Shown here: positions 1-64,000 of the stretch, piece by piece
Layout of the letters: each line of letters starts with the position of its first letter
Position numbering within the stretch: position 1 is the stretch's first letter
Source: an uncultured Planctomycetota bacterium
GTDB taxonomy: Bacteria > Planctomycetota > Planctomycetia > Isosphaerales > Isosphaeraceae
Direction: 5' to 3'
Length of the DNA stretch: 64,000 nucleotides
Assembly (NCBI GenBank): GCA_963845755.1
Contig: CAWJTV010000011.1
Location: forward strand, 128,001 to 192,000
The notes under the pieces: generated by a model
What the model was told of the DNA's origin: nothing
Databases searched by the model: none
What the model saw: only the letters and a program-made list of their open reading frames with translations
Position numbers and translations under genes: made by a program

Positions 1-235
1 TCTCGAGGTGACTGGGCCCCCCGTGCATGAAAAGGTAGATGATCCGCGTCGCCTTCGCCGGGAAGTGCGGAGGCCGCGGCGCCATCGGGCTGCGCGGGGC
101 CGCGGCGCGTGCCGGCTCCTGTTCCAGCAGCCAGGCGGCGGCAATCGCTCCGAAGCCGCCTCCCGTCTGGCGGAGGAATGACCTCCGCGTCCCGACGGGC
201 TCTGCCAGCCTCGATTCCTTCAAAGAATCGGACAT
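1..235 (-). CDS. DUF1501-family protein, N-terminal part (runs off window edge)
   Basis: Manual translation from ATG at 235: MSDSLKESRLAEPVGTRRSFLRQTGGGFGAIAAAWLL...PHFPAKATRIIYLFMHGGPSHLE. Twin-arginine signal plus the typical DUF1501 'IYLFMxGGPSHLE' motif. Not in the ORF track. Confidence 0.85.
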   Translation of the reverse strand, partial: MSDSLKESRLAEPVGTRRSFLRQTGGGFGAIAAAWLLEQEPARAAAPRSPMAPRPPHFPAKATRIIYLFMHGGPSHLE

Positions 236-437
236 TTCCAAGACCCTCGCTGAAGACGGGCCAATCGGGAAGCGTAGCTTTCCCGCCTCATCCTCATGAT
301 AATCGGAGATTGGCTCTCCATCCACCACATAGGACCGAGTTCCGTCGCCCACGACCGTCTCGTGAATCGGAATCCTGTGAGTCAGACGGGACACCGGCTG
401 CTTGAACCCTTCGCTTTATCGACCGGAGGTACCGACC

Positions 438-1076
438 ATGTCCGATCCGATTTCACGCCGCGCGTTCAGCTCCGCGACCGCGGGGTTGGCCCTCGGCTCT
501 GCGACCCACCTCGCGTCGGCCGATGACGCGCCGAAAGGCCAGCCACCCGTGACCCCCAGCCATCCTACGGAGGCCCCCTTCGAGCGGACTTATTCGCCGC
601 CGGGATTCAAACCGTCGTGGAAGAAGCCACAGCTCAACCGCCTGCTCGTGCAGGACTTCGTCATCTTCGCCCACTCCGATCTTGACATGGTGAAGAAGTT
701 GCTGGACCTGGAGCCCACCCTACTCAACGCGACGATGGACTGGGGTCACGGAGACTGGGAAACCGGCCTTGGCGGGGCCTCTCACATGGGGCGGCACGAC
801 ATCGTCGAGTTCTTGCTCGATCGCGGGGCGCACATTGATATTTTCTGCGCGGCGATGATGGGCCAGCTCGATGCTGTCAAGTCGTTCCTCACCCTCCAGC
901 CCAAGCTGATCGACGCGAAAGGCCCGCATGGTTTCACCCTCCACTTCCATGCCCAGGTTGGCGGCGAAATCGCTGAACCTGTGCTGGCGTACCTTCAGTC
1001 GATCAAGCGGCTGGAATTGAAGCCGGTCCCTTTCCTGAAGAAGTCGTCCGGCGCCGCAGCCAAGCCGTCAAGGTGA
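438..1076 (+). CDS. Tat-exported ankyrin-repeat protein
   Basis: GGAGGT RBS before ATG 438; SRRAFS Tat-like motif; 'ETGLGGASHMGRHDIVEFLLDRGA' and 'GFTLHFHA' ankyrin-like repeats. Confidence 0.75.
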   Translation: MSDPISRRAFSSATAGLALGSATHLASADDAPKGQPPVTPSHPTEAPFERTYSPPGFKPSWKKPQLNRLLVQDFVIFAHSDLDMVKKLLDLEPTLLNATMDWGHGDWETGLGGASHMGRHDIVEFLLDRGAHIDIFCAAMMGQLDAVKSFLTLQPKLIDAKGPHGFTLHFHAQVGGEIAEPVLAYLQSIKRLELKPVPFLKKSSGAAAKPSR

Positions 1077-1315
1077 GAGGACTGCCGGTTTCGAGAATCC
1101 TCCGCAATCGAGAATCTCGAATCCGGTCAAGTCCGGCGTAGGAAACGCCGATGGTAAAAGATGAGTGGGAATCTCGCGCGGCGGGCCGCCCGCCATGTGT
1201 ACGAGTCGGGTTCCGGGGTTGACAGTCGAGTCAGTTCGATTAAAGTCGCCCGCAGTTCATCTCAGTTCCCGATCGCGGCCCGTCCGTGCGTTTGTCATCG
1301 ACCACGAAATCCGCC

Positions 1316-2201
1316 ATGGGATCGCTCCATCATCCCGTTCTTGTCGATGAGGTCGTGGGCTGGCTGGCGCCCCGCGATGGGGCGATCCTCGTCGAACGGG
1401 ACGGTCGGCGGCGGCGGCCATGCCGCGGCGCTTTCGCGTCGGGTTGGGTCGAGCGGGCGGGTCATCGGGCTGGATCGGGATCCAGCAATGTTGGCCCTGG
1501 CTGGTGAGGCGGTCCACGAGTTGCCGGTGACCCTCGTTCACGCGCCCTACCGCGAGCTGCCCAGGGTCGTCGAAGAACTGGGGATCGACCGGGTTCAGGG
1601 GGTGCTTTTGGACTTGGGCCTTTCGTCGGATCAGCTCGCCTGGGAGGACCGGGGTTTCAGCTTCGTCGCCGACGGGCCGCTCGACATGCGGTTCGACCCG
1701 CACTCGGGAGGCCCGACGGCCGCCGATCTGCTCAATCGCCTTTCGGCCGAGAACCTGGCAAACCTGTTCTACGAATTCGGGGAGGAACGATTCAGCCGGC
1801 GGATCGCGCCCGGATCGTGGAGGCGAGGCAGGGGGGCGCGATCCGCACCACCGGCCAACTGGCGGACCTGGTCCGCCGAAGCGTACCAGGTCGGAACCGG
1901 CATGGGCCGATCGACCCATCGACTCGCGTCTTCCAGGCGCTTCGGATCGCGGTCAACGACGAGCTCGATCAGCTCGACGCCGCGCTGAAAGCCATACCCG
2001 ATGTCCTGGCTGCGGGTGGACGGGCCGCGATCATCAGCTTCCACTCTCTGGAAGACCGACGCGTCAAGTGGGCGTTCAAGACGGATCCCAGGCTGACCGT
2101 GCTGACCAAGAAACCCGTGACCGCGACGGTCCAGGAAGTGACCGTCAACCCCCAAGCGCGTCAGCGCCAAACTAAGGGTGGCTGAGCGATGTCCGAATTG
2201 A
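1316..2201 (+). CDS. rsmH: 16S rRNA m4C1402 methyltransferase RsmH (three apparent sequencing frameshifts)
   Basis: [83 protein letters not shown] and SAKLRVAER, spread over frames. Confidence 0.93.
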
Positions 2202-5109
2202 TCTCGAATCCGACGTTGGTGCCCGAGCCGGAGGCCGTGGACTCCGTGCATCTCCCCGCGGATACCGGCCCGGCCGAGTCGGCACCCACCAAAGTCGTCG
2301 TCCGTTACCGTGCCAATGCCGATTCCTCGGATTCCCGCGACACTCTCGAGGAGCAGGCGGATCCCAACGGACCCGAGATCCCTTCGGCGCCGGATCGCGA
2401 TTTCGGCGCACACCGGCGTCGAGCGCGTGCCCTGGCCCGCGTTCTGGCCAGCAGCCTCGGCACCATCACGAAGGCCGGGATCCACGGAGCCCTTCGCTAT
2501 CCCCGATCAACAGCCGTGGCGGCCCTCTCCCTGCTGATCCTCGGCGCCATCCTTCGCACACAGCCCGACAAGCCAACGCCGAAGGCACAGATTGACCAAA
2601 GACCGTCGGCCATCTCGTCCGCCGAAAAAAAGGGGACTGGGGAGAATAATGAGCCGGCGTCGAATGTAAGGCCGATCGTGGACAACGACGTTCCTTTGAA
2701 CACGGATACCGGGAAGAACCCGGCGAAGGAAAACGGTCAGCCGCCGGCCTCACCCCCGAATTCGGCCTCCAGTCCACTGCCGCCCCTCCCGGTTGATGCG
2801 GTGGCTCAAGGACAAACCCAGCCTCCCGAGAATCCAGGAACCGAAAACGGACCCGTGGCCGGAAACGCGGTACCCGCCCCGCGCCTCCACACCTGGCCGA
2901 GCAGGGCGACGCCACCATTTTGACCCCCGCGCTTCCGGACTCGGCCCCCGCACCGTCACCTTCGAGCGCATCATCTCCGACCCCGACAGAGTCCGCGCCG
3001 CACCCCGGCACGACGAATTCAACCGTCTCGAAGTCGGGGCCGGAGTCGCCGGCGCCCGCCCCATCATCCGACGAAACGCTCCCGACCTCCCTGGCAGAAT
3101 TGCCGTCCGCTCCGTCGTCTCCCGTTTCACCGCCGAATCTGACGACCCATCCACCAGCCGATCCAATACTACCTCCCGTCGGAGAGGACCTCACCCTGAC
3201 GAGCGGGGAGAAGAGTGTGGGTTCACCGTCGAGTCCCTCAACCTCATCTGGGACCGTCGATAAGCCGTCTGACCCCGCCAAAGGATCGGCCGCGAGTCCC
3301 AGTCCAGGTCCCGTTGTGCCCAAGACCGCTGCATCGAAACCCGAGGAAACGAAGACGGAAACCATCCAGAAACCATCAGAGTCCCAGGGCTCGATCGCAG
3401 AACGGCCAACGACCCAGCCCGATTCACCCAAGTCGAACGTCCCGGTCTCCCAACCGCCCACACCGAAGCCTGACCAACCCACAGACCCCTCGACATCCGG
3501 ACCCGAGATTCCAGGATCCGCGCCACCCCAGCCACAGGTTCCCCCTCCCGCACCCGGACAATCCGGGCCTGGCGAGACCACAGGTCCCGAACTCCCCAAG
3601 GTCGAGGCCCCCGCGACGACGCCCGAGACATCCAATACCGGACCGATCACACCTCCTGCGACGGCCACGGTTCAGGACCTGAAGCCAGAGTCCGGGCCGG
3701 CCAGCCCCGATACCAAACTCGAGCCCGCCGGCCCGCTGCCTCCCCAGACAATTCCCCAACCGGAGGGCCCTAAACCTCAGATCGCGCCTGGGGCCGAGAC
3801 GGTGCAGCCTGGCACCCTGAAGGTGGAAGACTTGACGCCTGTCACGACGGCGATGCCACCTCGACCGCAGGGGACGGTGGACGAGCCAAAGGCCCGCGCA
3901 CCGGAGGCGGCGAGCTCCCCATTGAAGGTTGGGGAGGCCCCGAATCAATCCGGCATTTCAGGCCCGCATCCGGTATCCGAACCACCTGGGCCGAGGAGCC
4001 AGGACATGGCTCCCCGGAACGAGCCTGTTCTGACAAAGCCGGATGAAACCAATCCAGTGACAGCTCGCTCATCAGCCAGTCCGCTCCAGGACGAGTCGGT
4101 TGCAAAGAGGGTGCGGCTCCCCAATACCGGCAAGCTCTCGGCCGCGGGCGCGATAGGGGACCGATTCGATCCGGTCGGAGGGGTCGCCGGCACCGTGGCC
4201 GAGCCAATCCGCGACGCGAGCGCTCATGCCGACAAGGACCTGAGCTTCGATGTCGAATCGCCTCATGAACGCCCAAGCAATCGTACAAGTCCGGGATCGG
4301 ATCAGGCCGAAGATCGCCCGCCACCGCGACCGGCCAGCTCCAAACCGTCCGCCGGTTCCCGGCTGCCAAACGAGCCCCGCGCCGAAGCGGTCTCACCCCG
4401 AGTCGAGGCCGTACCCCACATCGTCGAGCGCGGCGAGAACTTCTGGACGATCTCGCGGTTGTACTACAACAACGGACGCTATTATCGCGCGCTCTGGAAA
4501 GCGAACGACCAGAGAGTCCCCAAGATCGACGAGTTGCCCGTCAATCAAGTGATCGTGATCCCGCCCGTCGAAGATCTCGACCCGGCTTACATCGACCCGC
4601 CGCGCGTTCGATCGGCTCTCGGTGGAATGAACCGGGGAGCGCCTGGTGCGAGGGTCGCGACATCGGCTCCGGTGGCCGGGCGACCCGAGTCGCTCCCGAC
4701 GACGAGGACGGCCCCGTCATCGAGGTTTGCTTCGATCCGTGGCATCCCGACGAGCCGTTCCGATCGGACCGATGCGGTACTCGAGCTACCCATCGGGGAT
4801 ACCGGCTCCCCCCGACGCCGTGGCAGCCGCCAGGTCGGCGACGAGACCCATGACGACGGGACGGAGACGCGCATGACCGCACGGCCCCGCGCCTCTGCCC
4901 CCGTCAGCCGGCCGGTCTACAAGGTGCGCCGTTATGACACCCTGCGCTCGATCGCCCGCGATACCCTCGGAGATCCGCGCCGCGCCGATGAGATCCTCGA
5001 TCTCAATCGCGACATCATCGACGACCCAACTCAACTGATTTCCGGTCAACGCATCGAATTACCGGAAGATGCTGATACCCGTCGCATAACCATCCGAGAT
5101 CGATACTGA
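2189..5109 (+). CDS. Membrane-anchored Pro/Ser/Thr-rich protein with two LysM domains (frameshift near 2890)
   Basis: Hydrophobic helix AVAALSLLILGAIL; long low-complexity linker; LysM motifs HIVERGENFWTISRLYY and YKVRRYDTLRSIARDTLGD..EILDLN..LISGQRIELP. Confidence 0.8.
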
Positions 5110-5437
5110 CACACTGCGACGGCTGAACCCAAACCCCCGCGCACCGCGGCGCCGCCTTCAGAATTCGCGCCGATCTCCACCGCGTCATTCGGCACGCCCA
5201 GTTCGATGGCTGCGGCGTCCGCCCATCCAGATTCGGAGCCGACGCTTCCCTCGTGGAAGCGTCAAAGCTCGTCCTCCGTGTGTCAGAATCTTGCATCCCG
5301 CCCCTGCCGCGTTTACTCTCGGGGCTTCCTCCTTGTGCTCTCTCCTTCGTCAGAGCCCCTAAAAAGGGGGCTGGCTTCGAAGACCCGGAGCCAGTCCCCC
5401 TTTCGTTAGCGACTCTTATTCTTCCTCGGATGGTCCC

Positions 5438-7779
5438 ATGTGGTTGCGCACCGTGAGTCTGACGGCGATTGTGATCGTCTTCCTGGGGAGGCTGGACAGC
5501 GCGGTGGTCGGGGCGGAAGAGTTCGGCCCCCCGTTGCCCGGTACGAAACCCTTGACCATGACCGGCGATATCGCCAGTGAGCTGGTGGCGGGTGTCAACC
5601 GGTTCCTCTTGAAACAAATCGATGCGTCGACCGCGAAACGAGCGGCGTACTGGAAGCGGGATTTCACCTCTTCCCAGGCGTATCAAGCCTCGGTCGAGCC
5701 CAACCGCAAGCGGTTGGCCCACATACTGGGAGTTCGCGAACCACGGACGGCTACTCGAAAGGAAGTGGTCGATCCGGCGATTCTGGCGGCGCCTGGCCAG
5801 GGGACCCAAGTGGTGAGCTTGACCTGGCCGGCCTTCGGCGACGTGACCGGCGAGGGATTGCTCGCCGTCCCCAAGGGCCCGTCCACCATCGACCTCAACA
5901 TCATCGTGATCCCCGACGCCGACCAGTCGCCCGAACAGCTCATGGGCGTCGTCCCCGGTGTGCCGCCCGCTTCGCAGGTTGCCCGCAGGTTGGCCGAAAG
6001 CGGCTGCACCGTGGTCGTTCCCGCGCTGATCGATCGAACCGTGGCTCCTCGCAACGGCCGGGCCAAACTCACAAATCGGGAATTCCTCTACCGCTCGGCC
6101 TTCGAGTTAGGTCAACACCTGATCGGCTACGAGGTCCAGAAGGTGCTGGCGCTCGTCGACCTCCTGAGCCGACCCGACACGGCCAACGGCGGCTCCGCGA
6201 GCAAAAAGAAGATCGGCGTCTTCGGCTATGGTGAAGGGGCCGAGATCGCGCTGTTTGCCGCAGCACTCGACCCGAGGATCGACGCCGTCTGTGTCAGCGG
6301 CTACTTCGACGACCGCAACGACGTCTGGCGACAGCCCGTCAACCGCAATGTCTTCGGGCTGCTCGAGCAGTTCGGCGACGCCGAGGTCGCCTCGTTAGTC
6401 GCGCCTCGGCCGTTGATCGTCGAGGCGAGCAGGGGCCCTGAATACCTCATCCCCACAGGGACCGGCGGCGCGCCGGGCGCCTGGTCACTCCGAAGCTTGA
6501 AACCGTCAAGGCCGAGGTTGAACGTGCGCGCCATCTTATCGCGGACCTGAAACCCACTCTTCAGATCGATCTTGTTACGAGCGGATCTGACGGAAACGGT
6601 CCTTTTGGGACTGAAGAGGCGCTTCAGAAACTCCTGGAAGCGTTGAAACCCGGCGCCAACCTCTCCGTTCGCGAAACGCCGTCTGTTCGATTCGACCAGA
6701 TTCCCCTGGGTCACACAAAAAGTCGCCAGGAGCGACAGCTTCATGAACTCGACCGTCATAACCAGCAGCTTCTGGTGGAAAGTCCCGACGTACGCCGTGA
6801 GTTCATGAAGAAGCTCGATACGAGCTCGATCGACGCCTACACGAAATCCGTCGAACCCTACCGGGCTTTCTTCGCGAATGAGGTCATCGGCCGGTTCGAC
6901 CTCGAGCGGATGCCTCCCAACATCCGCTCGCGCCGGATCTATGAGGAGTCGAAGTTCACGGGCTATGAGGTGGTGATGGACGTCTTCCCCGAGGTCATCG
7001 CCTACGGCATCCTGCTCCTCCCCAAGGGGATCAATGCGGGCGAGCGGCGGCCCGTGGTCGTCTGCCAGCATGGCCTGGAGGGGCGGCCGCGCGATATCGC
7101 CGATCCCCAGGTTGATAATCCGGCCTATCACCGTTTCGCCGTCCGTCTGGCTGAAGAAGGTTTCATCACATTTTCGCCTCAGAACCTCTACATCTTTCAG
7201 GACCGATTCCGAACACTCCAGCGCAAAGCCAATCCCTTGAAAAAGACGTTGTTCTCCGTGATCGTGCCCCAGCATCAGCAGATTACCGACTGGCTCAAGA
7301 CGCTGCCGGCCGTCGACCCGGCGCGCATTGCCTTCTACGGGCTCAGCTATGGGGGCAAGTCGGCGATGCGAATCCCGCCGCTGGTCGAGAATTATTGCCT
7401 GTCGATCTGTTCGGCCGATTTCAACGAATGGGTCTGGAAGAACGCCTCGACGCAGAGCCTGTATAGCTACGTCTGGGGCGGCGAATACGAGATCTTCGAG
7501 TTCGACCTGGGAAGCACGTTCAATTACGCCGAGATGGCGGCCTTGATCGCTCCCCGACCGTTCATGGTCGAGCGGGGCCATTTCGACGGCGTCGCGCCCG
7601 ATGAGACGGTCGCATACGAATTCGCCAAAGCGTATCACCTCTATCACGCCCGGCTGGGAATCGGGGATCGCTGCCGGATCGAGTTCTTCGTCGGTCCCCA
7701 CACCATCAACGGGAAGGGCACGTTCGCCTTCCTGCGCGAGCACCTGCGCTGGGCCGAAACGCGCGAGAATCGACAATAA
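5438..7779 (+). CDS. Secreted double alpha/beta-hydrolase (dienelactone hydrolase / esterase-like), frameshift near 6480
   Basis: Signal peptide; degenerate first nucleophile site GYGEGA; second domain with VVCQHGLEG and AFYGLSYGG (GxSxG). Confidence 0.8.
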
Positions 7780-7830
7780 AATCGACATTAATAAACTCCA
7801 GCGACTCCACTTTCCGGAGCTGATCCGCGT

Positions 7831-9728
7831 TCATCCGCCGGCGCCCGCCATGGCCGAGGTCTGCTGGCGATGGGTCTCGGCATAACGGCCACCTCGCGCG
7901 ATCAGGTCGGCGTGAATCCCCTGCTCGACAATCCTCCCGGCTTCGAGGACGACGATCCAATCGGTGCCGCGAACCGAGGCGACTTTGTGCGAAACGATCA
8001 CAAAAGTTCGCCCCGGAAGACTGCGATCGAGAGCCTGCTGGATGCGGGATTCGGTCTCGGAATCCAGGGCGCTGGTGCAGTCGTCCAGGAGCAGGACGGT
8101 TGGCTGGGCCACGACCGCGCGGGCCAAGGCAAGCCGTTGCCGCTGGCCGCCGGAGAGCGAATAGCCTCGCTCGCCGACAGGGGTATCCAGTCCAGCGGCC
8201 AGGGAGGCGACCGTGTCGGCGAAATCGGCGATCCGAAGCGCTTCCCACATGTGGGCGTCCGTCGCCTCGGGATTGGCGTAGAGCAGATTCGTCCGTATCG
8301 TCCCCTCGAAGAGGAGGGCTTGCTGGGGCACCAGCGCCACGGCCCGCCTGAGATCGGCCAGCTTGACCGCGCGAACGTCTCTGCCATCGAAGCAAACCGC
8401 ACCCCAGGGCCTCCCATGGACGTCGATCCCCTCGGGGACATCATAGAGTCGTGGGACCAAGGCCAGGAGAGTCGACTTGCCAGCACCACTGGCGCCCAGG
8501 ACGCCGAGACGCATCCCCGGCTCGATCCGCAGGTCGATATCGACCAGCACCTTGGCGCCCTCGGGCGAGTACGCGAACGAGACACCGCGATACTCGACCA
8601 TCCCGCGCGGGGCGACGATTGAGGCGGCGCCGGGGCGGTCGCGTACCGGCTCCGGCTCATCGAAGATCTCGTAGAGCCGCTCGACCGATACCTGGGTCGC
8701 CAGGGCGGTCGCCTGGAACTGCGTCAGCCGGACGATGGGCTGATAGAGCTGGCCCACCAGCGCATAGATCGCCAGCAACTCACCGACGGTCAGCAGGCCG
8801 CGGCCGACCAAGAGGATGCCGTAAGCGATGACGAACACGGTCCCGAGCCCACTGATCAGGGCCGCCAGCGCCCCCAGGGCCGCCGCGGTGCGCGTGTTGT
8901 CCCAGCTCAAGTCGCGGTGACGGTCAATCCGCTCGTCCAGCTCGTTGAGCTCGTCTTCCTCCTTGGCGTAACTCCGCACCACCCGTACGGCCGAAACGCG
9001 CTCGCTCAAGAGGGCATAGAGCGTGGCAACCTGCGCGCGGATCTCGTCGGAGAGCCGGCGCAAGGTCCCGAAGAAAGCCCTCTGGTTGAGGGCATACAGC
9101 GGGACGGCCACCAGGGCAACCAAAGCGAGACGCCACTGGAGCCAGGCGAGTAAGACCGCGATGGCCATCGACAGGATCAAATCGTTGAGCAACTGCAAGA
9201 TGCCGCTCCGGATGAACATCAGGATGCTGCCAACATCGCTGGTGACTCGGGCCATCAGCCTGCCGGTCTGCTGCGCGTCGAAATAGGCCATCGGGAGTCG
9301 CATCAGCTTGCGATGCAACGCCCCGCGCAACGCAACAACCACCTCCTGGCTAATCCGGCCCATCATGGCGGCGATCCGCCACGCCAGCGCCGCACGCGCC
9401 GCATGCAGGACGATCGTGGCGCCAAAGTCGTCGCGATGGCCCGGATGACCGAGGAGCGAGAAGGTCCAGCCGAAACTGCAGCCTGTCCGGAGAGGACCGT
9501 CGTCGGAGATTCGGAGGATCGCGATTGCCCGACAGCCTGGCAATAGGCCACCAGCCGATCGACCACCCAACCTTGCAAGAGGGGGATCGGCAACAACAAG
9601 ACAGACTGGACCAACAACCCCAGCAGGCCCAGCAAGATCAGTTCGCGATACGGACGAAGGAACTCGGCCTCGAATCGGCGTAGGACCGCGGGCGTCAGGA
9701 GTGGAACCCGATCCTTAGTCGAGGTCAT
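7831..9728 (-). CDS. ABC transporter, fused permease/ATP-binding (exporter type), frameshifts near the 5' end
   Basis: TM domain, Walker A GASGAGKST, signature LSGGQRQR, Walker B LLLDDCTSALD, H-loop VSHK. N-terminus MTSTKDRVP...LLGLLGLLVQSVLLLP lies in another frame. Confidence 0.9.
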
Positions 9729-10179
9729 TCGTCCAGAAGCTAGGGGTAAGGGAGCGTCACGATGCGTGACAGAAACCGGGCTCGACAACCAGTCTTCCCC
9801 GCGAGTCAAGCTTCGAGGCTACAATATCGCCCGGAACGGAGGATCCTGGATTCCAACGCGTCTGGCGATCGATCGAGTCGATGGTTAACTCGCGGACGGC
9901 GGCCGAGGATTGCTCAGTATCTGACGAAGGTCTCGCGGCAGGCAAGGGGAAGAGATCGCTCAACCGCGCAGTAAGCCTCTCCGAAAGCCAGGCATACCGG
10001 CTCAGAAAGACAGTGCCTTCGCTGAGACCCTGAGTCTCGCGGTCTGACACCCGCCCGAAAAACACGCACGATTGCATGAATTGAAAGCGTCCCGTCGATT
10101 GCTCTTTCGGGAATACACGTCGCTACCTGGTCAGACCGAGCGGAATTTCTGCGCATTCTTTGAGAAGAGTACTGGACTA

Positions 10180-10345
10180 AAGATCACTAAATGGAGCCTG
10201 AATAGCGGATTTTGGGGGTCATAAACACCAGCCAAAAATTTTTTTGGAAAATTTACAACTCCTTTCTCATTTGTCATTTACGCAGAAAAATCCCGTAAAA
10301 TTCGGAATAGGTGCATTAACGAAATTCAAAACCTGCGGCATCCTG
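10180..10345. promoter_or_regulatory. AT-rich divergent intergenic region upstream of the virion gene cluster
   Basis: Clearly AT-rich against the high-GC background; contains the near-palindrome CCAAAAATTTTTTTGG (~10231-10246); lies between divergent genes. Confidence 0.45.
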
Positions 10346-10369
10346 AGAGTATGAGGTGCGAAGAGGAGA

Positions 10370-11058
10370 GTGAAAACAAGAGGGGCCGCAAGGTCTACGA
10401 CGATGGGGATTGAAAACACGCTGACTGGTGACGTCGGGGCATCAACAGACGAAATGGCCGATCTGGATCGAGGCTACGATCCCGTTTACGGGAATGATGC
10501 CCATTGTCGCCAGGGAAAAGGGAATCGCCGCGTGGAGACATTGCCCCGCACCGACCGGACACTGACGCTGGCGGTGGCGGCTAAAGAGTACATCTGGCTG
10601 TACGATCGTCGTCACGGAATGAGTATCAACGAGATTGCGGCTCGTGAAGGGCTGAACGTCGACCGGGTGAGGTATGGTCTGAAGCGGCGCGGGCCATCGA
10701 CAAGAAAACCTCGCGGGATGTGCAGTCCGGGCCCTGGAATCAGGATGCCGACATTGTTCATGCTCCCCGGTTGATTCCGCTGTTTCCGATCGGGCCCTAC
10801 ACGCCGCAGTTGACCTGCCCACACCGCGAGGCGATCGAGCAAGGCTCGGCTCTGTGTTGCATGGTCTGCCACAATTCCGGCATGGACGCACACCCTTCAC
10901 TGCGCCGCGACCCGCAAACAGAACCCGCACCCGAGCCCCAGGACGAGCCCGCCCCCGACCTCACCTTGCGATTCAAGACCGGCGAGTCGCTTGAGACTCG
11001 CAAACAACGGCGGCGGCGGATGTTTGCCCAGCAAGCCGCGACAGCCCCGAGCCGTTAG
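10370..11058 (+). CDS. HTH DNA-binding protein with C-terminal Cys/His cluster (frameshift near 10690)
   Basis: GMSINEIAAREGLNVDRVRYGLKR HTH-like segment, continuing in another frame with CPH...CCMVCH...H. Confidence 0.6.
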
Positions 11059-11143
11059 AAATGAGCGCGGGGCCGATCACGTCCTTCCTGATTCCTCCAC
11101 GACTGGCCGCAAGCTCCTTGATCTTCCATCGAGGTATTCGACG

Positions 11144-11590
11144 ATGCCGTTCCAAGCGATTTGGGCCGCGATCCCGAGCCGGCGCACGCTCTTAACCATC
11201 GTGATTTCGAGCCTGCTGGGAGGGGGTCTGGCATTGGGTATCTCGACCTGGTTGGGCTCGCCCATCGGGCCGGTTCCAAGCCCCCGGGCACCGCATGATC
11301 CGCGATTCGTGCGCATCGGCCGGACCTATCTCACCGCTCTCGGCAAGACATACGCCTCGGCCTGGGACGAAGGCGCCAAGGGACTCGATAGCGGCCAGAA
11401 CCTCTCCACCGTGCTCAGTGCCGTCGCCAAGACATGGAGCACGAACCGGACCCAACTCTTTGACCAGATGGTCACTCCAGAATTCGGCAAACTGATCCCG
11501 GAGACGAAGAAAGACACCGACGTCACTCCTCAGGAACGTGCCGCCATGGCCGCGGCCTGGCGGGGATTCGCCCTGGGACTCCAGAAGTAA
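11144..11590 (+). CDS. Hypothetical membrane-anchored protein
   Basis: N-terminal hydrophobic helix LLTIVISSLLGGGLALGISTWL followed by a helical soluble domain. Confidence 0.65.
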   Translation: MPFQAIWAAIPSRRTLLTIVISSLLGGGLALGISTWLGSPIGPVPSPRAPHDPRFVRIGRTYLTALGKTYASAWDEGAKGLDSGQNLSTVLSAVAKTWSTNRTQLFDQMVTPEFGKLIPETKKDTDVTPQERAAMAAAWRGFALGLQK

Positions 11591-11776
11591 TTAGCGGGGA
11601 GCCGATCGTCGGGGCGATCACGAACGCCAAGGCCTCGACGGCTCTCGACCGTGTCGAATCACCGACGACGAAGTCGTTGATTCGACGCAACCGGAATCCT
11701 AGCACGCCTCGGCCGAGAGGTCGTCGATCGCTCCGCGCAACCGAGTCTTGCCACCAACCAGTCTGCTGAACATCAC

Positions 11777-12693
11777 ATGACCGAGAGTCTAAAAATGCTT
11801 GATGATGCAGCATGTATGCCCCTTTGTGGTTGGAGGGGTAGTGACGCCATCCAACAGGCCTTCGCCTGCCAGTTCCCAACACTGGTGCAATCTGCTCCGC
11901 ACCTGATGGCAGCACCCGCGCCTACGGAGCCGGTCCTCCTTTTCAAGGCTTGGCGGGATGTTCTGGGCAAAGACCCGGCCTACCCCGCACAACAGATCGG
12001 CGACTGCGTCTCATTTGGCCATGGGCACGGGAACGACCTCCTCCAGTGCATCGAGATCGGCCTGGGTGAGCCGCTCGTATTCCAGGAGACCGATACCGAG
12101 TTTATTTACGGAACCTCTCGCGAGGTCGCCGGCATCCTCGGGCGTCAGGACGGCTCCTATGGCTCGGCGGCCGTGAAGGCGATGATGACGATCGGTATGG
12201 TCAGCCGGAAGATGTTGGGCTCGGACGGGACCTACTCCGGCCAGCGAGCCAAGGATTGGGGATGGCACGGAGCGCCGGCCGCCGTGAAGAGTGAGGCCGC
12301 GCCATTCAAACTGGGCAACGCCGCGCTGGTCTCGACGTGGGATGAACTGGTCGCGGCCGTCCAGAACGGATACCCCGTCACGATCTGCACGGGTCAAGGA
12401 TTTACCCTGACCCGCGATCTTGATGGATTCTGCAATGCCAGGGGAAGTTGGGGCCACTGCATGTTCATCGCGGGTGTCCGCTTCGACCGGCCGGGAGCCT
12501 GCATCGTCCAGAGTTGGGGGCCGGAGTGTCCCACGGGTCCGACCGCGCTGGGCCAGCCCAGCTTCTCGTTCTGGGCCGATCGGCCGGTCATCGAGCGCAT
12601 CCTGGGACAGGGCGATTCCTGGCGCTATCGAAGTCGCCCGCATTCGAGAAGCGAGACCTGCCTCCCGCATGGCGCTACCATGACGCCGCTTGA
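11777..12693 (+). CDS. Papain-like (C1-type) cysteine peptidase (frameshift near the 3' end)
   Basis: QQIGDCVSFG (oxyanion Gln and catalytic Cys), WGHCMFIAG (His), IVQSWG (NSWG-equivalent). Confidence 0.75.
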
Positions 12694-12749
12694 AGCGCCG
12701 CGAGTGGCTCAAGCCTAAATACAGATTTCAAAAATTGAGGATTTACAAT

Positions 12750-12989
12750 ATGTTTACGGCTTTTGTGGCTGCGATCGTGGCCTACCTGGCCAAGAACTGG
12801 CTGACGCTGACCTTGAAGTGTACGCCGTTCGTCGTGCTCCTCGTGTCGGGCTTGGTGCTCTACTTCACCAGTTCGACCGCCACTCGGATCGCGCTGGCCT
12901 GTGCGACGGTATCGGAGTTCGTCGTCGCCGCCATGGCATTCGGAAAGCTGACGTCCATCACGTTGTCGCCATCATCCCCCAAATCCTGA
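12750..12989 (+). CDS. Small multi-TM protein, holin-like
   Basis: 79 aa, almost entirely hydrophobic with about 3 TM segments; next to the peptidase. Confidence 0.5.
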   Translation: MFTAFVAAIVAYLAKNWLTLTLKCTPFVVLLVSGLVLYFTSSTATRIALACATVSEFVVAAMAFGKLTSITLSPSSPKS

Positions 12990-13054
12990 TCTCGAGTCGC
13001 AGGCACATGGATCACACGGGATTCACCGGACCTTAGCCAGCCGAAACCACGATC

Positions 13055-13579
13055 ATGCACTTCTGCCACGACACCATCTGGAAGGGAGTCACGACGACGT
13101 TCGTGGGCATCGCCGCGACGATCTACGGACTCGCGGGCCGGATCATTCTCGCCGCCACGGCGGTCAAGCCTCTCTACGGGGCGGCGTCCGACGCGATGCC
13201 GATCACAATGTCGGACATCTCGACGCTCGTAGGGTTCATCACGACAATCGGGGGCGGCATCTGGACCTGGTTGTTGCTGCAAAAGGCGAAGGCGACCGAT
13301 GCTCGACGAGAGGAAGCTCGCAAGGACGCCGATGCGGCGCGGGATCGGCGGGTCGATGACCGGATGGCCGATATCCAGCTCATGGTTGCGGAAGGGCTGG
13401 CCAAGATCCAGCTCGAACACGTCAAAGTCCATGCGACGGTGCAGGAGCACACAGCCGCGATCCAGGCGATGACGCATGGAGCCGCGATGACCGAAGTTCC
13501 GGCCGCGAACGTGCGGAAGAGAAGCGGCGGTGTTGCTGGGAATGCGCAAGATTCTCCGAACGAACACCCAGTCCGCTGA
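13055..13579 (+). CDS. Membrane protein with coiled-coil tail (holin/antiholin-like)
   Basis: Two hydrophobic segments followed by a charged helical stretch (ARREEARKDADAARDRR). Confidence 0.5.
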   Translation: MHFCHDTIWKGVTTTFVGIAATIYGLAGRIILAATAVKPLYGAASDAMPITMSDISTLVGFITTIGGGIWTWLLLQKAKATDARREEARKDADAARDRRVDDRMADIQLMVAEGLAKIQLEHVKVHATVQEHTAAIQAMTHGAAMTEVPAANVRKRSGGVAGNAQDSPNEHPVR

Positions 13580-13887
13580 GGCTGCCAGCCGATCAAGCCG
13601 AGACCACGCCTCACGGAATCGCGAACAGCACGATGCCGCATGTGATCCACCCGGCCATTGCCGCCAGGTCCTGAATCCTTTACTGCGAACAGCCTGGAGA
13701 TCTGGAGATCGGGCATCCGGTCTCGTCTCCGGGAAGGACAACCGGCCCCGTCCACGCTCGACACCGATCAACGCCCGGCGCAGCCTCTGAGGTTCGACAT
13801 CCGGTTCGCTGTCGCCGCCGTCGTGACCATCAACACTCCGTTCACTCCTTATCGCGGGTTCGCCCGTCCCTGGAGATTGTCCTGGCC

Positions 13888-14166
13888 ATGAAATTTACCG
13901 CCTTCTTGCTCGTCGTCGTCAACGGTTACAAGACGTATGCCTCGGCAATCCTCGCAGTCGTCGCGGGATTCGGGATGATCCTCACCAAGGACTACGAGGG
14001 GATCGTCTCTCAGCTCTTCCAGGCCCTCATCCTCATCTTCGGCGGCACGAGCGTCGTTGGCTTGAGGCATGCGGTGGCCAAGCTCGAGCGACCCAGCCAG
14101 GTGGGGTTGAGGCACGCCGTGGCCGAGAATTGTCCCAACAGCAACATCGCTGGGAATACCAATTGA
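13888..14166 (+). CDS. Small two-TM holin-like protein with duplicated C-terminal octapeptide
   Basis: GGAG RBS; NGYKTYASAILAVVAG, second TM, then VGLRHAVA twice. Confidence 0.55.
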   Translation: MKFTAFLLVVVNGYKTYASAILAVVAGFGMILTKDYEGIVSQLFQALILIFGGTSVVGLRHAVAKLERPSQVGLRHAVAENCPNSNIAGNTN

Positions 14167-14229
14167 CAGCTCGACTGTTCCCGAAGATACGAGGCCTGGA
14201 TCGACCGTACCGACAATTACGAATGAACA

Positions 14230-14600
14230 TGATCGACGCTCGCTGATTCAGAGGACCAATGCGGCGAGGCGTCGCCGCTTCGAGCCGGATGACGCTTGCC
14301 CGCGACCCAACAACTCGGCTATCTGGCTTACAGCATTCGATGAGTCGTTCCATGTCACCACGACCACGGATTACAAGCCCGGACTTCCCGTGCATCTGGC
14401 CGTCAATCCGGGTGTCCACCGAGGTACCAGCCAGCACGGGCTTCGACCCCGACTCGCCGGCCGGGAACATGTTGCCACAGTTTTCGACAGCTCCTTCGCC
14501 TCAGGAGAGTCCGCCGAAGCCAAGGTCATGCGTATGCGATCCCGAGAACTCCGCAAGGTCGGAATGACCTACGTGATGGGCTCGATGAAGCCGGCGGAGC
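14230..14600 (+). pseudogene. Eroded remnant of terminase large subunit (linker and start of the nuclease domain)
   Basis: Startless open frame SLIQRTNAARRRRFEPDDACPRPNNSAIWLTAFDESFHVTTTTDYKPGLPVHLAVNPGVH...HVATVFDSSFASGESAEAK. It resembles the TerL 'FD..HV...(Y/F)..P.P.hhhDxG' junction and lies directly before the portal; no ATPase domain upstream. Confidence 0.6.
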
Positions 14601-14849
14601 ATTGCCGACTCTGCAACGAGGTGAAAGTAGAGGGCTTCCTGATGCGACTTCGATACTCCTGGCTCGACCTTGTGACGTACCCGATCACCTTTGTGCTCCT
14701 GGCGCCCTGGCCTGGCATTTGGTCCGAATCCTACTCGATTTCCTGGGCTATCCGACCATGGATCGATGACCATCGATCGTGTGGTGCCCGCGGCGCACTC
14801 GACAATCCGGGGTTCGCTGACGACCCTCTTCACCAAGCATTATCACCCT

Positions 14850-16778
14850 ATGCCATTCGACTGGCTCAAGAAATCGACGTCCCCCCAGCCGGGGCGCGGC
14901 ACTAGCCGCGATGGGAGATTCGTGGTGAACACGGATTCGCCCTCGGCCGGGCCGAGGCCTGACGAGGATCTCGACGGCAAGCTCGTCGTCCAGCGCCGGC
15001 ACGTGGACTGGCTCGAGCACCAGATCCGCTGGCGGTGGCTCCTCGACAGCTTCGAGGGGGGAGACCGCTACCGCAACGCGGTCTACGGGCCGGACCGACG
15101 CGGCCTGCCGACGCGGAACCTGTTCCGGCACAAGCGCGAATACCCCGACCCGCAGATGTACCCCAACGTGTACCAGGGGTTCGCCGGGTTCCTGGGGAGC
15201 GTCAACGCGCAGACGCAAGATGTCGGATACGGGCCCTATCCCGGCATGATTGGAGCCGACCCGGCCGCGACGGCGCAGGACGATGACTACGAATACCGGC
15301 GCAGCCGGACGCCCATTCCCGAATTCGTCGCCGAGGCCGTCGAGATCCACATGGCGAAGGTGTACGACCAGGAGGTCGTGCGGGACGGGCCCGACGACCT
15401 CAAGGGATGGTGGAGGGACGTGGACGGCCGCGGCACGCCGATCGACGACTGGATGCGGGAAACGCTCGCCCCACTCCTTCTGGTCCTCGGCTGCATCGAT
15501 GTCTGCCTCGACCATCCCCAGGCGCCACCGGGCGAGACGATCCGCACCCGGGCCGATGAATTGCGATTGGGTCTCGACCGATGCGTCGCCAGCTACATCC
15601 TCCCCGAGAACATGGTCTGGTGGCGAAACGATGCGGCAGGGCGATACCTCGAATGCCTGGTACGCGAATACACGAATCCCTCGGATCGCGTGGATTACGA
15701 TAAGAACGGCAACGCGATCGACCCCCAGGACCCGGGAAACGTCGGCGAAGCGTGGCGGCGGAACTATGTGAGATATCGCCTCTGGCGGCCCACCGAGTCC
15801 ATCCTCTTCTCCTACGATGGGGGCGAGATTATCGAGCGCGTGCCGCATCCGTTCGGCCGCGTGCCGATCGTACGGTTGGTGGACCTCCCGCGGCACCGGA
15901 CCCCACACATCGGCAAATCCCGGTATGAGGCGATCGCCGAGTACCAGCGCGAGTATTACAACCGGGACAGCGAGCTGATCCTTTCCGACACCTTGCAGGC
16001 CCACCCGTTCCTATCCGGGGCGGAAGATTTCTGCAAGAGCGACAACACCCTCTCGGTCGGCCCGGGCTATGTACTCCCGATGAAGAAGAATCCGGAGTCG
16101 GGCTCGTACCAGGGGTGGGAGTTCGTCAGTCCCCCTAAAGACCCGGCTGAGTCGCTACGGCGGAACAAGGAGGACATCGTCGAGATGAAGGATCGCCGGG
16201 CCTGCCTCATGAAGCCGGCTGGAGCTACAGGCTCTTCTACCATCAGCCAGTCCGGGATCTCCAAGCAGCTCGACGCCGTCGCGGGTCACAAGCTATTCGG
16301 CGCCATCGCGAAGTCGCTCGCAAAAGCCGAGCGGTTCCTCGCCGAGTACGCCGCCATGGTGCTCCGGAACGCCCCCATCGGGCGAGAGGAACGGGAGCAG
16401 ATCCGCGTGACTTACCCGGCACGGTTCGAGCTGTTCGCGGCCACAGAGCTGATCGACAACCTCACCAAGCTCCAGGTCACGCTGAAGTCGGCCGGCGAGG
16501 CCCCGAACACCGAGCGCGAGATCCTCCAGGCGATCGTCCGCCAGACGCTCCTTGGCCTGACCGACTCGGAGTACGAGCGGCTTGACGACGAGCTCGAACT
16601 CATGGTCAAGACCAAGTCGCGACTGAAGGAGCCGGTACAGGAGATGGCTGATGCCGGCGTCTCGTCCCAAGCCGAGGCGATGCAAGGACCCGGATCGGCC
16701 GAACAGGCCGCGGGCGAGGACCCCACCGGTCAGTCCGGCGGGACGTTGGTCGGCAACATGATCCCCAGTGTGATGTAA
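14850..16778 (+). CDS. Phage portal protein
   Basis: 642 aa; WWRDVDGRGTPIDDWM, IERVPHPFGRVPIVRL, SGISKQLD, IRVTYPARF (portal-like motifs); acidic/Gly tail; position upstream of scaffold and capsid. Confidence 0.8.
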   Translation: MPFDWLKKSTSPQPGRGTSRDGRFVVNTDSPSAGPRPDEDLDGKLVVQRRHVDWLEHQIRWRWLLDSFEGGDRYRNAVYGPDRRGLPTRNLFRHKREYPDPQMYPNVYQGFAGFLGSVNAQTQDVGYGPYPGMIGADPAATAQDDDYEYRRSRTPIPEFVAEAVEIHMAKVYDQEVVRDGPDDLKGWWRDVDGRGTPIDDWMRETLAPLLLVLGCIDVCLDHPQAPPGETIRTRADELRLGLDRCVASYILPENMVWWRNDAAGRYLECLVREYTNPSDRVDYDKNGNAIDPQDPGNVGEAWRRNYVRYRLWRPTESILFSYDGGEIIERVPHPFGRVPIVRLVDLPRHRTPHIGKSRYEAIAEYQREYYNRDSELILSDTLQAHPFLSGAEDFCKSDNTLSVGPGYVLPMKKNPESGSYQGWEFVSPPKDPAESLRRNKEDIVEMKDRRACLMKPAGATGSSTISQSGISKQLDAVAGHKLFGAIAKSLAKAERFLAEYAAMVLRNAPIGREEREQIRVTYPARFELFAATELIDNLTKLQVTLKSAGEAPNTEREILQAIVRQTLLGLTDSEYERLDDELELMVKTKSRLKEPVQEMADAGVSSQAEAMQGPGSAEQAAGEDPTGQSGGTLVGNMIPSVM

Positions 16779-16885
16779 GAACAAGGGGTGTCGAGAGTCG
16801 GGCTGTGCGCATTGCGAACGGAAATCGCCTACCCAGACTCTCCACCCCATCCTCTAGACCGTTTGACAAACGCCCAATATCTGAA

Positions 16886-17114
16886 ATGCCCACTCTCACC
16901 TCCAATCAGGCCCAATGGCTCACGTTGGCGTTTGTCGTGGCTGTCACCATCCTGGTGGTCGGCTATGACCTCCTGGCCATCCACACCTATGGTGTTGAGG
17001 CATCGATTTCTCGGGTACTGCGGCGTCTCTTCACCCGGTACCCGACGCTATTCGCCGCGATGGTGTTCTGGATGGGCGTTCTGGTGGGGCATATCTGGCT
17101 GTCGAACGGAGTAA
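16886..17114 (+). CDS. Small two-TM protein (frameshift at the very end)
   Basis: WLTLAFVVAVTILVVGYDLLAI and LFAAMVFWMGVLVGHIWL. Confidence 0.6.
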
Positions 17115-17121
17115 TCGATCG

Positions 17122-17538
17122 ATGTTTGTGCTGCCGAGTCTTGGACTGGCGATCTGTCTGGGATGGCCGCAGACACCGCCGTTTCTCGCCGACCTGGAAT
17201 TCGCGATGGCGGTCGAGGAGTCGGTCATGGGCGAGCCGGGCGCGAGGCCGCCCGAGCCCTACAAGGGACTGATCGAACGACTCGGCTCGGACTGCTTCCA
17301 GTGTCGCGAGATTACTTCTCAGAAACTCCTGAGGGCCTCGCGGTTCGACCAGCGATGGCTGTTCTGGGGAAGGAAGCATCGCGACCCCGAGGTGCGGCTC
17401 CGAGCGAATGCGATCCTCCGCAGGATCAACCCATGCTCGTCTTGCGGAGGCAGCGGGGAGTCTCGCCACTATACGGGATACCCGTGCTGGGATTGTCAGG
17501 GGTGGCGGACGATCTGGTTGTGGTCGGCCTGGGATTGA
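17122..17538 (+). CDS. Hypothetical protein with a HEAT-like repeat and CxxCxGxG...CxxCxG zinc finger
   Basis: LIERLGSD..CRE, HRDPEVRLRANAIL, CSSCGGSG, CWDCQG. Confidence 0.55.
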   Translation: MFVLPSLGLAICLGWPQTPPFLADLEFAMAVEESVMGEPGARPPEPYKGLIERLGSDCFQCREITSQKLLRASRFDQRWLFWGRKHRDPEVRLRANAILRRINPCSSCGGSGESRHYTGYPCWDCQGWRTIWLWSAWD

Positions 17539-17563
17539 ATGATTTGACGACAGGAGGCTAATC

Positions 17564-17785
17564 ATGCCTGAGACATCGGCGTCCATCAGCGACTCGGCCG
17601 TCCTTCCGGACTCGGCGACCGTCGCTGTCATTCTCGATGCTGGGGCGGCAAGATCACTGTTGGCGAGCCTGGTGAGCGGCGGCTCTCCTCGCCCTGAGAT
17701 AGCAAAGACCGTCTCACTCGCCCTGGTGGAAGCGTTAAATGTGGCAGAGAGCGGGGAAAGAGCCGATGACACCTGTATCTTCTGA
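17564..17785 (+). CDS. Hypothetical protein
   Basis: Strong AGGAGG RBS; 73 aa ORF. Confidence 0.45.
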   Translation: MPETSASISDSAVLPDSATVAVILDAGAARSLLASLVSGGSPRPEIAKTVSLALVEALNVAESGERADDTCIF

Positions 17786-17867
17786 GCATCGGCACTCGCG
17801 ACCTCTCGTTGGAACTGTCGGGGATTTCGCGCCATCTGGTTGTAGCTGGTTTGGGACTGAAACATCC

Positions 17868-18629
17868 ATGCGTATCGAAGCAGTTATGGTCTGCATCGGG
17901 TACGGCGACTTCCTCGCTGTTACCGCGAGCGAGAACCAGCATCTCCTTGACGACCTGGTCGTCGTTACGTCACCGGACGATGATGAGACCCGCGAGGTGT
18001 GCCGCCGGTACTCTCTTCGGCACGTCTTGAGCGAGGACCATCGTCGCGGAGGGCCGTTCAACAAGGCCCGGCTGATCCAGCGAGGATTCGATCAGATCGG
18101 CGCGAGGGACTGGGTCTTGCACCTCGATGCCGACATCGTGTTGCCGCGCCAGTTCCGCACTCTGCTGGAAATGGCGCACCCCGACGAGCGGGCGATCTAC
18201 GGAGCCGACCGATGCAACTTGGTCGGCTTCGAAGCCTGGCAACGACTCAAACGAGACAAAGGTTCCTGGGACAATTACTCTTACGAGTCCTACCTCCGGT
18301 TCAACCAGGAGGCCTCGCCCGGATCCCGGTGGTGCTCGAAATTGCACGGTTATGTGCCCATCGGGTTCTTCCAACTCTTCCACGGCTCGGCGATCGTCCA
18401 GCACGGTTACCACATCCGCTCCTATCCGTATCATCACGGCGACGCGGCGCGGACCGACGTCCAATTCGCATTACAGTGGGACCGGCGGTGTCGCCGGCTC
18501 TTACCCGAGGTAATCGTGCTCCATCTGGAGAGCGAGCCGTCACCCCTCGGAGCGAACTGGCGGGGCCGGACGACGGCCCGCTTCGGTCCGCGCGCGGGGA
18601 CGCCTCCACTCGTCAGCAGCGTGAGCTGA
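17868..18629 (+). CDS. GT-A fold (family 2-like) glycosyltransferase
   Basis: AVMVCIGYGDFL, LVVVTSPDD, FNKARLIQRG, DWVLHLDADIVLP (DxD motif), IGFFQLF. Confidence 0.75.
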   Translation: MRIEAVMVCIGYGDFLAVTASENQHLLDDLVVVTSPDDDETREVCRRYSLRHVLSEDHRRGGPFNKARLIQRGFDQIGARDWVLHLDADIVLPRQFRTLLEMAHPDERAIYGADRCNLVGFEAWQRLKRDKGSWDNYSYESYLRFNQEASPGSRWCSKLHGYVPIGFFQLFHGSAIVQHGYHIRSYPYHHGDAARTDVQFALQWDRRCRRLLPEVIVLHLESEPSPLGANWRGRTTARFGPRAGTPPLVSSVS

Positions 18630-18702
18630 CGCCCTCGAATCCGCCCTCAGACCATCACGCTTCACCAGCTACATCAGGGACACCTCCACCGCGGAGTATC
18701 GT

Positions 18703-19452
18703 ATGACCGAAGCGACCCTCTCGACGCCGGTAAACCCGGCAACCCCCGTCCAGGCCACGGCGCCAATGGCGGCCCCGACGGTTTCGTCGGCGACCGCAAC
18801 GACCCAACAGACCGTGACGATCCCGCTCGAGCAGATCCAGGCCTTCACGAGCATGCAAGCCAGGCTGGCACAGCTCGAGATCGAACAGCGGAGCCGCGAT
18901 CAAGCCGCGCAGCAGGAGCAAGCACGGGTTATGGCCGAGAAGGGCCAGGTCGAGAACGCCTTGCGGATGCTCCGCGATCAGTCGGAACAACAAGTGCAAG
19001 CCGAACGGGCGAGGCTCGTGCAGGTCGAGGACCGCGCCAAGCGATATGCCCTGGACGGTGAGTTGTCCCGCGCCCTGGCCGCGTGCAACCTGGTCCCCGG
19101 CGGTGCGGAGCAACTGACTCAACTCTGGCGGAACCAGTTCACCGTCGAAGCTCAGGGGGATAGTTTCACGGTGCGTACGCCGACGTTCCAGTCGGTCGGC
19201 GAGTTCGTCTCTCAGCAGCTTGCCCGTACCGAGTATTCCCATTTCCTCCGGGCCCAGAACCCAGGCGGGGGTACCGGCGGAGTCCAGCCGTCGGCACAGA
19301 CACCACCGAGCACGCCCGCCAACCCGGCCCAGATGCCACAACCGAAGAACATGGGCGAGGCCGTCATCCTTCACATGCAGGGCATGCAAAAAGCCCAGGG
19401 TGACCCGAGGGCCAACATGACCCTGCCGATGGGACTCAAGGCCGCGCGGTAA
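18703..19452 (+). CDS. Capsid scaffolding protein
   Basis: Gln/Glu/Ala-rich coiled coil, 'YSHFLRAQNPGGGTGG' and Pro-rich tail; immediately before the capsid gene. Confidence 0.7.
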   Translation: MTEATLSTPVNPATPVQATAPMAAPTVSSATATTQQTVTIPLEQIQAFTSMQARLAQLEIEQRSRDQAAQQEQARVMAEKGQVENALRMLRDQSEQQVQAERARLVQVEDRAKRYALDGELSRALAACNLVPGGAEQLTQLWRNQFTVEAQGDSFTVRTPTFQSVGEFVSQQLARTEYSHFLRAQNPGGGTGGVQPSAQTPPSTPANPAQMPQPKNMGEAVILHMQGMQKAQGDPRANMTLPMGLKAAR

Positions 19453-19568
19453 TTCCGTCCTAAATCGTTTTCCACTGTCGTTTGATGCCCAAGTGACGGC
19501 CTTCGAGGCCATGCCGGCCGGGTCTAGTGCGACCCGAGAACCGCGGTTGCACTCAGGGACTCCAATCC

Positions 19569-20789
19569 ATGGCCGACTTTTTGCAAGGGTTCCTCGGAAC
19601 TCAGCAAGCTGGTGTCGAGGCACGAAATGATGTTACCGTTGCGATCAGGAATTGGTTTGCTAACCGCAACCCGCTCGTGACCCGCTTGCCGTATGTCCCG
19701 GTCGAGCGTGTCGACTTCCAGATGTACACGCACAAGTACCGGGCGCGGAGCACCACGCTGAATGCCGCGATCTCCAGCAGCTCTCAGACCAGCCTGACGC
19801 TGGCCGACGCCACATTCCTGATGAACCACGACGTCCTGGAGCTGGTCAACCCCAGCGGCAACGTCGAGCGCGTCCAGGTCAGCGGCGATCCGACCAGCCC
19901 GACCACGGTCAACGTGACCCGCGGTCTCTATACCGAGGTCTTGGGGGCGGTCACGCTCCCGAGCGGGTCCAACAACTACGTGACCGGCCTCACCACGTTC
20001 ACGACCGGAAATACCGTCAACCTGATCGGCAACAGCCGGACCGGCGCGGAGGTTCAGCAGACCGGCCTGACCACGATCGGCGTGGCCCGCACGCAGTATT
20101 GCCAGACGTTCCAGTTCCCCGTGCAAATCGGTGGATCGGCCCAGACGGCGCGGGCGCAGGTGATGCCCGGCGGCATCCAGACGCCGTTCGACTTCAACAT
20201 GACCGTCCAGCTTCAGAACATGGTGGACGACATCGAGAACTCCGTCTACTACGGCGTTGCCCAGGCGCCCAGCGACAGCGCCGGCGTCACGGCCAAGATG
20301 AACGGATTGCGGTCGATCTTCGTGACCAACAATATCTCGACCTGGACCAACACGACGCCGGTCAACGCCGCGGCCTATGGCTCGACCGACCTGATCCGCG
20401 ACACGCTCCAGGTGGCCCGGTCCGGCGGCGGCGAGCCGGACCTGCTCGTTGTCTCGACCAATTTCATGAGCGGGTTCGCGACCTGGGGGCAGGCGATCCA
20501 GCGCGTCCCGGCCGGCGAGACCGTCTTCGGCACGCCCATCAACGTCCTGGAGGCGCCGTTCTTGCACGGCGTCACGATCGTCGAAGCCCCGCTGTTGCGG
20601 CCCTACACGGCGATCGCGCTGACCAGCTCCGAGGTCTACATCCGCAACAAGCGGAACCCGTTCTGGCAGCTCCGCGGCAGCCGCGGCGATATGGTCGAGG
20701 GAGACTGGATCGCCGAGCTGGCGATCGAGGTCGTCAACGAGTCTCATCACGCCTGGGTTGAGGGCATCACCGCCTTCAGTGCGAACTGA
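19569..20789 (+). CDS. Major capsid protein (resembles the SU10/DUF5309-type family)
   Basis: 406 aa; RTQYCQTFQFPVQIGGSAQ, MVDDIENSVYYG, KMNGLRSI, GDMVEGDWIAELAIEVVNESHHAWVEGI; highly biased codon usage; follows the scaffold. Confidence 0.8.
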   Translation: MADFLQGFLGTQQAGVEARNDVTVAIRNWFANRNPLVTRLPYVPVERVDFQMYTHKYRARSTTLNAAISSSSQTSLTLADATFLMNHDVLELVNPSGNVERVQVSGDPTSPTTVNVTRGLYTEVLGAVTLPSGSNNYVTGLTTFTTGNTVNLIGNSRTGAEVQQTGLTTIGVARTQYCQTFQFPVQIGGSAQTARAQVMPGGIQTPFDFNMTVQLQNMVDDIENSVYYGVAQAPSDSAGVTAKMNGLRSIFVTNNISTWTNTTPVNAAAYGSTDLIRDTLQVARSGGGEPDLLVVSTNFMSGFATWGQAIQRVPAGETVFGTPINVLEAPFLHGVTIVEAPLLRPYTAIALTSSEVYIRNKRNPFWQLRGSRGDMVEGDWIAELAIEVVNESHHAWVEGITAFSAN

Positions 20790-20930
20790 CGTTCGCACTG
20801 AAGGCGGAAAGGCTGAAGGATTAATAAATTTAGTCTTACTCATCTTTTATCCTTCAGCCTTCAGCCTTCGGCCTTCCTTGAAGAACCCCCATCCGGTCCT
20901 TCGGATCACCTTCCCCCACAAGGGGGAAGG
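20770..20930. repeat. Hairpin complex after capsid gene: 17-bp perfect IR, GAAGGCT/AGCCTTC heptamer IR and REP-like stem
   Basis: CCGCCTTCAGTGCGAAC-tgac-GTTCGCACTGAAGGCGG (20770-20807); 20800-20820 versus 20850-20869; CCTTCCCCC-acaa-GGGGGAAGG (20909-20930). Confidence 0.8.
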
Positions 20931-20955
20931 AAACAACCAGGAGCGAAGCGAAGCT

Positions 20956-21442
20956 ATGTGGCGATTCCGGGGAAGCCCGCACTACATCGACCAGCAGGGG
21001 GATCGCCTGGGCGTTCCCAAGATCCTGACCGACCGGGCGCGGCACAACCCGGAGATCTACCGGGTTTCGGTCCTCATCGGCCAGCTTTGCGAACGATACC
21101 ATCGAGCCCCGAAGGACAACGGGCTGCACGGTCGTATCGCCGGCCGAGCTGGCACAGATCCGGGGCACCCTTGGTCAGTGCGAGCAGGAATTGGAGAAAC
21201 TCCACGTCCTGGCGGCCGCCTCTCAAGTCATCGTCGATGAGGCTCACCGTGCCTTCGGGCTCACTCCTCCGGACCGCCGTTTCCGAGTTCGTTGTGATTT
21301 CGACGATCTACCCGAACCTGCCGAGCTCGCCGCCAAGGAAGCACACATCTCTCATGTCTCCTCTGCTACAGGGGAGAGGACACTCGCGTCGAGCTCCGAT
21401 TCAAACACCCACGCGAAACCGAGACACGAGAAGGCACGATAA
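20956..21442 (+). CDS. Hypothetical helical protein (frameshift near 21145)
   Basis: MWRFRGSPHYIDQQGDRLGVPKI... joins ...ELEKLHVLAAASQVIVDEAHRAFG; stop overlaps the next ATG. Confidence 0.55.
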
Positions 21443-22176
21443 TGGCCTACATCAGCCCCGCGATCACCGCCAGCAGCACGACGTTCGCTCAATTCCAAGC
21501 GGGTGGCGCATCCCGGCACCTGGAGAATCTCATCACGGCGAGCTTGAACGGCACCCAAGCCCCTTCGTCCGCGCCGACCCTATCGGTCTCGGGCACCGGA
21601 GGCCTGCTCGCCGCGGGCACGTACCGTCTCATGATCACCGAGACCAACGGCCTCGGCGAGACGACGGCGAGCCCCGAATCAGCCCAATTCAGCGTGACCG
21701 CAGGTCAAATCCCGACGGTCACCTTCCCGGCACTCCAGGCCGGCAATTCGGCTCGCAATGTCTACCTCACGCCGATAGGCGGTCCCAGCGGAAGCGAGCT
21801 CCTTTACGCCTCCGGTATCACGACCAGTACGTATAGTCTCTCATTCGCTGCGCCCTCGAGCTCCTACGCCGTCGCACCGCCAACGACGAATACTACCGGG
21901 CTAACGAGCTCCAAGATCCAGCTCCTCCGGTATGCGAAGACCGGCCAGTTCCAGAAGGTGTGGGACTTCCTCCATGAACTTCTCAGCGTCTTCAACCAGG
22001 GGGATCCCGCGTCCTATCAGAGCATCATGATAAAGCTGCGAGATGTCCACACCGTCTTCGCCATGATGTCGCAACTCTGCGCCGAGGGCGGAACCCTCAT
22101 CGACGCCAACCCCGGCCATTTCGTCAATGTCAGGACAGGGATCGGTGGGACGAGGACCGAACGGACGTGGCCCTGA
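21442..22176 (+). CDS. Putative virion structural (head decoration / beta-sandwich) protein
   Basis: Ser/Thr-rich beta domain 'GGLLAAGTYRLMITETNGLGETTASPES..VTFPAL..RNVYLT'; downstream of the capsid. Confidence 0.6.
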   Translation: MAYISPAITASSTTFAQFQAGGASRHLENLITASLNGTQAPSSAPTLSVSGTGGLLAAGTYRLMITETNGLGETTASPESAQFSVTAGQIPTVTFPALQAGNSARNVYLTPIGGPSGSELLYASGITTSTYSLSFAAPSSSYAVAPPTTNTTGLTSSKIQLLRYAKTGQFQKVWDFLHELLSVFNQGDPASYQSIMIKLRDVHTVFAMMSQLCAEGGTLIDANPGHFVNVRTGIGGTRTERTWP

Positions 22177-22210
22177 CCTCAAACAGTTCTGCAGCATAAG
22201 AATTTTACTT

Positions 22211-22381
22211 ATGAGCAATACACGGATTCTCCGCATAGGACAACACGCCGTGTCCGATCTTGTCATCGTCGTGCGATGTCGCAAGTCATTCAAGCTCCGG
22301 TTCCAACTGGCGATGTGTCTGATGCGCATCGCCGGCCGGATCGGCGGATTCAAGTCGGTGAAGGTGACTCGAGAGAGGTGA
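22211..22381 (+). CDS. Small basic hypothetical protein
   Basis: 56 aa MSNTRILRIG...GGFKSVKVTRER; fills the gap in the operon. Confidence 0.4.
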   Translation: MSNTRILRIGQHAVSDLVIVVRCRKSFKLRFQLAMCLMRIAGRIGGFKSVKVTRER

Positions 22382-22389
22382 GGAATTCC

Positions 22390-22755
22390 ATGGCAAGAAC
22401 TCCGGTTTCCCGCGGAGCCGAGCGCGGCGTCGTACGCCCCCCCAACCAGCCCGGAGCGGCCGGTAGCGCCGCCAAGAACAGCTACCTTCCCCTGGACCGC
22501 AGGGATGTCGGTGTCAACGCATCCAATTACGGGACCGGCGGCGACCGCCGCGGCGGTTCGGCGGATCTCACCGGTCAGTCCAGCCCAATACTACCACCCA
22601 ACCACCGTTTCGACGTCAGCATGGCCAAGATGCCTCAGCCCCCATCGGCGATCGAACCAGGCAAGGGGGCGGTACCGGTAACGCCGTGGACTCCCACGGG
22701 CCAGCCGAATCGGGCAATTCCAGAGCCCGACACACCCCGGCAACTACGCAAATGA
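22390..22755 (+). CDS. Pro/Gly-rich, probably disordered protein
   Basis: GAGG RBS; MARTPVSRGAERGVVRPPNQPG...; low complexity. Confidence 0.55.
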   Translation: MARTPVSRGAERGVVRPPNQPGAAGSAAKNSYLPLDRRDVGVNASNYGTGGDRRGGSADLTGQSSPILPPNHRFDVSMAKMPQPPSAIEPGKGAVPVTPWTPTGQPNRAIPEPDTPRQLRK

Positions 22756-23010
22756 GCAAGCCGATCCGCGACTCGATGGCGTCCTGAGTCTCCGCTCGCT
22801 GCCGGCATGACGGCTCATTGCCGTACCGCTCGCCGATGCCCGGGCGCACGTAGGGTCGGGACGTTCCATGCGGCCCGAGACCGTCTTATCGAGCTTCGTC
22901 GATTTGCTCAGCCTGTCGTGAAAGAGAACATGAGAAAGCAGTTCGCACGGCACCAGGCGAGCGAATGGATTCCCGAAGCTCTACTCGAGTTCGAGAGAAG
23001 GGTCAATTCG

Positions 23011-23148
23011 ATGGCGAAGAAATCGGCTCCGAAGTGCAAACCGATCGTTCCCGGCAAGGGCCCCAAGCCGGCCGGCATGAATCAACCGCCCGCCGGCCGG
23101 GCGAAGATGGTCAACCCGCGAGCCAAGACCGGCAAGAAGGGCCGATGA
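23011..23148 (+). CDS. 45-aa Lys/Pro-rich basic peptide
   Basis: GAGAAGGG RBS; MAKKSAPKCKPIVPGKGPKPAGMNQPPAGRAKMVNPRAKTGKKGR, with no acidic residues. Confidence 0.55.
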   Translation: MAKKSAPKCKPIVPGKGPKPAGMNQPPAGRAKMVNPRAKTGKKGR

Positions 23149-23366
23149 GCCAGCGGCGATGCGTGGCGAGTGACGGATCCTGGTCACCTCCGCAGCACGT
23201 CTTCAAGCCACGATCGGCGCCGCGGTGGATTATCTCCCGGGCATCGTTGTCCGGCGAAAACTCGATCATGGGACATCGGTACCGGGAACCCGACAGTCCG
23301 AATTGATGACATCCCGAATCGCCTAACTATAATTCCCGCCGCCAAAGGCGGCCGAGGGCACCCTTC

Positions 23367-24068
23367 ATGACCCTCAGTGCATCCCTGCCCGAACAGACGA
23401 CGCCCGTTTATTGCACGGACGAGGACATCCTCGTGCATGCCGGCGGCGACTTCATCACGCTCTGCCCTCCCTGGCAACAAATGGCCGCTGGAACCGATGG
23501 GAGCTTCGCCTCTGGGACTCCGTGGGTGCTGACCTCGGCTTCCGTCGACTTCGCCGCAAACGGAGTAAGTGCTAATCAAGTGATCTGGCTGACGGCGCCG
23601 AAGACGCAGTACCCCGGCGGCGGCCAGCTCCTGGCGATCGACAGCGTTTCGGGCAACTCCATCACGCTCAGACGACCGCACAAGGACCTTTACGTCGGCC
23701 AGCCGCCGGCACCCGCCTCGGGTTTGACCACGGTCGCCTTCACCATCAACACCCTCGACCCCCAATCCGAAGAAGCCAGCTTCGACCTCAAGCGACGGTT
23801 CGCCATCGACGACACGGTCGGCGGCGACTTCAGCCGGTCGAGTTCCTGGGTCTACGATCTACGCGACCTCCGGATGGCCACGGTCCTCTCGGTCCTCCAT
23901 GACCGCTACACGCAGGAGACGCGCACGGACAAGGGCGACTACGCGATCAAGATCAAGCGAATCGACCAGCAGCTAAACGACGTCCTGTCTCGCGTCCAGG
24001 TGCGCTGGGGGCCGTTTGGCAATTCGGCCGAGCCGTCCACGCTTTTTAGCTGCAAGCTGAGTCGATAG
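23367..24068 (+). CDS. Putative head-tail connector/adaptor protein
   Basis: N-terminal VYCTDEDI (adaptor-like YxTxxD start), inserted beta domain, helical C-terminus; lies between head and tail genes. Confidence 0.55.
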   Translation: MTLSASLPEQTTPVYCTDEDILVHAGGDFITLCPPWQQMAAGTDGSFASGTPWVLTSASVDFAANGVSANQVIWLTAPKTQYPGGGQLLAIDSVSGNSITLRRPHKDLYVGQPPAPASGLTTVAFTINTLDPQSEEASFDLKRRFAIDDTVGGDFSRSSSWVYDLRDLRMATVLSVLHDRYTQETRTDKGDYAIKIKRIDQQLNDVLSRVQVRWGPFGNSAEPSTLFSCKLSR

Positions 24069-24149
24069 TTCCCAGTTCCCAGCGAATGCCGATGCACCAG
24101 GATTCGCTGGCCACGCGTAACCAGCAACCCCAAGAAGGGACCTTTTCCC

Positions 24150-24608
24150 ATGGCTGCCTTGCAAGGCCAGGTCGCTTTCGGCGCCGGCGCGACCTGCCCG
24201 CTCAGTGCCGGGATCCCCAGGACTCCGGTCTCGGTCTCGGCACCCAGCAACCAGCGGCTCAAGATCCTCGGCTACGGATTCTTCTTCGACGGCACTCTCA
24301 ACTCGGCCCAACCGGTCGAGATCGACATCAAGAGGGCAACGGCCGCGGGGTCCGGCACCACGGCGACTCCTCAGCCTAATGAAGGGGAACTTACCGAGAC
24401 GTTCCAGTCTTCCTGGTTGATCGATTGCACGACTGAGCCGACCTACACCAGCACATTGAAAACGATCACGGTCCACCCCCAACTTGGCTACGAGTACCTG
24501 GCCCCGGTCGGCCAGGAGATCATCGTCAAAGGGGGCGGCATCCTGGGATTCCAGGCGAACGCCCCGGCGGCGGTGAACATTCGCGGTTATGTGATGTACG
24601 AGGAGTAA
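24150..24608 (+). CDS. Putative virion structural protein
   Basis: 152 aa, beta-rich, ends in VNIRGYVMYEE; operon context. Confidence 0.55.
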   Translation: MAALQGQVAFGAGATCPLSAGIPRTPVSVSAPSNQRLKILGYGFFFDGTLNSAQPVEIDIKRATAAGSGTTATPQPNEGELTETFQSSWLIDCTTEPTYTSTLKTITVHPQLGYEYLAPVGQEIIVKGGGILGFQANAPAAVNIRGYVMYEE

Positions 24609-24612
24609 GCCG

Positions 24613-25473
24613 GTGCCGACCATTCGTGGCACCCTTGACAGCGCGGCCCCGAACACGGGCGTGCCAAACCGCGCGATCTCGATCCGTGGCACCATCAGCA
24701 ACGCGGGCAGCGGCTCGTCGGTCGCGAGACCCGTCGCTCGGCACGGTACGCCGCTGTTCCGCGGCGAGGTCCGGCTGGGCACCTTGGTGCTCAGGGCTCC
24801 GGTGAATGAGGTCCAGTATCATGTCTACAGGAACAGCGCAGGCAGCAGTCCGATCAACTACGGATCCCCGGCCGCGACCGTCTTGGCCACCACCTGGACT
24901 ACCGGAACCCTAGAAGCGCCTGGCACTTGGCTATTTGGAGTCCGGGCGTTCAACGACGGCGGCGAGGAGCAGAATCTCGACTGCGCCGTCGAGATTGTGC
25001 TGGACGCCACCGGCAACGACATCACCAACATCCCGCTTCCACCCACTGGACTCAGGACTTTCGCGACTTCTGGTGGTGGCATTCGGGTCGAGTGGTGGTA
25101 TCCCGCGACGCCAGGTCCAAGGGCACCGACGGGGTTCCACGTCTATGTGAGCGGCCACGCGTCCTATGGGGCCGTGCCGAACATCGTCGTGCCGGGCAAT
25201 TCTGCCGCCGTGAATGACGGCTCCGTCACGGCCACGGGCAAAGGGGCGACCCCGAACTACTCCACACCGGCGGCGACCGTCCTTTACAGCGCCGGCATCT
25301 TCAACACTTTTCAATCCAATCTCGACAGCCTTTCCGACGGCATCCAATACACCGTCGGGGTTCGGGCTTTCAACGCATCTGGCGAAGAACAGAACACCAC
25401 GGTCGTCACGGTGACGGCCGATGCCACCGGGCCAGCGGCCGTCGATTCGCTGACCGCCACAGCGATCGTGTGA
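24613..25473 (+). CDS. Fibronectin type III-like repeat virion protein
   Basis: Two internal repeats: YHVY..NYGSPAATV..FGVRAFNDGGEEQN and FHVY..NYSTPAATV..VGVRAFNASGEEQN. Confidence 0.7.
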   Translation: MPTIRGTLDSAAPNTGVPNRAISIRGTISNAGSGSSVARPVARHGTPLFRGEVRLGTLVLRAPVNEVQYHVYRNSAGSSPINYGSPAATVLATTWTTGTLEAPGTWLFGVRAFNDGGEEQNLDCAVEIVLDATGNDITNIPLPPTGLRTFATSGGGIRVEWWYPATPGPRAPTGFHVYVSGHASYGAVPNIVVPGNSAAVNDGSVTATGKGATPNYSTPAATVLYSAGIFNTFQSNLDSLSDGIQYTVGVRAFNASGEEQNTTVVTVTADATGPAAVDSLTATAIV

Positions 25474-25491
25474 TCCAGAGGATGCGACTCC

Positions 25492-26981
25492 ATGTCAGTG
25501 AATCTGAACAACCTTGCGAACAACGTTTCCGGCTTGACGCTGGCAAATGCGTACACAGCCGGTTCCGGAAGTTTCATGCTCACATCCGGCGGCAGTATGT
25601 TTCCCGCCGCACCTTGCCGCATGACGGTCATCACGGCGGCAACCTATCAGACGCCCGCCGAGACGTTGACCATCTACGAGGTCACGGGTATCGCCGGGAA
25701 CGTCATCACGGTCTCCGGCGCGATCGAGGGTACGACCGATCGCAATTATGCTGTTGGCGACAAGGTCGATCTGAGGCTCACGGCGGGCTCGGTCAACGAT
25801 CTGAATACATCGTTGACGCCCCTGATCGAGACCGTGGCGGCCACTGGCTCGACCCAGGGCGGCGCGGCGGCACTGGCGGCGTCGAGCTTCTTTGCCACCG
25901 AGGGCTTCCACCTGATCACGGCCAGCGCTGCCGCTGGCGTCGTGCTCCCGGCGATTACCTCGGCAGGCCACAAGTCCACCGTCATCAACACGTCGGCGTT
26001 CGTGATCACCGTCTACCCCAATGGCAGTCAGACGATCAATGGCGGCTCTGGGGGCATGGGCATCACCATCCCAGCCGGCGCGACAAAGACCTTCGTCTCC
26101 TCGACCACATCGAACTGGCAGACATCCGGAGCCGGCGTCACGGTCTTCGGCACGGCGGGCGGCTCCGCCGTTGTGAACGCCACATATACCGTGCCTGCGG
26201 GCTGCACAACGCTCCGCATGATCGCCATCGGAGCCGGGGCCGGCGGCGGTGCGGGCGGCGTCGGCGCCAACAGCACATTCGGCGGCAACGGCGGCGCCTC
26301 CGGCGGCTACTCCGACGCGACCTACATCACGTCCGCAATCCCCAGCACCTTCACGGTGAACGTGGGCGCTGGCGGCACGGGGGGCGCCGGCGGCACGAGT
26401 GCGACCGGCAATAGCGGGGCGCCGGCTCGGGCAATAGCACGGTTTCCAACGTCAACCTCTTCCTTTCCGCGTCCTGTGCGGCCACGGGCGGCGGCGGCGG
26501 CGGTGCATCCGTCGGTGCGACGTCGAACGCCGGCACGTCGAACTTCTACGCGGGCGCCGCTGGCGGCCTCTCGACGGCGGGCAACGGCAACGGCGGGACC
26601 AATACCAGCTCCCTCGCGCCCGGTTCCGGGGGCGCCGGTGGTGGGATCAGTAGCGGCGGCGTCGCGGGTAACGGCGGCGGCGGCGGGGCGATGGTGCGCG
26701 TCCAGGCCAACGGTGGTGCCGGCAGCGGCGGTGCGGGCGTGGCGAGCGGGACCCCGAACGCGGGCACGGCGGCTCCGAACCCGGGCGGCATCACCCTGAT
26801 GGCCATCGGTGGCGGTGGCGGCGGCGGTGGCGGCGCCAACAGCGGCGGCAACGGCGGCAACGGCGGCGCGGGTGCATTCCCGGGCGGCGGCGGCGGCGGC
26901 GGCGGTGCTGGCTTCACCGGAAACAGCAGTGGTGGCGGCGCCGCGGGCGCGAATGGGATCGTGATCTTCATCGCATCCTGA
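25492..26981 (+). CDS. Glycine-rich fibre protein (frameshift near 26430)
   Basis: N-terminal attachment-like domain (GAIEGTTDRNYAVGDKVDLRLTAG); YTVPAGCTTLRMIAIGAGAGGG; poly-Gly runs; ends GGGAAGANGIVIFIAS. Confidence 0.75.
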
Positions 26982-27024
26982 GCCCCTCGACCGAAACCCA
27001 ACCCCGCACCTCGAGGGAATCTCC

Positions 27025-30000
27025 GTGCCCAGCCACGTCCCCAACCAGCTCGCGCCGAATACGGCCGTCCCCGGCGCGCTGCCCGTCCGCGCTCTCGACG
27101 CGCGGTGCCGAACCGATTCGTCCCCAACCAGCTCGCGCCGAACGGCCCGGGGCAGGCCGCGATCGTGCCGGTGTATTTCCTGGCGGGCGCGGCGACAGGC
27201 GCTCCGGGCAGCGCGCGTTTGTCGTGACGCTCACTCCGCAATCGATGTCCGGTACTGACACGGTGACGCTCTCCGACGGCGGCGCCGGTGGGACATTTCT
27301 CCCGTCGGCGACTCTGGCGATCACGGCGGCGACGCCGGCTCAGGCGATCTCGTATATTCCGCCGGCCGTCGGCGGCTTCTCGATCACGGCGAGCAGCCTC
27401 GCCGGCTACCAAGTCCGCGGCAATCCCCAGACCATCTCTGTCTCCGCGGAGATCTACCCGAATCTTGAGCTTGGGCAACTGCCGAATGGGCTTCCCTCGG
27501 TCTACGTTGACCAGACTGGGCAGCTCGTCTACTTTCTCGTCCAGCAAGACCACGGCGGTTCTGCGCGGCCGCTGTTGCATCTGCTGCTGCGAACGTCACT
27601 GGAGGTAGTGTCGCCGGGTTCAGTGTTATTTCGGGCGGCTCTGGCTACTCCAGCAGCACGCCCCCATCCGTCTTTCTCGCTGGCGGTGGAGGCACAGGCG
27701 CCACGGCGACGGCGACGGTCTCGGGCGGTGTCGTGACCGGGATCACTGTGGTCAACCCCGGCGGCGGGTACACGTCGGCGCCCACCGTGACGATCTCGCC
27801 AGCACTGCCGTCGTACGTGACCTCGGTCTCGGCCAACCCCACGATCTACAAGAACGGCGTCGCGCAGACGCTGCCGATGATCGTCAATACCATCGCGGTC
27901 ACCGCCGGGGGCCATTCGTACACGCTGGCTCCCGTCGTCACGATCACACCGGCATCCGGGGACACGACCGGCACGGGGGCGACCGCAACCGCCACGCTCT
28001 CGGGCGGGTCCGTCTCCAGCATTACGATCACGTTGCCGGGAGCCTGCTACACCAAGCCCCCCACCGTCACGATCACGCGAGCATCCGGGGACACGACCGG
28101 CACGGGGGCGACCGCAACCGCGACGATCGGGCCGTTCTGGACCAATTCCAGCCACCAGTGGCCGTATGTGGTCTACCAGCTCCCGACCCAGGCCAGCTCG
28201 ACCGACGTCCTGACCTTCAGCGCGCCATCCGGATGGCTGACGACCAGCGCCGGCTCGCTTCCCGCCGTGACTCTGGCCCCGATCACGAATTTCGTGGGCC
28301 AGCTGGAGACGGCCCCGGTCGGCTGGGGGTATTGCTCGTTCGGGACCAACCACGGCGTGATGGGGCTCGGCATCAATGTCGCGTGGCCCAACTCCGACAG
28401 CAGCAGGCCCTATTACCAGTCGCGGAACTGGATGCACCGGGCGACGCGATCCTGGGCGCCGCCGGCAATGTGCCGAACGCCGTCACGATCGACGCGGGGG
28501 GGCACCCCACGGCCATCGTCGCGGCCAACGGGACCGCGTACGCAGGGATGATTTCCACCCTGTTCAATTCGGTGAACACCCAGGGCCTGGCGACGGTCAA
28601 TGGGGTCTGGAGCTTCATCGCCACGGAGAATGCCGGCGGCCCGCTTTACCCCACCGCCACCCCGATGGTCGTGTCGCTCACGGGCACCCCGCTAACGACC
28701 GTCACCGCGCTGCCGGGGTCGCCGACCGGGACCAGCCCCGGGACCAAGGTCTGGCAGTGGCATGTCCACACGCCCAACGGCACCGGGGCTGCGTATGCGT
28801 GCGGGCTCACGCTGGAGGTCCAGACCCCCGGCGGCGGCCCCGGCCCGTGGACCCTCTCGGACGAGTGGTTCCTGACGCCGCAGGCGTTCGCCCCGGCCCC
28901 GGTCGGCGACATCAACGTCACCGCCTATGGCAGCGGCTACACGGCACCCACGGCGACGCTGACCGGCGGCGGCGGCACGGGCGCAACCGCGACCGTCGGG
29001 GCGCTGGCCAACGGCGCCATCATCGCGGCGACGGTCACCAGCGGCGGCACGGGCTACAACGCGAACGCGCGGCCGACGGTCACCGTCTCGGGCGGCGGCG
29101 GCACGGGCTTCGCGGCCTTCGTCAATATCCTGGGCGGCGCCATCGCCAGCGTCGTGGTGTCGAATTGCGGCTCGGGATACACGAGCGCCCCGACGCTCGG
29201 GCTCAGCGGGGGTTCCGGTACGGGCGCGGTCCTGACCGCCGCCGCGCCGGTCAACGGCGTCATCACCAGCATCTCGGTCGGCAATCCCGGCTCGAATTAC
29301 ACCTCGTCGCCCGCGGTGACGATCGCGGACGCCACCGGCTCGGGCGCGACCGCATGGGCGCTCCTGCTGTGCCGACCCCAGAGCACGAACGTCTCGGATG
29401 CGGCGGCGCCCGACCCGAGCGTCGTCGCGATGCTGACGACCCCCTCCGGCAAGACCCCGACGTTCTGCCGGTTCATGGACGTGACCCAGACCTTCGACAA
29501 CGAATCCAACGTCACCGACGCGGACGACCTGATCCAGCTCACGGATTTCTCGTGGGTGAGCCAGCGGCTGCCGGCGGCCACCGCCACGGTCGCGGGCAAC
29601 GCCGTGACCGGGCTCACGTTCACGTTCACGGGCCAGAACCTCTCGTCGGCTCCCGCGGTCGTCTTCACCGGCGGCGGCGGCACGGGCGCGGCCGCGACCG
29701 TGACCGTCGCCGGCGGCTCGATCACGGGATACACGATCACCTCGGGCGGCTCGGGATACACGAGCGCGCCGACGGTTGCGCTGGTGGGCGGCAATACCAC
29801 CAACCTGATGCGCACCTTCGCCATTACCCAGATCGGGCCGTACACGCCGAACAAGGTTTACGTGTCGGACAACTGGCCCGGCACCACGGCGTCAGCGAAT
29901 TATCCGGCAAGCGATCCGCTCCCGTACTACTGGACTCCCACGTCGCCCACTTTCCTGGACTCCTGGTATCAGGGAGGTAATAGCAGCAATTCCTGGGCGG

Positions 30001-31478
30001 CCGAAGCAACGACCGCATTGCCCCACGGCCTCAAGACGGGACAGCAAATCTCCTGGGTCGGCACGGTTGGCGGCACGATCACGGTTCAGGCGCCGGGCGG
30101 CAACGCGGTCAACGTTACCCCTACGACTGCCAGTACCCTCGCGGTATACGTCACCAGTCCGACCACGTTCGCTTTCTGGATGAACTCGAACTCGCTGAAC
30201 AAGGGGTTCGGGATCGCGAGCGTCACGTCCGCGGCGGTCTCGTGTCGCCCTGGTCGGCACCGTCATCGTCCCGGACCAGGGCGTCGTGGCGTACGAGGTC
30301 CCGGCCGACTACTCCAACTATCTGCCGGGCAGCAACCTCCACATCAACATCCCGCACAATGCGACGCTCGCGTGCACCCAGGCCATCGCCGTGCGGCGTG
30401 CTCGCGGTCGTCTCGCCGGACGTGCTGATCGAGGTCGAATTCACGAACGAGCACTGGGACAACACCTTCGTCCGCAACAACATACTGTGGAGCTACGGCA
30501 ACATCTCGGGGCTGTTCCCCACCTCGTCGACGGTCCTCGACCAGATTTACACCCTGAGGGCCTCCCAGGTCCATCAGGCGTTCTTTGACGTCTTCGACGC
30601 AGCAGGGCGCGGCAACCAGATCATCCGGCTATTCGCCGGATTCTGGGTTGAGCCGATCGTCACGACGAATATGTGCGCCTATGCGGCGGCGAACAACATC
30701 CAGATGGATGCCATCGTGATCGCCCCCTATCCGGGCATCCCCAGGGATATACCACTGATCTCAGCCGGCGCCCTGCTGGCGACCTACAGCGCGGACAGCG
30801 TCCTGTTTGGAGCGACCTCGCCGTGGACGCGGCCCATGATGTCCTCGGTCCTCCGGCATCACACCAAATACGGTTCGGACTCAAACCTCTGGGCACAGCA
30901 CGCGTCTGCGATCACCCAGAACTACATCGGTGCGGGAGCGCCCGCCACGCGCTTTGGCCGGTTCCCGGTCATCGGCTGCTACGAGAACTGCGCTCACCCC
31001 CCTCATCCCGACTGGCGTGGACCTGTTCAGTTCGGACGTCAATTCGGTGAGTTTGCGGTCGCAGTTGACGTTTGACCTGCGCTACGACCCGTCGCTCTAC
31101 TCCGCCCAGCATGCGCTCTACGAGTCGGCACAGGACGGCGGGGCGACCTATTGCATCCATTACAACTTCTGCGGGGCGAACAGCACGACGGCCACGCAGT
31201 ACGACGGCCCCAGCGCCCTCAATTATCCCCTCTATACCTGGCTCGGCCAGTTGTGGGGCTACGGGGACGGCTCCGACGGCAAGCCGGTCAACCAATTCGC
31301 CGCGCCCACTTTCGTCACTGCTCATGACTATCAGAACGTCTCGGTGATGGGTCAAGCGTGGCGCGACTGGGCGGACGCGGCCAACACAGCGTTGTTGCCA
31401 CGCCGTGCGAGCAACACGTTGACGAATTGTCGGTGGTTTCCGAAATTGCAACGCCCTGTCGCCCGGATGAGAGCATAA
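27025..31478 (+). CDS. Large fibre/adhesin with [22 protein letters not shown] repeats and a glycoside-hydrolase-like barrel (several frameshifts)
   Basis: At least 6 '[13 protein letters not shown]...G.GYTSAPTV' repeats; motifs [46 protein letters not shown] across ORFs 27224, 27733, 28158, 30286, 30242 and 30930. Confidence 0.65.
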
Positions 31479-31487
31479 GAGGTTAGG

Positions 31488-31943
31488 ATGTCCAGAGAAC
31501 GCGACGTTCGGAACGCCTTACAGACGGCCCTCCTGGCGACCGGTTCGTTCAGCGACGTGTGGCTGAGCGGGCTTCCCGAGGCTTTCGGCCATGGGGTCAG
31601 CGACCTCACAGCGGCGGCGATTGAGCCAGTTGCGAGCGAATTCAGCGCGGGCTGGGATTCGGCTCCCGGTGGCTCGCTCGATTATACGACCACTTTGCGC
31701 GTGACGTTGCTGGCGCGACATCCGGACCCACAACTTCGCGATGAACTCGCTGAGCAACTCCTGAACTATTTGAACGACGCCGTGAACGGACAGGCACTCG
31801 TACCTGGGTACACCGTTCCCCAGAAGACGTCGGTGACTTCTTGGCAATGGCAGACCGCAGTACCCCCGGAACGGCGCATTGTGGCGGTGGCCAGCATCTC
31901 CTACCTGGTCGAAGGTTGGGACAACTTCGACGTCTCTGAATAA
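31488..31943 (+). CDS. Putative tail terminator/completion protein
   Basis: 151 aa, VRNALQTALLAT start, alpha/beta pattern; directly before the tube gene. Confidence 0.55.
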   Translation: MSRERDVRNALQTALLATGSFSDVWLSGLPEAFGHGVSDLTAAAIEPVASEFSAGWDSAPGGSLDYTTTLRVTLLARHPDPQLRDELAEQLLNYLNDAVNGQALVPGYTVPQKTSVTSWQWQTAVPPERRIVAVASISYLVEGWDNFDVSE

Positions 31944-31955
31944 GGGTTCTAGTTC

Positions 31956-32371
31956 ATGTCAGCAACGGCACTTCAGCTAAATTGGAGTTCTGTCGAGTTC
32001 GCCTCGACACCTCTTACTCGCGTTACCGCGATCATGTTCGATCAGGGCGGCGAGCTGATCGAGTTCGCCGGCGACAACGACCGGTATCCCGTCGTCATCG
32101 CCAATCCGATGAACCGTCCTCGATGCTCGATTACCTCCGCCGATGTCGCGACCTTGATGGGGATCGCGCCGGGGACGTCGGGGACAATCACCGCAACCCA
32201 GGTCGATGCGCTCGAGGCCACCGGCGGATCGATCGTCTGGTGCTCGCCAATGCCGTACACGAGAGCACACAAGACACAGGGCCGTTCGGCCAATTCGCCA
32301 CGGCGACGGCGACGTTCCGGGCCTACAGCAGCGATGGGGCGACAAATCCGCTCAGCTTTACTCGTTCGTAG
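31956..32371 (+). CDS. Putative major tail tube protein (frameshift near 32240)
   Basis: About 138 aa joined, beta-rich, ending LANAVHESTQDTGPFGQFATATATFRAYSSDGATNPLSFTRS; followed by a hairpin and the chaperone genes. Confidence 0.6.
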
Positions 32372-32415
32372 CCTCCTCCCCTCGATGGGCACGGGCCGAG
32401 GTGGGAGCGGGACTG

Positions 32416-32510
32416 GAAGGCTGAAGGCCGAATGAAGGCCGCGCCCGTTCTAACTCAGCCTTCCTCCTTCAGCCTTTGGAAGGACCACTTTCCCCTACAA
32501 GGGAGAGAAG
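32416..32510. repeat. Second GAAGGCT/AGCCTTC heptamer inverted repeat with REP-like tail
   Basis: GAAGGCTGAAGGCCGAATGAAGG...CAGCCTTCCTCCTTCAGCCTT followed by CACTTTCCCCTACAAGGGAGAGAAG, similar to 20800-20930. Confidence 0.65.
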
Positions 32511-32519
32511 CGAGACATC

Positions 32520-32855
32520 ATGATCCCGACCACGCCGCTGCCCGACGCCCTCCTGGTCCCCGAGAAGATCAAGCGAGGCCGAACTCTCTTCGAGAGGATG
32601 TGCTCCATTTTGGACTTCGCAGAACCCATGCTCGGCGTGGACCGGTCGAAGGGGGAAAGGGCCTACATTCACCGTCAGCCCCGGGGATGGCTGTTCATCA
32701 CGAAGGACCGGTTCGACACGATCTATCACCCGCTTCGAACGCCATTGCAGGGACGCCCCAGGTACACCTGGCTCGATGGCCGGGACGGCATTCGCAGGGG
32801 ATATCTCACCGAAGCAGCCCGAAGAGTAACGATCGATGCTGAACGAGAGAGCTAA
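32520..32855 (+). CDS. Hypothetical protein
   Basis: 111 aa ORF overlapping the next gene. Confidence 0.55.
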   Translation: MIPTTPLPDALLVPEKIKRGRTLFERMCSILDFAEPMLGVDRSKGERAYIHRQPRGWLFITKDRFDTIYHPLRTPLQGRPRYTWLDGRDGIRRGYLTEAARRVTIDAERES

Positions 32856-33246
32856 ACGGCGCGAGACTTTCGACGAATGCAACTCCGTCCCCGTCATTCT
32901 GGCTGACGGCCAGCCGTGGTCGGTTCCGAAGCCCTGGCTCGAGATCCGTGCTTCGTTCGGGAGCGGTAAGGCCCAGTCCACCTACCCTGTCCTGACCTAC
33001 GGGCCGGAGCTCGATGCCCTGGTCAAGGCGATCGGAGAGTGCCACGACAACGCGGCTCTCTTGTGCGGCGCGGCGTCGCTGGGGGCATACCTGGTCTCCC
33101 AGAACTACGACCTCTCGGACGAAGATCTCGACCAGTTGTTCGCCTTCCGTGTCGGGGCACCGGCGTCGTGGGACTGGGCGCGGGCCGTCATGGACATAGC
33201 GACGGGGCAATCCGGCCCAAAACGTGGGTGCGGTGGCGCAAGCTGA
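32836..33246 (+). CDS. Tail assembly chaperone (gpG-like)
   Basis: 136 aa, between tube and tape measure; slippery heptamer near the 3' end. Confidence 0.7.
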   Translation: MLNERAKRRETFDECNSVPVILADGQPWSVPKPWLEIRASFGSGKAQSTYPVLTYGPELDALVKAIGECHDNAALLCGAASLGAYLVSQNYDLSDEDLDQLFAFRVGAPASWDWARAVMDIATGQSGPKRGCGGAS

Positions 33247-33407
33247 CCCTGCTCGCCAACGGGTCCCTCCCACCGCTGATACTGCTCGAAGACGCGAACG
33301 ACCTCCTCGACTTCTTCGAGGCAACCGGCCAAACGATACCTCGGACGAAATGGGCCATCGAATCGATAGCCGCTGTGCAGCGGCGCAACCTTGAGGCGAT
33401 GTTCTGA
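33216..33407 (+). other. Programmed -1 frameshift site C CCA AAA (33216-33222) and gpGT-like extension
   Basis: X XXY YYZ heptamer in the correct phase; the -1 frame stays open (TWVRWRKLTLLANG...NLEAMF) to a TGA overlapping the tape-measure ATG. Confidence 0.75.
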
Positions 33408-34681
33408 TGGACAAACCCGAGTCGATCATCCCGGTCCGGTTCGCATACAAGAATGCAGCCCAGGAATTGAAGAAAGTCGAGCAGGGCGGCCAACAGATCG
33501 CCGATACGACTACCAATTGTTTCCAGAGTGCATTCCATACCGCCAAGAATCTCGGGAGCGAGATGAGCGATTTGATCCGTCCCCGATTGGGTCCCGAGAC
33601 TGCCAACCAGATCGCCGGAACGAGCTCCGACCAGTTCCAACAGACGCTCGACTATATCAAAGGCGTTTCCACGGAATTCGCCGATCTTCAGCGGACCGTC
33701 CACCAAGTTGCCGCTCTGAAGGGGCGGGGCCAGACCAGCGATTTGTCCCTCTCCGAGATGCAAGAGGTCGCCGCGCCAGGGCCGCGCCAAGAGGAATGGC
33801 ACAGCACTCAGGAGAAAGCCCAGGTGCGCGCCGGCATTCACCTTGATGGCAGCCAGGGAGGGCTCAGCCAGCAACAGTTGCAGACCTACCAGCAGCAAAT
33901 CGCCAAATTCGCCGAGGACCGGGGGATTGTCCCAGCCCAGGCGATGGCGATAGGTGAAAGTCTCCTACGAACCTCGAAAGGGCCTCAAGACGTCAACCAG
34001 CTCCTCGACCGCTACGGGAAAGTATTCCAGACCCTCGAGAGAGCAACTTCGCCCGTCACCCAGATCCTACCGCAATTGAACCGAGCCGTATCCCAGGGAT
34101 TCTCGCCCGAGCAGGCTGCACAGGCGCTGGCATTCCTGTCGGAGGCAGTGCCCGGCGAGGAAGGGCCTGGGGGCGAACACACCCTCAAGGACCTGACCAA
34201 TGCAGAGCTGCAAGCGAAGGGCCCCGAGCTCGGCATTCAGGAAGGCATGACGCCGAGTAAGTACCGCACCAGCGCCATCGGCCGGTCGGCGCAGGCACCG
34301 GCTGAGTTGCGCATCGGAAGACCGAGCAGGGCTACCAGTTCCGAGCCGTAGAACAACCTCACCTCGAGGCCGACCGACGGCTTATCGACCGAGGGCGGTT
34401 GACGGAGCCCGACTGGAACTCCGGAGCGGGAGAGTTCATGCCCGGCGTAGGTTGCTCGCTGGGGCAGGGTGTTCAACTTCCGCTCGCCGTCCAAGGTCCG
34501 CGGCCAGTTCGGGGGGAGCATTGCAGCCGACAGCGGGACCGCTGCCCTTGGGACCGTGGCGATGACCGCTCGCTTCCAGGAACTACTCGAACGGATCGCC
34601 CACTCGAACGAGAAAATGGCCCGTCATGCCGAGGGTCGGCCGCTTGTGGCCCCGCCTCCCAATCCTCCCGGCCGCATGTAA
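33407..34681 (+). CDS. Tape-measure-like protein, short and apparently internally deleted or degenerate
   Basis: Ala/Gln-rich helical 314-aa ORF (33407-34351) after the chaperones; TMP-like C-terminal fragment (ELLERIAHSNEKMAR..PLVAPPP) in 34469-34681. Confidence 0.6.
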
Positions 34682-34925
34682 ACTGACCGCCAATGGCCGG
34701 CTCACCCTGAATTGGGGCCTCGATGCAGCCTCGTTCTCGTGTGTTGCTTTCCGACGACATCGTCCTCGCAGGCGAATGACTTGCCCGCGCTGGTCGGCCA
34801 GAGAAAGTCACAGAATGAGCCCTTCGTCCACGGCGAAACCGATGACGACACCGACATGATCATCGAGATCACTTATCAAAACCTGAACTTTTCCATTCAA
34901 CACATCTAACGGTCAGGCCGTAATT

Positions 34926-35302
34926 ATGGGTGTCGAATCTTACGGGGGTGTGGACATTTTGGCGCAGCCGTCCACATCCAGCACATTCCGCGTTCCAATG
35001 CTCAACAGGTCGACTCGTTCAACGGGACCAACGGCAACGTGACCCTTTTCGCAGGAACGCGCGGCCGCACCTTCGAAGTCACAGGACTCCTGATCGGCAA
35101 GGACATACCGAGCCTGCTGGCCGCCGAGGCGAATCTCCTCTCATATGCCGATGGCATAGTACGTATACTTGTTGATCCTATTGGGCGGATATTCCCCGAC
35201 GTCATTTTCCAGGGGGAGTACCTGCCGTCCCCCGAGGGTCCCAAGTGGACGGATTCGGGCGTGTGTTTGCCTTATCGCGCTGTGTTCTATGGATTGACCT
35301 GA
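34926..35302 (+). CDS. Putative distal tail protein (frameshift near 34960)
   Basis: MGVESYGGVDI / GAAVHIQHIP..FAGTRGRTFEVTGLL..PYRAVFYGLT; follows the tape measure. Confidence 0.55.
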
Positions 35303-35303
35303 T

Positions 35304-36023
35304 ATGGCCTTCTCCCAAGCCACGATCACCCAAGTCTACCCGCCCCAGATCCGCGGCGGCCAAGTCTACCTATCATGGGAGACATCTTCGGCTGCCGGCA
35401 ACTGGTGGCAGGTTTACGTCAACCAGCAACTTGCCTGGACGGGGCTGCGCCGTTGGACCTGGGTGCCCATCCCCTCGGGTCCGGTTCGGATCGACATCGG
35501 GACCGTAAACTCGGGCGAGGAGTACGTTAGCTTCGCCGAATCGCTCCCGGGCGCCCCGCAAAGGCGGGCGCAGCTCACCTGGCAGTCGGGAACATACACG
35601 GGGATCGACCTGGCCGGCTTCCACATCTACGGCGCCATCGAACCCGGTGGTGTGATCGACTATGCGACGGTCCTGGCCGACATCACCGCCTATCCGGGGG
35701 GCATCGTCACCGATGGTTTCGGGTTTGGCGGATTTGGAGCGTTGGGATTTGGCCAGGCCGCCAGCTCTTATTCCTTCGTGTCAGAGCCTCTCGCAAGCGG
35801 AATATGGTCCTTCGCCGTCGTACCTTTCGACAACGCGGGCAACGCGGGATTACCCATAACGACGTCGATCGCGATCGTCGCCCCGCCGCGCACACCAGCA
35901 ACGTTCGCCGGCACAACGACTCGGCTGCAGTACGACCTCGAGACTTACGGTGAAACCAGCTTCGGGTCTGGCGGTTTCGGGCTACCATCAGCAGTTCTCA
36001 CCTGGAATTCGAGCCCCGCATGA
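35304..36023 (+). CDS. FN3-like tail protein, related to 24613-25473
   Basis: AGFHIYG..IDYATVLADI..WSFAVVPFDNAGNAG. Confidence 0.65.
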   Translation: MAFSQATITQVYPPQIRGGQVYLSWETSSAAGNWWQVYVNQQLAWTGLRRWTWVPIPSGPVRIDIGTVNSGEEYVSFAESLPGAPQRRAQLTWQSGTYTGIDLAGFHIYGAIEPGGVIDYATVLADITAYPGGIVTDGFGFGGFGALGFGQAASSYSFVSEPLASGIWSFAVVPFDNAGNAGLPITTSIAIVAPPRTPATFAGTTTRLQYDLETYGETSFGSGGFGLPSAVLTWNSSPA

Positions 36024-36640
36024 GCAATACCTACACGTCTAATGTCAAGCTGGCCATGCCGGCAATCGGCGACACCGGTTGGTCGGTGCCCGTGAACGGC
36101 AACTGCACCACGCTCGACGGACTCGCCCCGGTCGGCGGCCTGGCAGTGACAACGACGGAAATCCCGAGCGCCTCGCTGAATGTCGCCGTGGCTGCCGGCT
36201 CCTACATTACACAGGGCGGTGCGATCGGCACGTTCCCAGGTTCCGCCTCCCAAGCGATGGCTGCCAACGCGACCCAGGTCCTCTACCTTGATCTGACTAA
36301 CTCCGGGGCACTGACCGTCGGGGCGAGCTACCCCGCCACATCTCATGTCCGTCTTGCCACCGTTGCCGCGGGGGCCTCAACGGTCACGAGCCTTACCGAC
36401 AACCGCCAATGTTTCAATGTCGTGGGATCGTGGGCCGACGGGGTCAACATCACGTTGGGAACGGCAACCGGGACCCAAATCGGGACCGCAAGCAACCAGA
36501 AGCTGGCTTTTTTCGGCAACGCCCCAACCACGCAGCCGAAGATGGGCGCGGCGACCGCCGGGTCCATTTATACCGGCAACGAACAAGCAATGCTTCAGGC
36601 GGTTTATAACGCCGTGCGCGCATTGGGGCTGGGGAGCTGA
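36020..36640 (+). CDS. Minor tail / fibre-like protein
   Basis: MSNTYTSNVKLAMPAIGDTGWSVPVNGNCTTLD N-terminus typical of fibre anchors; QKLAFFG...VRALGL C-terminus. Confidence 0.6.
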   Translation: MSNTYTSNVKLAMPAIGDTGWSVPVNGNCTTLDGLAPVGGLAVTTTEIPSASLNVAVAAGSYITQGGAIGTFPGSASQAMAANATQVLYLDLTNSGALTVGASYPATSHVRLATVAAGASTVTSLTDNRQCFNVVGSWADGVNITLGTATGTQIGTASNQKLAFFGNAPTTQPKMGAATAGSIYTGNEQAMLQAVYNAVRALGLGS

Positions 36641-36641
36641 A

Positions 36642-38840
36642 ATGGCCGGGAGCTTTGACCTCGATAACTCGACGCCGCCTCTCTACGGCAACCCCTTGGT
36701 ATTTGGGGTCTACCTGTACGAGCCGAAGAATGACAATGCGGGGAACAACGAGAATCCCACGACGCTGCTACCGAATCTACGATGCCTGCGCATCGACTAT
36801 CGCGAGGGCCCAGAGCCACCGACCGCCGAGTTCCAATACATCCTCGACGACTCGCTGGCGCTCAGATTCGGCTGGCCCTCGCAGTTCGAGGATATCTGGC
36901 CCATCGACGCGCAAGGGCCGTACGTCGTTCTGCCTGATGACCGGCTGGTCGTAATGGGCCAGAACCCTGATGGGTCGCCCCTGATCCTCTTCGACGGGTT
37001 TGCCCAGATCCCTCAGGTGGATCTAACCCCGCAGACCCAACGCGTGATGTTCACCGCGGTGGGAGTCGCGGTGCGATGCTACGATGACGTGATTCACACG
37101 CGCGTCCAGCGTGACGCGGATACACCGAATCTCACCGACGGGAGTGCTGACGTCGAGATCCACGCACCCTGCCGGTTCAACCCAGCGGACAACTCGATCG
37201 GCACGCAGGGAGGAATCCTCGCGAATTCGACTCCGGACGAGTTCTATACCTTCGATGAGGAGACCGGGAACTACCCCGTATTCATCGACCCGCTGCTCAT
37301 AGAGCGGGAGGAGTCGGCGGGGGAGGATTACGTTGCGCCCTGGTACATAAGCGACGCGATCCTGTACCTTCTCGCACAGCCGAATCCCGGTGACGACTAT
37401 GTGCTGTGGCCGAACTCGACGACGATCATGCAGTTCCTGGACACGCTCGCGCCGCCGGCCGGAAGCGATATCCTCAACCCGGCAACCGCCGTCTCGACCA
37501 ACTGCGTGATCCGCGACTACGATGCGACGGGAAAGGCCCTCCCGGAGGTGCTCGCCGACCTGCTGGGCTATGCTGGCTTCCTCATGACCTGGCAGGTCGA
37601 TGCCGACGCGTCCGGAACTCCCCAGACGTTCTTGAAGATCTACCGGCGAGACGCCGCGGCGACCCTCACACCCAAGCTCGTCTACCTGGCGCCAGCCCGG
37701 ACGGGAACTCTGGACCCGTCGGCCAACAACGTCACGCATCTTCACCTGGCGCACGACGCGAACCAGATTGTCAACGCCTGGCGTGTCGAGACGGAGCAAC
37801 GACAGATCGAGGTCAGTGTCTTGCTCGCACCGCTCTTCGAGCCGGCGTCCGGGGACCAGGAATCGGCAAATCGCAAGCAGTTCTTCGCATCGTCGTTCAC
37901 CCCCTCAACATTAGCTGCAACCCGGCGGAAGTACCGGTGGTACGGCGCCGATGAGTGCGGGGATGGACACTACAATCAGGCGACACAGGAGTGGTCCGTC
38001 GAGGCCCTCGACCTCTCGCCAGTATTTCCCAAAACGGAAACGAACACCAAGAGTTACGTCACACGATACCGTCCCGGTTTGAACACCCTGATTGCAACCG
38101 ACTCGGATGGACGGCCACTACGTGCGACGCTCGAGATTCTCTTCGGGACCTATAGCGGAGACTCGTCGGTTCAGCCTGAGGCAAGCAACTCCAACTGGCA
38201 GGTCGTTACCGGAGGGTGGCGGCTCCTGCCCGACCGGCTCGGGATCGAAGTGACCGTGGAGGATCCCGAGCAGTGGAACGGTGGAAAGGTCGTCGGCGAT
38301 ATACGGGGTATCACATGGCAAGTCGTCCCGCCCTCGGGCAAGCAGTTCAGCCTACGTCTAACCACGATCATCGAGGATGACCGGCGTATCGATGCGATAG
38401 CGCCGAAGCGGATCGCCTCGCCGACGCAGTTTTCCCGATGGCGTTCTGCCGATGCCCGCGACCACTTCCAGTACACAAGCATTTCCGCGGGAAGCCGTAA
38501 CTACCAGCAGGCCGGCGGGGACGGCACCAACCCGGTCGTCATCCGTGACGACACGGAAGCGGCGACGACACACGCGGAGCAGCTCCGCTCGGCTTACGAA
38601 TTCCCGCCGCTAGCCGGCAGCCTGACCATCCCCTACATCACGACCTACTATGAGGTCGGCGACCGCATCCGCGAGATCGGCGGCCGAGACGCCAATCTCC
38701 AGACCAACGTAGGCTCCGATCAAGGCGAATCCCCGACTTACCCCTGGATTGTCGGCGTGTCCTGGACGTTCGAGGCGGATCGACAGCAGACCGTGCTCCA
38801 GCTCTCGGATCACAGGGCCTCCACCCGGCATAATGGGTAG
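36642..38840 (+). CDS. Putative baseplate hub / tail-tip protein
   Basis: 732 aa, acidic; ILFDGFAQIPQ, LPEVLADLLGYAGF, YEVGDRIREIGGR..IVGVSWTFE..QTVLQLSD (hub-like C-terminal barrel). Confidence 0.65.
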   Translation: MAGSFDLDNSTPPLYGNPLVFGVYLYEPKNDNAGNNENPTTLLPNLRCLRIDYREGPEPPTAEFQYILDDSLALRFGWPSQFEDIWPIDAQGPYVVLPDDRLVVMGQNPDGSPLILFDGFAQIPQVDLTPQTQRVMFTAVGVAVRCYDDVIHTRVQRDADTPNLTDGSADVEIHAPCRFNPADNSIGTQGGILANSTPDEFYTFDEETGNYPVFIDPLLIEREESAGEDYVAPWYISDAILYLLAQPNPGDDYVLWPNSTTIMQFLDTLAPPAGSDILNPATAVSTNCVIRDYDATGKALPEVLADLLGYAGFLMTWQVDADASGTPQTFLKIYRRDAAATLTPKLVYLAPARTGTLDPSANNVTHLHLAHDANQIVNAWRVETEQRQIEVSVLLAPLFEPASGDQESANRKQFFASSFTPSTLAATRRKYRWYGADECGDGHYNQATQEWSVEALDLSPVFPKTETNTKSYVTRYRPGLNTLIATDSDGRPLRATLEILFGTYSGDSSVQPEASNSNWQVVTGGWRLLPDRLGIEVTVEDPEQWNGGKVVGDIRGITWQVVPPSGKQFSLRLTTIIEDDRRIDAIAPKRIASPTQFSRWRSADARDHFQYTSISAGSRNYQQAGGDGTNPVVIRDDTEAATTHAEQLRSAYEFPPLAGSLTIPYITTYYEVGDRIREIGGRDANLQTNVGSDQGESPTYPWIVGVSWTFEADRQQTVLQLSDHRASTRHNG

Positions 38841-38909
38841 CTGCCTGTTCCCAGTTAAGGGGACTCGCGTTCGCTGACAACTGGCAAACGGCAACAGAGA
38901 AATCCAAAC

Positions 38910-39236
38910 ATGACTGATTTGCGAGTGATCCGTGACCGTCCAAAAGCTGGAGAGAAGACGATCAACCGCGAGCCGGGACTCGCACCTGTAGGGTCAGTAG
39001 CAATCCTGGCGCAGACGACGACGGTCTCGACCTACCCGACGACCGCGTCGGCATTCTACGCGTGTGTGCCTGCGGACATAGACGGCAACGAGTCTGAGGG
39101 GTCATCGGCAACGTATGTCCAGGAGGAAACGACGATCCTTTACGCCTGGAATGCCGGTACGCAGGTCCCCCCGGCAGGCACAACGGTCGTGTGCGATGCC
39201 GTCGGCGGCCGGTGGGTCTTCCGCTACGACGGATGA
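38910..39236 (+). CDS. Small tail-tip protein, paralog of the N-terminal half of 39351-40073
   Basis: Shared LRxxRDR, PA(D/E)(I/L)DGxExEG, PxAG and AVGGRWV motifs. Confidence 0.6.
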   Translation: MTDLRVIRDRPKAGEKTINREPGLAPVGSVAILAQTTTVSTYPTTASAFYACVPADIDGNESEGSSATYVQEETTILYAWNAGTQVPPAGTTVVCDAVGGRWVFRYDG

Positions 39237-39350
39237 GGTTTCACACGGATGCTTTATTGGTCCTCAGATAGATGAAAACTTGATCATAATTTTTAAATCA
39301 GAGACTCGAGGACTCATTCCCGAGGTGTGAAACCCGGGATAGTATAACCG

Positions 39351-40073
39351 ATGGTTAGCGACCGAGAACTTAGGATCCTTCGCGACCGCCAGGCTGCTTT
39401 GAGCGGAGCGATTGATCGTGTTGCGGAGGCTTCGACGCGGGTCACAGCGCGACGGATGGTCCAGGTCTACGACGGCGGAAGCATGCCGACACAGCCGGGC
39501 TACGTCTACTTGACCCATCCAGCCGAACTGGACGGCAAAGAGATTGAAGGCGGATCGGGGATCGTGAACGTGGATACCTCCACGACGATACCCGTCGTCG
39601 TACTCTGGGGCACACCTCAGGCTGGCGACATCCTCACGGCCTGTGCAGTCGGCGGACGGTGGGTCGCCTATCGGTCGGGTACGTCGATCCATTCGGGCTA
39701 CTCGTGTGGTCAGTGTCAGATCCCTCGGCAGAATCTCACGGTTTCCTGGACGAACCTGATCCTAGGCAACGGGGCGACCTCGCTAGTCTACTCCGGCAAT
39801 CCGACGACACAATGGGCATCCGCTTGCACGAACCAGCTCCTATACGAGCTGGTCTGCACCCAGAATCAGGTCGAATTCCGAGTTTACTATTTCGTGTCGG
39901 GCTCTTGTCCCAGTGGACAGAGTCAGTATTGCTCAACGATACGATCAAATCCTTTCAGATTGACCCAAACCAGCCTGACGTGCAGTCCGCTACTTCTCAC
40001 ATGCAGCGTGACCTCGGCGAGCTGCCCAAACCTCGCATCCAATGGTTACACCAGCTTCACGGTCTCGCAATGA
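39351..40073 (+). CDS. Tail-tip protein with Cys-rich C-terminal domain
   Basis: AVGGRWV domain followed by about 125 aa containing 9 Cys. Confidence 0.6.
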   Translation: MVSDRELRILRDRQAALSGAIDRVAEASTRVTARRMVQVYDGGSMPTQPGYVYLTHPAELDGKEIEGGSGIVNVDTSTTIPVVVLWGTPQAGDILTACAVGGRWVAYRSGTSIHSGYSCGQCQIPRQNLTVSWTNLILGNGATSLVYSGNPTTQWASACTNQLLYELVCTQNQVEFRVYYFVSGSCPSGQSQYCSTIRSNPFRLTQTSLTCSPLLLTCSVTSASCPNLASNGYTSFTVSQ

Positions 40074-40382
40074 ATGGGTCGGAAGGCATTGGCAGGCTTA
40101 AGGATGATTCAAACCAGTCTTGATTCAGTTTTTGACCTTCAGCCTTCAGCCTTCCGAAACTCCCAACCCGGGCTGTGTGTCCATTGCCCGGTAGCCCAGA
40201 ATCTGTCCTGTCGGGGCGAGTCCGTGCGCCGGCTTTGCATGCTCGTTAACCCTGGGCATCCCGATTATGCGCCGAGATATATCGCAGCGATCCTGGGCCT
40301 GCGCAGCCAAGTGGATCCGACGAGGCACACAGTGCTGAACGACCTGACGTCGCCGAGACTTTGTCCTTGCTCGGAGCCATGA
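40074..40382 (+). CDS. Small Cys-rich hypothetical protein (5' end overlaps the repeat, start uncertain)
   Basis: CVHCPVAQNLSCRGESVRRLCMLVNPGHPDY. Confidence 0.4.
   Translation: MGRKALAGLRMIQTSLDSVFDLQPSAFRNSQPGLCVHCPVAQNLSCRGESVRRLCMLVNPGHPDYAPRYIAAILGLRSQVDPTRHTVLNDLTSPRLCPCSEP
40080..40156. repeat. Third GAAGGC/GCCTTC heptamer inverted repeat
   Basis: CGGAAGGCATTGGCAGGCTTAAGG...CCTTCAGCCTTCAGCCTTCCG. Confidence 0.6.
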
Positions 40383-40509
40383 GGTCCTGTGACTTTCGCG
40401 CGATCGACAGTGGCTGCGGGTGCTCTGGGGCAAGGTGTGGGCTACGCAATGGTGCATTCGTGTCGCATGCCGAGTGTTTCGATTGCCTGCGACATTATGG
40501 GAGGCAACC

Positions 40510-40896
40510 ATGAAACGTGACGAATCCACCCCACTGTTCCCCTCCCCCGGTCAGAGTCTCCCGACTCAAGAAGGGGGCGAAACGTTGAGCGATCATGCGA
40601 GGAGTCTGTCCAACGAAGTCATGGGCGGCCCCGAGGAGCCGGCCGAGACCATCCTCAGTAACAGAGAGACCAGCGTCTTCGTCGAGCCGACGGCGGATGA
40701 GCTGATCCAGGCCGCTCTGAACGATGAATCGCAACAACGTCTCTGGCTCCGGACAATCATCCCGCTCCTACAACTCCGCTCGCACGATTCGGATCCCTCT
40801 GGCCGCGTGCAGTTGGCCTACGACCTGATGCATATCGCGGCCTGTGAACGCGCCTCTCGCCTCCTTCGCAGCGATCTGCCCTCCGAAAACGATTAG
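40510..40896 (+). CDS. Hypothetical protein
   Basis: GGGAGG RBS; 128 aa with a helical C-terminal half. Confidence 0.55.
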   Translation: MKRDESTPLFPSPGQSLPTQEGGETLSDHARSLSNEVMGGPEEPAETILSNRETSVFVEPTADELIQAALNDESQQRLWLRTIIPLLQLRSHDSDPSGRVQLAYDLMHIAACERASRLLRSDLPSEND

Positions 40897-41206
40897 AGGA
40901 AGTCAGAACCCAATTCGAGAACGATTGACTCCGGTTTTCAGCGAGATGCGGCAAGTCGCGATACATGCGTGCAATCGTTGTACGACTAGGACCTGAGCGA
41001 CCAAACCCGTCTCATCCCAAAAAAACGAGACATAAAACAAAATTTATGCAACTGAAGACGCGCATGTGCGGATCATATGGGTGTACGGTACCGAGGAAGT
41101 CGCGACACCGAAGAAGAGTGAAGCTCGAGCAGTTCTTTCCGCAGGTACTTATTAGTTCGTTCGATCAACCGTGACAAGTCAACTTGCACAGGAGGGCATT
41201 TCGCCC

Positions 41207-41420
41207 ATGCGTAGACACTCACTGTTCGACAGCCTTGTCTCCCTGGAGACGCTTGATCTGCGGCTCAGCCCGAGCGCCGCTGTCTTGGGGTGCCGCCGCT
41301 GCGGCATCGGCCGTTCACCATCACGAGGTTTCGCCGGCGAGTGATTCGGGAGACGATCCTCCGATCACACAGCCGGACCTCCCACCGTCTGGACCCTCCG
41401 GCCCCGGGTCCTCCTCGTAA
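41207..41420 (+). CDS. Mini-protein with planctomycete export-motif-like N-terminus (one frameshift)
   Basis: AGGAGGG RBS; MRRHSLFDSLVSLETLDLRLSPSAAVLG / AAAAASAVHHHEVSPASDSGDDPPITQPDLPPSGPSGPGSSS. Confidence 0.45.
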
Positions 41421-41872
41421 GATTCGGGCCGCTCGAATGTCACAGTCCGAGGCCAAGCAGGGTCGTGTGCGCCCGGGGACCGTTGGAGCTCCGTTTCGCG
41501 GCCTCCTGGTGTTGCAATGATCGCTGTCCTGATCTCGGAGACCGGGGGGAGCAATTCCCCCCGGGATCCGGGGTGCCGGACCATTCCCTGCATCGCGCCG
41601 GACGGACTGCGATCGTCTGCCCGAACTTCTTCGATATCGATGTGTGTGCCTCGTGCGGCGGGATTTCCTCCCACCTCATCGGGGACGGTTTTCCCGCGCC
41701 GCGAGGTTTCTAGGCGCCGTCTGGAACCACGTTCGATTGCGGTGGGACCAGCAACGGCGCAACACGCGGGAATTCCACGGCCGGAGTGGCCTACCGAGGG
41801 CATGATTCCCACGGGGGCCACGTCGGGTCGGGCAGGAGTACTCACCACGCAAGAAACCCGGAGAGCCTAGGC

Positions 41873-42697
41873 ATGCCGATCTACTCGATTTTACACCGCT
41901 GGACGCGAAGCACGGTCGCGGTCATAGAGGCCCCGACTTACGCCCGGGCCCTGGAATGGGCGGCGCGGCGCGGTTTGAGCCTGATCGACGTCGATCTCGA
42001 AGGATTAGTGCTTCGCAGCGCTTTCCTGGCCCGTGCAGACCTTCGTGGAGCCGGATTAACGTCCGCAGATCTGTCGGGCTGCTATCTTCGCAAGGCCGAC
42101 TTCCGCGGGGCCGACCTCTGCCGGGCTCGGTTGGTCCACGCTTTTCTGGAGGGAGCCGATCTACGCCAAGCCGACCTCCGCGAGGCGCGATTATCTCGCG
42201 CCGATCTCCGGGGCACCAAGCTGGTCGGCGCCGACCTGCGCGGCACCGTCATTACCGGGGCGCGACTCACCGGAGCACTGTGCGACTGGCGATGGAGCGT
42301 TATCCCCGCCGAATTACTCCGACGGAATCCAAGGGCGTCGGGCGACGACTCGCGGCTGGTCATCGATCTGGCCTTTTACGAGGATCAGCGACCTTGGGGC
42401 TGGCTCAAGCTCCTCTCAGGTTACGGCAAGCGTGCCGACTGGGCTCTCGGTGCGCTGGCGGAATCGGTGCGGGATGGCGACAATGCTCCCGAAATGCTCC
42501 GCTGTCTGGCCGCCGATGCGTCTGCGAGTTTCCACCTACCCGGACCGTCCGAACCAGTTGACCCCTGCCATCGGGGAACGAGTCACTCGAAGTCGACACC
42601 GTCAGACATTCCGTCGGCTCCCAGAATGCTCTGGACATGTCGGCGGACGACCGTCTTCGGCGCCACTCGGGATTTACCGGATCCCCGACTGTCCTGA
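41873..42697 (+). CDS. Pentapeptide-repeat protein
   Basis: Tandem A(D/R)LxxA repeats (ARADLRGAGLTSADLSGCYLRKADFRGADL...). Confidence 0.9.
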   Translation: MPIYSILHRWTRSTVAVIEAPTYARALEWAARRGLSLIDVDLEGLVLRSAFLARADLRGAGLTSADLSGCYLRKADFRGADLCRARLVHAFLEGADLRQADLREARLSRADLRGTKLVGADLRGTVITGARLTGALCDWRWSVIPAELLRRNPRASGDDSRLVIDLAFYEDQRPWGWLKLLSGYGKRADWALGALAESVRDGDNAPEMLRCLAADASASFHLPGPSEPVDPCHRGTSHSKSTPSDIPSAPRMLWTCRRTTVFGATRDLPDPRLS

Positions 42698-43072
42698 CCA
42701 CCCTCGGAACCTTGCTGCCCCCTCACGAGATGAGCGTGGTTCGCTACGCTTCTCATTCCACGATCAGTGTCGCCACGTTGATATCTCTTCCGACGGAGAG
42801 GCGCGGGTTCCCGTCCGCGCCGACCCTTCTGCTCTCAATCTATCGATTCCGCGAGGTGGCCACCAATGGCAACGATCATCACTCGACCTTCACCGCAATC
42901 TTGTCGGTTGTCTGTTGCCCGCGGTCCCTTGTCGCGAGGCGCCAAGCCCTGGCCGAAACACCCCGCCGCGCGATCGAGCGGGGTCAGTGACCGACCACGA
43001 ACCACCGGCAACGAACGACGAACCGGCTCATCAGCTCACGCGCTGCGGATGTTGACTTGTCAGCCAGTGTTC

Positions 43073-43375
43073 ATGGCATCGATACCCCGATTCCACGTCA
43101 ACCCCAGGGGAATCGACGGCACTTTGGTCGTGGTCAACCGCGCTTCGGACGAACAATTCACGGTCTATACACCGCGGTTCATACCCCAATTCCGCGCCGG
43201 GCACCGGAGCGGACTCTGGTATCTGCGGCCCGTGGGAGATCTCGGATCTGAACCACGAAGTACCGCCTTTCGCACGGCGAGCGACGCCGTCGAAGCCATT
43301 CGCTCCCGCCCCTGGAATCGATCACCCTCACCGACGAAACAGCGCCACGCCCGCTTCCGCGTCATCTGGTCCTAG
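43073..43375 (+). CDS. Hypothetical protein
   Basis: 100 aa globular-looking ORF. Confidence 0.45.
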   Translation: MASIPRFHVNPRGIDGTLVVVNRASDEQFTVYTPRFIPQFRAGHRSGLWYLRPVGDLGSEPRSTAFRTASDAVEAIRSRPWNRSPSPTKQRHARFRVIWS

Positions 43376-43470
43376 CGCGACGCACGACGTCCAAATCCTG
43401 GAGAGCATCCCTCGAAACACCTGTTGTCGCTGCTTCCAAGCCCCCAACAGCGATCGATGATCGTGAAGGA

Positions 43471-44563
43471 TTGACGATGAATTCGAACTGCGCCCGCGAG
43501 ATTCCGACGCTCCGCGAACCCTCTAGGCTCAAGCGGGCTACGAGGTTCAGCACGAACGACAAGTGTGATCCACATTCACCAAGCGATCCAAGGCGTCGCC
43601 ACCGCGATTCTCAACGTCCTTCCCGACCTCCCTGCCCCCATTACGACGAGTCTGCCGATTCTCCGGACGGGCGGAGTCCCCTCTCGGCGAGCGAAGAGCG
43701 CGAGCTGGCCGACCGAATCAAGCGAGGGGACACAACCGCAAGGAAGCAACTGATCCTGGCAAACCTTCGCCTTGTGGTCAGTATCGTTTCGAAGATATCG
43801 AAGCAGTAAACTCTCCTTCGACGATCTCGTCCAGGAGGGGAACGTCGGACTGGTCCGAGCGAGCCAGGACTTCGACCCATCGGTCCACAACACAAAATTT
43901 TCCACATATGCAGAAATATGGATCATTGCATTTGTCTATCGAGCCCTCATCGCGAACGACTCGTTGATCCGCGTTCCCGAACACGTCTTCTTGCTACGCA
44001 AACGGTATCGCCGGGCAATCGCCGCTCTGGGCGGTCCGGAGCGGAATGCTGATGCCTGGACGGAACCGTCAAGCATCGACCATCTCGCTCGAGAGACGGG
44101 AATCTCTGCGCGACAACTCGAGCCGTCACGACGGGTCCAGATCGAGTTCGAGATGCGCGGTGGGACGGAGGAAGATGGTGAAACGGCCGCGACCCTCGAG
44201 ACGATGGTCGATTGTCGTCGTCCCGATGAAGAGGCGTCTGTCCACGAGGAGCGCCTGTTATTGGAAGCCGCGCTGAAGCGGTTGAACCCGGTTGAAGCCT
44301 GGGTCATCCGAGAGCGCTATGGCCTGTCCACCTTGGTTCCTGGCGAATCCGATTGGGCCACCTCGATTCCGTCGAACGAGGCCGATCGCACGCCTGTCTC
44401 TCAACCGGATCCGCCCGAAACCACTCAAACTTACTTCCATCGAACCTACTCGGAGCTCGAACGCGACTGTGGATTGAGTCGCCATCGCATCCATCAGGTG
44501 GAGCAGACCGCTCTCGGCAAACTCCGCAGCAACTTGGGTCCCTGGCTCTTCCTGTCGATCTGA
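43471..44563 (+). CDS. RpoD/RpoS-like sigma-70 factor (frameshift near 43790)
   Basis: LSASEERELA, ARKQLILANLRLVVSI, DDLVQEGNVGLVRA, FDPS..KFSTYA, IRVPEH, VIRERYGL, GLSRHRIHQVEQTALGKLR. Confidence 0.9.
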
Positions 44564-45814
44564 TCGCGCGAAGGGGACATTCCTGAGCAAACGGCCCCCA
44601 CTTGCTTCACGAATCAATAAAAGTTTTCAGAAGAGGTCTCATCTCTTGACCAAGTTAAAAGCGATTTTGATCAGGCCAACACGAGGAACTCGTTGACCAG
44701 CGATCACAGCGGATCTCCACTTCTTTTCACTTCACGTGACGTCCCTCTTGGTAGTGACGAAATCGAGCTTTAACACCCCTACCATAACCTTAGATGACTG
44801 CCGTTTCCCCGACGCCAAGCAACTTTTTTTTTCAAAAACGAACAATGCTCGCCCGCCGCTTCAAGAAGTTTGCGGCTTCGTCTTGAGCTCCTTTAATGTG
44901 GCGGCACGTTCGAGAACTTAACGTCTAATCAAAAAGCCTCCAGCACACTATCACGGGTGCAAGATACTGGCCAGGCCGCAAGCATCCCAACCAAGTCCAC
45001 CCTATCTCCATACTTTCTGGCCTCGAAAAGCGTCACCCTTCCAAATTGACAGCGTCAATTTGTAGAGCCCTGTGGCCAAGCAAGGAGACATTCTAGCAGA
45101 CATCGTCCCGATCACGATAGGATGTTCGGTTTTTTCAACAAGACGACCTTGCTGACGAAGGCGAACGATTTTTGGTTTGAACTTGGTAGTTGAATCCGTT
45201 ATGTGTAAGGGGTCCGAGTGGCGTTCCCTGAGTGAGGATTCAACGGCTCCGATCTCTAGATGGGTTTACTCGCGACACGCTTTCCATTTCTGTGATTGGA
45301 TGAGCCGAGGATGGATTGGAACTCGCCTCATGAACGATCAGCGCCCAGTGACAATCCTGCCCAGGATACGCAAGTTAAGTCCAACGGCCGTGGATCGCTC
45401 ACGATGAGCGCCCTGTAGATCTCAAGAACCGACGGGCGTCGGTTTCCGTGAAGTCGAGATGATTTTCACTTTGCACGATCCGCAGGATCCTGTTGTCGAG
45501 AGCCCCGATCTGATGAACCGCATCCGTGTTGGAACTTAGGCACAACACCACCGGAGCTGGAGAGAGATTCCCGAAAGTTCCCCTCGACTGATCGTACTCG
45601 GATGGCCAGGAGTGGGCTTCTTGTGACACAACAGCTAACTCCTTGGCCTAGGTGGGACGATAGACGCTGCCAGACGGAGTGCGGGGCATTCGGTTTTCGG
45701 TGATGCACCGAGGTCGGATCTGGACCACGATTGTGGTTCTTAAGCCACGACGTCGAAGGTCAAGGATGTGTTCGATTGTTTTCATGACAAGCCAGGTATT
45801 CTTGGAGGTGCCCA

Positions 45815-46327
45815 ATGAGCAGACCCGCGTTACTCTTTCCATTAACAGTGGGACTGCTTGCCAACTTGGCGTTCGTGACCTGCAGCCAGGCGGGTTCCAC
45901 CACGATAAGTGTGGACTCGGACTTTTCGTCCATTCCAGCGAGCGTGACCACCAGCACTAGCGTCGATGTCACATCCAGTGGTGTCCCCTCCTTAATTGGC
46001 CTGACAGTGGTGGTGCCAAAGGGTCCTTCCGGCAATCATCCGGATAACCTGACCGGCGTCTCGATTTCAAGCAACGTATCCACCGCTCACTTTTTGCTCG
46101 TCCGGGCTTACGGAACCTTCACGTTCGTCGTCCCGACGAACTGCCCATGGAGTCAGAGGGCTGCTAGTAGCGAATGGCAGACGAACAAAGAAGCCGCCGG
46201 CGAGCAATCCAGTCCTTTGCTCTACCGCGTCCCCGAGCCGACTTCGATGTCCCTGCTGGGCATCGGGATGGCGGGCTTGTTTGCCTTCCGCCGGTTCTTC
46301 AGGCGGAACACGAACGTCCAGTCGTGA
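45815..46327 (+). CDS. PEP-CTERM sorting domain protein
   Basis: GGAGGTG RBS, signal peptide, VPEPTSMSLLGIGMAGLFAFRRFFRR. Confidence 0.85.
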   Translation: MSRPALLFPLTVGLLANLAFVTCSQAGSTTISVDSDFSSIPASVTTSTSVDVTSSGVPSLIGLTVVVPKGPSGNHPDNLTGVSISSNVSTAHFLLVRAYGTFTFVVPTNCPWSQRAASSEWQTNKEAAGEQSSPLLYRVPEPTSMSLLGIGMAGLFAFRRFFRRNTNVQS

Positions 46328-46574
46328 TCGACCCGCCGATCGCAGTCGATCAACGAGTTCGAAATCGAGGGCATTCCGATAAGCGTGACAGAAACGCCTC
46401 GTGATTCGCCGCCCCTTGAGTGTCGCCCATTTAGCGACTGTCAGCGCGGGAACGGATCGGTCACGCCGCCGCAAGCTAACCCGTGAGGCTTGGACCAAAA
46501 TGGCAGGAGAGGTATCATAACCTCTCCTGCCATTTTATTTTCGAACCAAGGAAAAACGGGAAGAGAGAATCTCG

Positions 46575-48165
46575 GTGAACACCGAACCTCGGGAGGCGTA
46601 CGAAGCCCTCATCCGCCGGTCGCGGGAACTGGCGACTCTGTCCTCGTGCTCGTCGTTGCTGGGCTGGGACGAGCAGACGTATATGCCCCCTGGTGGTGCC
46701 ATCCACCGTGGTAGTCAGTTGGCACTGCTGGCGGGCTTGCACCATGAACGAGCGACCGATCCCCAGATCGCCGATTTACTAACCACCGTCGAGGGATCAA
46801 CCTTAGTCAGCGACCCCGACTCGGCCGAGGCCGTGAACATCCGCGAGATGAGGCGAGGCTACGACCGACGGGTCCGACTTCCCCGCTCGCTGATCGAAGA
46901 ATTGGCGCGGACGACCTCAATAGCTCAGTCTGAGTGGGTTACGGCGCGTGCTGCGAGCGATTTCGCGCGATTCCGGCCCTGGCTGGAAAAGATCATCCAC
47001 CTCAAGCGAGCCGAGTCAGCCTGCCTGGTGGGCCATGTGACGCGTGAGCGAACAGACGGGGCTGTGGGATCGGTCTACGATCCATTGCTTGACGAGTATG
47101 AGCCGGGGGCCACGAATGCCGACTTGGCCGTCCTGTTCGATGCCCTCCGTCTCGAACTAACGCCGCTGGTGGCGGTGATCGCCGAGGCTGCCGCCCGCAA
47201 ATCCAGAAATGGCAAAGGTCCGAGTCTTTCTGTAGGTTCTGACAGTAGGGCCATCCTTCGGCGAACTTATCCGCGCGACCGGCAGCGTATCTTCGGCGAG
47301 GCGGTTGCGTCAGCAGTAGGCTTCGACTTCCGGCGAGGCCGGCTGGACGTGACGGCTCACCCGTTCTGTACGGGGATCGGACCGGGCGACTGCCGTATCA
47401 CCACGCGGTTTGAGGAACATCACTTCGAAGACGCCTTTTTCGGCATACTCCACGAGGTGGGTCACGGGCTTTACGAACAAGGTTTGGAGGAAGCCCATTA
47501 TGGCACACCGATGGGCGAGGCCGTTTCGCTGGGAGTCCACGAATCCCAATCGCGCTTCTGGGAAAACCTCGTAGGCCGCAGCCGGTCGTTCTGGGAATAC
47601 TGGCTACCGATGGCGCGCACGGGTTTTCCAAGAGGCGCTGGCGGATGAGACGGTCGAATCGTTCCACGCCGCGATCAACGAGGTAGCGCCCTCTTTGATC
47701 CGCGTCCGGGCCGACGAGGCCACTTATAACTTGCACATCATCATTCGGTTTGAGCTGGAGCAGGACCTTCTCACAGGCGCGCTGACGGTTGACGAACTGC
47801 CCGGGGCCTGGAATCAGAAGTACCGGGAAATCCTGGGTGTGACCCCAGGCAGCGATGCGGAGGGTTGCCTCCAGGACATTCACTGGAGCGCCGGGCTCAT
47901 CGGCTATTTCCCGACCTATACACTCGGCAATATCTACGCGGCCCAGCTCTATGCCGCAGCCGATGCCGCGCTGGGCGGCCTGGACGATGCCCTGGCACAG
48001 GGTGATTCTCATGGCCTTCTCGGCTGGCTCCGCAAGAAGATTCACCGACAGGGCCAGCGATATCGTTCCGCGGAGCTGATCGAGCGCGTCACCGGCTCCC
48101 CGCCCGACCACCACGCGCTGATCGACGGCCTGCGCCGGAAGTATGGCGAACTCTACGGAATCTGA
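46575..48165 (+). CDS. Carboxypeptidase, family M32 (frameshift near 47620)
   Basis: LLGWDEQTYMPPGG, LDEYEPG, HPFCT, HEVGHGLYEQG (HExxH), HESQSRFWEN, IRVRADE, GCLQDIHW, GYFPTYTLG. Confidence 0.95.
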
Positions 48166-48246
48166 CGAACGCCTCGATCCCCCGGCTGGCCCAACCGTCG
48201 AACCGACTTGAGCGTTCATTGCATCCAAATCGAGTCATTACCTATT

Positions 48247-49467
48247 ATGATTCAATCCGACGCAGCCTTGCCCGAACTCGAATCCCGACCGAAGCCGGCT
48301 CCACCGCGCCTGGCTTCAATCGACGCCTACCGCGGGCTGGTTATGTTCCTGATGATGGCCGAGGTCCTCAGCTTTTGCGCGGTATCCAACAGGGTACCGG
48401 GAAGCAAACTGTGGGCGCTATTGTGCTATCATCAGTCGCATGTGCAATGGGTGGGCTGTTCGCTCCACGACCTGATTCAGCCTTCGTTCTCGTTCCTGGT
48501 TGGCGTGGCCTTGCCATTCTCGTTGGCCGGCCGGCTGTTGCGGGGGCAGTCGAAGGCCAAGATGACGGCGCATGCGCTCTGGCGGTCGCTGATCCTGGTC
48601 TTCCTGGGGGTTTTCCTGCGGTCGAGGCATCATCCGCAGACTTACTTCACTTTCGAGGATACGCTCAGCCAGATCGGGCTGGGATATACGTTCCTGTTCG
48701 TGCTGGCGTTGTTCTCGACGCGGGTGCAAGGAATCGCCCTGGGAGTAATCCTCGTCGGTTACTGGTCGGCGTTCGCGCTCTATTCAGCCCCCGGTCCCGA
48801 GTTCGATTACGCCGCCAACCGGGTTCCTGGGAGCTTCTCGGAGCACCCGAGCGGGTTCGCAGCGCACTGGGACATCAACAGCAACGCCGCTTGGGCTTTC
48901 GACACCTGGTTCCTGAACTGGTTCCCTCGTGAGAATCCGTTTGTTGGCAACAGTGGCGGTTACTCCACATTGAGCTTCATCCCGACGCTAGGGACCATGA
49001 TCCTGGGTCTCCTGGCCGGCGGGATCTTGCGGCGTCCGTGGAGTGGTGAGTCGAAGGTCCTCTGGCTGATCCTCGGCGGCGGGGTCAGCCTGGCGGCCGG
49101 CTGGGGCCTGGGTGAGCTCGGCTTTTGCCCGGTGGTCAAGCGAATCTGGACTCCGACTTGGGTGCTCTTCAGCGGCGGCTGGTGCTTCCTGTTCCTGGCG
49201 GGCTTCTACGCCATCCTCGACCTTCTGAACTTCCGGTCTTGGGCCTTTCCACTCCAGGTGATCGGCATGAACTCGATCGCGGCCTACTGCATGTCCGGCC
49301 TGTTCGAGGATTTCATCCGGGACAGCCTCAAGATTCATCTGGGAAAGGACGCGTTTAAGATCCTCGGATCACCTTACGAGCCCTTGCTCCACGGCGCGGC
49401 CATGTTGCTGGTGCTCTGGCTGATCCTGTTCTGGATGTATCGGCGTAAAATATTCCTGAGGGTTTGA
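48247..49467 (+). CDS. Membrane acyltransferase, heparan-alpha-glucosaminide N-acetyltransferase-like
   Basis: RLASIDAYRGLVMFLM, HVQWVGCSLHDLIQPSFSFLVG, PVVKRIWTPTW, IGMNSIAAY, MYRRKIFLRV. Confidence 0.85.
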   Translation: MIQSDAALPELESRPKPAPPRLASIDAYRGLVMFLMMAEVLSFCAVSNRVPGSKLWALLCYHQSHVQWVGCSLHDLIQPSFSFLVGVALPFSLAGRLLRGQSKAKMTAHALWRSLILVFLGVFLRSRHHPQTYFTFEDTLSQIGLGYTFLFVLALFSTRVQGIALGVILVGYWSAFALYSAPGPEFDYAANRVPGSFSEHPSGFAAHWDINSNAAWAFDTWFLNWFPRENPFVGNSGGYSTLSFIPTLGTMILGLLAGGILRRPWSGESKVLWLILGGGVSLAAGWGLGELGFCPVVKRIWTPTWVLFSGGWCFLFLAGFYAILDLLNFRSWAFPLQVIGMNSIAAYCMSGLFEDFIRDSLKIHLGKDAFKILGSPYEPLLHGAAMLLVLWLILFWMYRRKIFLRV

Positions 49468-49559
49468 CCATCGATCCAGCTTCGACACGAGAGGAGACCA
49501 TCATGTTCTGAAGGAATTGCGTCTTCTCCGCAGGCCAAGATCCGTCGAGCTTCGCCCTC

Positions 49560-52544
49560 ATGCGACACATTGCCATCCTCATGAATTGCTGGGTTCTCAC
49601 CTTCCTAATGGCGATGTCCCCCGTACATGGCCAACCCGCGTCGGCCGCGGGCCGGCCCGTGCGGCTGGAGGTGACGCGCGACACCTGGGTATCGGATGTC
49701 GGTCCGGAGAGCGACGGCAACAACGGCGGCGCATCGAGGCTCAAGTTCAAGAGCATCCAGGAAATGACCCTGCTTGACATCGATACCGCGCCGCTACGGG
49801 GGCGGACGATCCGATCGGCCGCGCTCCACGTGCGGCGATCGGACAACGAGCCGCTCCGGCGGGTGACGGTCGGCAGTATGGGAGCCGAGTGGTTCGAGGG
49901 AACGGGGAGCAGCTATTCGGTCCAACCCGGTGGGGCGACGTTTCGACGGCGACGGCACCCTGATTTACCCTGGTCGACCGGCGGGGGCGATCTCTGCCAC
50001 GTCATCCTGGGCAATGGCGGCACGACCTGGAGGATGGCGGACGCCTCCTCGCCCGATCGGGAGGGTTGGCAACGCGTGCTGGTCGATCCGCGGGTCGTGG
50101 CGGCCCGCCTGGCGGGACTCAGCCATGGTTTCCTCGTGTTCGACGACACGGGGTCGGAATGGGCCCGCAACGGAGAGACGTTCACACAACGGATTTTCCC
50201 CAACCGGTTCGTCTACAGCCGTCAACAGAATCGCTCGAGTGCTCCCTATTTCCACGTCGAACTCGGGCCGGACGATCATCAACCGCCTGCGGCCCCGAGC
50301 GGCCTGAGGGTCGCATCCCAGACGACCCAACTGCCCGCCGGCGAAGCGATGATCTCGTGGGTTACACCCCGCGACTCCGGCCCGGCTGGCACGCTCGGGT
50401 TTTTCGTGGCAATCGAGGGCCGGCCATTGCCACGCGAGCGGATTCCGATGGCCGGCGCGGTGGGCGAGCGAGTCGAGATGCTGCTTCGCGATGTCGAGTT
50501 AGCCCCCGGAGCGACGGTCACGCTGTCGGTGAGGGCTGTGGACGGGGCCGGAAATCTCGGGCCGGCGGCGACGGCCCGCTTCCAGGTCTCGAATCGCATC
50601 CCCGCGCCGCTTCCCCAGCCGAGACCGGCCACCGCGATGCGCCGTGGCGCGACGCCGGCAAGACCGCCCTCCTGGGAAGTCGCCTCAATCCCCACGCTCA
50701 TCGCCATCCTCGACGAGCTCGACAAAATCCAAGCCGACACGGGCGAGTTAGTCCCCTCCCAGCCCGATGGATACCTGACCGCCAATCATCTCTGGGACTC
50801 CGCCGCTCGACGGGTCACGCTCCATTCGGCGCGGAACGAGTTCGTCGCCTTCCAGGTCCTTCTCCGCTCTCCCGTCCCGGTTCTCTCTGCTTCGATCTGC
50901 GCCGAGTTGGTCTTTGACGGTCCAGTCGGCAAAGCGATCCAGGTCGGGATCGGCCGCTATCACCCGGTTCGTTCGCAGTTGGGCCCATTCCCCGACCCGA
51001 TCGTTCCACTGGATTTCCCCTTGCCCGACGACGCGGTTGCCGCGAAAAACTTGAGTTTGCACGCCGAGGTTTACGTCCCGCACCACGTACCCGCCGGGGA
51101 GTATGTCGGGACGCTGACATTGTTGAACGCACGGCGGGGCGGCGCAGTGCCCCTTGCGCCTGGCCGTGACGCTTCGGGTCTGGGATTTCACCTTGCCCGA
51201 TCATCTGAGTTTCCTGCCCGAGATGAACTGTTACGGCCTTCCGACGAACGAGCGCGACTACTACCGACTGGCACACCGGCACCGGACCGTATTAAATCGC
51301 GTCCCCTACAACCAGAGCGGACAGATGGCGGACGGCTGCGCACCGAGATGGGACGCGCGCCGGCTCGATCTCGAGTGGTCGGACTGGGATCGCCGATTTG
51401 GCCCGCTGCTGGACGGGTCGGCGTTCGCGGACCTGCCGCGCAAGGGAGTACCGGTCGAATGCTTCTACCTGCCTCTGCACGAAAACTGGCCGACTCCGAT
51501 GGAGGGCTATTATCAAGGCGACTACTGGGCCGATCAGGCCTTCCCCGAGTCGTATCGCCGGGCGTTCGTCGCAGCCTCGCGGCGGATCGCCGAACATGCC
51601 CGAGCCAAGGGATGGACCGAGACGCTCTTCCACGGTTTTCTCAACAACAAGAACAACTTCAAGGAGCGCGGCTGGTCGAGAGGATCGTCTCCCTGGCTCC
51701 TCGACGAGCCGGCTAACTTCCAGGACTACTGGGCGCTGCGATACTTCGCTCGGGCCTTCCACGAAGGGATCAACCAAGCCGTGGCGGAGGGCCCCGCAGA
51801 CAAGAGGCCCGTGCCGCGTCTGGTGTTCCGCGCCGACATCTCCCGGCCCCAGTGGCGGCGAGACAGTCTCGACGGCCTGATGGATTACCACGTGGTCGGC
51901 GGGGCGATGCGAACCTATCCCTGGCTGGTCTTCGACCGGAAGCGGGCCTACGGCGAGATCGTGGTCGAGTACGGATCGACCAATCCGGTCGAGGGCTCGA
52001 ACCTCCAGCCGGTGGGTTGGTGCCTGGACGCCTGGTCGCTCGGGACCGATGGCGTCCTCCCCTGGCAGACGGTGGGGGCGCCGGGTCGTGGGACCGGGCC
52101 GACGAGTTGGCGTTGTTCTATCCGGCCGCGGGCGGGTTGCGCGCCGAGCAGGGGCGGGAGACCCGCGCCCCACACGAGGGGGTGATTCCGTCGGTTCGCC
52201 TCAAGGCGTATCGCCGCGGGCAGCAGGACGTGGAGTATCTGACTCTCTGGGCGCGCCTGCACCACGAGCCGCGTTGGGCCGTCGGCCGGCAGGTGCGGGC
52301 GTCGCTGGGCCTGGTTGGCGTTCGCCGGGGCACCGGGATCGCCGGCGCCGAAGATGCCGGCCGGATCGACTATACCCGACTCCGCCCCCAGGACCTCTGG
52401 GCCTTGCGAGTCGCGATCGGCGAGGCGATCTCACAGGCCCGGCCCGCCCCGGCGAGCAAGCTCGTCGACTTCCGCACCCCGCGCCGCGACCCGGAGCACC
52501 TCCCGCAGGCATACGTTGCGGGCGATCCGGGTCGGGACCGATGA
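49560..52544 (+). CDS. Large secreted glycoside-hydrolase-like protein (GH123/DUF4091-like C-terminus; two frameshifts)
   Basis: Signal peptide; FN3-like segment; ARNEFVAFQV, LRVWDFTLP, WLLDEP, LFYP, PSVRLKAYRRGQQDVEYL. Confidence 0.7.
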
Positions 52545-52675
52545 ACGGCCGAGGGCGGCCAGTCCTTGTGATGTCCTCGGCCATGCTGGAAAACCTGAGA
52601 GAGAAAACCGGCACCCTCTTGCGGGCGCCCTTTTCATGGTGTACAAGACGGCCGTCTGGCATGGTTCGGTAATCG

Positions 52676-52940
52676 ACTCTCGGCATCTGAGAGGACAGGT
52701 CTAGCTCGGTGCTCTGCACCAGGACGGCGTTGCGCCGCCCGAGCGTATGGCTGGTCATGCTGCACAACGAAGGCTGTTTCAGGCCCGCTGATCCCCCGGA
52801 CAGTGCCCGGTATGTCGGCGGTCCTGGGCCAACCCCGCCGATCGTGGTTCCGCCGACATACCGGGCACTGTCCGGGGGGCGGGCCAGAGAGCCTTCGATG
52901 TCCCAGGTCTTGTGGTAGATGTCTCTTGGATGCCGAGGGT
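52676..52940 (+). ncRNA. Retron-like msr-msd ncRNA, copy 1
   Basis: Terminal IR 52676-52703 with 52916-52940, followed by candidate branching G52704; two short hairpins (52708-52720, 52722-52740); long hairpin with a perfect 29-bp core (52793-52821 / 52850-52878). Confidence 0.75.
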
Positions 52941-53114
52941 GGGTTGCCGCGTGAATCAACGGGCAGCCCACCTGCCCTATCAAGCCTCGTGTTTCAATAA
53001 ATCAACAATCGGTGCCAGGGTCGTCCACCCGTCGTGTCTGAAATCGAAAAGAAGCCGGTAACCTCTTGCGGCGCCTCGGGATTAGTGCACAAAACATCCG
53101 TTCTTTGTCGTGAC

Positions 53115-53378
53115 GATCGAGCATTTGGGAGGACAGGTCTAGCTCGGTGTTCTGCACCAGGGCGGTGTTGCGCCGCCCGAGCGTATGGCTGGTCATGCTG
53201 CACAACGAAGGCTGTTTCAGGCCCGCTGATCCCCCGGAAAACTTCCGGCATGCGGGCGGGCCTGGGACAACCCTGCCGGTCGTGGTTCCGCCCGCATGCC
53301 GGAAGTTTTCCGGGGGGCGGGCCAGAGAGCCTTCGTTGTCCCAGGTCTTGTGGTAGATGAGACTCCGCGATGCTCAGG
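53115..53378 (+). ncRNA. Retron-like msr-msd ncRNA, copy 2
   Basis: Direct repeat of copy 1 at offset 438; candidate branching G53142; perfect 29-bp core 53231-53259 / 53288-53316 with 8 compensatory base-pair changes relative to copy 1. Confidence 0.75.
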
Positions 53379-53498
53379 GTGGGCTGTCTCGATAACCTCG
53401 AGCAGCCCCCCTACCTCTCAAAACATCACGTGGGTCAGAGTTTCCGGGCTGACGACCCATTCGTGTGGGGCTGGAAAGCCTGATCTATATTATCGGTT

Positions 53499-56400
53499 AT
53501 GAGGCACACTCTCGTGTTGACTGGACTCAATCTGGACGACGTCCAACGCGCCTGGGAGTCACGAGACCTCGAGCTGACCAGGGTCGTCCTCGAACTGGCC
53601 GGCCAGCCCGACAAGCCGCCCGCCACGCCTCCGCGCGAGGGCGCGCCGACGTTCGCCAAGTTCGTGGCTGAACTACATGACCAGGCCTTCGCGCAAAACC
53701 CCCGAGGAGCAGAAGCACTATCGAGTCGAGGGGATGCAGGCGCTCGAATCGCCGACGGCCGAAGGTCCTCTTCCCGACCGGCTCCGGATTCATGTGATCA
53801 TCGCGGCGCTCTGGGAAGACAACGGTCCCTTCGCCCGGTCGTGCCTGCTTGAGATCATCGCCCAGGTGCCGTTGCGCTATGGTCCGTGGCGAGCGCTGAA
53901 GCGGATCTTCAAGGAGGCCGAGGCTCGCGACGACACCGAGGTCTTTGGGCGCTGGCGGCTAGAGTGGATTCGTCGCAGATCGCGCAGGAGATCACCGGCC
54001 GCACACTCGACTATCTCCGCCGTCGTGCCTGGCGATACCTGCGCCGAACGGGCCAATCCCGTCCCGCCTGTTACGCCGACGTGGCCGCCGACGTGCTGGC
54101 TCGCTACGAGGATACCACGCCCTGGCATAACACCTGGGTCGCCAACCACATTTTCTACCATGAGACGGGCGACTATACCACTTCGAACTTCCATCTCAAG
54201 AAGGGGCGGTCGGACCTGAACGACCGCGCGTTCGCCGCGCTCTGGCAGCGGAGCCCGCGCCCGCTGTTCGGCCTGCTGGAGCGCGCGCCGGAGCGACCGG
54301 GTCCGGCAGTTCGCCGCCGACTGTTTGAAGGCCGACTTCCGCGCCTCGCTCCGCGAGGTCGAGCCCGCCTGGGTGGCCCGGCTGGTGAGTGTGGGCAGCG
54401 GGCCGGCGGACGAGTTCGTCGTCTGGGTGCTGAACAATGTCCCGAAGTTCGAGCAGGGCGCGTTTCGTTCGCTCGGTCTGCACCAGGCGGTGCTCCGGCT
54501 GTTCGACTCCCCCTCGGACACGGCCGGAGCCTATGCCGCCGAGTACGCCCGCACCCACGCCCGCGACCTGCCGGTGGATGAACTCGTCCGCCTGGTGGAC
54601 AATCGCCATGGCGCCGTCCGCAAGCTCGCCGTCGACCTGATCCAGGAGCGTGACCCGCGCAAGAAGATCGGACTGGATGCCTGGGGCCGGCTGCTCGAAT
54701 CGACCCGTGGCCAGTCGTTGGCAGCGACGGCTCTTCGCAAGCACTTCAGCGCCCGCGAGCTCACGCCCGACTGGTTCCGCGAACGGCTGTTCACGCCGAA
54801 GCAGGATCCGTTCGGGCACGTCCAGAACCTGCTGCTCGAGATTCATCCGGCCGAATCGCTGGGGCCGGGTTACTTCGTCGGACTTATCGAGATGGCCCAT
54901 AAGCAGGAGGACTGGACTCCGAACCGCGTCTTCCAATTCACCCAGTTCATCAAGGAGCAGCTCGCGCGGTTCGACCTCAACGCGCTCGATCGCGACGTCC
55001 TCCGCCGTCTCTTCCTGAAATCGTCCGCCATGACGATCATCCCCTGGATCGAGGAGGGCCGGCTCAAGCCCCAGGTGCTGGGCCTCGACTTCCTCAAGGC
55101 CGTGGCGTTTCACCCCGACTGGGAAACCGACCCCTGGATCGTCGAGCTGCGCCGGAACGGCCCCGCCTGGGCGCGCGAGCTGACGTTCGACGAGGGCATG
55201 TCGGAGAAGGTCCTTGGCTGGCTGGGCGACGTCCGCCGGTTTGCGCCTTCGGATATGGGGTTTGCTTGGTTGTTGAAGTTGGCGGCTCGGGGCGAGCCGC
55301 GATATCACAACTTCGCCGTCGAGACGATGATCAAGGGTTTCACACCCGCCGACTTCGCACCGAGCGTCCCCGAAGCCGCCGCGGCGCCTGCTGCTGGGCC
55401 GGCGACGGTCGACCTCGGCGGCGCCTCGTTCCTGTTCACGGGCAAGCTGGCGACGATGCAGCGCAAGGAGGCCGAGGACAAGGTCCGTCGCGCGGGCGGC
55501 TCGGCGGCCTCGAGTGTGACCGCCAAGCTCCATTACCTCGTCATCGGCGATGAGGGCTCGCCGCTGTATGGTCACGGCAAGAAGGGCGCGAAGCAGCTCA
55601 AGGGCGAGGAGCTCAATGCCGCGGGCGCGAACATCCGGATCATCTCGGAGACCGCATTCCTGAAGATGCTCGCCGGTCATGCGCCACGGGCCTCTCAGGG
55701 CGACGCGCTCGCCGGCGCCGAGCGGCTCTGGGAGATGGCCATCGTCCCCGGCGCGGCCGACGCCCCGCTCGGCCGGTTCGCCATGAAGTTCATTCTTCGC
55801 CATCACCCCGACATCGCTCTGGCTCAGACCGATCGACCTGTCGATCCCGGTGCCGAGATCCCCGCTGAGTTCCTCGGCTTCGATCGAGTGAGACCCTTGT
55901 TCTCGGAGACCCGCAAACCGCTCCGCGACCTGGCGCTGGAGCTGGCTCGGTGGGAGTTCGCACGCTGGTCTCCATCGGCCGACGAGCTGGTCCTTCTGGC
56001 CGAGAATCCGCACGCGGATGTTCGCCGGTTCGTGGCCCAGTCGCTCCTGGCCGACGACGCGCCCGAGCATCGCCGATACCGGATCGACCTCGAGTCGCTC
56101 ACGTCTGCGGCGGTCTTCCGTTTCTGCGAGTCGGCTGACGAGTTCGACGCGCGCCCTGGGCATGCAGCTCATCGACCGATCGGCCCGGTTCCGGCAGCCC
56201 GAGGAACTCTTCCGCCTGACCGAGAGCCCCGATCGGAGGGTCCGCGGATTCGTGATCCGGACGCTCTGGTCGCTCTATCGCGACCGGGGAATCACCGAGG
56301 GCTGGAGGCCGTACGTCCCGCCCGCGACGACCGTGGGCGCGGCGGCGAAGAAGGCCGCGCAAGTTCAGGCCGACAGCCGGGGTCCTGGTCCTCCAGCCCG

Positions 56401-56743
56401 GCCCGAGCAGTTGCCCGCGAGCCTGCGCGACCTATGGGGCTTTCTGCGTCGCACCCTGTTCGAGATCCCCCCACCGCGCCCCGAGAAGCGCGACCCGGAA
56501 GCCGGGGAATCGGGCGAACGGCTCAAGCCGTTCCCGGCGCGGCGGGCGAAACTGGCGCTGGTCGAAACCCTGCGCGACCTGGCCCTCGAGGATGCCGACT
56601 TTGCTCGCGGTGCGCTGCCGATCCTCGAGGAGTTCATGGTCTCCCGGGGCGTGACGGAGAGAGCCGCGTGCCTGGTCGCCGTCACCCGGATTCGACATAC
56701 CCACGCCGTGCTCCGCCTCGCAAGCGAAGGAGGTGCCTCATGA
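53499..56743 (+). CDS. Helical-repeat protein with BRCT domain (several frameshifts)
   Basis: Joined ORFs 53499, 53677, 53886, 54325 and 56018; BRCT motif LGGASFLFTGKLATMQRKEAEDKVRRAGG..SSVTAKLHYLVIG..IISETAFLKML. Confidence 0.8.
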
Positions 56744-59700
56744 CCGCGCCGGCCGATAAGCACCTCACCTACCGTGGCGAGATCAAGGGAGCCGTCGGCG
56801 TCGGCGGCACGCTGGCGTTTGTCACCGTCCATCCCGAGGGTCAACCCACGGCCCTCTACCGGCTCGATGCGGACAAGCTGACGCTCGACACTGACCCGTT
56901 GCCGAGAGGCGGCACGACGATCACGGCCGTCGGCGAGAGCCTCTTCCTGGCCGGCGGTGATGGTCAGGTCTACGTGGGCTCGATCGCTTCGGGAGAGCCG
57001 AAACCGCTGGGCGCCGCCCTCGATATCCCGGCGACGGCCCTGGCTCCACTGGCCGATAGCCGATTGGCCGCCCTCGTTGGATCGCGCGTCGTCATCCTGG
57101 CCACCAAGAACGGCAAGTCGGTCCAGACGCTCGACCTGCCCGAGCCGGGGACATCGTTGGCGGCCGACGCGACAGGGCGCTGGCTGGCGGTCGGGACGGC
57201 GAAGGGGACTGTCCTGGTCTTCGACGCCGAGGACAAGCCTGAGTTTTTGCTGAGTGCTTCGGAGCGGCTGCACGAGGGTGCGGTCAGTGCGATCTTGTTC
57301 GAGCCGGACGAGCTGCGGTTTCTCTCGGCGGGGGCCGACCAGAAGCTCCTGTTGACCCACGCCCGCGGCAAGCTCGAGCCCGAGGACAAGGGGCGAGGCA
57401 ACAACCACACCGACGTCATCAAGGCGATGATCTGGGGGCCCGGCGATCGCCTCTACACGGGAGCCTTCGACGCCGCGATCAAGTCGTGGCCGCGGGTGGG
57501 CGCGATCAAGCCGGCGACGACCAAGGACGGGGTCGGCCGCGTCGTCGCCCTGGCGATGGTCCAGGTCCACGAGCGGCCCCGGCTTGTTGGGGCGTGCGAA
57601 GACCAGACGATCCGGGTTTTTCCGGTCGACGCGGCGGGCAAGATCGGCGAGCTGGCACACTGGGTTCGTGACGCTTACGCCCGGGCCAAGCACGAGCTGT
57701 CGCAGGACGATCCCACCCGTCGCGAGGAAGCCCTGAAAGCCCTCGCGGGTTACGCCGACACGCGCGCCCTGGGCCTGATCGCCGAGCAGGCCGACGCCGA
57801 CGCCGACCACGCGCTTCGCCTTCATGCGGCCGACCTCCTCGGCGCGTCCGGTCATGCCCGGGCCGCAACCCTGCTGGAGAAGCTACTCGGACATCGGGAC
57901 GAGGCGGTCCGCGTCTCGGCGTTCCGGGGACTACGCCGGCATCTCGGCGAGACCGACCTCCGCCCGATCGACCTGGCGCTGAAGGCGGATAAGCCCGACG
58001 TCGGCCGGCTGGCCGTGCAGGCTCTGGAAACTCTCGCGACGAAGGACGACCAGGCCCTGGCGCGGCTGACCGACGCCCTCAACGCCCGGGTGCCCGAGGT
58101 CCGCCTGGCGGCCGTGGTGAGCCTCGAATCGGCCGCGGACCCGCGATCGCCCGAGTCGAACCTGGCGGCGCTGACCTCGAAGCATGCCGATGTCCGCCGC
58201 TCCGCACTGCTGCGACTCTACCGGCGCGGGCTGCTCGGCGAGCCGGCCGTCCAGTCGGCGCTGCGGCGCCGGGCCGAGGACGCCGATCCCGATGTCCGCC
58301 GCACCGCGTTCTTGCTCGCAATCCACACCCGCGAGCGGCTGCTTCAGGCCCTTCGGTCGCGCGATCCCGACTTGCAGCGACAGCTCGTCGAGTTGGAGGA
58401 CACGGGTCATGGCGAGCCAGTAGGGCCAGATGTGCCGACCGATCGAGGTGCAGACGGCGCTCTGGTGCTCACAGAGCACCCTACGGGGTCGCAGAAAAAG
58501 AAGGCCAAGCCCGCCAAGACGACCTCCACCACGGCGGAGCCATCTCTCGAAGACTTCGACTTCGAGCCCTTGCTCCAGGCGACGGCCAGCCGGTGCTGGA
58601 CACCTGCCTCCGGGGGGCGCGAGGGCTGGCGATGCTGGGCGATCCGCGGGCGTTCGGCCTTCTACTCCAACTCAGCCGGGAAGAGGACAAGACGGCCCGC
58701 GCCGAGGTCTGCCGGGCGATGGCTGCGCTCGACGATCCGCGCGCGGCCGAGCGGCTCCGCTCGATGCTTCACGACCCGGAGCCCGAGGTCCGCGACGCCG
58801 CCTTCACCGCCATGGCCCGTCTCCACCAAGCCAGTCCCTTGGCAGCCGCCGAGTCGGGCCTGAACGCCTCGCATGAAGATGTACGCCGGCGCGGTCTCCA
58901 ACTCCTGGTCGAGCAGATCCGCAAGGCCAAGACCGGAGGTGCCGCCGGGCCGGCCCTGTCGCTGCTCTCGCGCGCCCTCAACGACAGCTTCCCGGCGGTC
59001 CGGTCCGAGGCGTTCAAGTCGGCGCTGGGCCTCCACGCGGGCGGCGCCGGCGCGGGCACTCTCCGGTTCGCCTTGCAGAGCGTTCATGCCGACGTTCGCC
59101 GGGAGGTCCTCACAGAGGTGATGGCCCAGGTGGGCGAGCCCTGGGGCTGGGACCTCCTGCTGGAGTTCTTCAACGATCCCGACCCGGCGCTGCGGGGCGA
59201 AACGTTCGAGTTTGCCCTCAAGAAGACCAGAGGGCTCGAGTTCCTCGAGGCGGCGCTCGCCTCACGATACCCCGACCTTCGCGAGCGGTCGGTCGCCGAG
59301 CTGGTCAAGAAGCACACCGCCGCGGCACAGGCGCTGCTGGTCCGGGCACTCGACGATGAGGACCCCGAGGTTCGACTTGCCGCGATGAAATCGCTGGTCG
59401 ATGCCGACGCCCTGCCTGCGCTGATGGAGGCCCTCGGAAACACGCATCCCGACGTGTGCCTCAGCGCGGCCAAGGCCTTCGCCCGTCATGGCGACTCCCG
59501 GCGGCTCGAGCCGCTCCTCGTCCTGGCAACGGCCCCGGAACCCTTGGAGCAAGAGCGTCGTGACGACTGGCTCAAGCAGGCCGAGTCGGCCCTGGACGGC
59601 TTGGGTGAGCTGGGCGATCCGGCCGCGTTGGCGCACGTGATCCCGCTCCTGGACAGTCCGCGGACGGCGATCCGCCTCCAGGCAGCTCGGGCCCTGGTCT

Positions 59701-62700
59701 GGGTGTCTCGGCCCGGAACCACCGACGCGCTGCGACAGGCGATCCAGCACGCCGACGTCGCCGTGAAGTACCACGCCGCCAAGGGCCTCGCCTTTACCGG
59801 CGATGGCTCGGTGGTCCCGCTCGTGTTTTCCGAGGCGGCCGGCAAGATCGTGAGCGTCGGCGAGCAGATCGCCGCCGCGCTGGCCGTCGGGGCCGCGGGC
59901 GAGGACAGGCTCGCCGTCTCTCTGGACGACACGAATGAGGACGTCCGCGACCGCGCCCTGGTCCTCTTGATGATGCTCGAATGGAAGGACCCGGACGGCA
60001 CGGCCGCGCGTTGCCTCGCCTGCCTGGCGAGCCGGACGCCCCGGATGCGCCTCACCGCCGCCCGAGCACTCGAAGCCCTGGTCGAGCCCGGCATCTTCGA
60101 GCCCTTCATTATCAGTCTGGTCAACGAACGGGGCGACAAGCCCGAATGGAAGATCGCGGCGCCGACCGTAAATGCCTTCGCCGAAATGCTCGTCCATGGC
60201 GACGCGCAGCTCCGGGCGCGCACGGCTCGGCTCTTTGCCCGGCTCAATGAGAAGGAACAGGCCGCCTTCGACCAGGCCTGGGCGGTACACGAGCAACGGT
60301 TTGCCCGCGAGCTCGCCGAGCTAATCCGTCAGGCCAAGGCACGGAATCCGGTCGCGCCGCGATACACGCGCGATCAACTCCGTGAGCTGGCCTTCGGGGC
60401 GTATGTCGGCTTAGTCCGCGAGCAGGGCAGCTCGAAAGGCAAGGGTCAATCCGGCACCGATCCGGCCATCGTGCGCGTCCGGCAGTCGGCGCTGGACCGT
60501 CTGCTCGCGCTGGCGGGCGCCGATGCACATCTCGCCGCCGCGTCGCGGCCGGTTTTCGTGCAGGCGCTCGGCGATCCGAACCAGGCTGTCCGGTTCCAGG
60601 CGTTCGAGCAGGTCCAGAAGATCGGGCTGGGAACAACGGAGCTGGCCGCCGAGGCGCTGGCCACCGGGCACGTCAACCTGGGCGTCAAGGGTCTGGAGTT
60701 GCTCGCCGGCGACCGTTCCGAGGCCGAAGGCGCGGCCGTGCTCGAACGGGCGATGCTGGCACGTACCGACGACCTGGCCATCGAGTCCGCCAAGCTGTTG
60801 ATCGCGCGTCGAGGGGCCGTGGCCGTGGCCAGCCGTGCTGTGGAGGCCACTCACCCACAACTCCGCAACCAGGCCGTCAACTGGCTTGCCGCCGAATACG
60901 ACAAGGACCCTGGCGCCGGGAAAGCGCTACGGTCGGCCCTGTCCTCGCGATATCAGGCCGTCCGTGAAGCGGCGGCGTTCGCGCTAGCCATCAAGAAGGA
61001 CCCCGCCGCTTTCGAGCCCCTGGTTGGGATCCTGGCCACCGCGTCCGTGGGGAGGCAACAACAACGTGTCATCCAGACGATGGAGACCCAGGGCGACCCG
61101 CGCGCCGGAGGGGTCTTCCTCGACCGGATCGAGAACGACCCGGCCGGGACGGCGATGGTCAACGAGCTGCTCAAGGGAGTCGGCCGGTTCCGGCGCCCCG
61201 AGACTGCCGATCGGTTGCTGAGTCACTGGGAGAAAGACACGAAACGACACGATGCCGTCTTCAACGCCCTGGTGACGATCAGCGGCTACGATCAACGGAT
61301 CGAGGACACCGAGGACGAGCAGCCCGAATCCTTCTGGCTAGAGAAGCAATTCCCTCGTCATGACGATGTGCTCGCCCGGTTGATGGACCGGGTCTCGGCG
61401 CCGGCCGAAGCCAAGTTCCTGGCCCGGCTGATTCCCGGGGCCCGCTGGGCGCGCGGCAAGCCGGTCGATCCCGTCCTGTCGGGTTTGATCAACCACGCCA
61501 ATGACGAGGTCCGGCAGAAAGCCGTCGAGGCCATCGGCTGGCGGCTTCGCAAGCGCGGGAGCGAGGCCGAGCCTCTGAAGAAGGCCCTCGCGCATCGCGA
61601 CACGATTACCCAGTTCCTCGCCGCCGAGGCGCTGGCCAAGGCCGGCCGCGGCGATGGGATGAACGTGTTGCTGGCGAGCATCGACTTCGCCACCGACCTG
61701 GATATTCGCCGCCGTGCCGTGCTCGCCCTTGGCGAGTTGGCCGACGAGCGGGCGCTGGACGTGCTTCTCAAGCTTGCCGGCGAGGATGGCCACGCGCTCC
61801 AGGAGCAGGCCCTCGAGGCCATCGGCCATCTGGGTCGCTCTCAGCGGGCCGACGAAGTGTTCAAGGTCCTGGAGCGGCACGCGAAGGGAACCGCCGGCAT
61901 AGCATGGCGGGCCCTCAACGGCCTGCGCTGGCTCAACACGCGGGCGGCGTGGGAGGTCATCCGGGCACGGACGTCCGACCCATCGTGTCCGTTCTGGGAA
62001 GAATCCGTCAGTCTGCTGGGCTACAACAACGATCCGGCTACCCGCGACTTGCTGCTCCGTTTGCTCGCCAAGGAGGCCGATGTGGTCGAGGCGGCAATGG
62101 CGGCCGCTCGCCGTCTCTGGGGCCAGGACTCGCTCGAGCCGGATTACGCGGTAGTCCAGAACGAAGACCTGGATCATCTGGATGATCACGAGAAGATACT
62201 GGCCCGGCTCCGCGACCGGGGCGAGCCGCGGCGCATCTTCGAGATCCTCCCGAAGTGTCCCGCCCCGGTGCGCGCGACGCTCGCCACCGGACTGTTGAAT
62301 CGGGCCGAGCCGCCCGTGGCCGAGGCGCTAGCCGCGCTCGACAGCCCGGACCCGACCACCGCCGGGACGGCAGCCCACATCCTGGGCCGAGCCGGCGCCG
62401 GACGGCCGAGGCCGGGCCGGCGGTGATCAATGCGCTGGTGAAGTGGCGAAAGCTCTGGGAGGAACAACGGCCGTCGTTCGACCGGAGCGTCGCCGGCCTG
62501 ATCCGCCGGAAGAACGAACAGGCCGACGGGCTCACCGCGTGCGTCCGGGATCTGGTCTGGGCGGCGGGCCGGCTGGGCGTTGGCACCGAGTCCCTGGCGG
62601 AGGCCGCCACCGCGCGGCCGGACGACGACGAGTATCAGCCGATCCGCCTGGCCGCCGTCCTGGCCCTCGGCTCGGCCACGATGTCCCCGGGCGCGATTGC

Positions 62701-63172
62701 GGCCCTGGAGTCGGCCGCGTTCACGGGCGCCCCCGAGATCCGCGCCGCCGCCGCGCAGGCCATCGCCCGGCGCGACCCCGAGCGGGCCGCCAGGCTCGCT
62801 GACCAGTTCCTGTCCGATCGCGTCGGCTTCCACCGGCTCACGCTCGACGGCGCGAGGGACCTCGAGGAGACGCTCCGAACTGCCGCGCGCCAGGTCCATT
62901 ATCAAGGCATCGTCCTCCCGGGCCTGATCGATCGCGGCGACGTCTCGGCGCTGGCCGTCGTGGCCGAGGATCGCGCGCTGCCCGAGGCCGCGCGGCTGGG
63001 GGCCGTCGAGGGGCTGGCCGCGATGGCCCGGGAGCCGGCCGAAGACGTACTTCGCAGGGTCGGGATGAGCACCGTCGAAGACGAGGAATTGCGCAAAGCC
63101 GCCTGGCGCGGGCTCCGCCGCTCGAAGCGGGCGCGGAAGACCCGGGCGACGAAGGTCGAGGTGAAGTCATGA
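56740..63172 (+). CDS. Very large WD40 beta-propeller plus HEAT/ARM-repeat protein (two frameshifts)
   Basis: GGAGG RBS and ATGA overlap; WD40 motifs (WLAVGTAKGTVLVFD, HEGAVSAILF, FLSAGADQKL, YTGAFDAAIKSW); then many HEAT repeats (DPEPEVRDAA, DEDPEVRLAA). Confidence 0.85.
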
Positions 63173-64000
63173 GCCCTGCCGACGAGACTCGCGAAGAGAC
63201 TCAGGAGCCGGCCGCAGCCGAGATCGCGACGACCGAGGTCCGCATGGCCTATGCCGGGATGAGCACGCTGGTCGCCACCGAGGAGACCGCGGGCTGACCC
63301 TGGCGAGCAATCTCCGCCGCGACCCAGTGCGGTTCGAGGCCACCATCAAGGAGCCGCTTCGGTTCCGCGAGGCGATGGCCGCGCTCTACGCGGTTGTGGC
63401 CAGCGACTTCCGCTATGTGCCCAAGGACCGGACCGCCTATGTGGCCTACAGCCGGATGCGCCGGGAGTCGTCGAGCCTGAATGCTTGGCAGGCCCAGCGC
63501 GCCTATTTCTCCTGGCTGCTGCGCAACGACCCATTGGCGTTTGTAATCCTCGACCCCGTGATCACGGTTCATCCGGATCAGGTCCTTTTCGAGGTCTTCA
63601 GCAAGGATGAGGGAGCCTATGCGAAGTTGGGCGTGGATCGCGACGCCTTCGACCACGCCGAGACGCCGGCCTTCGGCACGACGAACGTGGACTTCAGCCA
63701 GTCGCTCTATCAGGGCTTGCAGCAGATGCGGAGCTACCGCGAGACCCGGCTGAGCATCGGCCAGGAGGGCGTGAAGTTCGCCACGACTACCGCGGGCGAG
63801 GTCCTGGAGAAGCGGATCCGCGTGCCCGACTCATGGCTGCGCGGCTTCCTCCAGGTCCAGTCGTCGGCCGCGCTGCCGCGCGACCGGTTCGACCTGGCGC
63901 CGGTGGACTTGTACAACGCCCTGCGCCACCTGCGGCTGAACGCCGATCGCAAGGGCCAGCGGCGGGGTTTGCGGATCGAGCTGGTCCCGGGCGAGCCGCC
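63169..64000 (+). CDS. SWIM zinc-finger-family protein, N-terminal part (frameshift near 63295; runs off window)
   Basis: ATGA overlap; NLRRDPVRF..PLRFREAMAALY..LDPVITVHPDQVLFEVFSKDE..GTTNVDFS..VPDSWLRGFLQVQS, recognised as the N-terminus of that family. The SWIM motif itself is not in the window. Confidence 0.65.

Follow-up and report, generated by a model that had tools for sequence, protein, structure and literature searches.

The window, a 64,000-nucleotide stretch of DNA from an uncultured member of the Isosphaeraceae, contains a one-strand (+) block of phage-like genes spanning ~10370-40100 (window 10.4-40.4 kb, ~30 kb). Judged from its sequence, this block is probably a phage-derived locus for a siphovirus-like particle, vertically inherited under purifying selection in a large-genome clade of the Isosphaeraceae. 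It would be a domesticated element resembling a gene transfer agent (GTA), or 'viriform', and not a resident prophage.

Gene content and borders of the block

As the initial annotation had described, ordinary host genes flank the block directly, with an ABC transporter on the left and a pentapeptide protein and a sigma factor on the right (Table 1). Scans of 51 ORFs against Pfam, PHROGs, and NCBIfam returned no integrase, repressor, or replication family. No tRNA was found with the block, and no att-like direct repeat bridged both borders among the 20 largest of at least 60 repeat families. An ordinary prophage remnant with an integrase was found elsewhere in the same genome, indicating that integration-type genes are detectable here. 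In base composition, the block did not stand out from its flanks. Host-type repeats were also confirmed: the left repeat touches the border and has many copies in the same-genus genome G001, while hairpin tiles at 20840 and 40120 had 14 and 9 other genome matches. A strict regular-expression count gave seven hairpins in the 14.27-Mb genome, two of these in the block. The hairpin may serve as a terminator or attenuator.

Table 1. Features of the block and its left border. dN/dS values are pairwise; percentages are identities unless stated otherwise.
Feature	Position	Strand	Evidence
Host-type intergenic repeat	10295..10360	.	Left border, directly 5' of lead gene; 42 blastn-short matches in own genome
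Lead regulator, sigma-70 region-4-like HTH	10370..11058	+	NF009175 sigma factor, E 7.8e-4, residues 55-103 (weak)
Conserved protein of upstream cassette, 199 aa	10991..11590	+	Homologues 43-68% in window-type loci; dN/dS 0.21 vs G067
Papain-like cysteine peptidase (clan CA, C1-like), candidate lysin	11777..12718	+	Profile A5 matches PDB 3ois_A cysteine protease, E 6.9e-5
Three small membrane-rich ORFs, putatively holin-like	12690-12989; 13055-13579; 13888-14166	+	Hydrophobic stretches read from translations
Large terminase remnant, nuclease-domain part only	14240..14689	+	147 codons align to residues 332-484 of 576-aa in-cluster TerL of G067
Portal	14871..16778	+	phrog_145, 5.1e-33; ORF opens at 14691, homology from near 14871
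Two conserved ORFs, portal-scaffold interval	17122-17538; 17739-18629	+	Kept in window-type loci; dN/dS 0.13-0.3
Head scaffolding protein	18703..19452	+	phrog_206, 6.3e-10; dN/dS 0.10-0.12
Major capsid protein, SU10 type	19527..20789	+	PF17236, 7.3e-34; phrog_1328
Hairpin repeat AAGGCTGAAGG..CCTTCAGCCTT	20809..20869	.	3' of capsid gene; repeat families D9, D16; related copies 32417-32477, 40093-40154
Head-completion/connector candidates	20956-21367; 21442-22176; 22276-22755	+	dN/dS 0.15-0.38
Family-wide conserved 233-aa protein, head-tail adaptor candidate	23367..24068	+	Adjoins capsid gene in both element lineages; dN/dS 0.13-0.15
Variable fibre/host-recognition region	24150..31478	+	24150-24608; fn3 protein 24613-25473; Gly-rich 25492-26799; repeat-rich 27733-30428; 30242-31478
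Conserved 151-aa protein, neck/terminator candidate by position	31488..31943	+	Homologues in G015, G067, G068; 27-37% in other lineage
Tail tube candidate	31956..32362	+	Frameshift at ~32241 in assembly; dN/dS 0.09-0.10
Two small conserved ORFs, putative tail assembly chaperone pair by position	32505-32843; 32836-33246	+	59-63% to G015; dN/dS 0.13-0.22
Tape-measure-like region	33407..35300	+	314-aa Q-rich ORF, ~600 bp without clear frame, then 34946-35296
Two putative distal-tail proteins by position	35304-36023; 36020-36640	+	59-60% to G015, 41-42% to G024
Baseplate hub/tail-tip protein, 732 aa	36642..38840	+	gp27/gp44/VgrG-type fold, AlphaFold pLDDT 83.3
Two paralogous distal proteins	38910-39236; 39351-40073	+	35% similar mutually; 60-64% to G015; dN/dS 0.12-0.17

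The block had been described as led by one HTH gene. The weak sigma-70 region-4 match agrees with this, but a frameshift at ~10687 divides the gene into two ORFs in this assembly. It is kept across window-type loci and forms a single ORF in G067 (241 aa) and in G015, where the 217-aa product matches 10508-10687 (frame 2) and 10687-11034 (frame 1). The 199-aa protein encoded next had no family match in Pfam, PHROGs, or NCBIfam. Assignment of the peptidase was aided by a further, weak match of profile A5 to papain, by four residues invariant in the alignment (Q72, C77, H227, and W247), and by a homologue in the IMG/VR locus L196 that matches PF00112 at 3.3e-7. Its dN/dS was 0.09-0.10 relative to G067/G068, and its predicted model had a low pLDDT (36). 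None of the membrane-rich ORFs matched a family, and only 13888-14166 is kept in G015, G067, and G068. Together, the peptidase and the three small membrane proteins could form the lysis-like set originally proposed.

Among the head genes, the portal is 78% identical to that of G015 and 88% to that of G067, and the capsid protein is likewise 88% identical to its G067 homologue. Of the two ORFs between portal and scaffold, 17739-18629 is weakly GT2-like, with sub-threshold Pfam GT2 matches (1e-5 to 2e-4), and 17122-17538 has no assigned family. The connector candidate 21442-22176 matched a head closure family (phrog_8040, 5e-5). Its neighbor 20956-21367 contains a frameshift near 21150-21200, such that a 171-aa ORF of G015 matches in two frames. 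For the 233-aa adaptor candidate (38-row alignment A2), look-alikes in the atlas were viral; one cluster, with Mu Gp36 (PF07030) at 0.94, is a lead only.

The fibre region matched Gly_rich_2 (PF21722, 2.9e-8), fn3 (weakly), and many PHROG fibre and virion-structural families. It showed no DNA-level collinearity with G067 or G068, and its dN/dS of 0.5-1.05 refers to short alignable parts only. Contig C40 carries a paralogue of 25492-26799 (78%). The 151-aa protein that follows belongs to the '149-aa' family, which closes head-only clusters. Single ORFs of G015 and G024 match the tube candidate in frame 3 and then frame 2; its atlas look-alikes were viral, the nearest named cluster being Phage_tail_2 (PF06199, 25% of members, 0.93; a lead only). 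The putative chaperone pair has a 38% homologue in another prophage-like region on contig C44. The tape-measure reading frame stops after residue 314 where G067 has a 521-aa and G015 a 431-aa ORF, and the three share little similarity. The putative distal-tail pair precedes the hub in both element lineages. Foldseek placed the hub nearest to contractile injection system baseplate hubs (7b5h_AJ, 2.7e-9), the Bxb1 tail tip (9d93), Mu gp44 (1wru), and the T5 tip. As the block has no sheath-sized ORF, the annotated non-contractile tail is plausible.

Conservation and selection across the Isosphaeraceae

Collinearity of the window with G067:C33 and G068:C4 extends over both flanks and the whole cluster, fibre region excepted. 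It is also collinear with G015, through the ABC transporter on the left and the pentapeptide, sigma, and M32 genes on the right. These three genomes, with the same host-gene flanks, come from two other genera. In a survey of 74 loci, DLH2 and/or ABC formed the left flank of 8 window-type loci. Of 121 family genomes, 94 matched the portal profile (37 of the 47 high-quality genomes; 43 of 53 genera), most of them with a single full-length copy. Outside the family the profile gave only weak matches, in 6 of 400 genomes. The remaining 27 family genomes, 10 of them high-quality, lacked the portal, and the same-genus genome G001 (87% complete) had neither portal nor left flank. The hub profile (A4) was found in 68 of the 121. 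The excess of 26 portal-bearing genomes corresponds to head-only versions, about one quarter of carriers. Together, the missing portals and head-only versions look like erosion.

A second element lineage occupies another conserved locus (25 of 74 loci), where the cluster lies between PPase, CvpA, PFK, and EgtD on one side and KAS, PSP1, MT, and FAD on the other. Its carriers include cultured Tautonia and Tundrisphaera. Each locus type formed one clade of the portal tree (supports 99 and 100), and pairwise identities correlated with those of flanking host genes (Mantel r 0.40-0.83). Collinearity and the correlated identities agree with the vertical inheritance suggested in the initial annotation. 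Several related IMG/VR lineages fell between the two fixed lineages in this tree, indicating that related true phages exist. Among relatives, neither the 132 ORFs from 5 loci nor the 139 ORFs from 6 IMG/VR loci included an integrase.

Structural genes had dN/dS values of 0.07-0.2, as did the host flanks. Relative to G067/G068, these were 0.07/0.13 (portal), 0.09/0.14 (capsid), 0.10/0.12 (scaffold), and 0.10/0.15 (hub), alongside 0.09/0.11 (ABC), 0.10/0.08 (DLH2), and 0.08-0.13 (M32) in the flanks. The corresponding dS values (cluster 0.6-2.4, flanks 0.65-1.6) are near saturation for inter-genus pairs, and the NG86 pairwise estimates average both branches. In Tautonia, dN/dS was 0.075-0.09 for TerL and 0.09-0.12 for the portal, with dS like that of the flanks. 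Reading frames were open in the high-quality genomes G067 and G020 (99% completeness). In the window, three frameshifts fell in cluster genes (30 kb) and five in flanking host genes (~34 kb), namely the ABC transporter, the sigma factor, M32, and twice the 49560-52280 gene. This equal frequency indicates assembly indel errors, and the other ~30 cluster genes are intact save for such frameshifts. As neither a patchy distribution over variable loci, nor neutral dN/dS, nor integrase-bearing relatives among the loci examined were found, the data support a vertically inherited, domesticated locus.

Terminase loss and competing explanations

The block had been credited with a full head module, a claim refuted by the terminase. 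In place of the 490-576-aa TerL of its relatives, the block contains no intact large terminase gene, only the 147-codon remnant. This remnant is 44% identical to G067 TerL, with a dN/dS of 0.35 and the motif HLAVNPG in place of HLAIDPG. Lacking its own terminase, this copy could not package DNA alone. At least 6 of 23 window-type loci had no terminase match between tm13888 and the portal, and one further locus had a partial match; the window itself and the IMG/VR locus L155 are additional cases. L081, without TerL, pairs in the portal tree with TerL-bearing L088, and the sister group of the TerL-less window includes TerL-bearing L074. These positions indicate several independent losses. Terminase-less L078 and L155 share a deletion junction, with dN/dS of 0.09 (portal) and 0.055 (capsid) at dS 0.75-1.3. 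A second terminase-less pair, L083/L082, had a portal dN/dS of 0.046 at dS 0.37. The two sister pairs (portal 0.05-0.09) indicate that purifying selection on head genes persists after terminase loss.

An orphan TerL on another contig of this genome (G000:C4) is full-length and 93.5% identical to a syntenic copy in G001 (dN/dS 0.13). It groups with the in-cluster terminases of window-type loci in one TerL clade (17 rows, support 100). G068 has no in-cluster terminase and none of that type anywhere in its genome, only a second type. The G068 case counts against the putative supply of a terminase in trans.

It is possible, though unlikely, that the locus was domesticated for some other host function: its particles might be killers of the PBSX kind, protein or empty-capsid devices, or decoys for related phages. 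Such roles would not require DNA packaging, which would account for the repeated loss of the terminase. The independent losses, the strong selection on head genes that follows them, and the G068 genome all fit such a function. So do the head-only clusters of Tautonia, which are also under selection, and the fast-evolving fibres, exchanged with another prophage region. However, the most conserved genes are portal and scaffold, which serve DNA packaging, and in tailed phages tails normally attach solely to DNA-filled heads. Furthermore, TerL adjoins the portal in all 25 loci of the other lineage, and other terminase genes were present in every genome checked.

A decaying prophage was the second option of the initial annotation. 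Slow decay of a long-resident, functionless prophage, conserved through low deletion rates and hitch-hiking, is improbable. The terminase remnant, with its altered catalytic motif and raised dN/dS, is what decay would produce, as are the three frameshifts, the unclear tape-measure region, and the absence of the cluster from G001 and 27 family genomes or of its tail part from 26 portal carriers. Insertions occur as well: IS200 transposases in the G024 copy, and host genes for a histidine kinase and two response regulators in that of G015. Yet neutral evolution at dS ~1 predicts dN/dS near 1 and many stops, whereas 0.05-0.2 and open frames were observed. Relaxed constraint is visible in the remnant (0.35, 44%) but not in the neighboring portal (88%), and frameshifts were equally frequent in host flanks.

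A temperate phage, active now or recently and integrating at the same target in related hosts, is very improbable: related portals occur in 51 IMG/VR contigs, some of which (60-87 kb) look like true phages, and a similar regulator/peptidase/membrane cassette occurs in elements at other loci (L171, L168-L170), but the block has no integrase, excisionase, repressor, replication gene, att repeat, tRNA target, or terminase of its own, its dS equals that of the flanks, and each locus type forms one portal clade, with genomes of 43 of 53 genera carrying a single copy each.

The best reading is thus a GTA-like locus that would need a terminase in trans. The host genes inside the G015 copy also speak for it. 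In this model, the sigma-region-4-like lead gene would turn on the operon, and proheads would be built from portal, scaffold, and SU10-type capsid proteins. These may be filled by a terminase encoded elsewhere; the orphan on contig C4, which is intact, conserved, and of the same TerL lineage, is the best candidate. Connector, tube, tape-measure, and hub proteins would add a non-contractile tail with fast-evolving fibres, and the papain-like peptidase and small membrane proteins may release particles by lysis. Counted against this reading are the missing terminase, G068, G001, the 27 genomes without a portal, the three frameshifts, the unclear tape-measure frame, near-saturated dS, and the related IMG/VR phages. 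The original interpretation is supported in part: vertical inheritance and domestication stood, and it is qualified by terminase loss, absence from G001, and head-only carriers, with particle production, DNA packaging, and transfer, the defining traits of a GTA, standing as predictions.

Comparison with known systems

Likened on gene content, the Isosphaeraceae locus resembles RcGTA of Rhodobacter capsulatus and its alphaproteobacterial relatives. Both are one-strand chromosomal head-tail clusters without integrase or replication genes, vertically inherited with conserved synteny over a host clade and under purifying selection. Both have a siphovirus-like tail with a hub protein, and other genes that they require may be located outside the cluster. 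RcGTA has an HK97-type capsid and a cluster of ~15 kb. In contrast, the Isosphaeraceae locus belongs to another phylum, has an SU10-type capsid (PF17236) and a ~30-kb cluster, lacks a terminase in the window copy and several relatives, and exists as two lineages at two conserved loci.

PBSX-type defective prophages of Bacillus, the model for particles without gene transfer, are similarly conserved, non-mobile particle loci that encode a regulator and lysis genes of their own. PBSX has retained a terminase, and its tail is contractile, whereas the window block has a terminase remnant and no sheath-sized ORF.

Pelagibacter phages HTVC111P, HTVC202P, HTVC026P, and HTVC112P share the SU10-type capsid and phrog_145 portal (23-25% identity over ~40% of the protein). 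HTVC111P is a complete 31.6-kb phage genome with replication-type genes (for a DnaD domain protein and a DNA methyltransferase), a lysozyme, and a terminase adjoining the portal; the window block has no replication genes and no terminase. The gene order is nevertheless alike, with terminase, portal, one or two ORFs, scaffold, and capsid followed by tail and tape-measure genes.

Uncultured IMG/VR phages L187, L190, L192, and L196 (portals 32-37%) differ in their 60-87-kb contigs, which encode TerS (PF03592), a nuclease, intein-bearing terminases, and many small ORFs without known function, and they branch outside both chromosomal lineages. Their SU10-type capsid and order of head genes match those of the block, and L196 also encodes a papain-family peptidase just upstream of its terminase.

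Gene content of the block

Nearly all credible ORFs between ~10.37 and 40.1 kb of the window lie on the + strand. We scanned 51 window ORFs against Pfam, PHROGs and NCBIfam, and combined these matches with structure prediction to assign the head, fibre and tail genes. A cassette of regulator, peptidase and membrane-protein genes precedes the head genes.

Features of the block and other terminase genes of the same genome (G000; C, contig)
Feature	Location	Strand	Basis or remark
Lead gene	upstream end of block, 5' of head genes	+	weak sigma-70 region-4 match
Conserved unknown ORF	upstream cassette, 5' of head genes	+	
Papain-like cysteine peptidase	5' of head genes	+	profile matches 3ois_A, 6.9e-5; Gln, Cys, His, Trp invariant
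Three small membrane-rich ORFs	5' of head genes	+	
Large terminase (TerL) remnant	14240-14689		147 codons
Portal	ORF 14691-16778, homology from ~14871	+	phrog_145, 5e-33
Scaffold	18703-19452	+	phrog_206
Major capsid, SU10-type	19527-20789	+	PF17236, 7e-34
Head-closure candidate	21442-22176	+	weak match
Fibre-like proteins	25492-26799 and 27733-30428	+	family scans
Tape-measure-like region	33407-35300		5' of hub
Hub, 732 aa	36642-38840	+	no family match; predicted model matches gp27/gp44/VgrG-kind baseplate hubs
Common-type TerL (orphan)	C4:66877-68421		intact
Terminase_6N-type gene	C28:284666-286084		one stop
Terminase pieces	C37:4538-5825		
Terminase_6N-type gene	C11:108931-111314 (L041:922-3299)		17-19 kb left of window; HNH-endonuclease intein inside

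The initial annotation had proposed a non-contractile tail, and the gene content is consistent with this. The hub model, for which 37 homologues served as input, reached a pLDDT of 83, and its structural matches include siphophage tail tips. A tube candidate, two small ORFs and the tape-measure-like region lie 5' of the hub, and the block contains no sheath-sized ORF. With this hub-like predicted fold, the gene set fits a long non-contractile tail. A podovirus architecture, raised by a 206-aa and 732-aa pair sized like T7 gp11/gp12, was rejected because the predicted fold of the 732-aa protein is that of baseplate hubs from long-tailed systems. Portal, 233-aa protein, hub and tube candidate all remained without a match in profile searches against PDB sequences. 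We infer a lysis role for the peptidase and membrane-rich ORFs of the upstream cassette; the predicted structure of the peptidase had a pLDDT of 36.

Pfam, PHROGs and NCBIfam returned no integrase, repressor or replication family among the 51 ORFs, the matches being structural only. Neither integrase nor replication families were found among 132 ORFs around five related clusters. By contrast, a second phage-like region of G000 (G000:C44:58000-77999) contains a PF00589 integrase, together with homologues of window 32836-34351. The block contains no tRNA, none of the 20 largest direct-repeat families (of at least 60) bridges both borders, and base composition does not distinguish the block from its surroundings.

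Several smaller features were also recorded. A hairpin motif shared by 20809-20869, 32417-32477 and 40093-40154, located 3' of the capsid gene, the tube candidate and the last tail gene, respectively, may be an operon terminator or an RNA-stabilising element. A short intergenic repeat before the hydrolase gene (5335-5422) has 41 matches in its own genome and many in the same-genus genome G001. The Gly-rich fibre (25492-26799) has a paralogue (78%) beside an S78 prohead protease in a further phage-like region (G000:C40:12000-31999), which hints at fibre exchange between elements.

Chromosomal sites and distribution in Isosphaeraceae

Collinearity of the window with contigs from two genomes of one other genus (G067:C33 and G068:C4) reaches from the LysM and hydrolase genes of the left flank as far as the peptidase and acyltransferase genes of the right flank. 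The fibre region (24.1-31.5 kb) alone does not align; in G067 a single 2244-aa LamG-domain protein (L148:4767-11501) takes its entire place. In G015, from a third genus, the cluster is divided between two contigs, with the ABC transporter gene as left flank and pentapeptide, sigma and M32 genes as right flank, so that both flanks are common to all four genomes. The same-genus genome G001 (87% complete) has neither portal nor left flank, and its synteny with the window begins at the M32 gene.

A survey of one genome per species yielded 74 related loci, which come from Isosphaeraceae by their record titles. Twenty-three are of the window type (portal identity 54-89% by best aligned segment), and in 8 of these the 10 kb retrieved include the DLH2 and/or ABC left flank. 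Another 25 occupy a second site, at which SpoVR, PPase, RmlD, CvpA, S4, PFK and EgtD genes are followed by a 111-aa ORF, terminase, portal, scaffold, capsid and the 233-aa protein, and then by KAS, PSP1, methyltransferase and FAD enzyme genes. All 25 retain the terminase, adjoining the portal. The named isolates Tautonia sociabilis GM2012, Tautonia sp. JC769 and Tundrisphaera sp. TA3 belong to this second type; the last carries head and tail genes, and the two Tautonia clusters are head-only.

A profile built from 8 portals matched 94 of 121 family genomes (37 of 47 of high quality; 43 of 53 genera), mostly as one full-length copy per genome and as two copies in six. Outside the family, 6 of 400 other genomes of the phylum matched weakly (E-values 1e-23 to 1e-42). 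The hub profile was found in 68 of the 121 genomes, usually on the same contig 10-25 kb from the portal. The 26 additional genomes with a portal match correspond to head-only clusters of ~7-12 kb, those of Tautonia among them.

In the portal phylogeny, an initially proposed check, each locus type forms one clade (FastTree, 109 rows): the second-site loci one of 31 rows (support 99) and the window-type loci another of 31 rows (support 100). Several IMG/VR lineages fall between them, and we read the two sites as separate fixations of related elements and not as one translocation. At the second site, pairwise identities of portal, capsid and terminase are correlated with those of the PFK, PPase and RmlD genes beside them (Mantel r of 0.40-0.83 with n = 9-13; 0 to 6 of 2000 permutations reached r). 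Together with the shared flanks, the flank-like dS and the wide occurrence in the family, these results support the suggestion of vertical inheritance.

Individual loci show further variation. One IMG/VR locus (L171:562-11533) has regulator, peptidase, membrane-protein, terminase and portal genes beside FKBP and HlyIII host genes, a third chromosomal context; its portal is 46% identical to that of the window. The G015 cluster encodes a CHASE3/PAS histidine kinase, two response regulators and an ETR1_N-domain protein between lead regulator and terminase (L022:12557-17311), where the window holds the peptidase cassette. Its capsid gene region contains a LAGLIDADG homing endonuclease (L022:3095-4057, +) as well as two additional short stretches that repeat the capsid N-terminus (L022:2913-3960), a pattern suggestive of introns or inteins inserted into a 'domesticated' capsid gene. 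In G013, terminase homology is spread over three pieces ~1-1.2 kb apart in one long frame into the portal (L058:11278-16680), suggesting two inteins.

Terminase loss and terminases elsewhere in the genome

The full head gene set of the initial annotation did not stand, as the window lacks a large terminase gene. Relatives encode a TerL of 490-576 aa directly 5' of the portal. The window remnant aligns to residues 332-484 of the G067 TerL at 44% identity, with the motif HLAIDPG changed to HLAVNPG and a dN/dS of 0.35. The missing 1.2-1.7 kb is, on alignment, a real deletion. A terminase placed within ORFs 11777-12989 was discarded, this being the position of the papain-like peptidase.

Among the 23 window-type loci, 8 have a full common-type TerL adjoining the portal; in 6, the stretch that separates portal and last membrane ORF contains no terminase; 1 has a partial gene, and 1 (G015) has a different, Terminase_6N-type gene; 2 are ended by a contig end and 5 give no information. 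On the portal tree, the TerL-less L081 is sister to the TerL-bearing L088, and the window is sister to a group with L074. Similarly, G068 lacks an in-cluster terminase that its congener G067 has. These placements indicate several independent losses. L078 and L155, both terminase-less, are sisters whose junction regions align at 77-84%, which places the loss before their split, with selection continuing afterwards.

G000 has four other terminase genes or pieces (see table). The orphan TerL on C4 is 93.5% identical to a syntenic G001 gene (G001:C21:471027-472676), with dN/dS (0.13) and dS (0.30) like those of its neighbours. Within the clade formed by the in-cluster TerLs of window-type loci (17 rows, support 100) it has a long branch of its own, and it was therefore rejected as a leftover of the EgtD-KAS lineage. 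A recent relocation of the in-cluster gene was also rejected, as identity to G067 is 57% for this TerL versus 88% for the portal. The orphan would be a plausible source of terminase in trans for the window cluster. G068 has no terminase of the C4/window type anywhere in its genome. Contigs of both G000 and G001 end just 5' of the orphan gene, which suggests a repeat there in both genomes.

The intein-interrupted C11 gene lies among efflux-pump genes and is the closest G000 match (69-80%) to the in-cluster terminase of G015. The Terminase_6N-type orphans were dismissed as a conserved second locus, since their flanks differ among G000, G001 and G015.

Selection, interpretation and comparison with known systems

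Pairwise dN/dS values (NG86) are two-branch averages over related, non-independent sequences, with near-saturated dS between genera. Against G067 / G068, they were 0.07 / 0.13 for portal, 0.09 / 0.14 for capsid, 0.10 / 0.12 for scaffold, 0.15 / 0.13 for the 233-aa protein, 0.10 / 0.15 for hub and 0.10 / 0.09 for peptidase. Host flanks gave 0.09 / 0.11 (ABC), 0.10 / 0.08 (DLH2), 0.08-0.13 (M32) and 0.26 / 0.24 (sigma), and dS was 0.6-2.4 in the cluster and 0.65-1.6 in the flanks. Fibre parts ranged from 0.5 to 1.05. The head-only loci behaved similarly: G020 compared with two Tautonia loci gave 0.075 / 0.09 for terminase, 0.09 / 0.12 for portal and 0.10 / 0.14 for capsid, with 0.10 / 0.15 for flanking KAS and 0.19 / 0.20 for FAD (dS 0.33-0.76 in the cluster for the nearer locus, 0.49-0.96 in the flanks). 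Between terminase-less loci, dN/dS was 0.09 for portal and 0.055 for capsid (L078 and L155; dS 0.75-1.3) and 0.046 for portal (L083 and L082; dS 0.37). The proposed dN/dS check thus returned 0.05-0.25 for core structural genes across four kinds of pairs, indicating purifying selection.

Three cluster genes that are single ORFs in G015 or G024 are frameshifted here: the lead gene near 10687, the ORF 3' of the capsid gene near 21150-21200, and the tube candidate near 32241. Host genes are split too, including the ABC transporter (7831-9728, -), a sigma-70 factor (43471-44563), the M32 carboxypeptidase (46575-48165) and, twice, the gene for a 927-aa protein (49560-52280). All are single-frame in G015, and M32 also in G001. 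The G000 assembly consists of 49 contigs and has a completeness of 88%. Since splits are equally frequent in host genes of the window, the frameshifts are probably assembly indels and were set aside as evidence of decay.

Judged by sequence, the block has the genomic hallmarks of a gene transfer agent (GTA): it is a host-chromosomal structural cluster without integration, replication or lysogeny-control genes, it shares its site and co-diverges with the host across the clade, and its structural genes are under purifying selection. In G000 it falls short in one respect, a complete packaging set in cis, as only the TerL remnant is present and no small terminase (TerS) was recognised in the window. 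Of the sequencing runs listed for the stretch, none was of RNA, and the four DNA runs contain only 7-10% of its sequence words. We tentatively raise the possibility that Isosphaeraceae carry an independently evolved GTA, the first in Planctomycetota, that has an SU10-type head and a separable packaging motor and was fixed twice, at two sites. Several lineages, including G000, would encode their terminase elsewhere, and Tautonia would keep only a selected head-and-terminase module.

The main rival is that the locus is domesticated, but not for gene transfer. The repeated terminase loss makes it testable whether a domesticated particle can rely on a packaging motor in trans, or function with none. 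Plain decay, the prophage alternative of the initial annotation, is difficult to reconcile with dN/dS values of 0.05-0.2 at a dS of ~1, set against the dead neighbouring terminase, for which dN/dS is 0.35 and identity 44%. It is very improbable that the block is an active temperate phage. No integrase with att site, immunity repressor, replication module or intact terminase was found in the window.

A phage-derived particle locus under selection across the family would be a candidate gene-exchange mechanism in a phylum whose genomes are very large and still poorly understood, and a further independent case of virus domestication. Repeated in-cluster terminase loss under continued selection is unusual. 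Cultured carriers exist in Tundrisphaera sp. TA3, Tautonia sociabilis and Tautonia sp. JC769.

Known GTA lineages are few (Alphaproteobacteria, Bartonella, Brachyspira, Desulfovibrio and Methanococcus). Full-text searches of openly accessible literature gave no title or abstract opening that describes a GTA in Planctomycetota or Isosphaeraceae; GTA passages in two of the papers relate to Alphaproteobacteria and to a reference-list entry, respectively. The passages searched in a 2025 review of the phylum contain 'phage' once and GTA never.

The nearest of 51 related IMG/VR loci represent the same chromosomal cluster. More distant IMG/VR relatives, whose contigs measure 60-87 kb, encode TerS, a nuclease, terminases with inteins and a tail tube family, and one (L196) has a papain-family peptidase 5' of the terminase. 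In the phage collection, tblastn of the hub gave no match, and the portal matched only four Pelagibacter phages, distantly (23-25% identity). One of these, HTVC111P, has terminase, portal, scaffold and capsid in the same order, inside a complete phage genome.

The RcGTA capsid belongs to a family other than SU10-type, and the window capsid matches only PF17236 (SU10_MCP), which would set it apart from the RcGTA-like Rhodogtaviriformidae. F-type tailocins consist of tail genes only, whereas portal, scaffold and capsid are present and conserved here. Satellites of the cf-PICI type encode an integrase, a primase-replicase and their own head and packaging genes, and take the tail from a helper; the window copy has tail genes and no integrase or replication genes. 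The head-only Tautonia versions resemble these satellites in gene content, but lie between housekeeping genes and co-diverge with them.

Follow-up and report, generated by a model that had tools for sequence, protein, structure and literature searches.

The region 52681-64000 on the forward (+) strand of the window (the whole stretch of DNA analyzed, 64,000 nucleotides long) very probably represents the 5' four-fifths of a type XIII retron of a planctomycete kind, in which two tandem msr-msd units are followed by three accessory genes and, as the expected fourth gene, a reverse transcriptase (RT), and in which the frame changes of the present copy are most likely assembly errors. The identity of the system, its ncRNAs and the gene order are the parts of this explanation that are shown or nearly shown. 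Judged by its sequence, the operon is real but of a known kind, as its accessory genes have already been catalogued for type XIII retrons. All three genes match PADLOC retron type XIII models over nearly their whole length through consecutive fragments (the PADLOC names are annotation and form the basis of the gene-family identities), which supports the type XIII-like identity proposed in the original prediction. Both ATGA overlaps that had been described are present (ATG 56740/TGA 56741-56743 and ATG 63169/TGA 63170-63172), the ATG of gene 1 at 53499 lies 124 nt past the end of ncRNA copy 2 (outer a2 arm to near 53375; ~120 nt had been given), and BRCT, WD40, and HEAT are each detectable in the encoded proteins. 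The proposed sizes (~1080, ~2140, and >270 aa) agree with those of intact relatives, but all three reading frames are broken here, and neither the SWIM finger nor the RT falls inside the window.

The gene order was compared across 78 related loci, with Planctomycetota lineages in 71/78 of the record titles. In these mostly planctomycetotal relatives, 1-3 tandem ncRNA copies are followed by gene 1, gene 2, SWIM, and RT_XIII, in that order. Among loci reaching far enough upstream, gene 1 was present in 55/57 and the ncRNA in 54/57, while among those reaching far enough downstream the SWIM gene and the RT were each present in 54/56, with the order SWIM then RT in 53/56; no related locus had the ncRNA at any other place. 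The association with both RT and ncRNA thus held when homologous operons lacking either were looked for. Exceptions include a relative without a downstream RT (L043), an orphan frameshifted gene 2 (L025), and a shortened gene 2 that abuts the RT, with gene 1, SWIM, and ncRNA all missing (L064). In Singulisphaera acidiphila (L009), a 436-aa RT (RT_XIII, 542 bits) follows genes encoding 1108, 2131, and 626 aa, every junction is a 4-nt overlap, and the ncRNA-RT distance is 11.7 kb. An alignment of 47 RTs shows conserved NAxxH, YADD, and VTG motifs. No RT was found within the 64-kb window; extrapolated from the gene order in relatives, one would be present in this genome ~1 kb past 64000, with a start near 65050 and ~11.7 kb from the ncRNA. 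The proposal that the ncRNAs sit more than 10 kb from the RT therefore stands as to distance, but with the RT downstream of the SWIM gene and outside the window.

Gene 1 (53499..56743, +) encodes an alpha-solenoid protein with an internal BRCT domain and matches the PADLOC model HEAT-ARM_XIII PDLC02921 in five fragments (model positions 3-58, 53-152, 138-254, 254-724, and 723-866 of 869; E 2e-176 for the largest), while its relative in L009 is intact (1108 aa, 1254 bits). The BRCT domain (55405..55671, +; residues 396-484 of the ORF starting at 54220) is of the RFC1/LigA type, as the ligase-type assignment had it: NCBIfam matched the C-terminal BRCT parts of its PolIII epsilon (E 2.1e-15) and LigA (E 5.5e-9) models, and the gene 1 family profile matched the RFC1 BRCT (2k6g, 1.1e-6) and LigA in PDB (range E 1e-6 to 1e-3), with the Pfam BRCT score (18.9 bits) under the cut-off of 21.3. 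BRCT domains of this class bind DNA, that of RFC1 binding 5'-phosphorylated duplex ends; the gene 1 BRCT differs in lying midway along a retron's solenoid protein of 1080 aa, and its DNA binding is putative. Gene 2 (56740..63172, +) encodes a very large protein that combines a WD40 propeller at the N-terminus with an extended HEAT solenoid, and the gene's fragments cover positions 3-559 (E 6.9e-207), 561-1752 (1361 bits), and 1754-1971 of the 1972 in HEAT-ARM_XIII PDLC02919. Its relatives measure 2100-2170 aa, the best ones being 77-79% identical, and it is intact in L009 (2131 aa, 2327 bits). HEAT_2 was detected by Pfam (E 4.7e-62), whereas the matches to beta-propeller and WD40 Pfam families (57019..57624, +; residues 934-1135 of the ORF starting at 54220) were all below cut-off (best E 2.6e-9), although the WD40 region recurs at residues 106-300 of the intact L009 protein. 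No enzymatic domains were found by Pfam in the gene 1 and gene 2 proteins, including the intact ones of L009.

Gene 3 (63169..64000, +) comprises the N-terminal ~45% of a PADLOC SWIM_XIII protein cut by the window end (E 2.3e-97, positions 17-251 of 509). The proposed SWIM gene is thus borne out by its model match, but the SWIM zinc finger itself lies past the window end, and Pfam gave no match on the fragment within the window. The fragment aligns to residues 39-278 of the intact L009 protein (626 aa, 655 bits to SWIM_XIII) with 78% identity. The family has a CxCx12CxH finger, a WGR-like tail in 10/42 members (sub-cut-off in Pfam) and 13 invariant acidic residues. Its N-terminal half is predicted to adopt a sliding-clamp fold, according to a single AF2 model (pLDDT 77.8, pTM 0.73). 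The best 50 PDB matches listed for this model were all PCNA, beta-clamp or 9-1-1 proteins (Foldseek best E 7.5e-7, probability 1.0, TM 0.55-0.69 on target, ~320-340 aligned columns, 8-14% identity), and a viral structure library agreed, with clamp/processivity-factor matches among the matches listed, several viral rows being unnamed. The likeness to sliding clamps (PCNA, DnaN beta clamp, 9-1-1) and viral monomeric processivity factors concerns the predicted fold of residues ~20-355; in contrast to those proteins, the domain has no sequence-level match (the SWIM-family profile gave none against PDB), so that the resemblance is one of fold in one model and not of family membership, and the clamp-like part, rich in invariant acidic residues, is fused to a winged helix (the middle region, per Mestre et al. 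2020), the SWIM finger and the WGR-like tail.

These acidic residues admit another reading, in which the SWIM protein is a transposase-derived DEDE nuclease and the sole effector, and the clamp resemblance is a model artefact. Mestre et al. (2020) give the motif Dx7[D]x4Ex30-32Dx37E and compare it with IS256 and Mutator transposases; the spacing matches here (invariant D130, D138, E143, D176, and E215), the gene 3 fragment holds the invariant acidic DEDE residues, and as many as 13 invariant acidic positions would be unusual for a non-catalytic clamp. However, the named top matches listed in two independent structure libraries are sliding clamps or related DNA-polymerase processivity factors, an RNase-H-like transposase or nuclease is absent among the matches listed, and the model confidence for residues 131-350 is mostly 75-92, so that we regard the nuclease reading as possible but rather unlikely. 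The two views are compatible, as a clamp-like fold could carry a metal site.

The repeats upstream of gene 1 carry every computationally testable hallmark of a retron msr-msd. Copy 1 (52681..52935, +, from outer a1 to outer a2; identified by direct repeat, fold, and covariation) has a candidate priming G at 52704 in TAGC and a long msd hairpin at ~52760-52906, and copy 2 (53119..53375, +; direct repeat and fold) has its candidate priming G at 53142 and the long hairpin at ~53198-53344. Each copy is directly followed by a stable hairpin, GC-rich and without a U run after copy 1 (52936..52972, +; -29.8 kcal/mol, z -3.6; for copy 2, 53376..53412, +; -26.2 kcal/mol, z -5.3), and a comparable 3' hairpin (z below -2) follows 43/60 related ncRNAs. 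The alignment of 60 ncRNA sequences has 61 pairs, 47 of them with compensatory changes; 94.7% of the cells are paired (71.9% when shuffled, 31-45% when the structure is slid), and double-change cells number 846 vs 248. The outer a1/a2 arms vary in sequence but retain complementarity within each copy, with cognate duplexes averaging -19.1 vs -9.0 kcal/mol for non-cognate ones (p 3e-30). In 58/60 sequences a1 carries, at its inner end, a TAGC whose G is unpaired, which matches the priming-G context of Simon 2019 (PMC6868368). G.U pairs make up 8.9% of the paired cells in the msr helices and 1.3% in the long hairpin, a scarcity that would follow from a need for the hairpin to pair as DNA too. The two copies form a direct repeat of 239 nt with 89% identity and show compensatory changes between them. 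They differ mainly in the mid-stem (~25 bp), where identity drops to 67-68% with pairing kept, against 95-100% in the msr and at the base of the hairpin.

A working mechanism, less likely than not to hold in all its steps, can tentatively be put together from these parts. Transcription of the operon would start ahead of the ncRNAs, the msr-msd structures would be separated from the mRNA, and the RT would act on RNA encoded 11.7 kb from its own gene, priming from the conserved G in TAGC and turning the long hairpin into ~150-165 nt of msDNA. Both the SWIM protein (predicted clamp-fold half with invariant acidic residues, winged helix as assigned by Mestre et al., SWIM finger, and WGR-like tail) and the gene 1 BRCT could then bind the msDNA duplex and its branched end, while the two solenoid proteins would scaffold the particle and present large sensing surfaces; by analogy with retrons whose action has been studied, a phage that interferes with the msDNA or the particle would set free a toxic activity, probably one directed at DNA. 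The assembly of the accessory proteins on RT-msDNA is inferred in this scheme, and phage defense by type XIII retrons is assumed: a literature search found no paper on the function or structure of any type XIII retron and no experiment showing defense by one.

The same particle could also belong to a domesticated, vertically inherited retron that takes part in cellular DNA metabolism (replication, repair, chromosome handling) and not in phage defense, an explanation to which we give a limited, minority weight. Mestre et al. (2020) report that type XIII correlates moderately with host 16S (0.78) and raise domestication, myxococcal retrons appear vertically inherited according to Simon 2019 (PMC6868368), and the RT tree groups largely by planctomycete family. 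RFC1/LigA-type BRCT, WGR-like and predicted clamp folds are also domains of replication and repair proteins, and a recognizable toxin domain was not found (Pfam, including the L009 proteins). On the other hand, each retron type studied so far is defensive according to the abstracts listed in the literature search, and the genomic flanks are common only to close congeners, therefore the locus is not at a fixed site. Some non-planctomycete record titles also bear the system, though binning errors are possible there. Finally, in some pairs the msd mid-stem changes more quickly than four-fold degenerate sites do (identity 0.14-0.24 vs 0.46-0.54), a pattern more suggestive of an arms race than of housekeeping.

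The frame changes bear on whether the locus works at all. Open frames run at 53484-53852 (f0), 53578-54219 (f1), 53853-54581 (f0), 54220-58863 (f1), 55892-56743 (f2), 57993-62426 (f0), 62186-63172 (f2), and 63165-63998 (f0), and the third-position GC signal switches frame at the same places, with a strong codon signal in every fragment. Four changes fall in gene 1 (near 53686-53706, 53949-53989, 54290, and 56140), where the ORF from ATG 53499 has only 117 aa, two in gene 2 (near 58594-58626 and 62396-62420, in agreement with tblastn HSP boundaries), and one in gene 3 between 63169 and 63279, where the frame of ATG 63169 meets 7 stops before the window end. With seven changes (4 + 2 + 1) in 10.5 kb no gene of the three is intact, which could mean that a type XIII retron is decaying here as a pseudogene remnant, its frame changes real and nothing functional made; a homopolymer of six in only one junction zone (the one clear case, a G6 run at 58612) and the reduced or partial loci among relatives (L064, L025, L043) would fit this. 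We nevertheless hold decay to be improbable: the housekeeping genes for RsmH (1158-1988 plus 1817-2185) and an M32 peptidase (46521-47648 plus 47575-48165) are split likewise in the window, and because of this the changes are probably assembly errors. Moreover, the fragments hold the coding GC3 pattern and 77-79% identity to their best relatives without further stops, the SWIM fragment retains 20/20 checked invariant residues, the mid-stem arms of both ncRNA copies are perfect 24-nt inverted repeats, and the locus of a related long-read MAG (L001) has similar breaks at other positions. Assembly errors are thus the most likely source of the frame changes in this copy.

That the repeats are some other structured element (a leader/attenuator, a repetitive palindromic element or a pair of terminators) and that the operon works without msDNA is highly improbable. 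In favor of this reading, Rfam gave no family at gathering score (only sub-threshold miRNA-hairpin look-alikes), a promoter-like site was not found and the repeats are not adjacent to the RT as in the textbook retron cassette (Mestre et al. 2020). Against it stand the a1/a2 arms that vary yet stay cognate, the conserved unpaired G, msr-type short hairpins with a long hairpin of ~147 nt (near the 162 nt of the Mx162 msd), G.U depletion specific to that hairpin, and strict co-occurrence with the RT_XIII operon.

The closest known systems are the type XIII retrons of Mestre et al. (2020), which belong to RT clade 10 and include the validated msDNA producers Mx162, Mx65, Sa163, and Ne144; among them, the closest is the variant whose SWIM gene (cluster 114_1) is preceded by two HEAT/ARM genes (clusters 259_1 and 1688_1). 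The planctomycete operon shares with them the gene families by PADLOC models, the DEDE motif and CxCx12CxH finger of the SWIM family, an N-terminal RT extension (RVT_1 starts at residue 157 of 436 in L009), and an Mx162-like size of the long msd hairpin with the priming G in an AGC context. It differs in its host, which is a planctomycete and not a myxobacterium, in far larger accessory proteins (1080 + 2140 aa) with BRCT and WD40, in a WGR-like module at the SWIM C-terminus (in Table 1 of Mestre et al. it is on the HEAT/ARM protein of cluster 216_1), and, against the text compared, in 1-3 tandem ncRNA copies that head the operon 11.7 kb from the RT. Canonical retrons with studied mechanisms (such as Eco1/Ec86, Eco7/Ec78, Eco2, and type IX Kva2) likewise combine an ncRNA of msr-msd architecture, an RT and accessory protein(s), with one transcript bearing ncRNA and genes (Simon 2019, PMC6868368), but their ncRNA is contiguous with the RT and not separated from it by 11.7 kb and three genes, and their effectors, as published, have recognizable enzymatic domains (nuclease, ATPase, NDT, others), whereas none of the accessory proteins here has a recognized catalytic domain in Pfam. 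Within this known family, two leads may be new: tandem msd copies that differ mainly in a mid-stem cassette, and the sliding-clamp fold predicted for the N-terminal half of the SWIM protein.

The coding frame in the window was read from third-position GC, since at a G+C content of 60–70% long spurious open frames are plentiful. Between 53.5 and 64 kb this signal was strong and lay on the + strand throughout, with the frame switching repeatedly across stop-to-stop open frames at 53484–53852 (+, f0), 53578–54219 (+, f1), 53853–54581 (+, f0), 54220–58863 (+, f1), 55892–56743 (+, f2), 57993–62426 (+, f0), 62186–63172 (+, f2) and 63165–63998 (+, f0), the last of which is still open where the window ends. 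The original prediction had drawn three translationally coupled genes here (gene 1, 53499..56743; gene 2, 56740..63172; gene 3, 63169..64000); all three exist with the domains named for them and both ATGA overlaps are present in the sequence, but none of the genes has an intact frame. The ORF from the ATG at 53499 is only 117 aa long, seven stops follow in frame after the ATG at 63169, and the order in which the fragments fall on the PADLOC models gives four frame changes in gene 1, two in gene 2 and one in gene 3. Indels occur across the whole window and beyond the retron operon, as the genes for RsmH/MraW (1158–1988 and 1817–2185, profile positions 27–163 and 168–300) and for an M32 carboxypeptidase (46521–47648 and 47575–48165, profile positions 5–319 and 316–489) are also split, each into two overlapping frames. 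The operon fragments retain their codon signal and share 77–79% identity with their best relatives, the SWIM fragment keeps all invariant residues checked (20/20), and a related long-read MAG (locus L001) is broken too, at other positions. One junction carries a G6 run and the remaining ones have no clear homopolymer. We regard the frame breaks as very probably assembly errors rather than decay.

In order along the gene, the fragments of gene 1 covered positions 3–58, 53–152, 138–254, 254–724 and 723–866 of the 869 positions of the PADLOC-DB model HEAT-ARM_XIII PDLC02921, and those of gene 2 covered 3–559, 561–1752 and 1754–1971 of the 1972 positions of HEAT-ARM_XIII PDLC02919 (two large pieces: E 6.9e−207; 1361 bits). 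Two HEAT/ARM genes, each matching its model over the whole length, therefore stand directly upstream of the SWIM gene, and both giant proteins are already known, near full-length models being present in PADLOC. The BRCT, WD40 and HEAT domains that had been proposed were detectable: Pfam searches returned HEAT_2 repeats (E 4.7e−62) and, below the family cut-offs, a WD40/beta-propeller region shortly past the start of gene 2, and BRCT (PF00533) in gene 1 scored below the Pfam cut-off of 21.3 bits (18.9 bits in the window; 20.2 bits in Singulisphaera acidiphila DSM 18658, locus L009), backed by NCBIfam matches to LigA (E 5e−9) and, in its C-terminal part, to a PolIII epsilon model (E 2e−15) as well as by a profile of 44 gene 1 family members that matched BRCT structures from RFC1 and LigA. 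The domain searches of the window genes and of the S. acidiphila operon found no recognisable catalytic domain in genes 1 and 2. At E up to 1e−30, a search of 1.84 billion proteins places 275 representative clusters in the gene 1 family; homology of gene 1 to the SWIM protein was considered and rejected (hhalign probability 0.1%). Most gene 2 homologues (P0001–P0120) carry the automatic JGI annotation “ParB family chromosome partitioning protein”, a name that looks spurious because Pfam detects only WD40 and HEAT repeats in those proteins. The G+C content is 0.67–0.70 in the retron operon (54000–64000) and 0.55–0.66 before it (44000–52000), and the higher value could reflect the amino-acid bias of the repeats or a foreign origin.

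Related loci were collected with the first 618 aa of gene 2 aligned with 19 full-length relatives, one genome per species being scanned; 167 stretches matched and 78 loci were confirmed, 71 of them with record titles naming Planctomycetota lineages. In the finished genome of S. acidiphila the operon is intact, encoding proteins of 1108, 2131, 626 and 436 aa with a 4-nt overlap at every junction, and these score, in gene order, 1254, 2327, 655 (SWIM_XIII) and 542 bits (RT_XIII) against PADLOC. Among the 56 loci reaching at least 9.7 kb past the gene 2 start, the SWIM gene and the RT were each found in 54, in the order SWIM-then-RT in 53; gene 1 was present in 55 of the 57 loci reaching at least 3.9 kb upstream. 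The order conserved in relatives is ncRNA, gene 1, gene 2, SWIM, RT. The RT was scored as RT_XIII in S. acidiphila and in L064 (522 bits), and the relatives keep the retron-specific motifs NAxxH (region X), YADD and VTG (region Y), with N207, A208, H211, Y315–D318, T368 and G369 conserved across 47 RTs. Three loci deviate: L025 (9866–16423) has an orphan, frameshifted gene 2 whose neighbours lack a PADLOC match, L043 (16370–19926) has the full accessory operon with no RT downstream, and in L064 (8286–13258) a truncated, half-length gene 2 is followed directly by RT_XIII, without gene 1, SWIM gene or ncRNA. Homologous operons devoid of RT or ncRNA would have spoken against the original prediction; the RT accompanies the operon in 54/56 relatives and the ncRNA in 54/57.

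No RT was found within the window: no long open frame contained YxDD, the sole Y/F-x-DD word lying in a frame with stops, the S. acidiphila RT gave no tblastn match, and a profile of 47 RTs gave none at E up to 10 against 900 six-frame window fragments. A location of the RT upstream inside the window was rejected, as motif scan, tblastn and profile search were all empty. The position in relatives puts the expected RT start of this genome near 65050. The N-terminal part of SWIM_XIII is in the window, but the SWIM finger and the predicted RT lie outside it.

The last frame of the window matched SWIM_XIII at positions 17–251 of 509 (E 2.3e−97, PADLOC) and contains the DEDE residues. The SWIM finger was seen in relatives (C511, C513, C526 and H528 in S. 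acidiphila; Pfam SWIM 22.1 bits, cut-off 19.6). With all three genes matching PADLOC type XIII models, the proposed type XIII-like retron is supported. Mx162 was the first msDNA ever found. Mestre et al. (2020) group it with Mx65, Sa163 and Ne144 in type XIII (RT clade 10). The defining protein of this type (cluster 114_1) combines a central DEDE motif, whose acidic residues were read as transposase-like, with a winged helix and a C-terminal SWIM finger, CxCx12CxH; a protein of this kind is what the SWIM_XIII match and the DEDE residues indicate here. In type XIII, one or two HEAT/ARM-repeat genes stand before the SWIM gene, and the present operon is the variant with two; the locus is no new kind of system. 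The literature searched contained no mechanism, structure or demonstrated function for type XIII accessory proteins, and no experiment on any type XIII retron, phage protection included.

The putative ncRNA copies (52681..52935 and 53119..53375, +) were confirmed as a direct repeat: 239 nt recur 438 nt further on with 89% identity. Folded on the + strand, both copies show an outer stem formed by a1 and a2, then short hairpins and a long hairpin of ~147 nt, and lastly the a2 arm. The 257-nt element was analysed by nhmmer, RNAalifold and pair counting. A profile built from the two copies detected it in 59/78 loci, in all of them on the + strand directly upstream of gene 1 and nowhere else in the loci; where the upstream sequence suffices (57 loci), it is present in 54, as one copy (43), two copies (9) or three copies (2). 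In the consensus of 60 sequences, compensatory changes occur at 47 of the 61 pairs; paired cells amounted to 94.7% vs. 71.9% in shuffles and 31–45% in slid structures, and double-change cells to 846 vs. 248. The outer a1/a2 arms were too variable for alignment, and their cognate pairing reached −19.1 kcal/mol vs. −9.0 kcal/mol for non-cognate arms. In 58/60 sequences the inner end of a1 carries an unpaired G within TAGC, in agreement with the priming-G context given by Simon et al. 2019 (PMC6868368).

The G.U share of paired cells, which are not independent of each other, was 8.9% in the msr-side helices (columns 38–83 and 276–282 of the A5 alignment of 60 ncRNAs) vs. 1.3% in the long hairpin (columns 115–263). 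A hairpin that also has to pair in its DNA copy would be expected to show such depletion, which is the one indirect sign of branched msDNA production here and a simple computational signature of a hairpin selected to pair as both DNA and RNA. Measured against the msr-msd motif as defined by Simon et al. 2019 (PMC6868368) and Mestre et al. 2020, the element has the a1/a2 inverted repeats, the short msr hairpins, the long msd hairpin and the priming G in (T)AGC, that is, every computationally testable hallmark of a retron ncRNA except adjacency to the RT. Three genes lie between the two in relatives, and the predicted distance of more than 10 kb was borne out, being 11.7 kb in S. acidiphila, where a 4-nt overlap joins the SWIM gene to the RT gene; the relatives have no second ncRNA copy near the RT. 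Rfam contained no family reaching its gathering score, and relaxed E-values produced only miRNA-hairpin look-alikes, taken as generic hairpin matches as all were far below their cut-offs. No tRNA or tmRNA was detected in the window, and a promoter scan found no sigma-70-like site upstream of the ncRNAs, a result that is uninformative for Planctomycetota. Directly 3' of a2, each copy is followed by a stable, GC-rich hairpin that lacks a U run (52936–52972, z −3.6; 53376–53412, z −5.3), and 43/60 related ncRNAs have a comparable hairpin; termination, or processing at the boundary of ncRNA and mRNA, is its possible role.

Tandem copies from the same genome share 95–100% identity in the msr, the hairpin base and the conserved apical tip, and only 20–67% in a mid-stem of ~25 bp that differs on both arms with pairing retained. 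This pattern was seen in the window, where the mid-stem arms of both copies are perfect 24-nt inverted repeats, and in L001, L003, L007, L008, L015, L021, L029, L033 and L050, with L051, whose tandem copies are identical, as the exception. Across species, mid-stem divergence exceeds that of the four-fold degenerate sites of the adjacent genes in some cases (0.14–0.24 vs. 0.46–0.54 identity) and falls below it in others (0.67–0.88 vs. 0.57–0.75), which looks like episodic replacement. From these alignments the mid-stem looks like a replaceable specificity cassette, and because tandem msd variants differ in one stem cassette only, the comparison suggests that the msd stem sequence is a specificity determinant. 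A spacer-like mid-stem was unsupported, as the 24-nt arms had no match elsewhere in the window and the ncRNA pair had none in 50,697 phage records.

The S. acidiphila SWIM protein (L009 16384–18261, with window positions 63279–63998 as the homologous N-terminal part) was modelled with AlphaFold2 (42 aligned sequences, pLDDT 77.8, pTM 0.73) and compared with a PDB library, and among the matches listed the top ones were all sliding clamps (PCNA, beta clamp, 9-1-1), the best with E 7.5e−7 and a TM of 0.55–0.69 on PCNA over ~320–340 columns; a viral structure library gave the same outcome among the matches listed. Sliding clamps have two or three clamp domains, and assembly into a ring around DNA is their functional hallmark. 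In this one model the clamp-like fold spans residues ~20–355 and carries the invariant acidic residues of the DEDE motif. A search of the family profile against PDB gave no sequence-level match, and no title or abstract in the literature searched tied retrons to a sliding clamp. The model raises the possibility that the SWIM protein binds msDNA in the manner of a DNA clamp and is not a relic of a transposase. Its acidic cluster would be the best effector candidate of the operon, because genes 1 and 2 have no recognisable catalytic domain. A WGR-like tail was detected in planctomycete SWIM proteins at a sub-threshold level (10/42 at E up to 0.01; residues 576–623 at the C-terminus in S. acidiphila, L009 18084–18261). 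Since this module sits on the SWIM protein here, whereas Table 1 of Mestre et al. (2020) places it on the HEAT/ARM protein in other type XIII retrons, the domain may have moved between type XIII subunits.

Building on the observed families of the three genes, the conserved gene order and the retron-type ncRNA, one long transcript would start upstream of the ncRNAs, the structured units would be separated from the mRNA, and the RT would act on an RNA whose gene is distant from that of the RT. The resulting msDNA would measure ~150–165 nt, its duplex and branched end being bound by the clamp-like/SWIM/WGR protein and the gene 1 BRCT, with the two solenoid proteins serving as scaffold and for sensing. 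By analogy with studied retrons, a phage disturbing this particle might release a DNA-directed toxic activity. A domesticated, non-defence role would agree with the 16S correlation of type XIII noted by Mestre et al. (2020) and with an RT tree that mostly follows planctomycete families; however, the genomic flanks of the locus are common to congeners only, and we find such a role conceivable though unlikely. None of the 78 loci is flanked by counterparts of the genes upstream in the window. A prophage-like structural block (~14676–30428) lies ~22 kb upstream of the retron, with a portal (14676–16778), a scaffold protein (18625–19452), an SU10-type major capsid protein (19497–20789), a head-closure protein (21298–22176) and tail-fibre or virion-protein-like ORFs (25474–26799, 27609–30428).

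Within type XIII, the planctomycete loci could form a distinct sub-type in which a replication-junction mimic, an msDNA repertoire and replisome-type readers on a scaffold act as a decoy or sensor set; taken as a whole, we judge this reading improbable. In its parts, one to three tandem msr-msd genes head a 13-kb operon, and near-identical copies with a rapidly replaced mid-stem may yield a small repertoire of msDNA hairpins, as would follow from copies that are alike except for the cassette. The readers may be the predicted PCNA-like clamp-fold domain of the SWIM protein, the RFC1/LigA-type BRCT and the WGR-like module, mounted on >3000 residues of WD40/HEAT scaffold, and with the msDNA repertoire the system may decoy or sense different DNA-processing factors of phages. 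Tandem mid-stem variation, the 3' hairpin, the clamp fold and the WGR-like tail may be previously undescribed, as leads from single models or sub-threshold matches. For specialists, the interest lies in the distal, tandem, cassette-variable msd and in the clamp-fold lead, in a retron type whose mechanism is absent from the literature searched. An intact copy is available in a cultured organism with a finished genome, S. acidiphila DSM 18658. The RT would have to locate an RNA whose gene is 11.7 kb from the RT gene, which matters for retron ncRNA surveys confined to a few hundred bases upstream of the RT (PMC13712802).
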